From: Phallusia mammillata
Lineage: Eukaryota
Assembly: GCA_965637545.1 (NCBI GenBank)
Contig: OZ281501.1
Location: forward strand, 17,484,001-17,548,000
Length of the DNA: 64,000 nucleotides
Direction of reading: 5' to 3'
Both the position numbers and the translations under genes were made by a program. Shown piece by piece: positions 1 to 64,000 of this stretch. Each line of letters opens with the position of its first letter. Position 1 is the stretch's first letter. The notes under the pieces were generated by a model, which was given only the letters and a program-made list of their open reading frames with translations, was not told where the DNA came from and ran no database searches.

Positions 1-8
1 GTGTTTAC

Positions 9-2054
9 CTGTTGTACTCTGGCTTGCAAAATCTTGACAAGTTGGTCTTTTGTGTACGGTTGAAAGTTCATAAGGTTAGGTTTGCAATCCGAGCGAGCTT
101 GAAGCCTTAAAAAATTTATTGTTACAAAAGCACCACAAAAAAATCAATTTCTGTTTAGTTATTAAACAATGTTAACATTTTTAGAGAAAATGATTATTTT
201 TGCTATTTGCCTTAGCAAAACTATTTGCCAACTTTTCATATTGTTTGGGATAAGTTGATCACTGACTTATTATAGTCTATGGACTAAAAAAAACTAAACC
301 AAGGGCACAAGAAAACTATCAGCATAATGATAAACTGTAATCAATAAGCTAGATAGTACCTGGGCAGTATTCTGTCTGTCAAGTCAAGAGAGTTTGCAAT
401 TCCGATCAAAATCATGCGAGAGTTTTTGAGACTTGACCATCCAAACATCGTGTACAACACTTCCTGGTGTTTGCTATCTAGCTGGTCCATCTCATCCAGA
501 AACAAAAGTCTAAAATACCAAAATCGCATTTAAAACTTGTTGATTTTCTGAAGAGTTTTTTACAATTAATTGGAATTGTTAACCTACATCATTTCACCCG
601 AAGATGTCAAATGATTTTCAATGTATTTCAGAGCAGATCTGGAGGTCTTCGATTGCCGACTTAAAGCACCAAGTTGTGAAGCAATGCACTGATAAATGGA
701 AGCAGCTGACCGAATGGACATGCAATTGACGTTAATGATTTGTCCAACCATTGCTTTTACCTAAAAATACCAAAAATGTTGATTCTGCTTCCAGCTGATT
801 TTAACAAGAAAATTATAGCTTATGTCAGTAGCCTACAACATTCCCATCTGTATATAACACAGACCCATTTTTTATACCTTCGTTTGCGATAAAATGTTCA
901 GCATGCAAGCGCTTTTTCCAGTTCCTGGGGCACCAGAAATATACAAACTGCCAGCGGTTCGATTGTTAGCATGATCCGAAATAAAGTTTGTGATTTCACT
1001 AATTTCGCTTCCACGCCCAACAAGCGTTGCAGGGGCAGCATTATGCAGTGCATGCTTTATCTTGGAGAAGGAAGAATCTGTAAAAAATCATAAAACCTTC
1101 ACTGCTAACATGAATAGATAGTGGTATTTCAAGATATGCTTTTTGGAAATTATGTAACAAAACAAAGAAGTACGAATGATCTTAAGATTTTTTTGTGCAT
1201 TACGGTGCAACAAATTTAGTTGCAAACACAATATAACAGATAAAGACACCCATACAACAAGCAGTTATTTTTGTCATTTCAAATATACCTTTGTGTCCAT
1301 GCTTAATTGGTGATTTCACATTGACTTTGATCTCTTTGACAGGAACGTTATGATGTTGAGTTTCAATAAGAACCTTACGAGTAGATTGTTTTGAATCTGA
1401 AACTTCTTTTTTTCTTGGGCTAGAACATTTTTCACTGCCATCTGTTTTTCTGGATGGCACTTCTAGAGTTTTTAACTTATTAATCTTCTGTTTCTTAGTT
1501 GGTGATGGAGATGCGGTTTTGAGGCTAGCATCCAAAGATCTTTTGGGTGAAACTTGCTTCTTTGGAGATGAAGAGTTATCTTTTTGTGGTGAACTAAAAT
1601 TTAAAGTGTTGGAAACATCTCCCAGTGGTAGTTTAGTTGGGGACTTCTGTAATTGCGTACAGTAACCCGATGTTGGGATAGTCGACCCAGAGAGCGCAAG
1701 ATTCAAACGATTTTTAACAAACGCACTTTGAGCAGCCTCTACTTTTTTGCTCCTTGGTGAATTTAGAGTCAGCGAGCGCAAAGGTGAAAGCAAAATTCTG
1801 CAGTTCGAGACACTTGGTTTAATATTTTCCTTGCATCGCTTAACAGGCGACACCGGTGATAGCTTAAAAATTTCATCAAGGACATTGTCATCAATTAGGG
1901 AATGTCCTTCTAGTTCAGGCAGCTGTTGGCCAAGTAGGTTTAGACGCTTGCTTGCCGACTTCGTTAATGCTGCTTTTGAAACCCCAAGGCATTTCTTGGC
2001 CAAAGCAACATCAGGGGTTCCATATAGTTTTCCGCTTCTGGTTCGAAATGCCAT
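9..2054 (-). CDS. CDC6: Cell division control protein 6 (AAA+ ATPase, replication licensing), 5' part; gene continues beyond the left edge
   Basis: GT-AG exons 2054-1289, 1077-878, 760-588, 509-360, 105-9 join in frame. Walker A region SLYISGAPGTGKS, Walker B LFLDEMDQL, LIGIANSLDLTDRILPRL and FQPYTKDQL are characteristic of CDC6. The S/P/K-rich N-terminus contains CDK-type SP sites. Confidence 0.96.
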
Positions 2055-2517
2055 TTTTGGCTAAACTTAAAACGCCTAACTTATTAAAAACGTTAACTAA
2101 AATAATAAACCTAAAATCTGAAGAAAATTATAGTCATTTAATGATTTTGTTTCAGATAGAACTGGACATTTATTAAAAAAGTAAAAAGGATTTGCAAAAA
2201 AATTGCTAATTCATTTCAGACTTTTTTGACATGTAGTAAAACACTCTGTAATTGCAATTTTATGCGTGGTAACAAAATGCACAAATTCAAACTAAACAAC
2301 TATAAACGCTGCTTTTAGCAAGGAGCTTGCACCGTACATCAAAAACTTGCTATATCCTACGGTCTGTACATAAACATAAGGCAAAACACAAAGTACCTTT
2401 GGAATTAGAAACAAAAAAGCAAAAGCAATTCGGCATATAGCTTCAGCACCAGTACAACTAAGAACTATCCTCTAACGAAGAACGAAATGACATCGTGCAT
2501 CTTCGTTGGGTTTTGTT

Positions 2518-2662
2518 TTTGCCGCGATTTTTTTCTTTTACCGCCAGATCTTGTAAATGGCGCGCTTGGCTGTGACGTATACCCACAATGCTGTGCAGGA
2601 AAAGAAAAAAGGCGGGGATTTTGTCTGGCCGCAGGAACGTTGATTGAACGAATTTTACCGCC
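2518..2662. promoter_or_regulatory. Cluster of E2F-like sites in the putative CDC6 promoter
   Basis: TTTGCCGCG 2518-2526, TTTACCGCC 2537-2545 and 2654-2662, TGGCGCGC 2558-2565, AAAGGCGGGG near 2608, all just upstream of CDC6, which is an established E2F target. Confidence 0.55.
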
Positions 2663-3238
2663 GGGTTTCTATTCATCGCTATCAAATGGGGTTAATCTTA
2701 TGCACTGGGACTTGATTAACTAATAAACGGCCTATTTGTCAAGTGTTGAAACGTTCAACAGTAAATCGTTTGCAGTAAGACGTTCTGTATTTGTCACTAA
2801 TGCGCATGTGGCCTCTATAAACTGAATTGAACTTTCATAATTTTCTGCTCCACTAACGTTGTTTATCCTATTTTGGTGATATATTTATTTTTTACGGTTT
2901 TTACTCGTCGAATAAAAAATAATTGCGAATACAAATTCTTGTTTCATATTTTACAAAACAATTATTTTTATTTTTACAATTTGTAGCTTTTTTAAAACGT
3001 GTTTTAAATTCCATTAACGTTTGCAGAAAAGTGCGAATAGCCTATCATTCTTTTTAGTATTTTATTTCATCGCACACAATCAAAAAACAAAATATAAACA
3101 CTACACACATAAAATACTATCAATTTAGTTCACACGTACAGTTTAAAAAATCAATAAAAGGCAGCGGGTCGTGAGATAAAAAGGCAGAATTGAAATAGAT
3201 ATGTCAAAAACAACAAAAAACATCCGCTAAAAATGGGG

Positions 3239-6200
3239 TCAGGACTCAGAGGACGAACCGGGAAGGTCAGACAGTTCTCGTCTCTGCTTCTTACGGAAAT
3301 TTTCCAACCCATCTGTGTATATGCGTTTCACTATGTCCGCTATGTCGAGTCTTTCCGCAGTTTTCAATGCCTCGATAAAACTAAAAAAATATTCAGGTTA
3401 TAAACAATAGTGGAGCACAAAAGGGTATCTGTATTGTGTGTTTTGCTACAAACTATCTGATTTAACCCTATATTTTACTTTTAAAACTTTATGTTTGAAG
3501 CATTTGATAAAATAAAATACGCAATTCGGCATCATTAGTTTCGCATTGTTCATGTTTTCAATAGAGGCAATAACACATTAAAAAAACATTGCATATGTCA
3601 CTACGTTTCATGAAACAATATTTTTTTTGCCTCGGATAAAAAATATGAGTAAAAAACAAAATAAACAAGGCATAAAATCGGAGTTGTATTGCCACAGTAA
3701 GATTAATCCACGCCGAAATCTCTCTGTTATGAACCAACAAACCGACGCTCTAATTTTCCAATTAAGCCGACCATGGAATGATGTCGTGGGAAAAAAGAAC
3801 CAAAATTATTAAACAGAAAAAAAAAACTTAATTCAATGAACGAGAATGTAGTGTAGGCTACAGTGCCTTGGAAAACTTGATGTGTTTGTATTTTTCATGG
3901 TTTAGGAATAAAATACAACGAAAATAAATGTCCTACGTTTCGACACACTCCTTTTCATGTCTGTGAAGAATAGCCCACTTTCTTAACATTGAGAAAATTT
4001 GCTCATCCGTTTGACCTGGGTTATCAAGCTTGATCCTGCAAATAAACAAAGATTGGAATACTATTGTTATTATTAAGAACAGCACAATTGGTGCAGTTTT
4101 TTTAAAAGTAACGTGATTCTATATCTAAGTTTGTTTTCCGGTAATATCTGGCCCAGTTTGAAAGGTTTTAGCAGCAGACTTCAAAATACTAGTTGTTTAT
4201 TTAAGAAATTGTATTTTTGCTGACGTTTCAACTAGTATTTTGTTAAGCATTACACCAATTGTAAAAAAATTGATAAATATACAACCTGGTGGACGGAACG
4301 CTTGTTCGGTATTTTCTATTTGCGTAATGACAGTTTAATTGCTACTGCAAAAAAAAACAGCTGGTAATGGCCTAAATCTTACAACCGTTGTGTTTTGCTT
4401 AAAGAGACGCGAAAAATTGACAGCAAAAAAGTTTGTCAAAAGGATTTTAAGTCAAACATTTCCTAGATTAAGAGCAATTAAATATACAAGAACAACTCCT
4501 AATCGGCTTTTAGTGTCTACAGCGCACAAAGAGACGTCACTATTGGTTTATTGTGACTTCACAATGGCAGGTGCAAGGAGTAGCTAGACACGTCACAATT
4601 AAAACTTTGCGCCTTGTTTTGCAGACTGCAGCAGAAGCCATCTGCTATTCGATTAAATAAACAAGTTTTATTGGATGTTTAGTGCCAAATGACGTGTACA
4701 AGGCGGGTGCACAGTCACAAAATGCAAAAGTTTGGTGAAAAGTTGACAACTTTGTTTTCCGCTTTTCATTTAGGTATCCTGATTAGCGCAACATTTAGGT
4801 TTGAAACTGCGACTTATAATACATTGTTAAGATTAACAATAACCCTACCTTAATAGTTATTCAGAGCCTGCTTGCAAACACTAAGTACGATTTTTATCGT
4901 GTAAAAACGTCCAAAAGAAAAGTTTGGATGGCATAATAGCAAGAAAAACATATACCGTATATACTCGCATATAGGTCGCAACTTTTTTACTTATATTTAA
5001 AAAAAATAAAATATAGGTGCGACCTATCCGCTCGACATAAGTGCAAATCGCCACCAAGTCGGAACAAAATTGAAAGTTTTCGGCTATTGTAAGTACCGTA
5101 TTTTCCGGTCGGCGTATTGGGCGGATATAACGTATTTATTCGAGTATAACGCTTAAAATTTCATACTAATTTTCAATGAAAAATTAAGGGTGCGCGTTAT
5201 AGACGCGAATTGTAGTGGAAATGTGCTATCGAATACGGGTGCATGCGCTCGTGCACACACATACCAATGCGAGGCAGTTTCATGAGCGCACACGCACATC
5301 AGCGTGCGTTGGATTTTCCCGCTTTGTTGAGAAAACATAGTTTTTCGGTTTCAATGCAATGCAGTTCAATGGTAAAAAACAACCAATTGCACCGGTTATT
5401 TATGCAAAAAAGCTAGGCTAAGGGCCTTTTAAATCCCTAGATTTTCAGTGAGACTTATGTGCGAGTCAACTCTAAATTACACTTTTTAAACACAAAACTA
5501 ATAGTGCGACCTATACGGTGGTGCGACCTATCGGCGAGTATATACGGTACACACTGCGTTAAATACAGCAAATGTACAAATTTTCGTCGATAAACAAAAA
5601 ACAAAAATTTTTTTGCACCTTTCCATTGCATCTTTTCGGAATCCCAAAGCGGTTCCGATTATTGGCCAATCAGCTCCCATTTTGGACGCAATAAACCTCA
5701 AGTTGATTTCGTTGAACATTCCTGAGCCTTAGATTTAAGTTGATGAAAACATTAAGTCATACTTACTTACGATTTTTGACAGACACATGTACATTTCGAC
5801 TTTATGACATGTACAGCGTCATCAGTATCTTTTTTAAGTTTATTTTGTCACACGCAAATTTGGTAAAACCAAAGTAAAAAAAATTGTTGTATTTTTTACA
5901 AACCTAGATCATCGTAGTTATAAATATACTCCCGTTCGTCCGGTAAGTTCAGAGAAGTATCCAGTTGCTGAAAAGAAAATACGAAAACTGCTGTTTTCAG
6001 TTGTCCAAAAAACCTAATTCAGCCAATTCTTGTGTAACCCAACAAATATTAGATAAATAAGCTGTTGCTGCCAGGCATAGTATCAAGTTTATAGAGCTCT
6101 TCTGGCGAATGTATTTTTGTTCCGACGTTTCGACGTCCTATACAGGTCGTCTTCATCAGGGTAAATAACACTGAATGCGATTAGTTCAGTGCACGATAAA

Positions 6201-9200
6201 CAGATATAGATAATTTATTATTTTTTTGCTATACCGAGTAAGCTATAAGACAGCACTGGATCACAGCAAATTTTCTCAAGATTCTCTTGATAACCGACAC
6301 TTTACATGTTGGTTTAAATGTGTAGGACGGAGATTTCCACAAAAAGAAAACAAATATTCAAACATGCCGAACAACACTTTAATACTGTCTACTTACACCA
6401 AAGTTTTTACGCTTTTAATTTTTCCACCATTTTTTTACCTTCAGCGTGACCAGAACATCATCCAAGTGCTCCAGCTCCTCAGGGATCGGCACAGTGACGT
6501 CATTATCACGTGACAATCTGTTGCCATGGTCACCAGAAGCGTCATGCGTCCGCTTGACTCGCTGAGGGGGACCACGTGGACTTCGTCGCGGTGATATTCT
6601 CACTGAGGCTGTGAAAGTTGAAATACAACACAACTTTCTACGACCGTTTGGTTCTTAACCCTCAAGTAATGTCAAAGTTATACGATATACTCTAAGCTTT
6701 TGCAAGGTTGAACTACTAGTTTAGACAAGTTTATGAACTACCGGTAGATGGCGTAAAGAGCACTAGCACAAGTTTGTCTTGACAGTTAGGAAAGGGGTAA
6801 AAAAATAAGTTTCTAGCTAGTATGAAATTAAAGTCACCTTGGCATTCATGTTCAACAATTCTGTGAAAAGAGACATAACCAGTAGATGTTGGTTTGTTGT
6901 TTGATGTTGGCTCGATACAAAATCTAAATCAAAACTGCAATTATTAACCTTTGTTGTGTTTCAAATATTGTTTAACTTTAGTGACAATAATTATTATTTT
7001 CAGCACAATGGAACTGCAAAAACCTGCAAAATCCACTTTGGTCAGGAGATTTTTGGCTGAAAAATTGTTGCTTCAAAACTTTTTCTTCCATATGTTGACG
7101 GTCATTGTCATTGTAATATTTCACTTGTACTTCCCCAAAAACCTATAAAGTTAATATGTAAATATTAACATGTATGGTATTCCAGTTAAGAACCACTGAC
7201 TTAAAAGTTTAGCCTTTAAAGTTGCATAATCTCCACAACTAAATATATAGGGATTTTAATGGGCAGTGGTTCTCAGCTGTTTTTTGGGGGAACATGTATC
7301 CATGGGTTAGAACCCCTATCCTAGTCAGAAAATTATAAAGATGACAAAAACTTACCTTAACTTTGAACTTAGTTCCCTCCATTAGTTCATGCACAACACT
7401 GTATGAATCCTCTCCTGTATAACCTTCCTTTTTCAACTGCTCCATTCTCTGTTTAGCCAACTTTGATTGCACACATTGGGCCATCACCACAGTTGGGAGA
7501 TTTGCTCTCTAACAAAAAATATCTGTTTTTTAACCCAAATTAATTAATCGAGAGTGAAGCATTTCGTTGATGATTTTGTCTCCGAAAAATCGTTCGTGTC
7601 TAAGCCATGTAGTTAATAGATTCGTCGAACTTATAGCTTAATGTTTAGCTCATTATTAATTTGTAAAACTTGCTGGTTTACAAAATGTTCACATGGGTGT
7701 GTTCTGGAACCTAGATGCACCATAAGCTATCGGAAATCTATTGTATGAAATGATGCTAAAATTTTGTAGTTTCCAAATTTATCAATTGTAAACCCATAAA
7801 GTTTTGGTTATTTCAAAGGTGTACATTAGGTAAAAAAGTTCAAGTAACACAGGTTTATCCCCAAAACAAGATAACACTATTTGTCAATTGGTAAGTTTAC
7901 TAGACACTGAAACCCTGTTGCCACTTACTTGCATTGCAATGAACTGTACTTGGTAGCTGACTTGTCGCTGGAAAATTTTTCTCATCACTCCATTGACATT
8001 GCTCCAAATCACAGAGAACCTAAACACAAGTACTACTGTTTAAGAAGCTGTAAACAACAGCAGTACAAAAATTACCCTTAAAAACAAACCAAAAACTAAC
8101 TTAGAAAATTATTTCTCCCCACATGTGTCAATAAAATTATATGGCAAAAATTTAGGCAATGTTTTTCGTGTATATAGAGTCACAGGCCATAACAAAATGG
8201 CATCTTACATGCAGAATGTGTCAATCTTAAACGATACATCAAGAGTGGAGAAAATCAAATCAACAGTTGAAGTGATGTCATTCCATGTTTCGGAGCCATC
8301 TGAACATTTCATGAGTCGAAGTTTAGAGCGATCAAAACTTTTTCCAATCTGGAATACATAGCAATGTTTGGACAAAGATTCATTGCGAATGTGGCACTGT
8401 TTTTGAAAAATAAAACAATTTTTATTGAATCAGTGCCATTTTTGAACTTAATAAACCGTTAAATTAAATGATTATGAAAATAAAACTCTAAACATAGAAA
8501 TATATTTAGTTTATGCCTTCAAATGCTATTTTATGTAAGTGATATGTGTTTAAATACCAAATTTTAAACACAACCTATAGTTAATATAGTTTAGAAATAG
8601 GCATGTTTCTGGAAAATTTCTATTTTTAGTAGTTTAGTTTTGTTTTTACCAGCTGGTACGGAAGTCCAAGATGAACTGTGACAGGTTTGTCAAACACTGT
8701 TGTTTCAGGAAGGACATCCACAAGCAGAATGTCACTTGCAAATGAGTCAGTTGTTTCTGTAACTTCGTGAACAATGTTCTGATCCACAGAGAGAACCTGA
8801 TAAAAAACACACAACACTTCAATAAAACATACCAATAAGACAAAGCATTTTGACATATTGTCTAATAACAGAGGAATTTGCTTTGGTGCAATCCATCTTA
8901 TAGAATAGAGATTATACATCTAAAACCTATCTATTTGTTTTAAAAATTGTCCAGATAGTTGCCAAATTCATTTATTGGAACTTGTATAACTTGACTTATA
9001 TCATGGGACAATTTCATTATTAATTCATTATTACCACTTACAATATAATGTTTGTAATTCATTTATTTCGTTCATGCGCGTATAGTAAGTAAGCAGTTAT
9101 GTACATTTAATGACAACGACGTAAACAAAAATGGATCAGCTGGAGCCACTAATGGCCATTGCAAGTAGCTGACCCTATATATTTGAACGGTACAGTAATT

Positions 9201-11835
9201 AATCATTTGTCTGTACTGATGGGACATGCCCCATAAAGAAACAGACAAAAAGCATCCTTATATACATATAATATAAGGCATATGCACATTTTGTCTGATT
9301 TCACCATAAATTGCATTTACCTGCATAGTAACAGTTGTATCACATTGCACAGAATTTTCCTCAAATTTGATTTTGTGTTGAGGGTTTGCTGAAGATATCA
9401 AAGAACATGACCTTTCCTTGAAAATAAATATTTTCTATGATGTAAAACAAAACTGGAAGTTCTGCTGGAAATGTGCCCATTTTATTACGTTGCTTACCTT
9501 TTTCACCTCAATAGAATCTTCAATTAACTTTGATATTGCACCAAATAAAGAAAAATGAGAAGTGTAACCAACAACTTTTGAGATACCTCCTTGGGTTATA
9601 AGTTCTGAACTGGGATATAGAAAACAGTTAGTGAAACTACATAAACAACAGATTGGACAGGAATAAAACATTTTGTTTCGTACTTTAAATCTTCGCATGT
9701 TGATGATCCATCCAGACAGTGTGACATTGCTCTCATGGTGATATGTCGTTTTTGATGATCAAAACCAGAGTATGAAAATGGTAATTCTATACGAACAGGC
9801 TAAATGAAAAACACTCATGAAAATATACCCTAAGGCGGCTCTTCCCAACTGGTGGGACGTGAAGCTTTTCAAACTATTACCATACCAATGTAGAAGTTAA
9901 AAAAAGTTACGCAGTTGTGAGAACATACTTTCAAGTTTAACTAAATTTCTCGAAAATATAATATTTCTTACTATGAAAGCTGTATAAGATTTCACGTTAA
10001 ACAAAGCTTTATCTCACAAACAAACTGCAACTCCCACCCGATTATTCAAATTTAACTTTACAGCTGTTACTTTTTTTGCACAATACTTACTTTTTTGAAT
10101 TCGAGGCCATTTGGTCTCATATCCAGTATGCTGCTAAGTAGTTGATCAGTTACATCCAAGTCAAAACCAGATGCATCGTCGGTTATTAGTTTGCAAAACA
10201 ATTCTGTGTCTGCAGTCAAACAGCCCTTTGGAAAAGTGATTTGTACTCCTGATGGCAAAGTGTATCGACCACCACAGTGGTGTTGGACTTTAACTGAAAC
10301 TGTGTCAAAATCGAGGAAATGCTTTGGAACATCATAGTCATCTTCAATTTGAGAACCTGATAACAAAATGAAACTAAAATTTGTGACGTAATTTTATTGG
10401 TTAAGGTTTTATTGATAAGGTGGACATTTTGTTGAAAAGTTAACTTCTTTACGTTTTGTAAAAATGATATCTAATGTTCAACACATTATGTTTAAGAAAA
10501 AAAAGGATCTGAATTTTAAAAAGATTAAAATAAATTGGTGGCATAGTAAATAAATTAAGAAGCCCTGATCTTTGTTTGTTTTTAAATACACATTGAAGAG
10601 AAAAAAGTGTCAAATGAGGAACACACCTGAAATACTTATACACCCTCTAACACATGGTCAGCATAACATAACAAATTTCTAACAATTTAAATGTTATTGG
10701 CAAGAACCTGGACTGGTGCTGCCGTTTGGCCGAGGGACATTTCCTTGCAGCAGAATACAAGACGGAAGTTTACTATCTTCTGAAAGTTGAATGAAATTGT
10801 ACTGCAGGTCGAGACACTGAAGAGCTATATCATCATCGTGATCAAAGTCCAACTGATCTAAATACATTTAAAAGTAGTTTTTTGTTTCAAAAGCTTTGTA
10901 AATAGAGGTAGCCCATTACACTGTAAAGAAAGTAACCACAGATTATTTTGATTAATCACAAATCTGTTTATTGCTCACTGTCTGTAACCTATCATTAGTA
11001 AAGAAATATTGCATTTAGTTGCATACTATGATTAATCACACAAAAAATTAAGTTGGGCTCGCAGTCAACCAGTAATATATATTAGCATTATGTCCATAAC
11101 TAAAAATTTAAACCTACCTATGTCATTATGAGCAGCGCTTAAATGCACAAGGGATTTTGACTTGAACAAAGTATTTGGTAAACATTTCAGACAGTTTTTG
11201 GAAACATTTAAATGAGTCAGCTTTTCACAGTAACAAAGCGTGGATGGCAACTGGGTCAGCTTATTTGAAGCCAAATTTAAACATTGTAGCTCTGGCAGTA
11301 AATGTATTTTTTCGGAAACATACTGAACTTTGTTGTTCGTTGCACTTATGCTTTTCAATGCAGTTAAATTTTTAAATGGAAATTCAACTGTCTCTAAACT
11401 ATTAAAGTCAATCTTCAAATCAACCAAATTTGTTAGTTCCCCAATGCAGCATGGAACTGATGAGAATTTGTTGAAGCTAAGGTCCAGTGAAGTAATGCTT
11501 TTCAATCTTCCAAAATTATCAGGTAAGCTGACTAAACCGCCTCGACTTGGCACACCACTTTTTCTTCTTCCACCTTTCAGAATGCAAACTTTTAAAGATG
11601 ATAAATGAAATAAATGGCACAAAAAATCTTCTTCTTTAACAGAATATTGATCAGTTGGTATTTCAAGAAGGAAAATGGAAGGGAACACTAAGTCAGCAGA
11701 CTTTTGTACAAACTTGACAAAATCCAGAAACAATTTTCTACATACTGATGCCTCTTCATCAATATTAAGGTTAAGATGATTGCTTGTTTGGGCATTTTGT
11801 AGAATTTGTTTTAGTCTTTTTGATTCCGTTGTCAT
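3239..11835 (-). CDS. PIDD1: p53-induced death domain protein 1 (LRRs - ZU5 - ZU5 - UPA - death domain), about 925 aa
   Basis: 17 phase-consistent exons: 11835-11118, 10857-10708, 10356-10091, 9799-9684, 9609-9498, 9416-9321, 8796-8650, 8348-8209, 8019-7929, 7508-7356, 7142-7024, 6923-6838, 6608-6439, 5967-5904, 5727-5619, 4035-3937, 3380-3239 (2778 nt including stop). LRRs, a ZU5 with the HFS autoproteolysis motif, UPA-like VVMAQC and GYVSFHR, and a death domain (MGADWPIIGTALG...QIFSMLRKW...ERLDIADIV). Confidence 0.94.
4953..5549. mobile_element. Non-autonomous Tc1/mariner (pogo/Tigger-like) element in a PIDD1 intron
   Basis: 28-bp terminal inverted repeats TACCGTATATACTCG(CA/CC)(T/G)ATAGGTCGCA with 2 mismatches, TA ends, internal repeats of the GCGACCTAT motif, no ORF. 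Confidence 0.8.
6122..6161 (-). ncRNA. Minimal (dimer-type) hammerhead ribozyme motif, Penelope-like element remnant
   Basis: Minus strand reads CC-CTGATGA-A-GACGACCT gtat AGGACGTC-GAAACGTC-GG: intact core, good stem II and palindromic ACGT stem III. Confidence 0.65.
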
Positions 11836-13067
11836 ATTTCCGAACGATTAAAAACATGGCATTGGCACCTAACAGTAATTATGTTTTAAAAATGCGCTGC
11901 AATTAAAACAGAAATATGAAAAAACAATTTTTGCCCTTCTTTTTAACTGATGTTTAGCGAATTTCTATTTCCATGTTCTTTCGTATTTGTTTACATTTTT
12001 CCCGCCATTGTAGTTCAAGGGAAATCACCGCTACTACACTTTCATGAATTAAAAATGAATGATATGGGCAGATTACTGCCTAATGCTAAATCAAACCTGT
12101 AATTCTAAAAATTTTAAACTTTTCAATGAAGCAAATGTTTATTTTTGTGCGTTTTAATATCTGAATTGTCAAAATAGCAAAATTGTTGGTTGATCCCTAG
12201 TTTAAAAAAAATTGATAAAAACGCGGCGGGAAAATCACGGTGTCCGCAACCACAGGGATCTTTTAAAATTGAAAGGCAGGATTTTGAAACGGATTGTGTA
12301 CTAAGCTGTTTATTATGTAAACGAATTACAAAAACAGTTAGACTGACTTACTGCCATTTGCAAAACGATTACATGTACTTTATTTTTTGCATATGGTTTG
12401 CCGTTAAAACTGCCCAAATAACTGCTTTATGTACAAATTATGCTGCAACTCAACTCTACCAAAGAAGGTTATAAGAAACAACTTAGAACCAACTTTAACG
12501 TGTAAAGAAAGGTATGGTAACATGTGCTGAGATTTTTAGTTTATGTACTATTACCCATACTACAATCCAATTAAATACAACACACATTTAATTTTTATTA
12601 CTGTGTGTGGCTTTATCTTAATTTTGTGATTTTGAAATTTGAGATATAGTAAATATTTCTATTTAGGGTTGTGTAACAATATCTTTATTTCTATTTGGCA
12701 GGCAAACAAAATAAATGTGTGTGATGATTGTAAAATACAATATTTATTTTAAAATATTTGTACAATATAACCATTTGTACACTTACGTGTTTTCAAAGAT
12801 ACATGACCCTGTTATAGTGTTAGTAATGAAAATGTATTTAAAAAGTAGTGAACATTATAGTATATGTATGTATGTAAAAATAAATGTACTTTGTCAAATG
12901 TTTGTTTGTATTTTCTCACAATAACCCACTTGTTGGATAAATCAAACATCAATCATTAACATTTAATATTGACCTTAAATCATCTCCTTAAATTCAAATC
13001 AACTTGATTGTATGCTTTCTGGAAATAATAGACTGTGTTTGCCAAGTGTAAAAACATGTCAATATAC

Positions 13068-13446
13068 CAGGGGTGGCCAAACTGTGACTCCCGAGGCGCA
13101 TGTTGCTCTTTGAGCCTTTGATTGTGGCTCTTTGTCCAGTTGTTTAACCTGATTATAAAGCAATGCATTCTATCATGGATTAACAATAGACTGTGACTGT
13201 TTGTAATAACAAGGTACATTCCCAAAATTGAAAAAAAAACATTATTGTACAAAAGCATGCCGGCTTGTGCATTGTAGTCAAGTATATTTACACTCACAGT
13301 ATCACCGCACAACAATAATCATTATTTGATAGCCTACACTTCATCATGAGTATATAATTGGTTTTTGATTTTTTTGTGTGGCGACTCTTTTAAAACTAAG
13401 TTTTTTGATATGAGGCTCGAGCATGAAGCCGGTCTGGCCACCCCTG
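13068..13446. mobile_element. hAT-type MITE, 379 bp
   Basis: TIR CAGGGGTGGCCA / TGGCCACCCCTG; 8-bp TSD caatatac / cattatac (7/8). Confidence 0.85.
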
Positions 13447-13544
13447 CATTATACCTTTAAACTTTAGTCAGTACCAAATCACCATAAAACGTACTAAAAA
13501 GCTATTCAGACATAATGATGTTAATTTATCAGTGTTTTGCCTTT

Positions 13545-13622
13545 AACAACAATGAACATAGCATTGCGAACAACAATGAGCATAGGATTGCCAACAACTA
13601 TGGGCATAGCATAACAACAATG
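13545..13622. repeat. Short 24-bp minisatellite, about 3 copies
   Basis: aacaacaatgaacatagcattgcg / aacaacaatgagcataggattgcc / aacaactatgggcatagcat / aacaacaatg. Confidence 0.75.
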
Positions 13623-14872
13623 TGCAATTTTAAACTTTCAGGTGAAAATAAACTGTGTAAACAATGTTGGTGTAAGAAGGCTTTTGAGTTCATGTAGATA
13701 TTTGCAACTGTCATTTACTCAGTGGGTGGCAATGTTTGCAGCACAATTTTCTACAAATAGCAGTTCTTTAAATACAGTTACATAGTAACAACCAGTAAAT
13801 ATTTGGGTTGGGGCGCGTGGGTAGTTCCTTGTTTCTGATTGGTTGCTTTGGGGGAGTGGCAAATTCCATTTGTTTGTTTTCATCTTTGCGTTTTCAACTT
13901 GCTAGTGCAGGTCGTATCCCAGCACCGTTGACTGACGGGTATTCCTGAAAACGAGGAATTACTTGAAATTATCAACGGTTGTGCTCAAGGCTGTCTGGTA
14001 TACATTGACGTCAGTATAGCGTTCGCTTCACTTTTGTCGTCGTTTGTTGATTGTTTGTTTAGGGTAAACTAAAAATAAAGACGTTCAGCGACCAAGAAGA
14101 TTGTATGTGATGAACATATCATGTTGCAATGCTTACCAACGTAACGTTTTGTGCCCTTAATCAACAACATATAACTTTCTATTGTTTAACGCGAGCACGT
14201 CGCGAACGCGGAATGTCTACACACGGTACTCGATTGTAAATGTGGGCGTGATGTTTTTTCAATCCGCCCACTTGTCGTAAGTATCGATTGCAATGTTTGA
14301 TCCCGTGACCAACACGAGGTTTCGTAGGTGACGTAATTTGTCATCATTTCTGTATGCCCACGGAACTCCTTATATAGCATACGAAAACGAAACCAAACAA
14401 AAAACAAATCCAGTAAAAGTGAATGCTATTTTTTTTATTTGGACAAAGTTTTTTGCCTTTCAGTTTTTTTATCGAATGGACTAATCCTTTTTACGTGCAG
14501 GGGTGGTAAAACTTTTTGCCGTCGTTTGACTTTCAACGTTTGTTATCTTGCGCCCTTTTCCAGGAATTCAGACCAAACGCAATCTTTTGAAGTTGAATTC
14601 GCAGAACTTGCTAAGCTCCTCACAAATACATTAATTTTTAATTTCTGACTCATTGTATCTTTACTTTCACAACTAATACTGGTTTTGGTCGCTGGAACAT
14701 ATACAGTTTTTATCTGTTTTGGATCTGCTGTGATAGCGAACTTAGTTAAGAAAAATGTTTATTTATTTGGTTAGAATTTTAAAGGCGTACGGTAGTACGG
14801 TACCGATTCTGTGCACTTCCAAGCTAATTAACTTAAGTTCCAATGGCTTTATTACCTTGTAATCATTCGTTG

Positions 14873-15635
14873 TTAGCTATTGGAGGTATTGAACATTTTC
14901 GGTTTATCTTGTTTCGAATTGTATATGTAAGGCAACTTGTAAACATTGACATTGTAGAAACGGTGTAGCTGCAGCGCGTCTACCATCTCTCCACCAATTG
15001 CACCCTCAGCTTTGTCGCGCAATTTAACGTCTAAACGTTGCGCAGCTATTTCCCGTGAATATTTCAGCGCAATTGTGCTGCTACCAATTGCCCGGCGAGA
15101 TAAACTCAACTCAACACTCTGAGGCCGTATAGGTGCTAAATATTTCGGTAATGTATTGTCACACCTTTTGTTTTTGTTATCGAGCCCTAGCAGCCTGCTT
15201 TTAGGCGACCTTATGTCAACATTTTTTTACTTCTACCGAGTCCTAAAAAGTCCATTATATTTTTTGCATTTTTTGTTGATTTTATTGCATAACTTAGTGA
15301 AATAAATAAACATTGCACCGTAGTATAAATCGACAACAAGCGTACATTGGTGCATACATAGCAACACGTGAAACAGCAGAAACCAACAGCAATAACGTTG
15401 TGTAACACAATACTACAGCATTCGTTCAACAAGGTAACATAAAAGCTCAAATACAATTTAAGTTTTTTCCACATTTCATTTTAAGCGGTTTGACAATGTG
15501 GCATTTTAGGGAGGCATCATTTGTCTTTAGTATAGTGGTTATGGTTTTAAATATGTTTCTGTGTCAGTCATAAACAATTTGACCGTTTTTTACACAGACA
15601 ATGACATATATGATATATAGGCAGCACAATGACAT
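14873..15635 (-). CDS. Candidate secreted peptide precursor E (weak model, about 104 aa)
   Basis: Hydrophobic exon 15635-15584 (MSLCCLYIIYVIVCVKN, weak donor GTCAAA, phase 1) fits acceptor atttag at 15135 and gives A-PIRPQSVELSLSRR-AIGSSTIALKYSREIAAQRLDVKLRDK...NTSNS*. The frame is open for more than 110 codons. Confidence 0.3.
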
Positions 15636-15853
15636 GGCAAAACGGGCAGGCAATTTCAATCGGTACAAAAGCTTAAGGTTTGAAGGGAAAATAGATTAGG
15701 GTCCCGCCGGGCTTTCAATTAAGCGCACAGCAACCGGCCCCTACTACAACATGTTTTACAACATTTACATCACGCGTATTCTAGGCGGGATACTTTCTCT
15801 CGAATCTTCTCTGGCCGTTAGGACGTTTTCCGTTGTGTTCAATAGTTGTTTGT

Positions 15854-16478
15854 TCACATACACGCATTAACGGCCTGGGGTATTTTGTGGCGGCCGTGAA
15901 GTAACAAAAACGCGTCGATGCAAGCGTTGAGGCTTGATTCTGGTCCTCTGTGTCTGTAAAAAAATAAAAAATAAAATAAAATATGGGTTTTCGCAGTGAC
16001 TTTACTTGTTTTTTTCAAAAGAATTAACAAAAACTCTGATATCAGTAAAAAAGTTAACTATTTTTACAACTTTGTCGAAAATAGATTTTTCATGAATATT
16101 AGTCGAAACGTGAGGTTTTTCAAAATTTATCAAATAAAAACTTTTCTTACTTGTTAAGCCATTTGAGGAAAACTCTGACAGCTTTGACATCTTGGGTGAC
16201 AACTTGCATTTTTGTCATTTCTGCGTTTCTTCTCATTCTTCTTAGCAGACCGTTGTTGCTGTTCGACTGTTCCGTACTTTTTCTACAAGAGAAAATTACT
16301 TTTTTATTTTTTGTTTTAAATCACCAATAGAAATTAGGTTTAGGTTGAACATTACAAAAATTCCTAACATTATTTTATGTTTTATGAAATCGTCTTACTT
16401 TAAAGAGGCTGCGTTGCTGGTGCTAAGGTAGCACATGCAAAAGACGAAAACCAATACGAGTGTCTTGATGCTTGCCAT
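15854..16478 (-). CDS. Secreted peptide precursor A (103 aa), glucagon/PTH-superfamily-like
   Basis: Exons 16478-16399, 16282-16151, 15953-15854 with strong sites (gtaaga, gtaaga; ttgtag, ttttacag) and phase-2 introns. Protein: MASIKTLVLVFVFCMCYLSTSNA-ASLKKSTEQSNSNNGLLRRMRR-NAEMTKMQVVTQDVKAVRVFLKWLNKHRGPESSLNACIDAFLLLHGRHKIPQAVNACM*. Has a signal peptide and a furin-type RMRR site. Confidence 0.8.
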
Positions 16479-16584
16479 TTCTTTGTTAGTTACTTCGTAG
16501 ACTGCAGTAAAAGTTCGATGCAAAATAAAGTATTTCTTCGGTGCGTTGAGAGACTTCAGTTCGCTGGTAAACAGAGGAATGTAC

Positions 16585-16650
16585 CTCGGCTGAGCTTGTT
16601 TCGCTATCTGGTTAAGTATGACTTGCCTCAGCGCGCCACTCGCATTTATA
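16585..16650 (-). promoter_or_regulatory. TATA box and short non-coding first exon of precursor gene A
   Basis: TATAAAT at 16650-16644; donor GAG|gtacat at 16585/16584; 83-nt intron to acceptor tactgcag ending at 16502, upstream of the ATG. Confidence 0.6.
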
Positions 16651-18881
16651 CGCCAAGCCAGCTGACGTTCCCTTTTTCACCTCTCGGGGTCGCCAACGAA
16701 GGCGTGGTGCCTTGTCAAGAGCCGCCTGTTATGCGTCGTGGCATCCGTTTTCTGGGCTTCTGGGCGAGGGCCGAATTGCCCAATCCTGTTTCAGTTTAAC
16801 GGTGTTGCGTAACACTACACCAATTCGACGTTGGCACATTCCATGCGGCTGGAATCTGACTTTATCGCGCTATAATCGATCGTTTTCTGGTAGTCCAATG
16901 TTCCAAGGACCCGCTTACGCCCTTAAGTCAACACCCCTTTCGAAAGGCAGGTTCGTTTCAGGTCGATGCCCTATGATGTGTTAAACGCCGATCTGTCTTG
17001 TTATCCGCCATTTTTTGGTTTCTTTAAAGCAGCCTATTACACCGTGCCGAGGCAATGTTCTCTCCAGTGTGCTTGTCTTTCTGTTTGCCTACCGTTTTTG
17101 CTGGTAAGTGTTTCTAAAACGGGTAAAGGACATTAATGACGTCGCAGTTACGCAATAGCGACCGCGTGTCCTTGGTAAGTCGCGTTTCACATCCCATTTA
17201 TTTCGCGACGTTGTATGCTGTCCAAATAAAAGACGCCACACTTCTCGCGCTAGATACGTGATATAGAAATGTTCAAGGTCATTGAAAGATCGACGCCATT
17301 TTCAAAGTGATTTCTTAGCAGATTCGGTGCAACCGACGCTGAAATGGTGGTTGCATTTACGCACGTCCGTTTCGCCGTCAAACAGCGTTTAAACGGTTGT
17401 CATGGAAACGAAATTCAATTATCCCGATGCTCCATTGTCCCGGCGTTCTATTTTCACCCGCTTCGAGTGTTTGGGCTTAGCTTGACCGTTTCTCACTTGA
17501 TGTTTACCAGCTCTGTGGTCACGGGACCACAGAAAACTGCGGAAAAATTGAGGAATTTTGTAACAATTTCTGGTCCCATGTGACCCAGAAAAACACGAAC
17601 CCCCCACGATCCCGTTTTTTTGCACGTGAACATTCAGAAGTCGGTCAAGCGGTAGCGTTTCACATCCGTTCCAGAGCCGTTCTCTTTATGACATCACACC
17701 TTGTAGTTTCAAAACGGTTCAGAAAAACTATTTCGGGTTGTCGGCTAAGTAGTGTTTAGTGCTTTCATCAGACCGTTGTGTCGTTGGCTGAGTGGTTTCA
17801 AATGTTTTTAATAGCTTACAATATTGATAATCAATGTTTGATTAAGATACTACTTTTTTGTCCAGAGATAAAATAGTTTCGCTCATTATTAAAAGCAATA
17901 CTCAAACGGTATGTGTTCTTCGTCTTATTAACACACATAACATGTTTGTCGTCAAATGTTTGCATTTTATGTGTGTATTAGCTTTGCATGCCTTAAAAAT
18001 ATTTGTCATGATGCCACATACTTTAAAAGATTTCCTTGGATCGGTACAAAATATTTAACCAAAGCACCACGTGTCGCATTTTTCCGTTTTCCCAAGTCAT
18101 TGCAATCATAATGACTCATCACTTTTTTACCATGAGTGTCCTTCTCGAGTAACGTCGAAAACACTGGTCCGTATGACGTAACAAGACCCCAACCCGGTCC
18201 CTGTTACGTCACAGTGCGCGTTTCTGTTGGAAAGCGACATTAAATTCCTTTTGGGTGAACTGTATTGGGAATTGGTGATGCGGTTTTCCATTCGTACGTT
18301 GTTTGGCAGTGATTCAACGTATTTATCGATCGGCGATAACGACTTATACTGTATGTGTTATACTATATGTGTTTTGTTAAAAACGTGCGTGGTTTTCTCG
18401 TGATATCATCTTACACTGCATCCGGAAATACGATTTTGTTCCCATTGTAGACTCTTGTAAACGTCTATACCGTGTATGATTGAATACTTTGTATCATTAA
18501 TGGTATAGTGCAAGTCTCAAGTGTATCACTGGTATTAATGGGTACTGTGGTTGAATAATTTGATTAATAATAAAGCATTTCGGTTCAGTGTACTTGATCT
18601 TCTTTCGCGAGAAAACCTTGACGTTGTTGGCTTTCTAGCGGGTTTCTAAATTTGTGGCAACAGCAAAGTGGGCCGAGTAATCTTTTTACAAGACAAGATA
18701 GCAATCTACACAACTGTGCCATGTTTGCTAATGGTTGGAAACACGCACAATCTATATTTTGTCAATACATAAACACTTTCTAAACCGGTAAAACGAGCAC
18801 GCGTCAAAAGTTTGAAACCTGACTTTCTTGCCTGAATGTCGACTTTGCTTGACAAGTATGTCCCACGTCGAATTAACCATT

Positions 18882-18996
18882 TCAAAAAGGCTCGCTGCAT
18901 TCTAAGTGGTTGGCCAAATTCTGTAAGGCAAGTTCTCTGATTTTGTGCGTTGGCATGTCACTCGTATATCTGGTTTTCGGTAATCTTTGATCTTTA
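18882..18996 (-). CDS. Orphan peptide-encoding exon B (paralog of D; possibly pseudogene)
   Basis: Acceptor tttttgtttaag, phase-2 entry as in A/C/D. Reads KDQR-LPKTRYTSDMPTHKIRELALQNLANHLECSEPF*, which aligns with the D peptide. An overlapping frame reads MQRAFLKWLIRRG, like A. No signal exon found. Confidence 0.4.
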
Positions 18997-21900
18997 CTTA
19001 AACAAAAACTTGTAATAAATAAACAGTTGTCAGATATTATCACTAAAACGAAAGCTTCTCGGCCAATCAACATACAAATCAAGTCCGTTGCAGGGAAGGT
19101 AGAAACCGCCCACCATCTAACCAATCACGGTTTAACATAACTTTGAGCCAGCAGGATCTAAAATGTACGTGATATATAAAGATCAACTTTCACTTACGAC
19201 TTTTTTATTGGACACAAATACACATAACGTGAAAGTTTGACATTAAGTTGGTCTTTTCATTTTGCGAAGAACTGTTTTTGGTGTCTTCACATTTATCGAA
19301 AACTTTTAAATGGCATGGTTTACACTGTAATCCAAAACGTATGCGTTAAAAGACAACTTAAAATAAAAATATTTAAAATTTACCAGAATTTTTCTCGTAA
19401 AATACGTCAACGACATTTTACGTTGTTCTAACATCCGCTTAACATTTTGTTATCTTAAACAAACTGAAATTTATCGATTACCTGCACCGCAAAGCGTGTA
19501 TAGCGTAGTTAGGTCCCCCTTTTTCTATGAAAGTACCTCAAGTACTTTGGTAACAGTGGTAAGAGATCAATAAAGTTCTAAAATTGTCGCTGTGAATCTG
19601 TTTGCGTTCGTGTCATTTCATGTTGATTCTAAAAAGTGCCACTTCGACAAGCACTCAAGTCCTGTTATCTTCACACGTCACGTTTGTTCTTGTGATTACG
19701 TCATGATATCCTTAAAATTGGAATGTTATCAATGCACGGAAGTATTCTGCACACAAGTTAGCGTAGGCTGTGAAAAGACCCTTTTTATAAGGCGACTGTA
19801 TTTGTCGCTTTGCGCACGCCGCATTTCCAAAGTGGTTCCTTATCGTTGCAGCTTAAGCGCGCTATTTATACTTTGGCCCGATATTTAAAGGTCTCTGTTT
19901 GACAAGTTGGCATTATTTCATCCAGCCCCATATCTCGATGGCAATTCAACTGTCCGAAATTCGTGTAGTCATGATCTGTAGAGTAGCTGGGATTTGAAAA
20001 TCGCCGATAACCTTACGAAGAAACCTCGTCGAGCTGTCGTCTTCAAAAACCACCGATGTTTATCGTGTTTTGTTCATAACACGCAAAAGTGTGAACGCAT
20101 GTCACAGCTAATGGATAATACCTTATCAAACCTTTGATCCAACGCATAATTTGTCAAGTGTTGAGCTTTCACGCAGTAACGTAACCTTTTGGCTCGCTAA
20201 AATTCCGGTTTGCGGCTTTGCCCTGCGCATGCAAAAGAGTTCATTGTCTACAAAGGGCAATTCAAAAGAGACAAACACCGTTATTACTCAAATTCTTGCA
20301 GACGAACCCGTGCTGCGTCAAAGCGCATGTAAAGCATTTGACCATCAAGTTAACAAAGGGTATTTGACACCGTTTACGCATAAGGCTATGGAGAAGCACC
20401 CTGGTAAAGTGTTTTAAAGCCAACATTGGTCGCCTGAGTTAATACAATAGTTAGAAGTACACACTTCGTTTAGAACCGTTGGTTTCAGGTTCTTAGCTAA
20501 AGCTGTGAGTCAGGGTGGAAAACTGCAAAATGTGGTCAAAAACTCGTTTTCTGGAAAAAGGTCGCCCACCCTCTAATCTGTTCAAACATTACTCACAATG
20601 GATAACCACAAACGCACGCATGTGTTAAAGTCTGTTCAAACCACCCACATAACGACCACTAAGACTGATAGATTTTTCGGTGCGTTTAGGCTTCCGTTTT
20701 ATTTATCAAACACCCGGTTTGGGTTCAATGCCCCCTACACACATGTAAATTATAATACCAGTGTTTATGCAATATGTGTCACCGTCGTTGTACAACAATA
20801 ACCTGTAGCTTACTGTCCATTAACAATGTCTTAGGATGCCGTTATTTTCTCCACCATGAGCTACACCATGTGACCATATCGCGTATTGAAATTGCCAAAA
20901 ATATCCTTTTCGATGGACAATGTATTTAGGCCTCAATGATTTTGAAAAAGATATCGCAGAATCTTTGGAATTCACTTATGCTCAAAATATCCATGTGCCT
21001 GAAGTTCGGAAATTTATTGTAAAATCTTGTGCAACCACTATGTCATTATCAGCTGGTATTTGTGGTTTTTTAGATGTCCTATTTTTAAGTGTTATACATG
21101 GTCAGGCTGCCCCAGGTACGCGCCATAAAAAATTACGTTGGGGAAAATGGCAAAATACGGAAAGACGGTTGTTTAAATTAAATGTGTCAGATCGACATAG
21201 TTTCAATTTTTTGTTTGACTGACTTTTTTCAGACTATATAATCAACAATTGTATTGTCGTTGTGCAATATTCTAACACCTAACAAAAAAGCCTTTGGCAA
21301 TTATCACCAATGAGGTAGATGTGTCTTCTCTGCCTACCCAAGATAATAACATAATCGCTTTTTTTGGTATTTTAATTTTCATATTTGTTATGATTAAAAT
21401 AGTGGCTGTTAACGCCCTACACAAATTAGTGGTGAAATTACGTCATGCAAGGAGCGTTGTTCGTAAACGCCTGAAGTAAAGATTAAATAAGTGACGCATA
21501 AAATCATTTATTTCAGTAACGAATATTTGTGCGATTAGTGTTTAATTATAAACACGAGCGCATAGTAAAAATGCGGCGGTTTGTATTTTCAATGGGATAT
21601 TTTAAATCATTTTGTGTGACTGTATTTCTTCCGTCTGAAAATTATTTCGTTTCCCAAATCATTGATCAATCAGTTTTTTGTTTGCAGAAACTGATGATGC
21701 CTGTTTTATATGTTTTTTAGACATATAATTTAGAAAAAAGATTTATGCTTTGTACCTGTTTTTTTATTAAACAGTACAAATATTTAACTGATTCGAATCA
21801 AGAATCTTTCTTTATCATTCTATTGTCTGCGGTAGATTCTTTAGAAACAAAAATGTTTTAGCCAGTTTGTTGGTTTGAACTTATAATTTTGTTCGAGACA

Positions 21901-24424
21901 AAAAAAAGGTTTGGGAACAGTTTACGGTTTGGGCGAAAGCCTCATTGACTTATTTGGTGAAAAAGACACCAGATATTTCAAACTACTAAACCTCGTACTT
22001 CAAGCCTTTAACTACAAAAATCATTACCGCCTTTATCTTTTATGTTATCGTAAAAACGTTCGGATGGAAGGCCGTGTTCTTGCGGTTTGTAAGTGAAATT
22101 ACGATGAACACGAAACCATCCAAGTAGTGTCTTCCATATTATGGGTGCGGGGACGTTTTTCCACTGAAATCAATTAACCTTCGGTTCACCTTTACGGAAC
22201 CAATTCATGTTTTGAAGTGATTAGCTGCACGAGTGATTTTTAAGATAGAGCTTAAGTTTATTTAGTCAAAGGTCTTTCCTGCCCTGCCCGTACCTGGTTG
22301 GCCGAAACAGAAAGGTCTGTTTATATTTCGCGACAATAAATCCTTGTGTCGTGCGTCGTCGCATCTTCTGGAAATAGGAATCACGCACCTTATTCCTATT
22401 ACTAAATAGGTAACAGATTTTGTAGCTTGTTGTGGTCGTAAGTGTGGAGAACTGATCATCTGTTGCGCCAGCTTAAAAAAATCATGACCCTGACTGTGTT
22501 TGGCTTGTGAAGATCTTTGAAAATGTTCTGTGTAACCTTAAAAAACAGTATACAACATTCATATTTTGCCCTATTTTGTGGCAGTGAACGTTTTCGGTTT
22601 GTGGATGGTTTTGAAAAAAATACTGTCTTTTCGACTTGTAGAGCATGGTAATTTACATCAAAAGTGTATTTTGTTTACTAATTTCTGTTTTTAGGTTGTT
22701 AACTGTGTGATCTAAAAATCCAAAAAAACATTCAAGTTTTGAGCTAGCATTAAACTCATTCTTAATCTGTAAGTTATCGAAGTTTTTCCACTGATCATGC
22801 ATGTACAATTTAGTTTGAATTGTCTAGCTTCGTTCAAAACGTAGCGATTATGTTTTTACTAAACTCGTATTAAGTTATATCGTTTACCAAAGTTTTGACA
22901 TCGCAAAGCGTATAAAAGAGTTTTTTATTTATTTCTTATACTTGTTCCTATTCCTATGTTTCCTGTATTTCGATTCCCACTTAAAAGTCAACATTACCAT
23001 ATTTTGAACAAAAACGTTTCCACAGATTGTTATCAGGTCTTGACTCCTGATGTTCTACGGATATTCACTTTGCTAAACATTTTCGAGGTACTTAAATCGC
23101 TCGTATTCACGCCAGTTCCATGTTCCTTTTTATAAATCAAGTGTCAGAAATCATTACGGTTGTTTCCAGCTAAATGTTTTTTCTCAAGTTTCACATCAAA
23201 GCTTATTATTGTACAGCGGGTTTGGGGTTTTGTTTCACCGCCCAAATTTACGAATATTTTGCATCATTTCTTGATGATGATCTGAGCTTTAACTTCACGG
23301 TTTGTTTGTGTTTTGTTTCGTTTTCTTGTAAAAATTGCACAAATTGGCAACGATATCACTTTTGCAACGCTAGTTTTTTTTTAAATGATGTAGAAAAAAG
23401 ATAATTATACGTACTTACTTTTTGGCACAAATACCCCGTTTATAAAAACATAGATAAGTGATATTTTTGATGTTTTTGTACAAATAAAGCACCTTTCTCT
23501 CTTACCCAATCTTTAAAAGTGTTATTTTTGCCCGTTTCCGCTTTATTGGTTCATTAAATGCCATATTATCACGTACGAGCATAGGACATGGCATCATCAC
23601 ACATAAATCCAATTGATGTTTGTAAAAAAGTTTTTCCGGCTCGATGTTTACTTTGCTATTGTGAATCCGACGTTTTTGGGGAGAAATTGCTCTCCCCTTG
23701 TGCTTATCGTCTCCTGTTGTTGTATACGTCCCTTTGATTCGCTTGTGTGCCATTGTTTAAGCACGTCACGCTTTATTTGGTCTGTGCGACGTCGACTTTT
23801 CCACATTCACGCAATCTCAAATTTGCGAGACCCTTAGCGATTGCGCAAAAAAACGGCGAAAAAATGGTGTTTGTTTTGACGGTTGTCATGGCGAAAAAAA
23901 ACAACAGTTTCAGGTCATGCCGAGTCTGCCATTTTTCTCAGAGTTGGACCCGTTTTGACCACAATGATTTGTTTTTACCTGTCTGGCAATGTACGCACAT
24001 ATTGGCTACTTCAACATTGTACATACACTTGTATTTGCTTGTTTAACTTGCCGGTATTTCCAAATGTTTTAGTTTAGCGCCATTCGTTTTTGTTTAAACC
24101 TTTTAAAAAAATGTGGAACTCAAAAGTTGGCTTATTTTAGCTTTATTGCTACAGGCAAGTGGCAACGAATTGTACCGTTCAATAATTACCACGTTTGAAA
24201 TCTTTGCATGAAAATTGCTAACTTTATGTTAATTTTGCATATCATGTATGTATTAAACCTACATTATTTCCATTTTTTCAACCTATATAGTTTATTCGAT
24301 TGGTTAGGGTTCGAACCCGAATTTTATTGTAATCTTATCCATTTGTCGAATATCTCTTGTCATTTATTTTTGTTATTGTTAATGTAATAATTAAGAAACG
24401 GAAAAAGGGGGCACGTAAATAATG

Positions 24425-24545
24425 AGGGAAAAAAGGCATAATTAGGCCCAAAAGTTGGCGAAATTGCGGTCCGAATGATGCATAACGTGAAGTCAGGCCC
24501 GTTTTATTTTAACTTAGGTCCGAATCCGGGCCGACTTTCATCTGT
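24425..24545. repeat. Fragment of the GGCCCG/CCCGAA-rich hAT MITE family (see 50347-50738)
   Basis: Shares aagtcaggcccg / ttaggtccgaatc / gggccg motifs with copies near 34855-35000, 38881-39075 and 50347-50738. Confidence 0.55.
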
Positions 24546-24574
24546 TTACAGCTTAATTAGTAAATGGATACATC

Positions 24575-24754
24575 CAGTGGTGGGATTCAGCCGGTTCGCA
24601 CCGGTTCTATAGGACCGTCTCACGAAATTTTATGAGATCAGCGAACCAGTTAGCATTACTGGTTACTGTCAATGGACTTTTTGTAACAGAACCGGCTAAA
24701 AAATATTACTTTTGTGATAGAACCGGCTCACACAAAAATTGAATCCCACCACTG
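24575..24754. mobile_element. hAT MITE, 180 bp, recent insertion
   Basis: TIR CAGTGGTGGGATTC / GAATCCCACCACTG and perfect 8-bp TSD GATACATC (24567-24574, 24755-24762). Confidence 0.92.
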
Positions 24755-26519
24755 GATACATCGATTCCTTTTAATTGCTTTCAATTTTGTTCTAATTTCA
24801 ATTACGTACTGTTTATTGTGGTAAACTTATCATGTATCGGCTCGATGCTTTTGTATGTTTAGAATGCTTAATTGTGTTTGTTCGTTGTTGATCGTCTTAC
24901 AACTTTTCCTTTCTCGGGTTTCGAACCCTGGACACGCCCAAAGACGAATCGTGATCAGTTTTGTTATGTGTATATTGGTCAAACGCCTTGGACCATTCTG
25001 CCAAGTTCGTGCTTCATCTATCACGTTTCGGAGGTTAATAGCTCCCCGGCGCAGGGTGTGCATTTTACGTGTTGTAAATTACAAGGATTTGATGTCCACG
25101 CGAGGGCGTAAAAGACTTGCGTTTTACATAAGGTTTCTTTGACGGGAAAACATCTTGTTTTTTATGTCTGTCTAGTCAGCTGTCACTTTCTATGAATGTT
25201 TTCCGTGTTAAGTTTGGTTTAAGTCATTACATTGCACAAAATTTTCAAACTTGCTGTCTGCCAATGACTTTCTATAATCTCTGGTGTGTAAGGTATAACT
25301 TTCAAAGAACATTGTTCGCCTTATGGCCAGTATTACAGCGTTTCTCGAACCTTTTTACTGGAGGGTCACGGGTTTAAGTCAATATTGTTTTAGTAGTTGT
25401 TCTTTGTGACCTAGCCTTTATTTCTTTAATATACTCAGAATTCTACGCTTTTCATTGGTGAGCTAGGGTAACGGCTTTGAAGGATAGTTTAAGGGGTCAC
25501 GAAGTATAAAAAGCTAGGAACCACTGGCCTTTTGGAACATAGGATCTTGTTGGGAATGTAATGTGCATTGTAACGAAAAGGAAATGAATTACTGTGAATC
25601 TTAAAATGTCCCAACCGGGTAACAACGTTGATGTATGAAACGTACATTGATTCCAGTAGTGGAAAATATTAGGGAAAATTTTTGTAACGCTACTTCTGTG
25701 TATACATCAACTTTCTGGGTGTCGATTCCACTTTACACGAGGTGTTGAGGTGTCCGCAATTGTGGCGTAACTCGAATCACCTTTTCCTGGGTAAGGGTAC
25801 ACGCCCTACTACGCTTCGCCTGATACTACCACTGTGAGGTGAACTTTGTCCCCTAGTGCTGTGTTGACATTGCTGGCCTGTCTGGAAGTAGGCGTGGCGA
25901 AGGTGTGTGGGCCAGGAATGTAGGCGGAGTTTGTGGGGCCGTGGTTGTAAGTTGAAACCCCGACGCCATTTTAACTCGGGGGCGTACCATTTTCAACGAG
26001 AGGTCGTAGGTTTCGTTTTTTTAAGTCTGGACTTTTATCATTGTTGGAAAGTAAGTCTTAACTATGGCACTTTTCATGAGCACGTATTTGTGGCAAAATA
26101 ACGATGTAATAATATATTATTGAAATCTGAGAGTTTATTTTGGTTCCTTGGTGTTGACTTCAATTCGAATACATATTGGTTGATCCCGGGTGTATACCTT
26201 TAATTATTCCACGTTTATTAAAATTATGTTTCAAGTTAAATGTTTAGTAGTGTATTTCCTTTGTTATATAACATGATGAAAAGCAGATTTTTAGCAGTTT
26301 GTTACCAAGGTTTCAATCAACAGACTTTAAAAACAGTAGAGTTTTTTTTCTCATGAGGTAAAACAATTGCTTTCATAAGTGATCTTACCGAAACAATGTC
26401 GAGGTTTTACTGACGTTCAGTAAACCTGCAGTGTCTACTAAAACACATTACCAAAATTTGTCGGTACTATGTATCTGCCACCTGTACTATGTACCCGCCA
26501 AACCATGAGCCACACTGTT

Positions 26520-26700
26520 TTAGTTTGTGCATGTGGTTTTTAAATCAACACATAAGCTCCAGAAATGTAAACTGTGAAGTTGATAAAAGCCTAATTTTTA
26601 GTATTCTTTTTGTATGGTTTAACATCTACCATATAGTCCATTGAGAGAAATGAAAATGATTTGTAATGTTGAATGAGAAATTCGTCGATAAAGGTTGGGA
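26520..26700. repeat. Truncated copy of the MITE at 45760-45995
   Basis: Shared ctgtgaagttgataaaag...tttgtatggttta(a/g)catctac...gagaaatg...aatt(c/t)gtcga...aggttggga. Confidence 0.7.
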
Positions 26701-28124
26701 TTAACTATTAACATTGTTGGAAAAATTTCTAACTACAGTGGTATGCACGACTTTGTGTTTGTGTCCAAATAACGCAGTAATCAATCAATCAATTCTGGTA
26801 ATTTATATCGGTTTCTGAGTGAGGGAGAATGCTTTGTAGTCGCCGTTGGTTGTTTGTCTTGGTTCTTTGCCTTCGCGTGGCAAGACATGTTTGTCCAACT
26901 TATTTAGGCTTTGTAGAGACAGGGACTTTTGTAGGAGTAGAGTTGGCAGGCTATGTTTGCATTGTGGTGGGAAACATGCGAGGAACGTGCAGCAAGAATC
27001 GTGTCCAACACTCGTACCCGTTGCCCACCCAGTGCGCCTAACAGTGTTGGGTTACAAACACACAGAGCTTCGTAAAATGACAAATCCAACAGCGTTTTTC
27101 AGGTAGCAGTTACGTTGTTCCTATTTTTGCAGTTTTATGGTGATTTGTCGAGGGTTTTAGGGGTCTAGTGTGTACCATGGGGCGTGCAGATGCAAGTGGC
27201 CAATCCCAGGTGATTCTAAACATAACCTGTTTGCCCCAAATCTGTCACGAAGTTCGTGAAACGGTTGGAGAGGGGGAAGGCGATTAGGTTTCTAAGCGTT
27301 GTAAAACTGTTCCGTATTGTCCCCGAAATAGATGCACTCGAAATAGAGGCTTGTTTGTTGAAAGCATAAAAAGTTTAGACAATTTGTATCCATTGGAGGG
27401 TTTAGAAATCGTTGCTGTGGCGTATGCATTTGCCCGGATTTAGTAATCATTTTTTTTTCTGGCTGGATGAATATTTCCTTACAAACAGATATCTTCTCAA
27501 GCAAATTTTATCTCTTTTCTGCTGTCAAATACATAGTCTTCGACTCTTCGACATGCTGTTGTGTTTTTCGTTCACTTGCCTTGCAATTCCCAAACAGGTC
27601 ATGGATACCATTTTCAACCTGGTGTTGTATTTAGTTTTTGTGTCTATTCATATGCTGTCTGCACTTGTTCAGTTACATAGTAAGTTTCAGCCGTTTTTTT
27701 TAAATAAATATGAAAACAACGATCAAAACAAATAATAAGCAAGCGGATGATCGATATAAAAACGTGCATTGACCGCAATAAATAAGACAAACAACAAACG
27801 TATAAGACGACAAAATTGGCGTTGTGGGACATAAAAAAACGAGTTAATAGAAATAAATAATGTAAAAAACATCACACGTAAAAAATTGAACTTCGTCAGT
27901 AATGAATTCGCCATGTTTTTTTGATGCCCAGAACCAAAGTCCCGTTGCTTCAATTGTTTGTTTGCTGGCTGTGTTTTGGCGAAAGGAAGGCAAGCAAAAG
28001 CGCGTAAAGTGTGCTAAGATAACATAAGTCTCATCTCGAAACTGATGACGTCATCACCACCACTCTGAAATGACGCAAAGTATTTCGGAAAACCACTTTA
28101 AAGCATGGACAGGTTGCAGTTCGT

Positions 28125-30202
28125 TTAGTTCGTGGGCAAATTCTCGCAATGAGATACATCTGTTTGCCCTTCAATGAACGCTTTAAGTTGGCAGTTCTTT
28201 TTGGGGTTGGTTTGCGCCCATCTGTAATGCAAAAAATAGAATAAAAAAGATACTCATGGCATACGCACCACAAAAAGAACCTGACAGAAGTGGCGAAAAT
28301 ATATTTTTGTAATTTATTTGTTGGATTTTTATCCTAATATTTTTGTTTTCCAGATATTTTTTCAAAAACATTAAATATAATCATGTTTTTTAAAGTGTAT
28401 TAAAATCTCCACCTTACGCTATGTATTTTTTACGCTACACGCTTTTAGTCATGGTATTTACTACATTTCCGCCACCAAGCGACGAAACGTAATGAAAATA
28501 GCGATCCTAACGTTTTGGACCCAATCAAGCCCATTTGACGCCCCATTTACCGTAAACAATGATCCAATAGTATTCCTTTATTGGTTGTCACACCCTAGAA
28601 GGCAACTTATTGTTATTCTTTGCGTTGGCAACTCAAATACTTTATAAATACTTGTGCGTATTGAAACTGTGTACCACAGGTGGCTACTCTAGAAATGTTT
28701 GTGGTGTCAAATTTGATTGCTCCTCCCAGAATTAGCCCTCGTCCTTTTGCTAATATCATCCCATGCTTTGTGTCGTTTGTTTAAACGTTTGTTTTGCGCC
28801 TCCCCCACGCTCGGGGTCATAAACCGATTGACGTGGGCATATCGTACAAGACCATGTTTCGCAATATGATTACACTGTTGGGAAACCTTCATATAATGGC
28901 GATCGAAAATGGGCGTATAGACACTTCCAAATTTGGTATTGCGAAAGAATTTCTGACATCATATAAAGCTATGTTGTCAATTTTGGCTTTGCGACCATAG
29001 TTATTAATCTTATTTGTCTCCGTGAATCATACTATAGTCATACTAAAAATCATACTATTTCTTTAATTATTTTTCAATAATATGTTACGATTTTTTTTAG
29101 AAAAAAAAAACGCTTTTGAACTAAAATTTATTTCAATAAAGGACTGATGATGCCATTTATGCCATTTTCAGTTAAAACGCTATGAATTCATTTTACTTCG
29201 CAGTTTGGCACATATCGTTTTTGTTCAAGCAAACAAACTATATTGTTTTACTTTAGGGTTTTTTAAATGGAATTCATGTTACTTCGGAAAAAAAATTTCT
29301 TACTAGGAATTCTACAATCAATTTATTTCACTTACTCCGCAAATTTGGAGAGAATCTGATCGAGTCGCGAATCAAGCACTTCCATTAAAATTTCGGAACC
29401 TGCGTAGGATGATAATAAGCGTTTCGAGGCTCTCTTGTGGTGTCGCCTGCCGTTGTTCATTTCGTGAAGAAATTCTCGCTCGATTTGGCGAAGAAATTTT
29501 CGTTCTTTAACGTGGTGCGGCTGCAGGACCTTGATTCTACAAACAGAATGAATTGTTTCAGATCTTTTGTCGTTTTTAGTTTATTTTTTTGTAGACAAAA
29601 TTATTAAAGAACACGCAATAACTATTTCATTTTTATTAAAGATGTACAAAATATTCCGTTTGCTGAGTTTATTCGGCCGAATTGGTAATTTTCACGAAGA
29701 TTTCGTTTCGGCCGAATAATTAGGTGTAATTCGGCCGATTCCGAACCTCTTACGAACACAGACTTATCGCGTTAAACATGTCTTTTCTGCGTAACAAGGA
29801 ACCACACAATGTTTTTAATCGCAATAACGCAAATGTAGTCCAAGATTTTTTGTTTATGGGCTACAGATTTCGTTATTTTGTTGTGACAAAAGAAAATTAA
29901 CTTACAATTCCGACAAAGTGGTCAGCATACTGTTGGTGTCAGTTTGTGATGATTCTGCAATATCTTGTTGATGACTTGACCTGTCAGTAAATAAAACACT
30001 CTTGTTAAACTACATAAACCACCAAAATTCACAGAAAAATGTCATAGAATCATGTAACACCTATTACAAATTGTTTTTTATGTTTCTTCTCAAGAACTTT
30101 TTAACTTTTCGGCATACTAACTTACCGTGAGACTGGTGACGCAGAACAATAAAGTATAGATGCAATAACAAATACGAAAAGCGGGAGCCACGTTGTCGAC
30201 AT
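28125..30202 (-). CDS. Secreted peptide precursor C (149 aa), PTH/glucagon-superfamily-like
   Basis: Exons 30202-30126, 29980-29906, 29536-29336, 28221-28125; all donors gtaagt, all introns phase 2. Protein: MSTTWLPLFVFVIASILYCSA-SPVSRSSHQQDIAESSQTDTNSMLTTLSELIKVLQPHHVKERKFLRQIEREFLHEMNNGRRHHKRASKR-LLSSYAGSEILMEVLDSRLDQILSKFAEWAQTNPKKNCQLKAFIEGQTDVSHCENLPTN*. Confidence 0.85.
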
Positions 30203-30612
30203 TTTAGTTGCTTTTGTATTTTGCTTTGAATCAAAATGTCTTTGTATATTGCTTCAACAATGTTTCAGAAACAAACAGTATTTCAATGACAAAATGTACT
30301 TTCGCAATAACACAATCTGCAAAAAAACATGATGTTTGATCACAATGGTATTTTATAACTTTTTTGCGTCACAGCTACTTATTTATCGATGTATAAGAAG
30401 TGCCCATTCGGTAGAAAAAATTTATCGATAAATGCAAAATCTCTCTTTAAGCATTCAACGTGCAACCTGGTTCGACGACAGCGACAACAGTCACCTAAAC
30501 AACTATAACAGCGAAAAGTCGAATCTGACTTGAATATTTACAACTACACGTAAGCAAGCGTTGGTTTCAACTATCGCTACAGCTTCTACCAATCTCGGCC
30601 CAGGCTTGTGCC

Positions 30613-30619
30613 TTTTATA
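30613..30619 (-). promoter_or_regulatory. Probable TATA box of precursor gene C
   Basis: TATAAAA on the minus strand about 410 bp upstream of the ATG. A strong acceptor (tttttttgcag, 30317) precedes the ATG exon. E-box CACGTG and GTGATGTCAC motifs lie just upstream. Confidence 0.5.
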
Positions 30620-32840
30620 TCCACCCAACGCCACGACACGCCTACCGCAGAATCACGTGACCGCGTATCGCCTTTCTCGAAACAGAACCATTGACTGCAC
30701 CTTCCGTGAACGCGCGCGCTGTGTTCTCGCTTGAGTAAACACACCTGTGAGCAAAAGGCGATGACGTTTTACGATTTGAAATCCTATCGGTTATGGCGAA
30801 GGGATGTCGCAATGACTTGTGATGTCACAAAAAGCTTTGTGACTTGTTCTTTGCGTGGAAAGGTTCCTTATCTGATTTGGAAAAAGTAAATTGTCAACAC
30901 CATGAGTCGTAGATTAAACTTACCCGGGCCCCCATAAGCTTACAGTTGCGACAATATCTCGTCAATTGATCAAAATCAAGTAACTATCAAATCAGATACG
31001 AGTTTGTTTAGTCTGGAGGTTTAATGCTGTCTTTCTCACCATACTTTCACATGTGCAATTCAAACCGCCTCTCGTTGAAATACCGCCGGATTCGCTTCTC
31101 TAGCTCGTTGCGGTGTATCTTTGTGAATGCTATAAAGTGACCAAAACACATTTAAACCGTTTTTTAACATAATACATCGTTTTGATTTTTGTTTTAGTCC
31201 AACAATTTGGGCTAAATTTACTGTTTTGCTGTGAGTGTTAGTTTACAAACTCGCTACCCACTACGAATGCAACACATTTTTTTATTACTGTTTGTGTTAT
31301 GATACTGCTTTTTTGATATTGTTAAACCGTTGAGATATTTCAACATGGTTTTGTATCAAAGAATTAGGACAATGTAAGCCGATTCCTGTTTGTTGAAGAA
31401 ACATGTCTACATACACTTGTCGTAGTTCAACTGCACGTGAACGTGGCGCTCTGAAACGCTACATCAATTCAGCTTACTGTGACTTGAAACGAACCCGTCA
31501 GGAAGAGATAACCCCTCTGGTCTTGCGATCATGTTTACATAATAAATGTCACCCAAATTTTACTTAATCCGCAGCCCAAACAGCCAAGTTCCGCTTATTT
31601 GACACAATCTCAAGCGAAATCTGCACCCCTGGGCAAATCTGCAAGTTTTTGACTTCGTTCCATTTCAGGGAATTAAATGTTTACGCCTTTTTGGTCTGTG
31701 AGTTGGCTGGGATGGCCTGATTGGTATGTTTTGTGCATGTTGTCGTTAACTCTAAACACAGATAGTTTAGTATGGGAATTTATATTTTGTCAGTCTCAAA
31801 CATGTTTGGGACCAAATGTTTTGCGGTACAAACGGTCTTGCATGTATCAAAGGTAAAAATGCTCTATTTGATCCCCGTTTTAGTCGTGGGGGCTATTATC
31901 TATATTTGCAACAAAAACCTTTAAATACAACCCTTATTGTATAGATAGAACCGATTTGTACTCGAGACCTTCATATAAATGTTGTGTTCTTTCACGTTTT
32001 TGTGAAATTTGAGCGGGAAGCCGTATGTGTTATTGTGCATAATTTGGCCTGTATCTTCTCTCTGCCTATGACGTTTGCCTTTTGAAGAAATTCCACACCC
32101 TTAAACCCTTAATGACAGACATCCTAAAAGTGTAGCATACCTTCCGGGCGCAAATGTTGGCTCTTTCTCTTGAAATTGCGTCTCGAGTGTATTTAACACC
32201 TCGTTGTGGCGTTCTCCATGGCATAGGTGGTCTTCTCCAAAGTGACTCATTTGAAGCCATGCTTTGTGCTTATATCCTTATGACGTAGATTGCACGTAAG
32301 AAAGGCCTTTGTCTACTCAATGCGTTAGCCACAATTGATGCTGTCGTCCACCGGACATGCTTTCCATTTAGTCACGGCTTCTTAAGGGCCACGTCAATTT
32401 CAGGATTATGATTTTTTCTCATGAGTCAATCTTCTATATTCTTCAGCCCACGCGAAAGCTGTCAAGAGCAAGGCCGAGTGGGGATTAAGTGAGGAAATTC
32501 GCGTGATATGAAACTTGTTGATACCGCTAAGAATTTTTGAGTCATTTCCAACTGTTGTTTGTCTCCTTACATTAAACCAACGTCCTAAAAACTTGTGAGG
32601 CCAAAAATGCGTTTTCTGTTTTACAGATTCTATTTGAGTAAGAGACTTACAATGTACACAAAGTAAATACGTATGTATATCTTTTTGAAACAGTTTGTTT
32701 GCTGACTTTTTGGAACAGTTTGTTAATTGCTTCAGAACTGATTTTAGTAATGAACATATGTTCATGTTGTCTTCATTATAATTGTTTCTTGTTCATTATT
32801 GCAAATCTTTGTACCTAGTTTTGTCGTTGGTGGTTTAAAG

Positions 32841-33182
32841 CAGTGGTTCTAAACCTTTTAAGTTTGAGGACCGGTAAACTTTCAAAACAAATTTTGCGGA
32901 CCGGTGGACTTTCAAAATCAACCCAAAATGAAATCACGACAAAAATATGCAATTCAAAAGAAGTATGAAAAATTCAATTTAATAAGAAGTTGCTGGTATC
33001 TGTTTGATATCATCAATGTTAAACGCGGTTCTAATGAAGTTTCTGCAAGGCGAAGTAGAGCGTTGACTTCCACACGATTTCTCTGTCTTCAACATCTTGC
33101 ATTTTGCAGTTAAGATATAAAATTGTAATATATTTGGCGGACCGGCAGGAAAATTGACGTGGACCGCGGTTGAGAACCACTG
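32841..33182. mobile_element. hAT (Charlie-like) MITE, 342 bp
   Basis: TIR CAGTGGTTCT(A/C)AACC; degenerate 8-bp TSD gtttaaag / gtttactg. Confidence 0.8.
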
Positions 33183-34854
33183 GTTTACTGTATAGAAGAT
33201 TTATTAGGAAAACATGCTGTCAGGCACATCAAATGGGGGTTATATTGCTGCAAAACGGCATTTCTAGTTTGGATAACTTTGGTACAAGTTGTAGCTTACG
33301 TTGCAAGTACAAAGGTCAGTAAACAAAGTTGCTTACTCTGCTTCTCAACCACAAATCTGCGGGTTCACCCTTTTCAGCTTCTTTAATCATGTTTTGGTAT
33401 TGCGCAACTTTACTCCGGTGTTGTTTACTGCTTATACATGTTTGAACACAACGCCAACAGCTGACTCTGTATTGCACTTTAGCCTTTAACAACTTCGTTG
33501 TGGTAAATTGTGTTGTAACTTAGGGGAATTACAAACCCGATTGCCGACTTTCTAAATTCTCTGCATTTTTTTCTTTAAAGAAGTTTTTCATAATGAACAA
33601 ACAACCGTTGGTGTTTAAACGCAAACATTCGCTTATTTCAGAAACCCAACAGACTTTCCGATAAAACAGCAAAATATTGGGCGGGTGTGGGGGATAAATT
33701 GTTTACTATTCAATGAACATCTACCAATTTCCAATTTTAAGCCACAGGCAATAAATAATTCAAACGTGCTCATTTTTTTCAAATGTCCCACCGCAAAAGT
33801 TTGATGTTGTTTGGACATTTCGCCGTTTTGCGTTGTCGTTTTTGCATTCCTTTCACCTATATTAACCACACATGTCAGAATATGTAGGAATGTGTTTTCA
33901 ACACGTGTCAAAAAACTTTACAAAACAATACAATTCAAGCAGAAACAAATATTACTGTTTCACTTGTTTTATTGATCAAGCGATTTTCTCTGTTTTTCAC
34001 ACGTTTCTTTGATCGTTAAAATGATGATGGTGGCCCTTAATTGTCTCGTACGTAAAAGGTTCGAGGTTTCCTTAATTTTAAAAAAATGTTCATCGCAATT
34101 TTGGCACTTTTGTTATCATTTGAAAAGTTATGGCAAGAGTACGTGAGGTGCAACGATCTACAACATGAAAGCTGATGTTATCTTTTGTTTAAGGAAGTGA
34201 TTTTAAACGGACATTTTGACCTTTGCAACTTGAATGTGTTTCCATGTCGAAGCATGTGGTATCAATATTAAATTTCCGTTTCGTAATCTGATTTCTCGCA
34301 AACATCAAAAACATCACGCAGCTTAATCTTTCAGAGGCAATGCGTGAAATATTAGATATTCCTTAAAACTCCAGTTTAATTAGATATCCATTCGGGGTTT
34401 TAAGCCATTTTTGGACAAAATGGTTAAAGCTAAATAATTCTTAATAGTTTTCCGAAGTGTTTTAATTCGGTTTGTTGATCGTGTTGTTGTTGTTGTAAAA
34501 CCATATTTACTCGAATTAAAAACGCGTTTTGATTGAATGTAAAGATCAAACACCTTCATTACAATGCAGATGGTGGGTTTAATTAGATCCTTCGTGTTGT
34601 GGCAAATCCGCGCCTATCAAAAAAAGGCGCCACGGAGTGAATTCGTTGCTTTTGCTTACTGGTATAAATGCACACAAATATTAACCTTATTTAAATATCG
34701 GGTGGATTTTTCAATGGATAAGACTTTTTTTGGATTACTGTAATCAAGGCTGCAGTTCTAAAGTTCAACTCCAAAACCTTAACGAAACCCGTTTTTTACA
34801 AAGCAAAACCCTTATTGGGCACGAACATTTATGATATTACGGCACAAATGATAC

Positions 34855-35000
34855 TGAGTGTAAAGTCAGGCCCGATTCAAGCCAGTTATATTTAAACTCA
34901 AACTTGAACCCTACTCTACTTTCAAGGCTGACCAGAAATTCCTGTAAAGAATTTTCTCGTCGGTGGTTCAGCCCGTTATAAGTTAGCGGCATTGTTTGAA
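34855..35000. repeat. Degenerate fragment of the 50347-50738 MITE family
   Basis: gagtgtaaagtcaggcccgattcaagcc matches gagtgtaaagttaggtccgaatcaagcc near 50637. Confidence 0.6.
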
Positions 35001-36950
35001 ATTTTGCAAGGATGCAGTGGTAGATCTTATCAAATAATCAAACCATTCGTTTAACCATAAGGGTTTTCTCTCAGCAGACGATTAATATCTTTCTCATGCT
35101 GGGTTCGATTGTAAACACAGTATCATGTTAATGCAGTTCGCATGTTTGTTGTGCTTACGCTGATATTGGAAGACACTTAAGACTTCGCCAAGACTCGGAT
35201 GCACTCAAATTCGGGTTCGGCCTATATGACGAAACAGCAACTCTTTGTGATGTCACTGCGTGTTGGGTCTTGACGCAATTTTGGAAATAAGACTTCTGTG
35301 TTTGAAGTTTGTCTTGTTTGTTTGTGAAACTGTGTTAATGTTTTACGTTCTGTTTAACATACTGCGTTTAGTGATTGACGTCAACAGGGTCTAAGAAACG
35401 TTACAAACATTCTCACGTTGGTTTCTTCACAAATTTTTCGAATGAGAACAAATTCAATACATTCCTTGTGTACTATTGTCGAAAGATTTTCAGCAAACTA
35501 CATGAGCAGTAATTTGAACCAGGATCCAAAAAGTTGCTTTTAGTGTCATACAAATTCACAGAATCACCCAGAACAACTTGTTCTGGGTCAAAACACCCTA
35601 TTTTCGGTCAGTTACTACACTTTCGACGAAACCTTGTTCTTCGAATTCGTTGATGGTCCTAACTTCACAAGCCCTATTGTCTATTCGTGTCAAACCTATG
35701 AATCACCGAAAGATGATTTGTTAAGCAATTTATCCTTGTTTTTGAAAGCGACTGCTGCTTAATATATTACTGGCCAGTTTTATGGGTAACAGGTGCGAAC
35801 ATTTGAAAATTTGTACTGAAACTTTTATCGACCGCCCAATCTCTGACTTGCACTGCTGATATGACGTCACAATACGTTATTATTTGCTAACTTGTGAGTC
35901 ATTTGATTCTTATCTGCTGTTTCCGAAATACTGACCTAATGTTTTTGTGCCGACACAGACAGAATGCTTTACAATTTCTGTTTGACAAAAATTAATTTGT
36001 GACCATTATTTTTTCTACATATATTTTTAGCTGTTATAAAAGTGGCATCCTATTTTTGAACAAACAGGTATTTTGGCTGAAAACGTTGTGCCTTTCTTAA
36101 CATTTATGGCTATTTTAGGAGTTTTTGAAAGCAAAATTTTGATAACTGTTCGCCAATCGCCTGTACTTATGGTCCTTTGCCCCTAAGTCATCGACTTATA
36201 ACTCAATCATTATCTGCCTTACATAATCGAGCGTACAATTAATATGTGGAACATTCATTACAAAAATGTAAAGGCAAATCGACAGATCTATTCCGAATTG
36301 ATATTTCCATTCAACGTGTTAAGATACTGCAAGTTTGCGTCTAAATTTTGCAGTTAAATGGAATTTGTTTATTTGCACAAGGGTAACATGAAGTAATTCC
36401 AAACACCAATAAAAACCACTTTTGGGAACTGATCGCTTTACAATAGTTGCAATCAACACAGAATACGAAAATCAGGTAAGAAAAAAACAAACAAGGTTTT
36501 TATCATGAAACAGACGGAAACAAACTGGAAATAAATGACAAGTAGTTAAAGCAAGATGTCCATGTTATACGAAGTCAATGGGAAACGTCAGTCTTCATCT
36601 GCAAAGCCTGAAAACTTCCATTAAGTCATGCACAGTCCGAACGCGGGGAATCATTTCATCAAGACAGGGCGAGGATACACCGACGCTAAAAAGATAGATA
36701 TAATTTCGTTAGATTTAATGTTCTTTGAGATAATTGCAACAACATTAAACTGAAATTTGACGGTTATACAATCAAGTGTATTAAAATTTGGTTGTACAAA
36801 AATATTGTTCCACATTTTCAATGCCGATAAATTATTATCGGTTGCATTTACACCGTTGAAATGTGTTTTATCACTCCGTTTGTATCTATTGGTAGCCGCA
36901 CAGGCTTTTGTCGCTGTATTAGAAATTTTTGTTTCAAGATTTGCCATTGT

Positions 36951-36989
36951 CCTGATGAAGGTGTCTTTTATGGGATGTCGGAACGTCGG
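36951..36989 (+). ncRNA. Degenerate minimal hammerhead motif, Penelope-like remnant
   Basis: CCTGATGAAG-GTGTC ttttatgg GATGTC-GGAACGTCGG; same layout as 6122-6161 but GAAA changed to GGAA and stem II weakened. Confidence 0.45.
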
Positions 36990-38880
36990 TTGTTCATAAT
37001 AAAACTGCTGGAAGAGCAATACTCGTTTATTAAGTATAAATAAACGAGTGGCAGCAAAAGCTTATTTATTCACGTTTAATTTGTCGGTTTGTGGCAAATA
37101 AACCTATTTTGTTTGTTCAAACTGGAACGCTATGGCTGAATAGGATTTAAAGTTCCATTACTAATGGATTAAAAATCACGTTCACAACTCATCAATCAAT
37201 CGGTTGTGTACCGCAAAATTTGGCACTTCGCGGCAATCTTGGAATCTAACATTTGCAGTAACTATGTTTTGCAGCTATTTGGTTTTTGCTACGGTTTACA
37301 GCAAGTATCAAAGACATCAAAATATTTTCGCTGCTTCTGATTATCTTTATGTGTTTGTGTCATAATTGCATTTATCTCTGTTTGCCCATGTATTTTTATG
37401 TCTAAAAATTGAGGGGATACTGATAAATCTTTCTTGAGGATCAAAACAGCCTTGTTCGAAAATTTGACAAATTGCAGTGTTTGTTCACTTTAAAAATTCG
37501 CTATTAAGGTAACTTTGTCTTAGCGTGAAAATCGCTTTCGTCAACAGTTTGGCATTGTTGCACCAAAGTAACCCATTGGTGTGTTGACCACAATGAAGTT
37601 AGTGTTGGTTGAGTCTGCCATGTGCGACAAACATTATGCGCTGATAACCATCAGATAGCTTTTGTTTATTTGTGTTTACCGAACCTTTCACTGCCTTGCA
37701 AAGCTTTCACGAGTCCTGTTGATCCCAGACGACCCGATCTTGCGGATTTGATTGCGTTTGTTGATGGTTGATTCGCGGGTGCAAAAAATGTTTTTCCATA
37801 CACTACCGTGCAGCACGTAACCGAAACTTCGATTTTTGTAATCAGTTTTTTATGCAACGTTGCGAAATTTAGTAAAAAAGCTAAGGTAAATTGCACACAA
37901 GGCTATGACCCCAGGTCGTTTGCAAATTGAATGTTGTTTTAGCTGCACATTTTTCACAATTGTTTTAAGTGCGCATTAAAAGCTTCGCGTGCAGTTTGCG
38001 TTATCCTATTTTCTCCACTATTTGCCAGAGCAATGACAATTCCAATGTGGTATTACATTTTCTAGTTGCGGCCAAACCCTTATGATTAACCCCATGGTCG
38101 CCCATGATTGTAGTGTGACAGCAAATCACATTGGCGACAAGCTGCAAACGTTTGTTTTGTTGGTCAAGGTAATCTACTACGATTTTGCAGCAAAGAACTT
38201 GTTTACTAGAGAAACGCACCGCGCCGCAGCCCAGCTAAAATCTGTATGCTAACAAACACACGTGAATTGATGGTAAGCAAAACAACACAAATTACATGAC
38301 TGGACGTTTTTTCCTGGTGTAATTTCTCCACCAGATAACACAAGCTCACCAGGTAGCCGCCCCATTAGCTTATCCCCATTTACAGGTCACTGACCTTAGG
38401 GTTAATGTATGAAACTTGGCTTGATGTGCGATACCATCTCGTTTTATTCGGAGAACAGACACCTTGAGAATGATTGACGTTTTATCAGGTCACTGGCGTC
38501 TTTGTTGTGACCGCGTCCTGGCTTTATTGCATTTAAATTTGCTGATGATTTGCGCGGGATTTTATTGCGTTCGATGTGCCAGTCGTGGCAGTAAAATACC
38601 CCGACCACTGTAATTGGTCTACAGTCTGGCCTGGCGTCCGTTATGTGAATATATAGAACCGGGTGATTTACTGATGTACTTATTGTGACATTGAACCCTC
38701 CATAAAACGTTTTGAACAAAAGGAGAAATTGACCAAACGCAAACGAAGTGTCTATTTTTACCTTAATGTATCGTTTTTTGACCCCATTTGGCCGCCATAT
38801 TGCTATTTTGTTTTGTCAACGTGGCAAAAAGCTATAACGTCATCTGTTTTACAATTCTGACATATACATTTGCTCTTTTG

Positions 38881-39075
38881 TAGAGTTGTAAGTCGGGTTG
38901 GGCTTTTCGGGTCGGGTTTTGGCTTAAGTTTGAATAAAACGGGCTTGATTTGGGCCTGACTTTATACTCGGCCTCATTGATGTTGCAATTTCACCAACTT
39001 TTAGGCCTAATTCGGGTTTCGTTTTAACAAAAAATCGGATTTGAGGACCCCAAATCAGGCTTGAAAATCTGCTTT
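38881..39075. repeat. Inverted partial copy of the 50347-50738 hAT MITE
   Basis: tagagttgtaagtcgggttgggcttttcgggtcggg is close to the reverse complement of the right end of the 50.7-kb element. Confidence 0.7.
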
Positions 39076-39378
39076 GCTGACCGATCGAAAATGTCGTTTG
39101 AACTATTTGGAGATTTAAAACTGATTTGTCGCGTAACGAGTCACTCGCGTTTATCTGTTTGGAAAAAAAATCGCCCCACTTGCTTCTTTGACCAAATAAA
39201 CCGTAACAAAAACAAGGCGTAAACGAATCCGTAAGTTGTCAGCTTGTGTGTGTGTGTGAGACATTGTACAAATAATATGGACAAAATCGCGTAAAACATT
39301 TTTCATTCTCTCGGTGTGTGTAAAAAAAACTTATGCTTCGTGTATAAAGACCCCGGTGGTAAACGTTTACCTTTAGGC

Positions 39379-39728
39379 CATGGGTCGGCAACCTTTTGAA
39401 CTCCGCATCCCGGTTTATTTGTCATGTTAAAATAGTAATAATGACCTTGCGTGCCAACATTGTTTTGTACAACGATGGTTTATGCCAGTTGATTTGAATA
39501 GTAATTAACAATAAACGTATAAGTAATTAACAATAGTAAAAACAGACATATTGGTATTTGCAACTTGCATTTTTGGTATTATTAAATCATAACTACATGA
39601 AAAAAAACGATGTATTAGTTTTAATTATATCAAGCTCTTTTAATATGAAGTTGAATAGTACGAGCAATGATATACCATCTCGCGTAGATGCCAGGGACTG
39701 TCTTTAACTTGTGTTGCGACTCGGCCTA
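39379..39728. mobile_element. Possible decayed hAT MITE
   Basis: Left end catgggtcggcaacc resembles the CAGGGGTCGGCAACC-type TIR; right end is degenerate. Confidence 0.35.
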
Positions 39729-39806
39729 ATACTTAAATGGTTTGTGGGAGTTTTCGGTCAAATTCTGGGACCAATTTTAAACCAGTACCAACCGCATTCA
39801 ACTTAC

Positions 39807-40829
39807 TTTCCCGCAAAATGAGCTGCGAGCTTCACTTGCGCCTCTTTGTCCTTCATGTTCGCAGCCAAGTGGGTAAAGTCCCCCATCGGGTAGCGTTTCT
39901 GCACCAGTTCGTCGCTCCGCTTGCTGGCGCTGTTGGTATCTTCCTCTGCTGCCGTATCCAGCTCGCTGGCGTAACGGGGTTCGTAGTTTTTGAGTAAAAG
40001 GTCAAGAAAGTCGGAGTCATCAAGTGACAATAACTGCTGAATCAGCAATAAATCTTCAACCATTTCGTTTTCGGTTGGCTGTTTTTCTGGCATTGTATTG
40101 GCCGGTGTGTCGTTTTCGGGTCTGTGATTGAAAGTTGTATGTTTGGTAAAGCCGATGCAAATGTAAGATAATATATAGGATGTCGATTTCAATCGTTTTG
40201 GGTATGTTGTGTAACAACCACAAATTAATTCTACGATAAGTACTGTTTGCGTATAACATAACCTTGCATGGTAATGGAGACCCTATAAATAGGACGTTGA
40301 AGCGTTGGTAAAAACAATAGATTTGCCAGAAGAGAATCGTTTAGTTCGTATGTTATGCCTGGCAGCAACGGTTCATATACTTGCACACTAAGTTTGATTG
40401 CGAACGTTCAGGTCTTACAAATAGCAAACCCAGTGTAAAGAATTTATTTTCAAATCTTTATAGTCAGGATCTGTCCAGTCCAAGTGTTTAGCTTCAACCT
40501 TATTGTTATTGCTGTATTTACTAATAGTGACATAGCGGTAAAGAAATGCTGGAAATATGGGCACTTTTGTACTTTTAGTCCCGAAATTATGCAGTTTGAA
40601 CCCCTACTACCTTTTTATTGAGTCTAGAGGAATCGAGACATTGATTATAATTAATTCATGACAATTTAACGACGTGGTTGTTTGCGGTACAGAGTTGCCA
40701 TCGAGTTCTTTGAAAACACCGACTTTTCTTTCATCATTTAAACCCAACCTACCTTTCTATAATAGATGCAGCTCTCGTGACAGCAATGACAGATAAACAG
40801 ACGATGACTGTGCGCAATAAATTAGCCAT
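39807..40829 (-). CDS. Secreted peptide precursor D (about 131 aa) encoding a secretin/PACAP/glucagon-family-like 27-mer amide
   Basis: Exons 40829-40753 (MANLLRTVIVCLSVIAVTRA-ASIIE, donor gtaggt, phase 2) and 40121-39807 (acidic pro-region ...SASKR-SDELVQKR-YPMGDFTHLAANMKDKEAQVKLAAHFA-GK, donor gtaagt). Ends GK* both unspliced and if spliced to the acceptor at 39154. Confidence 0.85.
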
Positions 40830-41059
40830 AGTTTGATATTGATGTACAATATTTTCGTTGTTTTACAAAAATGTGTTCTGAAAAAGACGAATTGTTAAAA
40901 ATCACTAAGTTTGTTATTAGCTATCCCAGACCAAAAACTACGCTGTTACTTTGAATAGTTCGTTTCTTAACTCAGACTTGATAACAGGTGTGCATGAGCA
41001 TGACACACTCCGTTGTCAAATTGTCTCAATTTGAAATCTATCATAAGTATCACAAATAC

Positions 41060-41790
41060 TCCCTAAGGTTCCGTTATCGCCAGACGATCTATGGTTGAAT
41101 CTTCTTCATGCACGAGTTGATATATTCACTTTTACAAATTTTGACTTTCAATTCGCTAAAACTCCTATAACGTGCCTTGCTTTATTGCGAGAGGCCGACT
41201 GGAATGGTACCATCGGACAGACTATGGTTGAATTTACTTCATGTGCTGGTTAATATATTCACTGCTACGAATTTTGACTTCAAATTCGAAAAAACTCTTA
41301 CACCATGCCTTGCTTTATTGCGAAAGACTGACTCGACTTACAGTAGCGCCAGACAAACTAAATTCACTTTATACTCGGGATATCATATTCACTTCTACGC
41401 ATTTTGACTTATACATCGCAAAACTTCTGTAAGGTGTCTATGCTTTATCGCAAAAGACCAATGATATCTTAGCGTCAAACGAAATGAATCCATTTTAGGC
41501 TCGGGTTAATTTACTTCCACAAATTTTGACTTGTAAGTCGCAAAAACATTCGTAACGTGCCTTGTTGTATTGCAGAAGACCGACTCGACTTTTGTAGCGC
41601 CGGACGAACTATGGTTCAATTCACTTTACGTCTAGGTTTATATATTCACTGCTGCGAGTTTTGACTTGCAAGTCGCAAAAACCACCATGACGTGCTTTGC
41701 TTTATCGCGAGACAGACTACACTTCTGTAGCGTAAGAGGAACTGTGGTTGCATCTACTTCAGGTACGGGTTAATATATTAACTTCGAAAA
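41060..41790. repeat. Degenerate tandem repeat, about 130-bp unit, 5-6 copies
   Basis: TTTTGACTT anchors near 41138, 41271, 41401, 41523, 41659, each followed by ...tgc(c/t)ttgctttat(t/c)gc...gact...tagcgcc...ctatggtt...atatattcact. Confidence 0.85.
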
Positions 41791-43077
41791 TTGTTTGACG
41801 AGCTCTGTCGTAATTGACTATCTGTCAGGTTTTGTAATCGCCTTGCGTTCCCCATATGTCGCAATTACTAAAAATCTTATGTGACCTGAACCAATATTTG
41901 GCACCGGAGCCGGGGCGCCATACAATACGCCACATCCCCCAAATGGCGTCGCACAAATCCTCTGATCATTTTTACCCCAAATTGCGGTTCTCGTGCTACT
42001 CAAACATATACTGCTACCCCGTGGCATTTGTGACGCGTCTGCCTTCTCGCGTGAATCGTTTATGGAAACATAGCGTGCTGGCTGAAGTGTTTGAGTCGCG
42101 TGACAATGTTTGTTCTACGCTTTTTCGTTCTTTTATCGCTACTACAGAGATTTTTCATTGATTTTTACCCAAATATTTTCCCTATTTCGCCGCAACGCAT
42201 CTGCCCACCCACGATTGGGTTTACGCTAAAACGCGACAGATTTTCTAATCGCCACTGCTGACTGCGAATCACTACAGGAGAAAATCAACCATTTATCTTG
42301 GCTTCTCATTATGTATGAGTTATTACCCTTTGGCTTTCTGTGCTTCCGTTGATTGATTATACGCTACAATCCACTTCCGTTTTTAGCATAACCTTTTGTT
42401 TCGATGCTTCCACAAACAAACGTAGAAAATACCTCGATTGTGCGTCATTGTGATGTCACTATTTTTTAGAATACCATGTTCAGTAAAAGCACTTGTGTTT
42501 CTAATCTCGTATAAAACAAAAACGGTCTAATCCTGATTCAAATTTATGAATACATCAAGTCATTCATCCTTGAGAACTCAAGATAAATATATTTTGTCTA
42601 CCTATGCGGCATCATGGGTATCTATAGGCAACCACAAGCTATTCTGAAGTATATGTTCTTTTCCTTTTGACCATCTCAGAAACTATGTTATACGTTACAA
42701 AGGTACTGGTTATTATGATGGACAAACAACAACTGTCATTTTTCCCATTTTGTTCTGTCTTACACTACAAGTGTTTAATAAATTTCCAAGCTTTTTCCTA
42801 ATAAAACAAAATTTATCTCATTTGATACCAAACACTATTGACAGTGAACACTGTTTCGACCTACAGGCATGGCTTTCGACCCAAAGCGTCATACCTCACC
42901 TATTCTGTTCGATGCCACAACTGGGCATAAACCACAGAGGAAACTGGCTTACAATGGCCAAGCAACTGTTTGGGAACCAAAGTGACGTCGGCTCGGTGTC
43001 ACAGCCTGTTACTCCTATCAAACTGGAGTGCCGTAGGAGCAACACTAGCCAATATACGGCCTATATCTTGCCACCAA

Positions 43078-43129
43078 CTGCACTGATGAGACCTTATAGG
43101 TCGAAACAGAGAATCTGCGCTGTTTGCAG
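43078..43129 (+). ncRNA. Complete type I hammerhead ribozyme
   Basis: Stem I CTGCA/TGCAG, core CTGATGA, stem II GACC-ttata-GGTC, GAA, stem III ACAG/CTGT, cleavage triplet GTT (43122-43124). Confidence 0.75.
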
Positions 43130-45293
43130 CTTATCATTTATTGGCTTGATGCTGGTATGTTTGTATGATTTGACAACTATCTCTAGAGTTTACAGTGAAT
43201 CTGGTCGCAAAATAACAAGCACATTGATTTGCTCAGAAACAAACTAAGAATTGGAATTGCTCGCTGGCACTGCACTAAAACTGGAACAGTTAAACGGTCC
43301 TCACTCTGTTTGAAATTTAAACGTCTTCGCTGGCTGCACAACCTTTATTCAAAAGGCCGCTTTAGGCCCGCGATTTGCAGTATGCACACCACTGTTTTGT
43401 ACGTTCTTTTGTCTTTGTCACTTTAACAACATTCTAACCTTCTCGTGTTAAAGCAACATAGCCACATGGGACTTCTAAAATCGTATAAGCCAAAAAAGTG
43501 GGAACAAACTGATGTTAACCTGGAATTAACTTAATTTTAAGGATATCATACCGCGTCAGACCCAGGGATAATGTGTTTAACTAGGAAATCGTTTCATTAA
43601 TATTAATGACCGAGCTGGCACTGAAATCCTATAGGGAGTCGAGGGTCAATTCTTAAGCTGTCAATTATACTTGATAGCGCGATTGCCTTACGCTGTTAAA
43701 CAGGTGTGATTCAATAGCCTCGTGCCACACGTTCTTGTTGTAAAATGTGTACTTGTCTCCTTACATTTTGTGCTAACTATCGCAAGGCTTATATGTAAAC
43801 TCTGCCCAACATCATCGCATTTCGCTTGATGATATAATAATAACGTTTTAAACTAAAATGTAATCAACGTGGTTTACCCAGCTTCTTGTGTTTAGCATGT
43901 TAACCACCTTAAGAAAAAAATTCAACGTTTCATATAACTTTTAGTAGTATAACAATGATAAACCACTACTTATACGTGAATATTGTTTTTTAAGTTTAAA
44001 CAAGCGATTTCTAACAATGACACTGTCTCAACAGAAAAATACCCGCCGAACATTTTAACTAAATATATTAATATTTTTGCAAACAAATCAAGAATCGTAA
44101 AAAACGACACTTGTAAAAAACATAAAATAATGTAACCTTCTCACTCTATATACTTGCATTAAAATTGTTAAGTGCTTTCTTGATTTTAAAACTCTATTTA
44201 AAAACCCCCCGATGACTATTTTATCTTTCCTTGTCGCGCTACCGTCAAGTAAAGTAAACGTTGTCCCAAATAGCGCGACTTCTGGTTTGCAGGAGTTGCT
44301 TCTTATAAAAGCAACCACTAACATTTGCAACATAACATGTTTACGTCCTTATCTTTTCACACGCACACTTCCAGCGAAATTGTAATCCTTGTGCACGGAA
44401 GCGCGCGCGTTACAATAACTGAGAATTGGAACAAAGTTGTAATTACGGGCTCTGCTCCGATGCCAAGGGATTTTCACGCCTTTTCTTGAACTTCAGGTCT
44501 ATTCTTTACCCGGTGTTAATTATTCATCATGTGTTGTCGTGGGGGGCTTCGCTACCCTGCCACAAATTGTAGAACCAACCGCGTTCCACACGTTTCTTAT
44601 TATTATCCTGGCAATTATTTCGTCTTATGTGACGTCACATCAATGCAATTTGAATGTTACGTTATTAGGTAGAAGGTCAAACAGGCCGTTGAAGTTGATC
44701 ATGACATTTTGTTTCAATTCTAAGATAAACATATTCATACTGGGATCAGCCCTGAAGCGTTATTTCAATTCTGTCTTACATATTTGGACCAATAATTTGC
44801 GTTACGATGAAGTATCTTTGCTGCAGGGTTCTTAATTTATCATTTTTTGTATTCACTTCAAATTGTTGAACACAAGTTTTTTTTCCGGTCAAATTTAATT
44901 TCTTTATCTTATATACTTAAAATAATTTCTAAACTGTTAGTTGTTACAAAACCGGATTTTCTAACAATTCTTAAGTTTGTTGACTTTGTACATCACATGT
45001 ATTGAAATTAGTATTTAGGAACTGTTCACTGAAGCTTATGTCATTTAAAATCCATTTTCTTGTTAAATATCAAAGAAGGTCATGCATTCGGTCTGAAGGT
45101 CACTGATTAAATCTAAATGTACAAATTACGTCTGGAGTCCGAAGAACTGGAAGTGGCAATCTGGCTTGTGTGGCAAATTTTTAATGAGATTAATTTTTAG
45201 TTCAGTGAATTTTGCAATAACTGTTATTCTTGGCAGTCTAACGAGGGCAAGGTTGTTTTGTGTTTTCCAATTAACGTGAAATTCGTTGTTCCA

Positions 45294-45337
45294 GCAGACA
45301 GTTCACACTGTTTCCACCTATGAGGTCTCATCAGTGC
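45294..45337 (-). ncRNA. Near-intact type I hammerhead, same family as 43078-43129
   Basis: GCA-CTGATGA-GACC tcata GGTG-GAA-ACAG tgtgaa CTGT-C-TGC; GTC cleavage triplet; one mismatch at the base of stem II. Confidence 0.6.
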
Positions 45338-45759
45338 ACCCGGTGACTTTATGACACAGTTGTTGTTGATGCAGTCATGCCGTTTATACCTTACTTTGAA
45401 GAATTTTCAATTTTTATCAAACTGCGGCAAATTTACTGACAAACAAAAGAGAGAAGGTGTTTTATTTTGGGTGTAATCTAGTGGTCGTGCGGTTCTGTTC
45501 AATTATTGATTTCGGATGTCTTCATTTAATTTCCGGTGATTCTTAGCCGTATCGATTTCCAACCGTTACTCCTGTACGGCTAAAGTACGGATCTTTGTGT
45601 ACGTGCGAACAACAGCAATTTTGTTTTGCCAACTCTTTAGGAAAACAAATTTCCAGGTAGAACCCATTTTCAGCCTGTAGTGCCTAAATAGTTTAAAATT
45701 CAGGCTATTTGCCACACAAAAACCAATGTAGGTTATAGTTTACCAGTTTACCTCTAGCG

Positions 45760-45995
45760 CATTGGTTCCCAAAGGAAATTTTTTAGATTTGAGTGGAGGC
45801 ATTTATTTGCATTTGCTGATGTGGTTTGTAAATAAACACTTTAACTCTGGGTATATGACCTGTGAAGTTGATAAAAGACCCAATTTCAAATGATCTTTGT
45901 ATGGTTTAGCATCTACTATGTAGTATATTGGGGAGAAATGTATATGCTTTGAATTGTTAAGGGAGGAATTTGTCGAAATAGGTTGGGAACCACTG
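45760..45995. mobile_element. hAT MITE, about 236 bp
   Basis: Ends CATTGGTTCCCAA / TTGGGAACCACTG; second partial copy at 26520-26700. Confidence 0.7.
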
Positions 45996-47364
45996 CTCTA
46001 TTGCATAGACCGCCGACCCAACTCTATAAAACGCCAAAGTTTAGAGTTACAGCCTAGTTAGAGAAGCCCTTGTTAAGGAGGACGTTTTTTATCGCAACTT
46101 GCCTCGTTTCGGCTCAACTGCGACAACTAGTGGTATTGATATATAGGTTCATAAATTATTCAACCTTCAAATAATAATTGATTGAAGTAAAATTTGAATG
46201 AATGATGACTGTTGGTATGTAACGCCTTAATAACTGACTTAAAAGTATAGTTTGGTTTTTAGTACAAACATCACCCGTTAGTCAAAATACGTCCGGACGT
46301 GCATAATGTTTGTATGTTTCGAAAATATATTATTTTGAAATTGTTACTCTGCATCACATGACTCTGATCTGGTTCTAACTCTCAAAAAACAAACTCACAG
46401 AAGAACGCTGCATTGTATTTCAAGGTATGCAAGAAATTTTCCCGAGTGCAAAAAAGGAAATTTGAATTTTGGAGCACGAAAAAACAAAACACTTTTTTCA
46501 ATTTTCACAAAACAGGGCAAGTAACGTAAATTTGAATGTGCGTTATACACAAATATTTCACCGTTCGAACCAACAATTTTCTATGTCATCGTTTATTATA
46601 GATCTTTTACCATTTTAGGCTTCGAATAGTTACAAGACGAAACTTGCACCTACTTAATATGTGCATTTCTACGATTTTTTAATCAGCATAGTGTGGAGAA
46701 TTTGGAATTTAGCTTCTGTGTATTTCATACAACCGCGGTCGTTTGTACACGCGACTAAAATGTGCTAAATCAAGCTTAGAGTCTCACTACACGTAAGCAG
46801 CCGATGTTCGAAACTTCGAATAGTACCGAAATGATTGAACGCAAATTGATGACGTCACTACCAGGATTTGTTTTGCAGCCAAGCCCACAGACAAAGCAGG
46901 GGTTGCTATATACAGCGTGGTACCGCAGGCTTTGTTTGTAATTTAGATGGTTTGTCGTAACATATTAGTAGAGAATTCGGTTTTTGCTGATGTTTCATAC
47001 GGTTGGAAAGGCACAAGGTGAAACACAGTTTACATGGGAAAATGTTTGGGTGAAATTTGGTACAAAAGAATCATTTTGTGAAGATGTTTTAAGTGTACTT
47101 TTCAAATGACTTATATAAACTTGTTTAAACCGAATGGAGTTACAATAACCCTTTCATTACACAGCAATTTGGCATTCGAAACATCAACAAAAACATAAAA
47201 ATTCTCTAACTAACAACAACACCACTACTTTCAAACCATATAAAATTGGAATAGTTTGTCAGTGGTACCACGAAAAGCCATGACTCTAAGCAATGCATGA
47301 TAATAATTACATGTGAATATATAGTTGTGATAAATCAGTTTCAGCATCTTGAATCTCCCGCAAA

Positions 47365-50300
47365 TTAAATCTCGCTCTCAGATTCACTGGAAGATGAAGA
47401 AGACGATGATGAACTTGAACTACCTCCCTCCCCCTTGGTGGAAGTCCTTGTTTCAACTGTGGATCGTTGGAAGTGTTACAAAGCGAATCTACTAAAGGTT
47501 AGGAACACTATACACGGACTTGAAAAGTAATTTAATCATAAACATAACTGCCAAAGTACTGATGTATACAGAATACATCATGCATACGTTTCAACAATCT
47601 CTGCACTGATGATGACAACAGAGATTGTTGAAACGTTAGCTGCATGATGTATTCTATATACACCAGTACTTTGTGTTTTCAGCTAAGTTTAGACTATTTT
47701 TAGTTGGTTCTGTTTACAAATCGTAAAAATTTCCGCTGTAACAAAGCATAGTTTATACGGGCGTTTGGGCTTCAACCCATGCCTTGATCAGAATTGGGCT
47801 AGGGTGTTTATACGAAGAGTTAGAAACATACCAAAAAGTAAAAATTCCGGTGTAACAAAAGAACAAAGCATAGTAATACGGGCGTTTTGGCGTTAACCGA
47901 TGCCTTAAGCACAATTGGGCTAGGGTCTTTATACGAAAAGTTAGAAACATATCCGTGGAGTGTGTTTTCGAGCAGTTTTATGAAGCTAATTTCCAGTCCT
48001 ACGCCGACGTAGACTTGGTTACATTTGCAGCAGTTGAGTAATTGAAGATGTTATAGCCATTAACGTATGTTTTCATGCAGTGAGTTGTTGGATATCGTTG
48101 CGACAAATTATCTTCTTTTAATCATTGGTTAAAGATTGTCCAATGTAATGAGCCATCAATTTTGCTGTTCAACATTTCGATTTTATTCGAAGAACAGCTA
48201 GGCAGTGCTTTATAGTAATACAAAGTGGTAAAGTATTGTAAAAAAACCTTACCTTTTGGTGGTAAACGGGTTGGCACAACAAAAATCGACAAATTATTTG
48301 ATCAATTATGGCACAATGTTGCTACAGACCCAAAAGTTTATCAGTGATTTAATCTTGAACTTACAATCGCCAACAATTTTCCAGTAAAGAGATTTTGTAG
48401 TGTAGTTAAAACTTGTAAATTATTTCTTCACAGTGTTTGCCAACTGTTCCAGGGACAAATCATTGAAGCTAAGCGCTCGGTTGAAATGTTTCTTACGGAA
48501 CAAATTATAATTTCTGCCAGTTGGAATTACTTTTGGGTCCTCTCATTTAATACTCTTTGATTCGGGCTAGGATGTTACTGCATAGATACATAAAAAACTA
48601 CAAAGCGGCAATTTCGGAATCACCCGACTACAAAATTAGGCTAGCACAAAAGCGGCAATGAGAAGTTTGTTAAACAAAGTAGCGATGCAATGGATATGAC
48701 TTATGTGGCAGTGTCGGTTTGGTCACCGGTTGAAACTTTCACATTGGTGCTGTTCTCGGCCGAGTCGTCCACCGCGCTGCTGAGCATGTTAATGAGCTCA
48801 TCGTCGATAACTCCATCACCACCGTCGTTCGTAGTGTCTTCAAATGACCACAAAATACTGCGTTGGTGCACAGACGTGGGAGCGGGACTTAACGGGTCGT
48901 TTGGGAGCAGGGTATAAAATTGACGTTGTGGCAAATAGCAGTTTAATGGTGGTATAGGCTCATTTTCTACTGATTCGCTTGAGCTATGTGATTGTATGCT
49001 TGGCTTACCGGTGACCACTTTCTTTTCGATCACAATGCTCTTTTCCCCGCTGCTGCCTGAAGCGTTGACCGACACGAACGATGTTGAGTTGATTCTGTTG
49101 ATGAGAGCTTAATTGCTAGCATGATCGGCAATTGTAGATATTCAAATTTTACGATTTTGCTCATTTGACAATAGGGTATGTTTTAGAGATTGCTAATCAT
49201 GTAAAATGATTGCAGGCAATGTTTCATGTTGTCCTACTTCTTGCCTCCTAATGCAGTTGTTTATTAGAGTTTTAAGTGTGCAGTTAATACTGTTTTTTGT
49301 CAAGAGCCTTATTGTATAGGGATTGACAATCATGTGAAATGATTGCAGGCAATGTGTGAATTTGTCCTGTTTGTAGCCACTTAATGGAGTAATTTATCAT
49401 AGTACTTGCTATTTTCGTCCAGAGCCTTATCGTATAGCGCTCGAAGGAGGCTTATAGATGTCCAAACTACATTTTGCTTTTAATATTTTCGAGAGTAATT
49501 TATCATAACTTTTTTTTACCTATCCTCTTCGCTATCTAGCAGTTTTCTGTATGTTTGAATCTCCAAATCCAGTGACAACTTCAGGTTAAGAAGCTCGTTG
49601 TAATCCACCATTTGCCTTGCAACCTTGCCACGAGCACCGTCTAATTCCTCTTCCAATTCCTAAAAGTTAAAATGATTCGACTTTTTGTGCACCTCTTTGT
49701 ACGTGCTTAAATACTGCATCAAGTCCATCTTAATCGCAGAACAATTTACAACCAAATTGCACAAGAGCTTGTATACATCGAAAACATTTAATTGGAAACG
49801 TTTTAACCATTCATGTTGCGAGAAGCTTCTACTTCCACGGTGACCGAATGATTAGCATAACCGCACTGTGTCGACAAGGTTGTGAATCATAATCACAATT
49901 CGGCTAATTGTATTTTTCTGAACAAAAACTTGCGTGACATTTCTCCAACCCTGAGAAACCTGAAGGGTTAAACTAAGTCCCAGCTTTCTAAGTCCAAAAA
50001 CATCAAATAAAAAATTATACATCGGACTTGCAGTAACACTCGAAGGCAAACTCATTGAGAACAAACACAGGCAGTTTCATTTTACCGCAAAGTGGCGCTA
50101 AGGCGCATTATTTTGGCGATTTCTATGACCAATTTACCTGAATGCGGTTGTGACAATTCCTCAAATCCGTGTCGTAGCGGTTTTCCAATTCCTCCAACTG
50201 ACTTTCCATTGTAGAGTTCTGAAAATTTCCATAATAAAGTTGTTGTCAGTTGGAATACGGGCATACAAGTAAGAGGAATACAAGAGAGTTTAAACATAAA

Positions 50301-53300
50301 TGCTTGATTACCGAGTAACAGATCATCTTGTCCTAACATGCCCGTCCAGAGTTGTAAATGGCCTTGAAACCACAGCCCAGACCAGGGCTGTACCCGAAAG
50401 TACAAGCTCGAAACCCGGCTCTAACCCGAATCGTTTTTGAGAAGCCCGTTTAGGCCCGAAAGTTTGATTGACAGGTCTATACATTGAAGCCTGAGAACAG
50501 ACCAAGACAACAAACACAATAGACAATAATAGACTATTGGTCGTGAACATGGCGTTTTAGAGCTGTCTGACATTGAGTTTGTTCCAGCAACTGACTACTT
50601 AGCCAGTTGAATTTATTCAAAAAAACACTGACACAGAGTGTAAAGTTAGGTCCGAATCAAGCCGTTTGTTCAGCAAAACCGTTCAACAAGCCCGAACCCG
50701 AACCGGGCCCGAAAAGCCCGGGCCGGCTTACAACTCTGTGCCCTTCAACCAAAGTGCAAGGTCGTTATCGCACAGTACATGAATGCGATGACTGGCTTCA
50801 ACATACATCCGATCAAATTTAACTTTTTGGACGAAAACCTCACGAAAATATAAATGTGTCCATATATACCGAGGAACGGAGACTTTCAATTTCGACGGTG
50901 ATGGTTTGAATCTGTCGCCTTGCATCGTTCACTTCGCTCTTCGAGGCTTTTCCGCTGTTTGATTCTTCCCTGAGCTGGTTGTTAAGATCTGCAATCTGAA
51001 AAACGTGTTGTTGACATCAATCAAGGTGCTTAATATTGGGTTAAACGTTGCCAATACAGCCAACAAAATAAATTGAACAACACACAACAGATCTACGCGG
51101 CAAAACTTTCGTCGCTCAAGTAATAAGTACTAGTTGACTTGTAACTAATAGCATCAGAATTTTTTTGCATCAGTACGTGTCATAGGCATTTTGCGTGGGT
51201 GTAGTTATAACCGCGAATACCACCTACACCTAATTATTGGGTGTTTTTTATTAACCCTAATCGTATGCAGCAGCACTTCTCAATTAGTGGGCCATAAATG
51301 GGCAAATGAATAATGAAGCCAGGGGTAAGTTTTGCGGTTTTGATCAGGTTTAAGTGTTGTTCATGGGTACTTCCTTTGCTTATTACTTCCTGTGCTGTTA
51401 AGGAAATAAGTAGAACTTGCATCATAACCAAACTGCACCATGACTCGAATTAATGGTCTTACGAAGATGATTAATTTGAAGCGCTAGAAACGTATCAAGG
51501 TATTTTACGTTCGTGGTGTTATTATTATAGGGAATAACCAGGGTTTTCTTGTATTTTGATGGTCTTTTACGCCGGAAGTTTCGCTAAAACTTCAGGGAGA
51601 CCGTTTTTAACAAGTTAACTTGGGTAGCCAACTAAACTCTTTGTCATACGATAAAAATACGAACAGCAACAAGTTTTTTGGGCCGTATCCAAAATACTGC
51701 GTCCCACAATTTCTACATATATATTTCGATAACCGTTTGTTTGCAAGCGTATTAAAATCATAATAAGATGCAGATAAGTTAAAAAGTTTACACTGAGGCA
51801 AATTTGAACTTGTTGTAAGCTTTTTAAACGTAAACCCAAGTGACCTAAACTTAATTAGCTAAATAGCTAATGAAAAAACTAATCTTATAATGCAACATTG
51901 GGTTGATGCATAATTTTAGGATGATGTAAAAGCCTTAGGATAAAGCAAGATTGAGGATTACGTGGCAATATTGGACTGGTTAGAAAACAACATATAATTA
52001 ACCGACCACAGGGTTTTGTATTCTTAGGGATCTTTAACCTTGTTCTTGTAGAACTGTTCAATCTCGATCTTGTTGCTATTTGTCAGTTTGTCGTAAGCCC
52101 CTCTGATATCCCTCAGAGATTCAGACAAATCGGCCACAGAGCCATCGACGACCACCTCCGAAGTTCCCATCGCTTCCAGTTGTTCCATAAGGGCACGAAT
52201 GTCCTGAAATAGCAAATAGGGGATTTGCAATTGAATTTGAAAAGAGAGTTTTTATACGCGACGCGACATAATGGGCTTTGTGTAAAATCGTGAAAGGTTT
52301 TTGCCCTGTTGTGGTTGTTGTGCTTCTGTAAGTCAACATTTCCCCTTATTCCACGCAGAAAGCGTTTCCATGTGGCGTATTTGGCTTGTAGTACGTTGAG
52401 AAACAATACATCGTAAAGCTTAACGTATAGTAAAGCGCTCCAAAACGGCACCAAAGTTGTGGTAGATTTTGCATTGTAGACTACTAGGCCACATAATCTT
52501 TATCAGCAAACAGTTGACCCGTCATGTAAACGACTGTTTGGGTAACTTTGCCGCATACTATGTTCATCCAACATGCAGTTTATGTTGTTGTGATTGAATA
52601 TTTAAACGTTTTTCTTTACCATTTAAATCTATTATGAGTGTTACAACAACAGTCTTGACTGCGTGGTTTGTTGTTGGACAATCTTTTTCAGTTTAATATC
52701 ATTAGTATATGGCGCGTTGGTGAACACTGTCCTAAGAATAAAACACGTGTTATGTTTTCACTGAAGAATCAGTTTCCTTGAACGTTTAAAATTTATCTTA
52801 TGTTGTGAAACTTATTTAGAAACATTCTTAACCTCGTCTGATGAACGTCGAAGCAAATCCAATTCCTCTCTTAGAGTCTCGACTTTTGATTCCAACTCGA
52901 CTCTGCTCAGAGTAGCGAGATCCACATCCTTGCGAAGCGACTTAGCTTCATCCTCGGCTTCGATGCGGTAACCGCTTTCTCTGTCGAGCCTGTGAAGCAA
53001 AAAGCATCAACATTTGTGGTTTATGCCCATCTGTGGCTTCGAATAGGATTGATGGGCATGTTTTTTTAGGCTGTTGCTCCCAACAAACTGGAGTGCTGTT
53101 AAGTGACCAAATTTGGACTTGGTTTGTCAGACGTTTTGTGATGGACGATTACTTTTTCGTCAAATGGCCGTTTAAATTAAACCATTTTGGCAAATACGTT
53201 CTTTCTGGACCTCTGTCTATAAGTGATGATTTTCTTCTCAAAACTTGTTGAATATTTTAGAATGTTTGACTGTTCTTTGTTCTTCTGGTTAGCTTAAAAA

Positions 53301-56300
53301 TTCAAAAAGCGACACAGGAAAAAAATATGGCACAGCAAAGTAATCATATGAATACATTCTAGCGGAAAAAGGGTCATTTAGCAGTAAATGGGCCGACAAA
53401 AGAAAAATCTTTAACACCTTCTGTAGGCTGGGGCACTCTGTCTGTTTTGTGTTTCAAAGGTCATCAAATTAGTTGCAATTACGCCACTGTAGGGGGGTTT
53501 CACTGAAGGGAAGCAAATATTTTGGGAAACATATTTGCCTAAGTCATGCTTTATTCGGACTTTACGTTTTTACCGCTTTTTGTGGTCGTCCAAGTCCATG
53601 CAGCAGTTGTCAAAATCGATTTCGAGCTGGGTTTTCTCCAACACAATTCGTTCCATCTCTTTCTGCAGCTTGTGGAGCTGAGCTTCATACATTTCACATG
53701 CTCGACTCGGTGTTCCTCGTTTTGCCTCAAGCTGTAAAATAAAAGCGGGCCTTAAGAACATCCGATTTTTTGTGAATTGTCTTGGACCGTATCATATCGT
53801 TTTGTCAAACACTAATTGTGTAACGAGCGTCTAATTGTGTGTGTGTTGATTGGTTTAGCCTACAAATAATTAGTGTACTTTCATGCTTACAACACGAAAG
53901 CTCGTGTCTTTATGGCAGATCTATCATTATCCAAGGTTTAATACGATTATTTTTTACTTATTTGCTATTGTTGTCAGTGTAGTGTATTATAAGTTGGAGG
54001 TCTACTCAAAAATTTAACGATAGGATGTAACTTAGACATCAAAACCTCCCGACGTTTTTGTGAAAATGTCTTTGATGAACGTAACGTAACACTTTGTCAA
54101 ACGTGCATATTGATTATTCAGCCTAAATGGTCTGTGTATTTTAAAACTTTAACACGAAAGCTCGTGACTTTATGGCAGATCTAGCATTCAGTATCCATGG
54201 TTTAATACGATTATTTTTCACTATTATTTGGTGATACCACAACCAGTATGGTGGATTTTGAGCATGGGGGTACGCACAAAATTTACAACTATATGGTGTA
54301 GATTTTAAAACAGAAAAGGGCAAGTTAGTTGAATATATTTGAATATAAGGACTTCATGGCGTTTGAACGTCGCTAACCTCAAATCAAAGTGTGGTTTAGT
54401 TTCGCACGTGCACACTACGCGACTTCGTTTCAAATCTGCAAACCGAAACGAACTCAGTAAAAATAAGGTGATAACAGCTCGCTCATAGTAATGTCAATTC
54501 GGAAAAGCTTTTTTTAGTTCTTTGAGCTTCTCACGCTTTGTTACGTCTCAAGGACTTTAGACTTCAATTTTCACCACGGGTGGTTTCTTTTGAAAAAAAA
54601 ACAGAACGCCCGTTTTCTTCCTACTTCCTACTAGACCGAAAATAATTCTTGGAAATATCGTAATTTCTTGTTTGTTTTTTAAACCTTTAGGAGGGTGTTC
54701 AATAGAAAAAAAAACGATTTTAATTAGGAAAGTGCTATTCTCCAAAAAAAGATAAGTAATAGGTTGCACTATACCACGTCCTCATGGAAATTACGCTACT
54801 TTTTGGTTTGTATTTGTTAAGTATCATGCGCTGCATTGTACCTTATGTCTGATTCTGTTTCTATATTCCAAACCATAAACGGTTTGCAAAAAAGTCAACA
54901 TAGTCATGTAAAGCGCCATTTGCCGAGTTAACATCATAAATCAAACTGCGATAGTGCGGTTATCGCTACTACTTGACCATGTGTGTGTAACGTTGTCGTG
55001 TGATAACCCTGTAGCGGAACAGTTCCTTTCATGTTGTCAGGTAACTGATGCTTTTCTAGGTAATTTTAACTGAACTTTTTTAGAGCCCTTGTTTGCAGCA
55101 AGCACTACTCACTGTAAAATATCAAATTGTAAGAATAGGAAAACGTTTGCACAGCGAGTGGAAATGTTGCGTTTAAATCAATTAACCTAAATCGAAACTT
55201 CTGATGGATAAACACATAGGTGTGTGGTAGTATAAAGAAGCAGCGGTTTTTCAATCATTGGCCGTTTGTATATCTTTTACCAAATTGCGTTGTACGCTGG
55301 CACCCCATAATAACAAACCACCTAATACCTAAGTGTTTTTCATCAGCACGAAAGTAGCTAAAAACATTTTAGGCGCCAATAAAGGTGAGAAAGCTATGCT
55401 GCTTTCAAATTATTCCCCATGTTACACAATGGATCGTAGTTGACAAACTGACCGGCCCACGCAATAAAAATACACAGGCCGTGGGCAAGCATATCGTTTA
55501 TTAATCGTACAGCAATATAGCAAACTAACAGTGAATGTTTGGAGTAGCGATTGATTTATCGTTTCGCCGTAGACTCGACAGTCGGCAAATATTAGCCTCG
55601 TGGCCTCCCAAAATTGCCCTTAAGATTCGGCGAATACACACCAGAAAGGGGCGTGTTGCACACTATATCGGTGCAATGAATAACGGTAACTTTGACTTAT
55701 TGTGTGGAAATTTCATGTTATTAACCAGATTGGGCCGGCATTGGCTGTTGCGTGCGCTTGCGTAGGCAGCTGAATTTGATAAGCATTCTTGCTTGTTGAG
55801 AACTTACCGCAAACGTTTTAGGTGACATTTTGTTGTCAATTGTCACGTTATGTAACAAAGGTAGTTCTTTTTTGCCCGTGTTTTATTCTAGTAAAAGTCA
55901 GCAGTAAAAGGCGTAACTTAAACGTTTTTCGTGCACCTTACTGCTAACTATTTGTGTACAGGCACAATAATTGGGCACCAAAGTTTGTCTGTATGTTGTA
56001 AAGGTGTAAGTTTTGTTTTATCCTTTTTGTTCCTAACTGAACAGTGTGCCAGGCAAGAGTTTTATATCATTCCAAAAACATTAATTAAATCCAGTAAATT
56101 TTTTCAACAAAATTTCAAAAAGTGCGTTGCTTTTATCGGTGTTGTGTGAAAATCATAGCTATCACTGGTACAGAGGTAGATTTTCCGTAGCAAATCCTTT
56201 GAAATGAGCAAACTCAATACACAGGCGATGTGGTGCTAAATATGACTATACACTCTCTTCAACCAAGCCCCATTCATTGCTAATGGGCTTGACATTTAGA

Positions 56301-59300
56301 AAGTCAACAACAACGGCCGGCGTACCTGTTTGACTTTCACTTCCAAGGTTTTGTTCTGAATCACCAAAGCCCGGACTTTGTCGATGTATGACACAAAACG
56401 GTCGTTAAGACAACCCAGTTCAGCTTTTTCTTCCGCTCTCGTGCTGATAAGACCTGGGGTCATTTCTAGACCGTCATTAACTGTCACCCTTGTCACGCTT
56501 GCTTCAACCCCGCCCGATCCATAGCTGTTTGAAAAAGGAATTTAGTTGGGAAATTGTATATTTAGAACTCTAATTGGGTCTATGAAACGTATACAGCGGT
56601 CTATAATGCAAAAAGGATTCCAAATAGAAGGTAATAAAACGCGGGCATTAAGTTGGTAAATTTGTAAACACGGGTCAGCTACTAAAGTGAGGCAACTTTC
56701 GTTTTGTTGTATATTGCACACTTTACAAGCTGGTTATTTATGTACTGTTAAACTTTTTGAAATCATCAAACGAGTGGCTGAGTAAAATAACGCTACAAGT
56801 TTGGTGTGTTATTTTTTGTCTATCAACATAACAGTTTTTCTATATTCAAAAAAGCAATAACAACACGACTTTGTGTAAAGTGATGGACGGTAACAAACAT
56901 CTACAATCTTCCCTGTCAAAACCGTCGAAGTTGATCTTCGTGTTAAAGATCGTCTGCAGGTTTTATATCCTGTGTATGATTGACATCAGCCAATGTCAAA
57001 ACACTTGCGTGCATTTGAAACATTTGTCTCACATATGCGTGACAACCATCCCAACAGAGGAATATATGCACTTGTTGCTTTTCCATATGCTCTCAATTAC
57101 CATAAACTACACCCTATTTAATGGTTAACAACATACATTATTTTCCGTACAGCGGTAATACCAAACTTTCAATTGGGTTTCCATCTTACCATTTAGGCCC
57201 CATACACAATTGTTTTCACATTTAGCTGGACAAGTTTGTTAAGTTGATTTGATTCATATGAACAATCCAAACAAACTTTAAAGTTTTCGTTGTTTTTTTA
57301 CACCACGAAAAAAGGGTCCATAAATAGTATTTTAGTACAGTTGAAACAGTAGCATATTCTACGTGACTGGTATTGGTTTAAATTTCTCCATATTTCTTTC
57401 TTCGACAACAGGCTATTACGTTTAAGAGAAAATGCTTGAATGTCTTTACTATTTTCGCGCCCCAACCGTGGTGGGTTAAGGTTATATAACCGCGACATTT
57501 AGGGTATTAAAACCCACACAATGTCTAGTAGACGGGGGCTGTCATGTGGTGACGAGTATTTCTTATTTGACGGGAACCCTGGAGATTTAGGGTGGGGTAA
57601 CAACGCCTGAACTTAAGTCCCATACCATCAGTATTTGACAACAACGGGCTTTTTGACATTTCAAATTGTCTCCCGCCGTCAAATGGTGATTCATACAGCT
57701 GTTAAACAGCGGGTTGCGTTACCGAGTGATAAAGGGGGTCCTCTATTGATGTGCAGTGACCTTTTCCTTATGAAAAGACCTAAATAATTTGCTTGAAGTG
57801 TCATTGTGTTTGTGACAGTGATTGGCTTGTGCAGTAATCAAATCTCGATTGATGGGAAAACACTGTTGTGCTGTTGGTGTCTTTTCTGCTGACGCGGCGG
57901 TCTCTGGTCCTTGTGGTCACGAAATGTCATGCGGGTAACTTAAACTGCTGAAGTTTTGCATTTCTGTTTACCAGTCGGTTCAAACTGGGTTGACTTGGGC
58001 GACGTTGAAAAGTCTGTTTATACAAGTACAGCGAAAATCGTGGTTGTTCTAAATGTAGATATTTAAATGTAGATGTGTTACTAGTACTTGTACATTGTCC
58101 CCACTAAAAAATAAGACCAATTTTAAGTAGCTATTTGCATCCACTAGTATTGTTTGCTGTTATCAAACAGTTTTTGATTCCGTTTCAACGTCGTACGTAG
58201 CTGATGTAAGCATTTATTTAACTGATTTTTTTACAGTTGGCAAAAACACGCTCGTGTTTCAGTAAAAAATTTAGTCAATGCATTTTTCAATGTCTTTTAA
58301 AAAGAAATGAAATATTCGCCAGAGGCCAGTTATCCGAATAAATTCAAACTACTTTCAAATGTTTTTCCTTGTAGTATTGGCCATTGCAGGCATGGGTTAT
58401 ATTGGTTGTTGCTACTCCAACTCTAAGGTGTTTCTTGCATTCCGTTACGGTTACTTTAACGTGAAGTGCCCAATAAGCAAAAGACTCAACAGCCGTAGCG
58501 TAACGACTAACCCGCAAAATCTGGTAATTGCGACCCTGCTCCTTATTAGAGCAAATTTTAGAGCTGGCAAAATATGTTGGACTTTTCTTTACACTGCATA
58601 AACGGCGTGGGCATGTGAAAGTCTATTGCCCTTAATTTTTTTGCGTTTCTGTGGTTCTTTCTTTTCACTTTTTTATCATATTTAATACACCTTTTATGTA
58701 AAAATAATAGATATGAAGCAGTTAAAGGAGCAATGCTCGCTTGATAACGGGCGAATAACTCATCTAGAAAGTTAAAATTTTTGTCCGAACTTGAAGCTAC
58801 CAGCCAGATCGTTAGAAACCGGCATTAAACTTTCCAATTACTCGATGGATTTCATTTACAGTGCGGAACTTTTCCAGTTTTCCAGGGTGTCTTGTTTATT
58901 CACGTGTGCTTTGTGTTGTAGTTAAACAGGAGGGACGCTAATCGTAGCGATTCTGTTTGTTTTCTGGGAGTTGCCGCCTATGGATGTCGCGACTAAATCA
59001 AAACTAGTTAAATATTGAACACAACTTCGGCATTGAGCTAAGAACGAACCCTGCAAATGTCACCAGGTGTATGCTAAATGACCTTCTGAGTTTCATTTGT
59101 GTTTTCTATGCCTTATAATACCGCGGTATTCGTTTGACAAGCTTACACAACAATGGCATTTGAAAGCAATTGATGGCAAATAGTTAAGTCAATTTTATAA
59201 ACTTTTAAAGCGTTGGTCACGTAGAAATTCATGCAAAACACAACGTACTGGGTGGTTTTACGTTTTTTGTCTTTAAATGAAAATATTAAGTCCTACTCAT

Positions 59301-62300
59301 ATTTACAAATTGGGTATTGTCTAAAGTGATTTGGTTTGGATAAGATACTGATGATGCCTATTCCTTAGGTGAAATATATATATATCTAAACATAAAAAAC
59401 GGTGGATGACTTCAGACTTTTTAAAGTTTTCAGTCTGTTGTTTGAAGAAGTGCTTTTAACAATACTTTCGTAAAAATAGATTGAAGAACACAGATTTATT
59501 TTGGTCACTAACGCACAGGAACTACAAACAGGACAAGCGGTTGTTTTCTGCTAAAGTTTTGAAACAGGATAAAGTTTCGCTTTTGTTTTGCTCAGGATAT
59601 CTGTATGGAAGTCTAAGATTTCCTTGCAAGTGGACTTAGTGACCGGTGTTTGATTGTGACTGAGGAAATATAAACTGTGTACTTCCTGTTTGGGTCTTAT
59701 TAGGACTGTTTTCCTCTTTTTAAAATTTAAGTTCCCGAAACGTTAGAAACTTAGTATTATAAACCGCACACATTATACATAGACTGTTTTTCTACAAGGT
59801 TTTAGTGGTTCATTATCACTGTATTAATTTTCGAAAATTATTGACCTTCTTGCGATTTGAAAAGTCTTTTACTTTTATCTGGTGCTAGTCTGTCAGTTAA
59901 TTTTGCTTTGGCGTTAAATCTATGGCAGACAGACTGCGTGATTGGTCTGCAAATAGCACGTGATTACACAGGTACCAATCACGACAGACTTCACCAGAAA
60001 AGCTAAGCAGCCTTGCAGCTATACTGCGCCACACACCACGCTCAACAACACGTATTGATTCGTTCAAAACAAAAAAATCGTTGGAAAACGAATTTTATCT
60101 CCAGTCGTGAAGCTCATTCTGAAGGTCATGGCTAAATTGCATTTTGTTTGGTATATCTCGTGAAACCGGATTCTCACCTTCTGTATGCGTTCCTGTATGT
60201 TGCAGATCCTCCACTATGTGGGGAATACCCCATACTGCGAGAGCGGTTTCCAAAACGAAGCTGGTAGCTTGATGCGACTGGGGATGACTTCGACATGCTT
60301 CGGTATTCTAAATCAGATCTTGTCGTTTAAAAAGAGAAATTCAACTCAAACCTAAACTGAGGCATTAAGATGTTTTTAATTTTGATTAGAAAAGAGCTAA
60401 TGCTTCTTTTTTGATTAAGTTTTTAATTTTAATGTGACCGAAAGATTTTAGTTTCACTATCTAAAGCTGCAGAAAAATAACAAGCGGGGTGAATACAAAT
60501 ACACCTAATTTGCTTTAAACATTTCACCTACAGGCCTACACCTAACACATGCCCATTTGGCAATCCACGATGAAAATGTAAGAGCATTTTCTATGCTATA
60601 AAAACTCACATTTATATAGATGTTAGTAAGCATTAAGTTTATGCCCAGACTTGTTGGTTATAGTCTATCGCCAGTACACGGCTCATAATAGTCGTTGTGG
60701 TACTAAGTGCAATAACGCTCTGAAGTCGCTACTATACCAGTTTATTTATCGTTATCATTTCAAGGCAAATTTACGTTTTATTCATTCAAACCACAATCTT
60801 ACCTGTGCTGGATGCGGTGCCACTGCGCGTTGCCGAACTGCTACTGCTGCTACTTGTCGTCACCGTCTTCTGAACGGTACGAGACGAAGCTATTGGGACA
60901 CAAGACGATGGGTGAGAAAAAGGCAAAACAGCTTGGGTTCATATGACATAGAGCAGGTTCTCAAACTCAATATAATAGGAAAAGCTAAAATTTAGCAGAT
61001 AAACATCAATCCTTATTGCTCATAAAAGTTGTTACCATATCATTGACTTATACTTCAACCACCATGAAACTGAATAGATGATGGACGGTACTATCAGACT
61101 CAACCACGCGTATAGGCATAACCAGGCATAAAATGGCATTTGCCAAAAAACTCAAACATAGTCGTATTGTAAAAGCAATATGCTGTTACAATAATAAGAC
61201 AGCAACTGGATTGCTGTATTCTAATTGTTTCAGGTCAATGTCTTGTCACCAGCAGCACCGATGGGGTCTTATAGGTAGAAACAGTGTACACTGTGTGCAG
61301 CAAATCGTATAGGTTTTGCACCATGTAGATATAGGCGTATTCGGACCGTTGTCGTATGTGCGGTCTGCAATAGACTACACAACGCTACAGTTAAATGAAA
61401 ACTGCTGAAGCGAAGCTTTGGTGACAGCAGTGAAGTAATTGTCGATTCGCAGACCTAGTTGAATTTATCTGCTATTGTTAAGAACGATAGCGCACAACTC
61501 CACTGGGTAGAGCCATGTTTGTATGTAGTAATTGAATAGCGCTTCTTTTAACTTGATTTCTTTGGGACGGTTTTTAACAGGCTTATGATATAGTTGAAGA
61601 CATTTTTTTCAAAAATTAGTAAAAAGCGCCTTTGGAACATACTTTGTATTCTCGTTGTTACTGTTGAACGTTGTCGCTGTACTGTGATTTTCAGAGTCGT
61701 GTGTTTGAAGGATGATTAGGGAAACAATGTTAGTTAACCAACGCACCTTGTATAGTCAATATTGTGCATGTAAACCGACACGTAAGGCGGGTTCTGCAAA
61801 CTGCTTACTTCACAAAACTGTGATAAAAACCTTTCAAATTGCTAAGTAACAACTTGGAACTTAATTCAAGCCATATTTATGCAGTTAATGCAAATCAAGC
61901 GATCCCTACGCGCTATGTCGAAGTTGGTTTATAATCTGGACAGAGCTTTTTAATCAACTGTCTTTGAAAGGTCTAAATGCACAAACATGTCATAAAAATC
62001 CAAAGCCATGTTATTATGATTGCCACGATGTCGATTTACGAATTAATCAATCCTTAAGCAGTTCCTAACCTCAACGCATTGTTCGTATATTACACCGTAA
62101 GTACTTAATACGCTTCACGAATCAACAAAACATATCACAATGCCAGTGAACATGTTTAACGAAGGCACAATGTAGAGATTTGATCAGCTTGCAGAGTTGC
62201 TTTCTTAACAGTTGTGTGTCGCGCTAAAATTTTGGGCAGGTTTTTCGACCGGCATAGCAAACGAAGGTCCTAAATGTTACGATGCGCGCTTGACTCATAG

Positions 62301-62714
62301 CAAACAAAACATTGATGCAGTTTTTAAACACCTGATGTACATTGTAACACTATATACAGATCTGAAGTTTAATGATGAAAGTAACGGCTGAAATAGACGT
62401 TAAAAGCGACATGCTTTTTGCTCAAACGTTGCAGCAAATGCGCATGTGATATGAAGGGCCACATCGGTTCATATCCAGAATCACGTAAAAGATTGACAAA
62501 AACACACGTTTGAACAAGTAAGCATGTCGCTTTTTACGTCTCTTGTGTCGTTATTTATATCATTAACCCTGACATACACAGTGTACATGCGTATGTTAAA
62601 CGTAGCAGATGTTTACGACTTAAAAAAGTTAATGACTTGCAATACGTTTACAAAGCTGCACGTCTCTAAAAACTTAAGAAACAGCAAAATTGCACCTTCT
62701 AGTTGTTGTTCCAT
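47365..62714 (-). CDS. Cytoplasmic intermediate filament protein, chordate short-coil-1b type (type III-like tunicate IF)
   Basis: Exons 62714-62696 (MEQQLE, tentative, weak donor), 60889-60803, 60307-60178, 56524-56326, 53731-53574, 52989-52833, 52203-52039, 50995-50870, 50218-50138, 49659-49520, 49094-49009, 47456-47365, all phase-consistent. Rod start [21 protein letters not shown]12 [18 protein letters not shown], rod end [23 protein letters not shown], tail KKVVTVETR. Ser/Thr-rich head; no lamin Ig tail. Confidence 0.93.
47552..47673. repeat. Long near-perfect inverted repeat (about 52-bp arms) in the last IF intron
   Basis: caaagtactgatgtatacagaatacatcatgca-t-acgtttcaacaatctctg [15-nt loop] cagagattgttgaaacgt-tagc-tgcatgatgtattctatatacaccagtactttg. 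Confidence 0.9.
47727..47955. repeat. Tandem duplication, about 120 bp x2
   Basis: Two copies of ...acaaagcatag..atacgggcgttt.ggc.t.aacc.atgcctt...aattgggctaggg..tttatacgaa.agttagaaacata. Confidence 0.85.
49195..49438. repeat. Tandem duplication, about 133 bp x2
   Basis: aatcatgt(a/g)aaatgattgcaggcaatgt ... agagccttat(t/c)gtatag at 49195 and 49328. Confidence 0.75.
50347..50738. mobile_element. hAT MITE, 392 bp, in an IF intron
   Basis: TIR CAGAGTTGTAA / TTACAACTCTG; 8-bp TSD tgcccgtc / tgcccttc; subterminal GCCCG/CCCGAA repeats. Confidence 0.85.
53891..54228. repeat. Dispersed direct repeat, about 72 bp x2, 260 bp apart
   Basis: aacacgaaagctcgtg(t/a)ctttatggcagatcta...tatcca(a/t)ggtttaatacgattattttt at 53891 and 54151. 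Confidence 0.85.
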
Positions 62715-63112
62715 TCTGTGTCTTGCAAAACGATTCGGATTTTTCGGCGTTGAAGTTAGCACTGGGAAAGACGTGAATCCAACAGGCATACACAACCACC
62801 TAACAGTGAGAACATACAGCGAGCAGATTGCTTGAGGTTTAGGCGGGGTCTTTATGTGCGCTCAAAGTTAATGTATAACAGTGTGAAGAGAAAAAGCAGA
62901 TCTTTTGTGAATCCACAGAGCGAGAGGCGGGCAAACAGTATTGTGCGAACGCCGTATACGGTCTTGTGGTTCATTGGAGGCGTTGTGTGTTTTGTTGGAA
63001 AACGTGATCATGGTCAACTTGGTCGCTATTTGGAAAGCCTAACTGGCATAGAAATGGTAGAAAAACGGACTGGATTTGCTATAACGCCCTCTTGCGGATC
63101 TGGCGCACTCTC

Positions 63113-63119
63113 ATTTATA
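63113..63119 (-). promoter_or_regulatory. Possible TATA box of the IF gene
   Basis: TATAAAT on the minus strand about 400 bp upstream of the tentative first coding exon. Confidence 0.35.
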
Positions 63120-64000
63120 AACAGTATGAGTGAGTCGTTTTTATTGGCCAGCACAAATGCTCTGCTAACGCCGACGCAACTGGCCTATACAAATCTCTTG
63201 CCAACCTCCTATTCTAAGACAAAGAACACAATGTATATTTGAAGTGATTGAATTAAGTTGTGGGTAAACACATTCATGCTTGTTTTGCAAATACACCTTG
63301 AAATTTATAGACAGAAGCCACATGTTTGTTCTAATTTACTACACATGTATAATTCTTCATCATGATATTTTAGGTGTGCAAATACCTTTTAAAGTATCTT
63401 TGTTCCACATACACCACTGCGATGTGGTATTACCTGGTTTTGCTGTTCTTCTTATCCGAGAAAACGTTGAAAGTTATAAAAAGGTGTAGGAATTCTCCCA
63501 GATCTGAAAATGATTCGGTCACCAGTTTGCTTTACCAAACGCCTAATCAAAAAATCACCTTAACATCATAAAAAATAATCATTTATTCAACACTGGGGAT
63601 ACTAAATCCACGACACGAACTAATAATTATACGAAACTAACTCAATATATGCTCTCGTAAATGCAACTTCTACATATTATTGCAAGAATCTATACAAGCC
63701 CGAACTTTACTTATGTAGCTTATCTGCTGTAAATGCCTAAATATCCTGCTAGCAAGCTTATTTGACAGTGGATGGCAGGTACTTGAAGACCTAAAGTAGC
63801 ATTGAAAATCCCTTCAAGAGCATCTTAAGTGACCCTTTGACAAGATTCTTTCCCAATATCGTTCATTTCAACTTGCGTTATAACGACTAGGTCAGTGGTT
63901 CCCAATCTGCATTGACGAATTTCTCCATTACAACAATTCAAAACGTTTTCTTTCCTTCCTAATAGACTACAAAGTAGATGCTAAACCATTCAAAAATCAA

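What the first reader, a model, noticed from the sequence alone, without database searches (positions are those of the whole stretch)
14873..40829. Hidden tandem cluster of class-B1-GPCR-ligand-like (secretin/glucagon/PACAP/PTH-type) peptide precursor genes
Seen: between PIDD1 and the IF gene lie at least three co-oriented small genes (A, C, D) that the ORF track misses, plus an orphan exon (B) and a weak candidate (E). A, C and D share one architecture: a 25-26-codon signal-peptide exon ending in (A/S)-S/P-x-x-(K/R) at a phase-2 intron, symmetric phase-2 peptide exons and di/multibasic cleavage sites. A and C have TATA boxes. Established: vertebrate secretin/glucagon/PACAP and PTH hormones are encoded in modular exons and released at KR/RR sites, and invertebrate chordate members are few and highly divergent. 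Inference: this is a tandem array from local duplication that mixes glucagon/PACAP-like and PTH-like peptides. It may be an unannotated tunicate hormone system reflecting the ancestral state of these families.
Basis: partly seen in the sequence, partly recalled or inferred. Interest (0 to 1): 0.92.

Follow-up and report, generated by a model that had tools for sequence, protein, structure and literature searches.

The report
Sea-squirt secreted peptide-precursor gene cluster
Three small unannotated genes beside PIDD1 in a sea-squirt genome encode secreted, hormone-precursor-like proteins, and one is shown to be spliced and expressed; their proposed kinship with secretin/glucagon/PTH hormones failed every homology search and remains a weak but testable lead.

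Summary
The genes are largely real; the hormone-family label is not shown.

**What holds**
- Three minus-strand genes (A, C, D) each start with a 25-26-codon signal-peptide exon that ends at a phase-2 GT donor.
- All internal exons are multiples of three, and all three genes carry dibasic cleavage sites.
- For D, a 561-nt error-free contig from an RNA-like public run joins 40753|40121 and 39807|36685 at GT..AG borders. The DNA run lacks these joints.

**What was wrong**
- D does not end in Gly-Lys-stop. That stop is the TAA inside a GTAAGT donor that is in fact used.
That exon carries two cysteines.
- A and C have matching predicted last exons. Each gene would therefore release a peptide of about 58-63 residues: a helical segment followed by a probable disulfide loop.

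**Homology to secretin/glucagon/PACAP/PTH**
- Pfam, PDB sequences, two billion-scale protein searches, the ESM Atlas and a local family HMM gave no support.
- Three leads remain. D begins Y-P-M-G-D-F-T directly after Lys-Arg. A carries F-L-K-W-L. Human SCT lies about 170 kb from PIDD1.

**Verdict:** an orphan ascidian family of prohormone-like genes. I put class-B1-ligand identity at about 0.2. The scan's earlier notes on this same window made the same claims.

The parts
40753..40829 (-). Gene D exon 1: ATG plus signal peptide, 25 codons + 2 nt, phase-2 donor AG|GTAGGT
   Evidence: Signal-exon scan. The run X1 contig covers 40816-40753 and joins to 40121.
39807..40121 (-). Gene D exon 2 (315 nt): acidic pro-region, two Lys-Arg sites, then a 28-residue segment beginning Y-P-M-G-D-F-T
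   Evidence: Translation. The X1 contig covers it fully with 0 mismatches. Its donor AA|GTAAGT is used.
36595..36685 (-). The 3' UTR runs at least to 36504.
   Evidence: X1 contig piece 36685-36504, joined to 39807 across a 3121-nt GT..AG intron. Translation.
30126..30202 (-). Gene C exon 1: signal peptide, 25 codons + 2 nt, donor CG|GTAAGT. TATA boxes lie upstream at 30619 and 30357.
   Evidence: Predicted; no RNA laid here.
29906..29980 (-). Gene C exon 2 (75 nt, phase 2 to 2)
   Evidence: Predicted.
29336..29536 (-). Gene C exon 3 (201 nt): several dibasic sites and two helical segments. The donor GA|GTAAGT overlaps an in-frame TAA, as in D.
   Evidence: Predicted by analogy with the D donor shown.
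28125..28221 (-). Gene C exon 4 (predicted): Lys-Lys, two Cys 15 residues apart, stop
   Evidence: This exon pattern occurs by chance about once per 7 kb per strand, so support is moderate.
16399..16478 (-). Gene A exon 1: signal peptide, 26 codons + 2 nt. A TATAAAT box lies at 16650, 172 nt upstream of the ATG.
   Evidence: Predicted.
16151..16282 (-). Gene A exon 2 (132 nt): R-R-M-R-R site, then a 25-residue amphipathic segment ending V-F-L-K-W-L-N
   Evidence: Predicted.
15854..15953 (-). Gene A exon 3 (predicted): 32 residues with two Cys 20 apart, then the stop. AATAAA at 15286.
   Evidence: It lies only 197 nt below the exon 2 donor, so a chance match is unlikely (about 0.03).
18706..18996 (-). 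Exon B: a relic of a fourth paralogue. One frame reads Q-R-A-F-L-K-W-L (motif at 18888), using different codons from A.
   Evidence: There is a stop just upstream and no phase-2 acceptor. No signal exon or Cys exon lies nearby.
14873..15199 (-). Candidate E: an open stretch of 108 codons, not shown to belong to the family
   Evidence: No Pfam family, no homologue, no signal exon, no Cys pair.

Best explanation
A, C and D are old tandem paralogues of an orphan, probably ascidian-restricted family of secreted prepropeptides.

Proposed route:
1. Exon 1 supplies a signal peptide that is cut around ...A|A-S.
2. The proprotein enters the secretory pathway.
3. Subtilisin-like proprotein convertases cut at Lys-Arg or Arg-Arg sites.
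4. The C-terminal product is released. It is 58 residues in D and in A, and 59-63 in C.

That product has two modules, each encoded by its own exon: a segment of about 26-28 residues that is probably helical, and a last module of 29-32 residues whose two cysteines probably close a disulfide loop. It most likely acts as an extracellular signal (hormone or neuropeptide) on an unknown receptor.

Shown: the exon structure, splicing and expression of D; signal-like first exons; dibasic sites; the cysteine pairs.
Inferred: the splicing of A and C, cleavage, the disulfide, secretion and the signalling role.
For: - Signal-exon scan: three top hits with the same strand, phase and length.
- A spliced, error-free 561-nt contig of run X1 has GT..AG joints 40753|40121 and 39807|36685. 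These joints are absent from DNA run X2, which covers the region contiguously.
- X1 held 0.27 of the locus words, roughly what the exons alone would give.
- Symmetric phase-2 exons and dibasic sites.
- Equal product length (58 and 58) with a penultimate Cys at position 57 in both D and A.
- D-A similarity is above shuffles.
- TATA boxes for A and C, and AATAAA downstream of A and D.
- No homologue anywhere, which fits a lineage-restricted, fast-evolving peptide family.
Against: - Only one contig, from one run of one study, supports expression, and only for D.
- Three other RNA-like runs held none of D.
- The junctions of A and C are untested.
- The two-Cys terminal-exon pattern is common by chance: 7 on the plus strand and 10 on the minus strand in 64 kb.
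- C is only marginally similar to A and D.
- No orthologue was found, so there is no evidence of purifying selection.
- Tissue of expression is unknown because run names are coded.
- D's mature segment is not notably amphipathic.
Confidence: 0.6

Rival explanations
1. The family is the very divergent tunicate counterpart of the secretin/glucagon/PACAP (and perhaps PTH) ligand superfamily. It would be a pre-vertebrate tandem array whose peptides activate the orphan ascidian class B1 receptors, with a lineage-specific C-terminal disulfide-loop module added.
For: - D starts Y-P-M-G-D-F-T directly after Lys-Arg.
- In an N-terminally anchored, ungapped BLOSUM62 comparison with seven vertebrate peptides, D beats shuffles (P = 7e-4). 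It ranks 7th of 29,215 stop-free 27-mers of the window and 1st of 488 that follow a dibasic pair.
- A carries F-L-K-W-L about 20 residues after its cleavage site (gapped test P about 0.02).
- Ciona has two GCGR-subfamily receptors and no known ligand for them (PMC7251081).
- In human, SCT is flanked by MUCDHL, DRD4, DEAF1, EPS8L2 and PDDC1 (PMC2880984). DRD4 is at 637 kb and PIDD1 at 799 kb of chr11 (PMC12127810). PTH is also on 11p15 (PMC2222243).
- True ligands of this class can be under 17% identical to the vertebrate peptides (PMC7251081, PMC7224569).
Against: - No Hormone_2, Parathyroid or CRF match at E <= 10, and no PDB peptide match.
- The local family HMM gives A 0.6 bits (rank 79 of 1705) and D -1.1 bits (rank 385).
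- D is not significant in gapped local alignment (P = 0.73), and A and C are not significant in the anchored test.
- Six non-coding 27-mers of the window outscore D.
- F-[LIVM]-x-W-[LIVM] occurs 9 times in the six-frame translation.
- D lacks the acidic or polar residue at position 3 and has no C-terminal cleavage or amidation site in the mRNA.
- No known family member has a Cys-loop extension (my knowledge).
- The scan has flagged many other hidden peptide clusters in this genome, so chance resemblance somewhere is expected.
- The synteny match was found after the fact, among three flanking genes.
Confidence: 0.2
2. The genes encode secreted effectors of another kind, for example host-defence peptides or tunic, gamete or mucus proteins. 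Signal-propiece-KR-peptide layouts and tandem, fast-diverging clusters are typical of those too.
For: - A's product is cationic (+4) with an amphipathic stretch (moment 0.55).
- D has a strongly acidic propiece (net -12), as in many antimicrobial-peptide precursors (my knowledge).
- The paralogues are highly diverged and no orthologue is detectable.
- The same genome holds several candidate antimicrobial-peptide clusters according to earlier notes (unchecked).
Against: - D's product is neutral and C's is anionic (-3).
- The pro-regions of A and C are basic, not acidic.
- The shared Cys loop and constant length point to a folded ligand rather than a membrane-active helix.
Confidence: 0.1
3. Only D is a working gene. 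A and/or C are decaying copies, or my and the reader's exon models for them are wrong.
For: - No RNA evidence for A or C.
- B shows that copies do decay here.
- C's last exon is a pattern that arises by chance about once per 7 kb, and no polyadenylation signal was found below C's stop.
Against: - Both have intact ATG-to-stop frames across three or four exons, with good GTAAG donors and pyrimidine-rich acceptors and TATA boxes.
- A's Cys exon lies 197 nt from its donor.
- A and D products are equal in length.
Confidence: 0.1

Closest known systems
Secretin/glucagon/PACAP superfamily precursors (Pfam PF00123 Hormone_2), including the amphioxus PACAP/GCG gene
   Same: - Signal peptide, modular exons and Lys-Arg processing.
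- A helical peptide of about 27 residues that starts right at the cleavage site.
- D has Tyr1, Gly4, Phe6 and Thr7, and A has F-x-x-W-L.
- A PIDD1 neighbourhood, as for human SCT (PMC2880984, PMC12127810).
   Different: - No profile or pairwise match.
- No C-terminal cleavage or amidation site in D's mRNA.
- An extra two-Cys module.
- Position 3 is Met.
- Receptor pairing is untested.
Parathyroid hormone family (Pfam PF01279) and the CRF family
   Same: C's exon 3 encodes basic-rich helical segments after Lys-Arg. PTH shares chromosome band 11p15 with PIDD1 in human (PMC2222243).
   Different: No match at E <= 10 in Pfam or to PTH, PTHrP or CRF chains in the PDB. The resemblance is limited to amphipathic-helix patterns.
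Ciona-specific neuropeptide precursors (CiLF, CiYFV, CiNTLP; PMC8936170, PMC6475428)
   Same: Ascidian-restricted secreted precursors with dibasic processing and no vertebrate homologue. Their receptors can only be found by experiment.
   Different: Those yield short multi-copy peptides. Here there is one long product of about 58 residues per gene, with a Cys pair. No sequence relation was found.
Prohormones with a C-terminal disulfide-looped product (somatostatin, MCH, urotensin II, natriuretic peptides) and the granin disulfide loop (my knowledge, not tested)
   Same: The Cys pair lies at the very C-terminus of the precursor. The loop of about 20 residues in D and A is similar in size to the chromogranin sorting loop.
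   Different: There is no cleavage site directly before the loop in D or A (only C has Lys-Lys there). No sequence match. The granin loop is N-terminal.

Membership tests
Secretin/glucagon/PACAP superfamily (PF00123) | Significant match to the family profile or to a member sequence | tested here: not met
   Pfam hmmscan at E <= 10 found none, for exons and for isolated peptides. phmmer against PDB chains found none. Local HMM with filters off: A 0.6 bits, D -1.1 bits.
Secretin/glucagon/PACAP superfamily (PF00123) | N-terminal His/Tyr-x-(Asp/Glu/Gln)-Gly-x-Phe-Thr directly after the processing site | tested here: inconclusive
   D reads Y-P-M-G-D-F-T, so four of five positions fit and position 3 is Met. 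Anchored test P = 7e-4; D is 1st of 488 dibasic-anchored 27-mers, but six random 27-mers score higher. A and C do not fit.
Secretin/glucagon/PACAP superfamily (PF00123) | Peptide of about 27-44 residues released by a C-terminal basic site, often Gly-amidated | tested here: not met
D's mRNA reads through into exon 3 (...F-A-G-N-V-G...), with no basic pair before the stop.
Secretin/glucagon/PACAP superfamily (PF00123) | Agonist of a class B1 GPCR | not testable with these tools
   Needs receptor assays. Ciona has two GCGR-subfamily receptors without a known ligand (PMC7251081).
Secretin/glucagon/PACAP superfamily (PF00123) | Conserved gene neighbourhood with a vertebrate member | tested here: inconclusive
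   PIDD1-like exons flank the cluster. Human SCT and PIDD1 lie about 170 kb apart (PMC2880984, PMC12127810). This is one shared neighbour, found after the fact.
Parathyroid hormone family (PF01279) | Match to the family profile or to PTH/PTHrP sequences | tested here: not met
   No Pfam hit. The only PDB hit for C exon 3 is ribosomal protein L29 at E = 2.2.
Secreted prohormone/neuropeptide precursor (general kind) | N-terminal signal peptide | tested here: met
   Hydrophobic cores of 3.16-3.31 (Kyte-Doolittle, 10-residue window), the top three of the whole window, with small residues at -1 and -3. SignalP itself was not available.
Secreted prohormone/neuropeptide precursor (general kind) | Di- or multibasic convertase sites that bound a product | tested here: met
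   D has KR at 93-94 and 101-102. A has KK at 27-28 and RR at 41-42 and 44-45. C has five sites. Actual cleavage is not shown.
Secreted prohormone/neuropeptide precursor (general kind) | Transcribed and correctly spliced | tested here: met
   Met for D only: the X1 contig with two GT..AG joints. A and C were not tested.
Secreted prohormone/neuropeptide precursor (general kind) | Expression in neurons or endocrine cells; the peptide detected | not testable with these tools
   Run and sample names are coded. No peptidomics data are held, and the motifs appear in no paper.
Cationic antimicrobial-peptide precursors | Cationic amphipathic mature peptide paired with an anionic propiece | tested here: not met
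   Mature/propiece net charge is +4/+5 for A, 0/-12 for D and -3/+5 for C. No gene shows the full pairing.

The most novel reading that the evidence does not exclude
The cluster is the long-missing tunicate ligand set for the orphan GCGR/PTHR-type class B1 receptors. It would be a tandem, pre-genome-duplication array lying beside PIDD1, as SCT still does in human and with PTH further along 11p15. Its peptides would keep only the activation-end motif (D) or the F-x-x-W-L receptor-binding motif (A), and would carry a previously unseen C-terminal disulfide-loop module.
Probability: 0.2. Interest if true: 0.85.

Novelty: new member of a known kind. Interest (0 to 1): 0.45.

Why it matters
Ascidians have class B1 receptors of the glucagon/PTH type, but no secretin-family ligand gene has ever been found in a tunicate genome or transcriptome. 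The old Chelyosoma PACAP clones are doubted (PMC7251081, PMC2880984).

This locus supplies three concrete candidates. They are now correctly modelled and can be synthesised and tested on those receptors, so the question can be answered at the bench.

Even if the answer is no, the locus documents an expressed, unannotated orphan family of secreted ascidian peptides with an unusual two-module product.

It also carries a practical warning. A phase-2 GTAAG donor always mimics a stop codon, which misled the 'amidated 27-mer' reading.

Tried and rejected
- **Protein searches with D exon 2, C exon 3 and ORF E:** nothing. These cover only proteins 0.55-1.75 times the query length. They did not even return the X1 transcript's product, so tunicate RNA assemblies are evidently not in that collection. 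A blank is therefore weak evidence.
- **phmmer of D exon 2 against 1.84 billion representatives:** nothing.
- **ESM Atlas feature search for the D and A peptides:** no named family of relevance.
- **Structure prediction of D's spliced 58-residue product:** the tool turned it away because a spliced sequence is not an exact stretch of the window. I did not send it to any other tool, so no model or fold search was made.
- **Literature search for the peptide motifs:** no paper.
- **Search for the amphioxus PTH and PACAP/GCG peptide sequences in held papers:** not available as text, so no comparison with the nearest invertebrate members.
- **Insect iPTH as a possible Cys-bearing relative:** rejected; its mature peptide is amidated and is not described as having cysteines.
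- **DNA-level duplication traces between the genes:** none; only a dispersed repeat and a 133-nt tandem repeat.
- **First attempt at the permutation script:** timed out and was redone.
- **Species:** earlier scan notes name Phallusia mammillata. I could not verify this.
Full report
**Observation**

The region is about 37% G+C with no long ORFs. Reading the minus strand and scanning the whole window on both strands for ATG + hydrophobic core + GT donor gave seven hits.

- The three most hydrophobic hits (3.16-3.31) all lie on the minus strand, at ATG 16478 (A), 30202 (C) and 40829 (D).
- All three are 25-26 codons long and end in phase 2.
- Their exon ends read A-S-x(1-3)-K/R.
- Exact borders were fixed. 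Internal exons measure 132 nt (A), 75 and 201 nt (C) and 315 nt (D), so all are phase 2 to phase 2.
- All three genes contain dibasic sites.
- TATA boxes lie at 16650 (A) and at 30619 and 30357 (C). D has none.
PIDD1-like LRR and ZU5 exons lie at 10.0-11.8 kb, and an intermediate-filament gene (PF00038) lies at about 50.8-56.5 kb. Both are on the minus strand. An AAA/CDC6-like exon lies at 341-529.

**RNA evidence**

The one run search found an RNA-like run, X1, holding 0.27 of the sampled words of 39750-40900. Two DNA-like runs held 0.81-0.97.

Laying X1, X2, X4 and X8 on 35201-41200 gave one X1 contig of 561 nt with no mismatch, in three pieces: 40816-40753, 40121-39807 and 36685-36504.

- Both skipped parts begin with GT and end with AG on the minus strand.
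- DNA run X2 covers 37003-41200 in one contig and shows neither joint.
- D is therefore transcribed and spliced, and the exon 1/exon 2 junction is exactly the predicted one.

The donor AA|GTAAGT at 39807 is used, and the frame continues (AA + C = Asn) into an exon at 36685-36595. That exon encodes 29 more residues with two cysteines, then a stop. A and C show the same in-frame TAA at their donors. No X1 contig enters the intron below 39807 (table 2).

**Gene models**

| Gene | Length | Exons (minus strand) | Status |
|---|---|---|---|
| D | 160 aa | 40829-40753, 40121-39807, 36685-36595 | both junctions shown by RNA |
| A | 103 aa | 16478-16399, 16282-16151, 15953-15854 | predicted |
| C | 149 aa | 30202-30126, 29980-29906, 29536-29336, 28221-28125 | predicted |

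- The predicted last exons of A and C also carry exactly two cysteines.
- After the last dibasic site, the product is 58 residues in D (Cys 36 and 57) and 58 in A (Cys 37 and 57). In C it is 59-63 residues with two Cys.
- A caution: a scan for 'acceptor, about 20-45 codons, two Cys, stop' finds 7 such patterns on the plus strand and 10 on the minus strand. The Cys exon is good evidence for A, where it lies 197 nt from the donor. It is only moderate evidence for C, where it lies 1.1 kb away.

**Are they paralogues?**

- D and A align better than shuffles: full length z = 3.9, signal exons P = 0.001, Cys exons P = 0.03.
- C is marginal (P about 0.04-0.06).
- No DNA-level repeat links the genes, so any duplication is old.
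- Exon B (18706-18996) reads Q-R-A-F-L-K-W-L in one frame, against V-R-V-F-L-K-W-L in A, with different codons. Exact F-L-K-W-L occurs nowhere else in the six frames.
- B has a stop just upstream, no phase-2 acceptor, and no signal or Cys exon nearby. It is best read as the relic of a fourth copy.
- Candidate E (14873-15199) is an open stretch with no family feature and no homologue.

**Tests of the class B1 ligand reading**

- Pfam at E <= 10 gives no Hormone_2, Parathyroid, CRF or other peptide family, whether for whole exons or for isolated modules.
- phmmer against all PDB sequences, which I expect to include many glucagon, GLP-1, PACAP, secretin and PTH chains, gives nothing for D or A. 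For C it gives only a ribosomal protein at E = 2.2.
- The word-indexed search of 5.8 billion clusters and the exhaustive search of 1.84 billion representatives give nothing.
- The ESM Atlas gives nothing relevant.
A ranked 79th (0.6 bits), D ranked 385th (-1.1 bits), and C did not appear.
- Gapped local alignment gives D P = 0.73, A P about 0.02 and C not significant.

**What still speaks for it**

- If the peptide is anchored at its cleavage site, as biology requires for this family, D scores above shuffles (mean score P = 7e-4). It ranks 7th of 29,215 stop-free 27-mers and first of 488 that follow a dibasic pair. Six non-coding 27-mers still beat it.
- A's F-L-K-W-L sits about where F-x-x-W-L sits in glucagon-type peptides. 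However, F-[LIVM]-x-W-[LIVM] occurs nine times in the window's six frames.
- Human SCT is flanked by MUCDHL, DRD4, DEAF1, EPS8L2 and PDDC1 (PMC2880984). DRD4 is at 637 kb and PIDD1 at 799 kb on chr11 (PMC12127810). PTH maps to 11p15.3-p15.1 (PMC2222243). A class B1 ligand gene therefore sits within about 170 kb of PIDD1 in human. I found this after looking at three flanking genes, so it carries limited weight.
- Sequence tests cannot exclude the reading. Amphioxus PACAP/GCG peptides are under 17% identical to the vertebrate peptide (PMC7251081). Insect iPTH is under 12% identical to PTH, yet it activates the PTH-type receptor (PMC7224569).
- Against this, the scan has flagged many other hidden peptide-gene clusters in this genome, so some chance resemblance is expected. 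The detected D mRNA also has no C-terminal processing or amidation site.

Weighing these, I put homology to, or function as, a class B1 ligand at about 0.2.

**Most likely mechanism**

1. The signal peptide is removed (inferred; small residues at -1 and -3).
2. Convertases cut at Lys-Arg or Arg-Arg (inferred).
3. A C-terminal product of about 58-63 residues is released. It consists of a helical segment and a module of about 30 residues closed by one disulfide (inferred from the conserved Cys pair and its constant position).

The products carry net charges of +4 (A), 0 (D) and -3 (C), and the propieces +5, -12 and +5. That does not fit the cationic-peptide/anionic-propiece rule of antimicrobial precursors. 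A signalling peptide with an unknown receptor is the best fit. The loop might serve folding, receptor binding or granule sorting. The comparison with granin loops comes from my own knowledge and was not tested.

**Novelty and limits**

- Reviews of ascidian peptides list no such family and no secretin-type ligand (PMC8936170, PMC7251081). The motifs occur in no held paper.
- I file the locus as a new member of a known kind: prohormone-like secreted precursors.
- Expression rests on one contig of one run.
- A and C are unverified.
- No orthologue could be sought in tunicate genomes with these tools.
- The species name, Phallusia mammillata, comes from earlier unchecked notes.

Noticed in passing
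window 50843-56541 (-): An intermediate-filament gene. Exon pieces match Pfam Filament (PF00038), including the rod 1A start [13 protein letters not shown] at 56299-56541. It is co-oriented with the peptide genes.
   Followed up: partly
window 5528-11835 (-): A PIDD1-like gene: an LRR exon (11065-11835), a ZU5 exon (10067-10366) and a death-domain-like ORF (5528-5719; no Pfam hit at E <= 0.01). In human, PIDD1 lies about 170 kb from SCT according to PMC2880984 and PMC12127810.
   Followed up: partly
window 341-2054 (-): CDC6/ORC1-like exons: an AAA ATPase match at 341-529 and a Ser/Pro/Lys-rich 284-codon ORF at 1200-2054.
   Followed up: partly
window 36983-37030 and 38884-38974; also 24490-24534 and 34792-34914: Short dispersed repeats inside D's 3.1-kb intron and between the genes. 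In DNA run X2 the summed contig depth there is 7,000-14,700, against about 90 elsewhere. RNA-like runs also hold copies. This is probably a high-copy mobile element.
   Followed up: partly
window 41089-41336: A tandem repeat with a 133-nt period (two copies found, 81% alike) just upstream of gene D, where no TATA box is present.
   Followed up: no
It has no Pfam family and no homologue, and is unexplained.
   Followed up: partly
same genome, about 59 kb before the window: An earlier first-reader note (s1-394880) reports another tandemly duplicated orphan secreted-peptide precursor nearby. Whether it is related to A, C and D was not checked.
   Followed up: no
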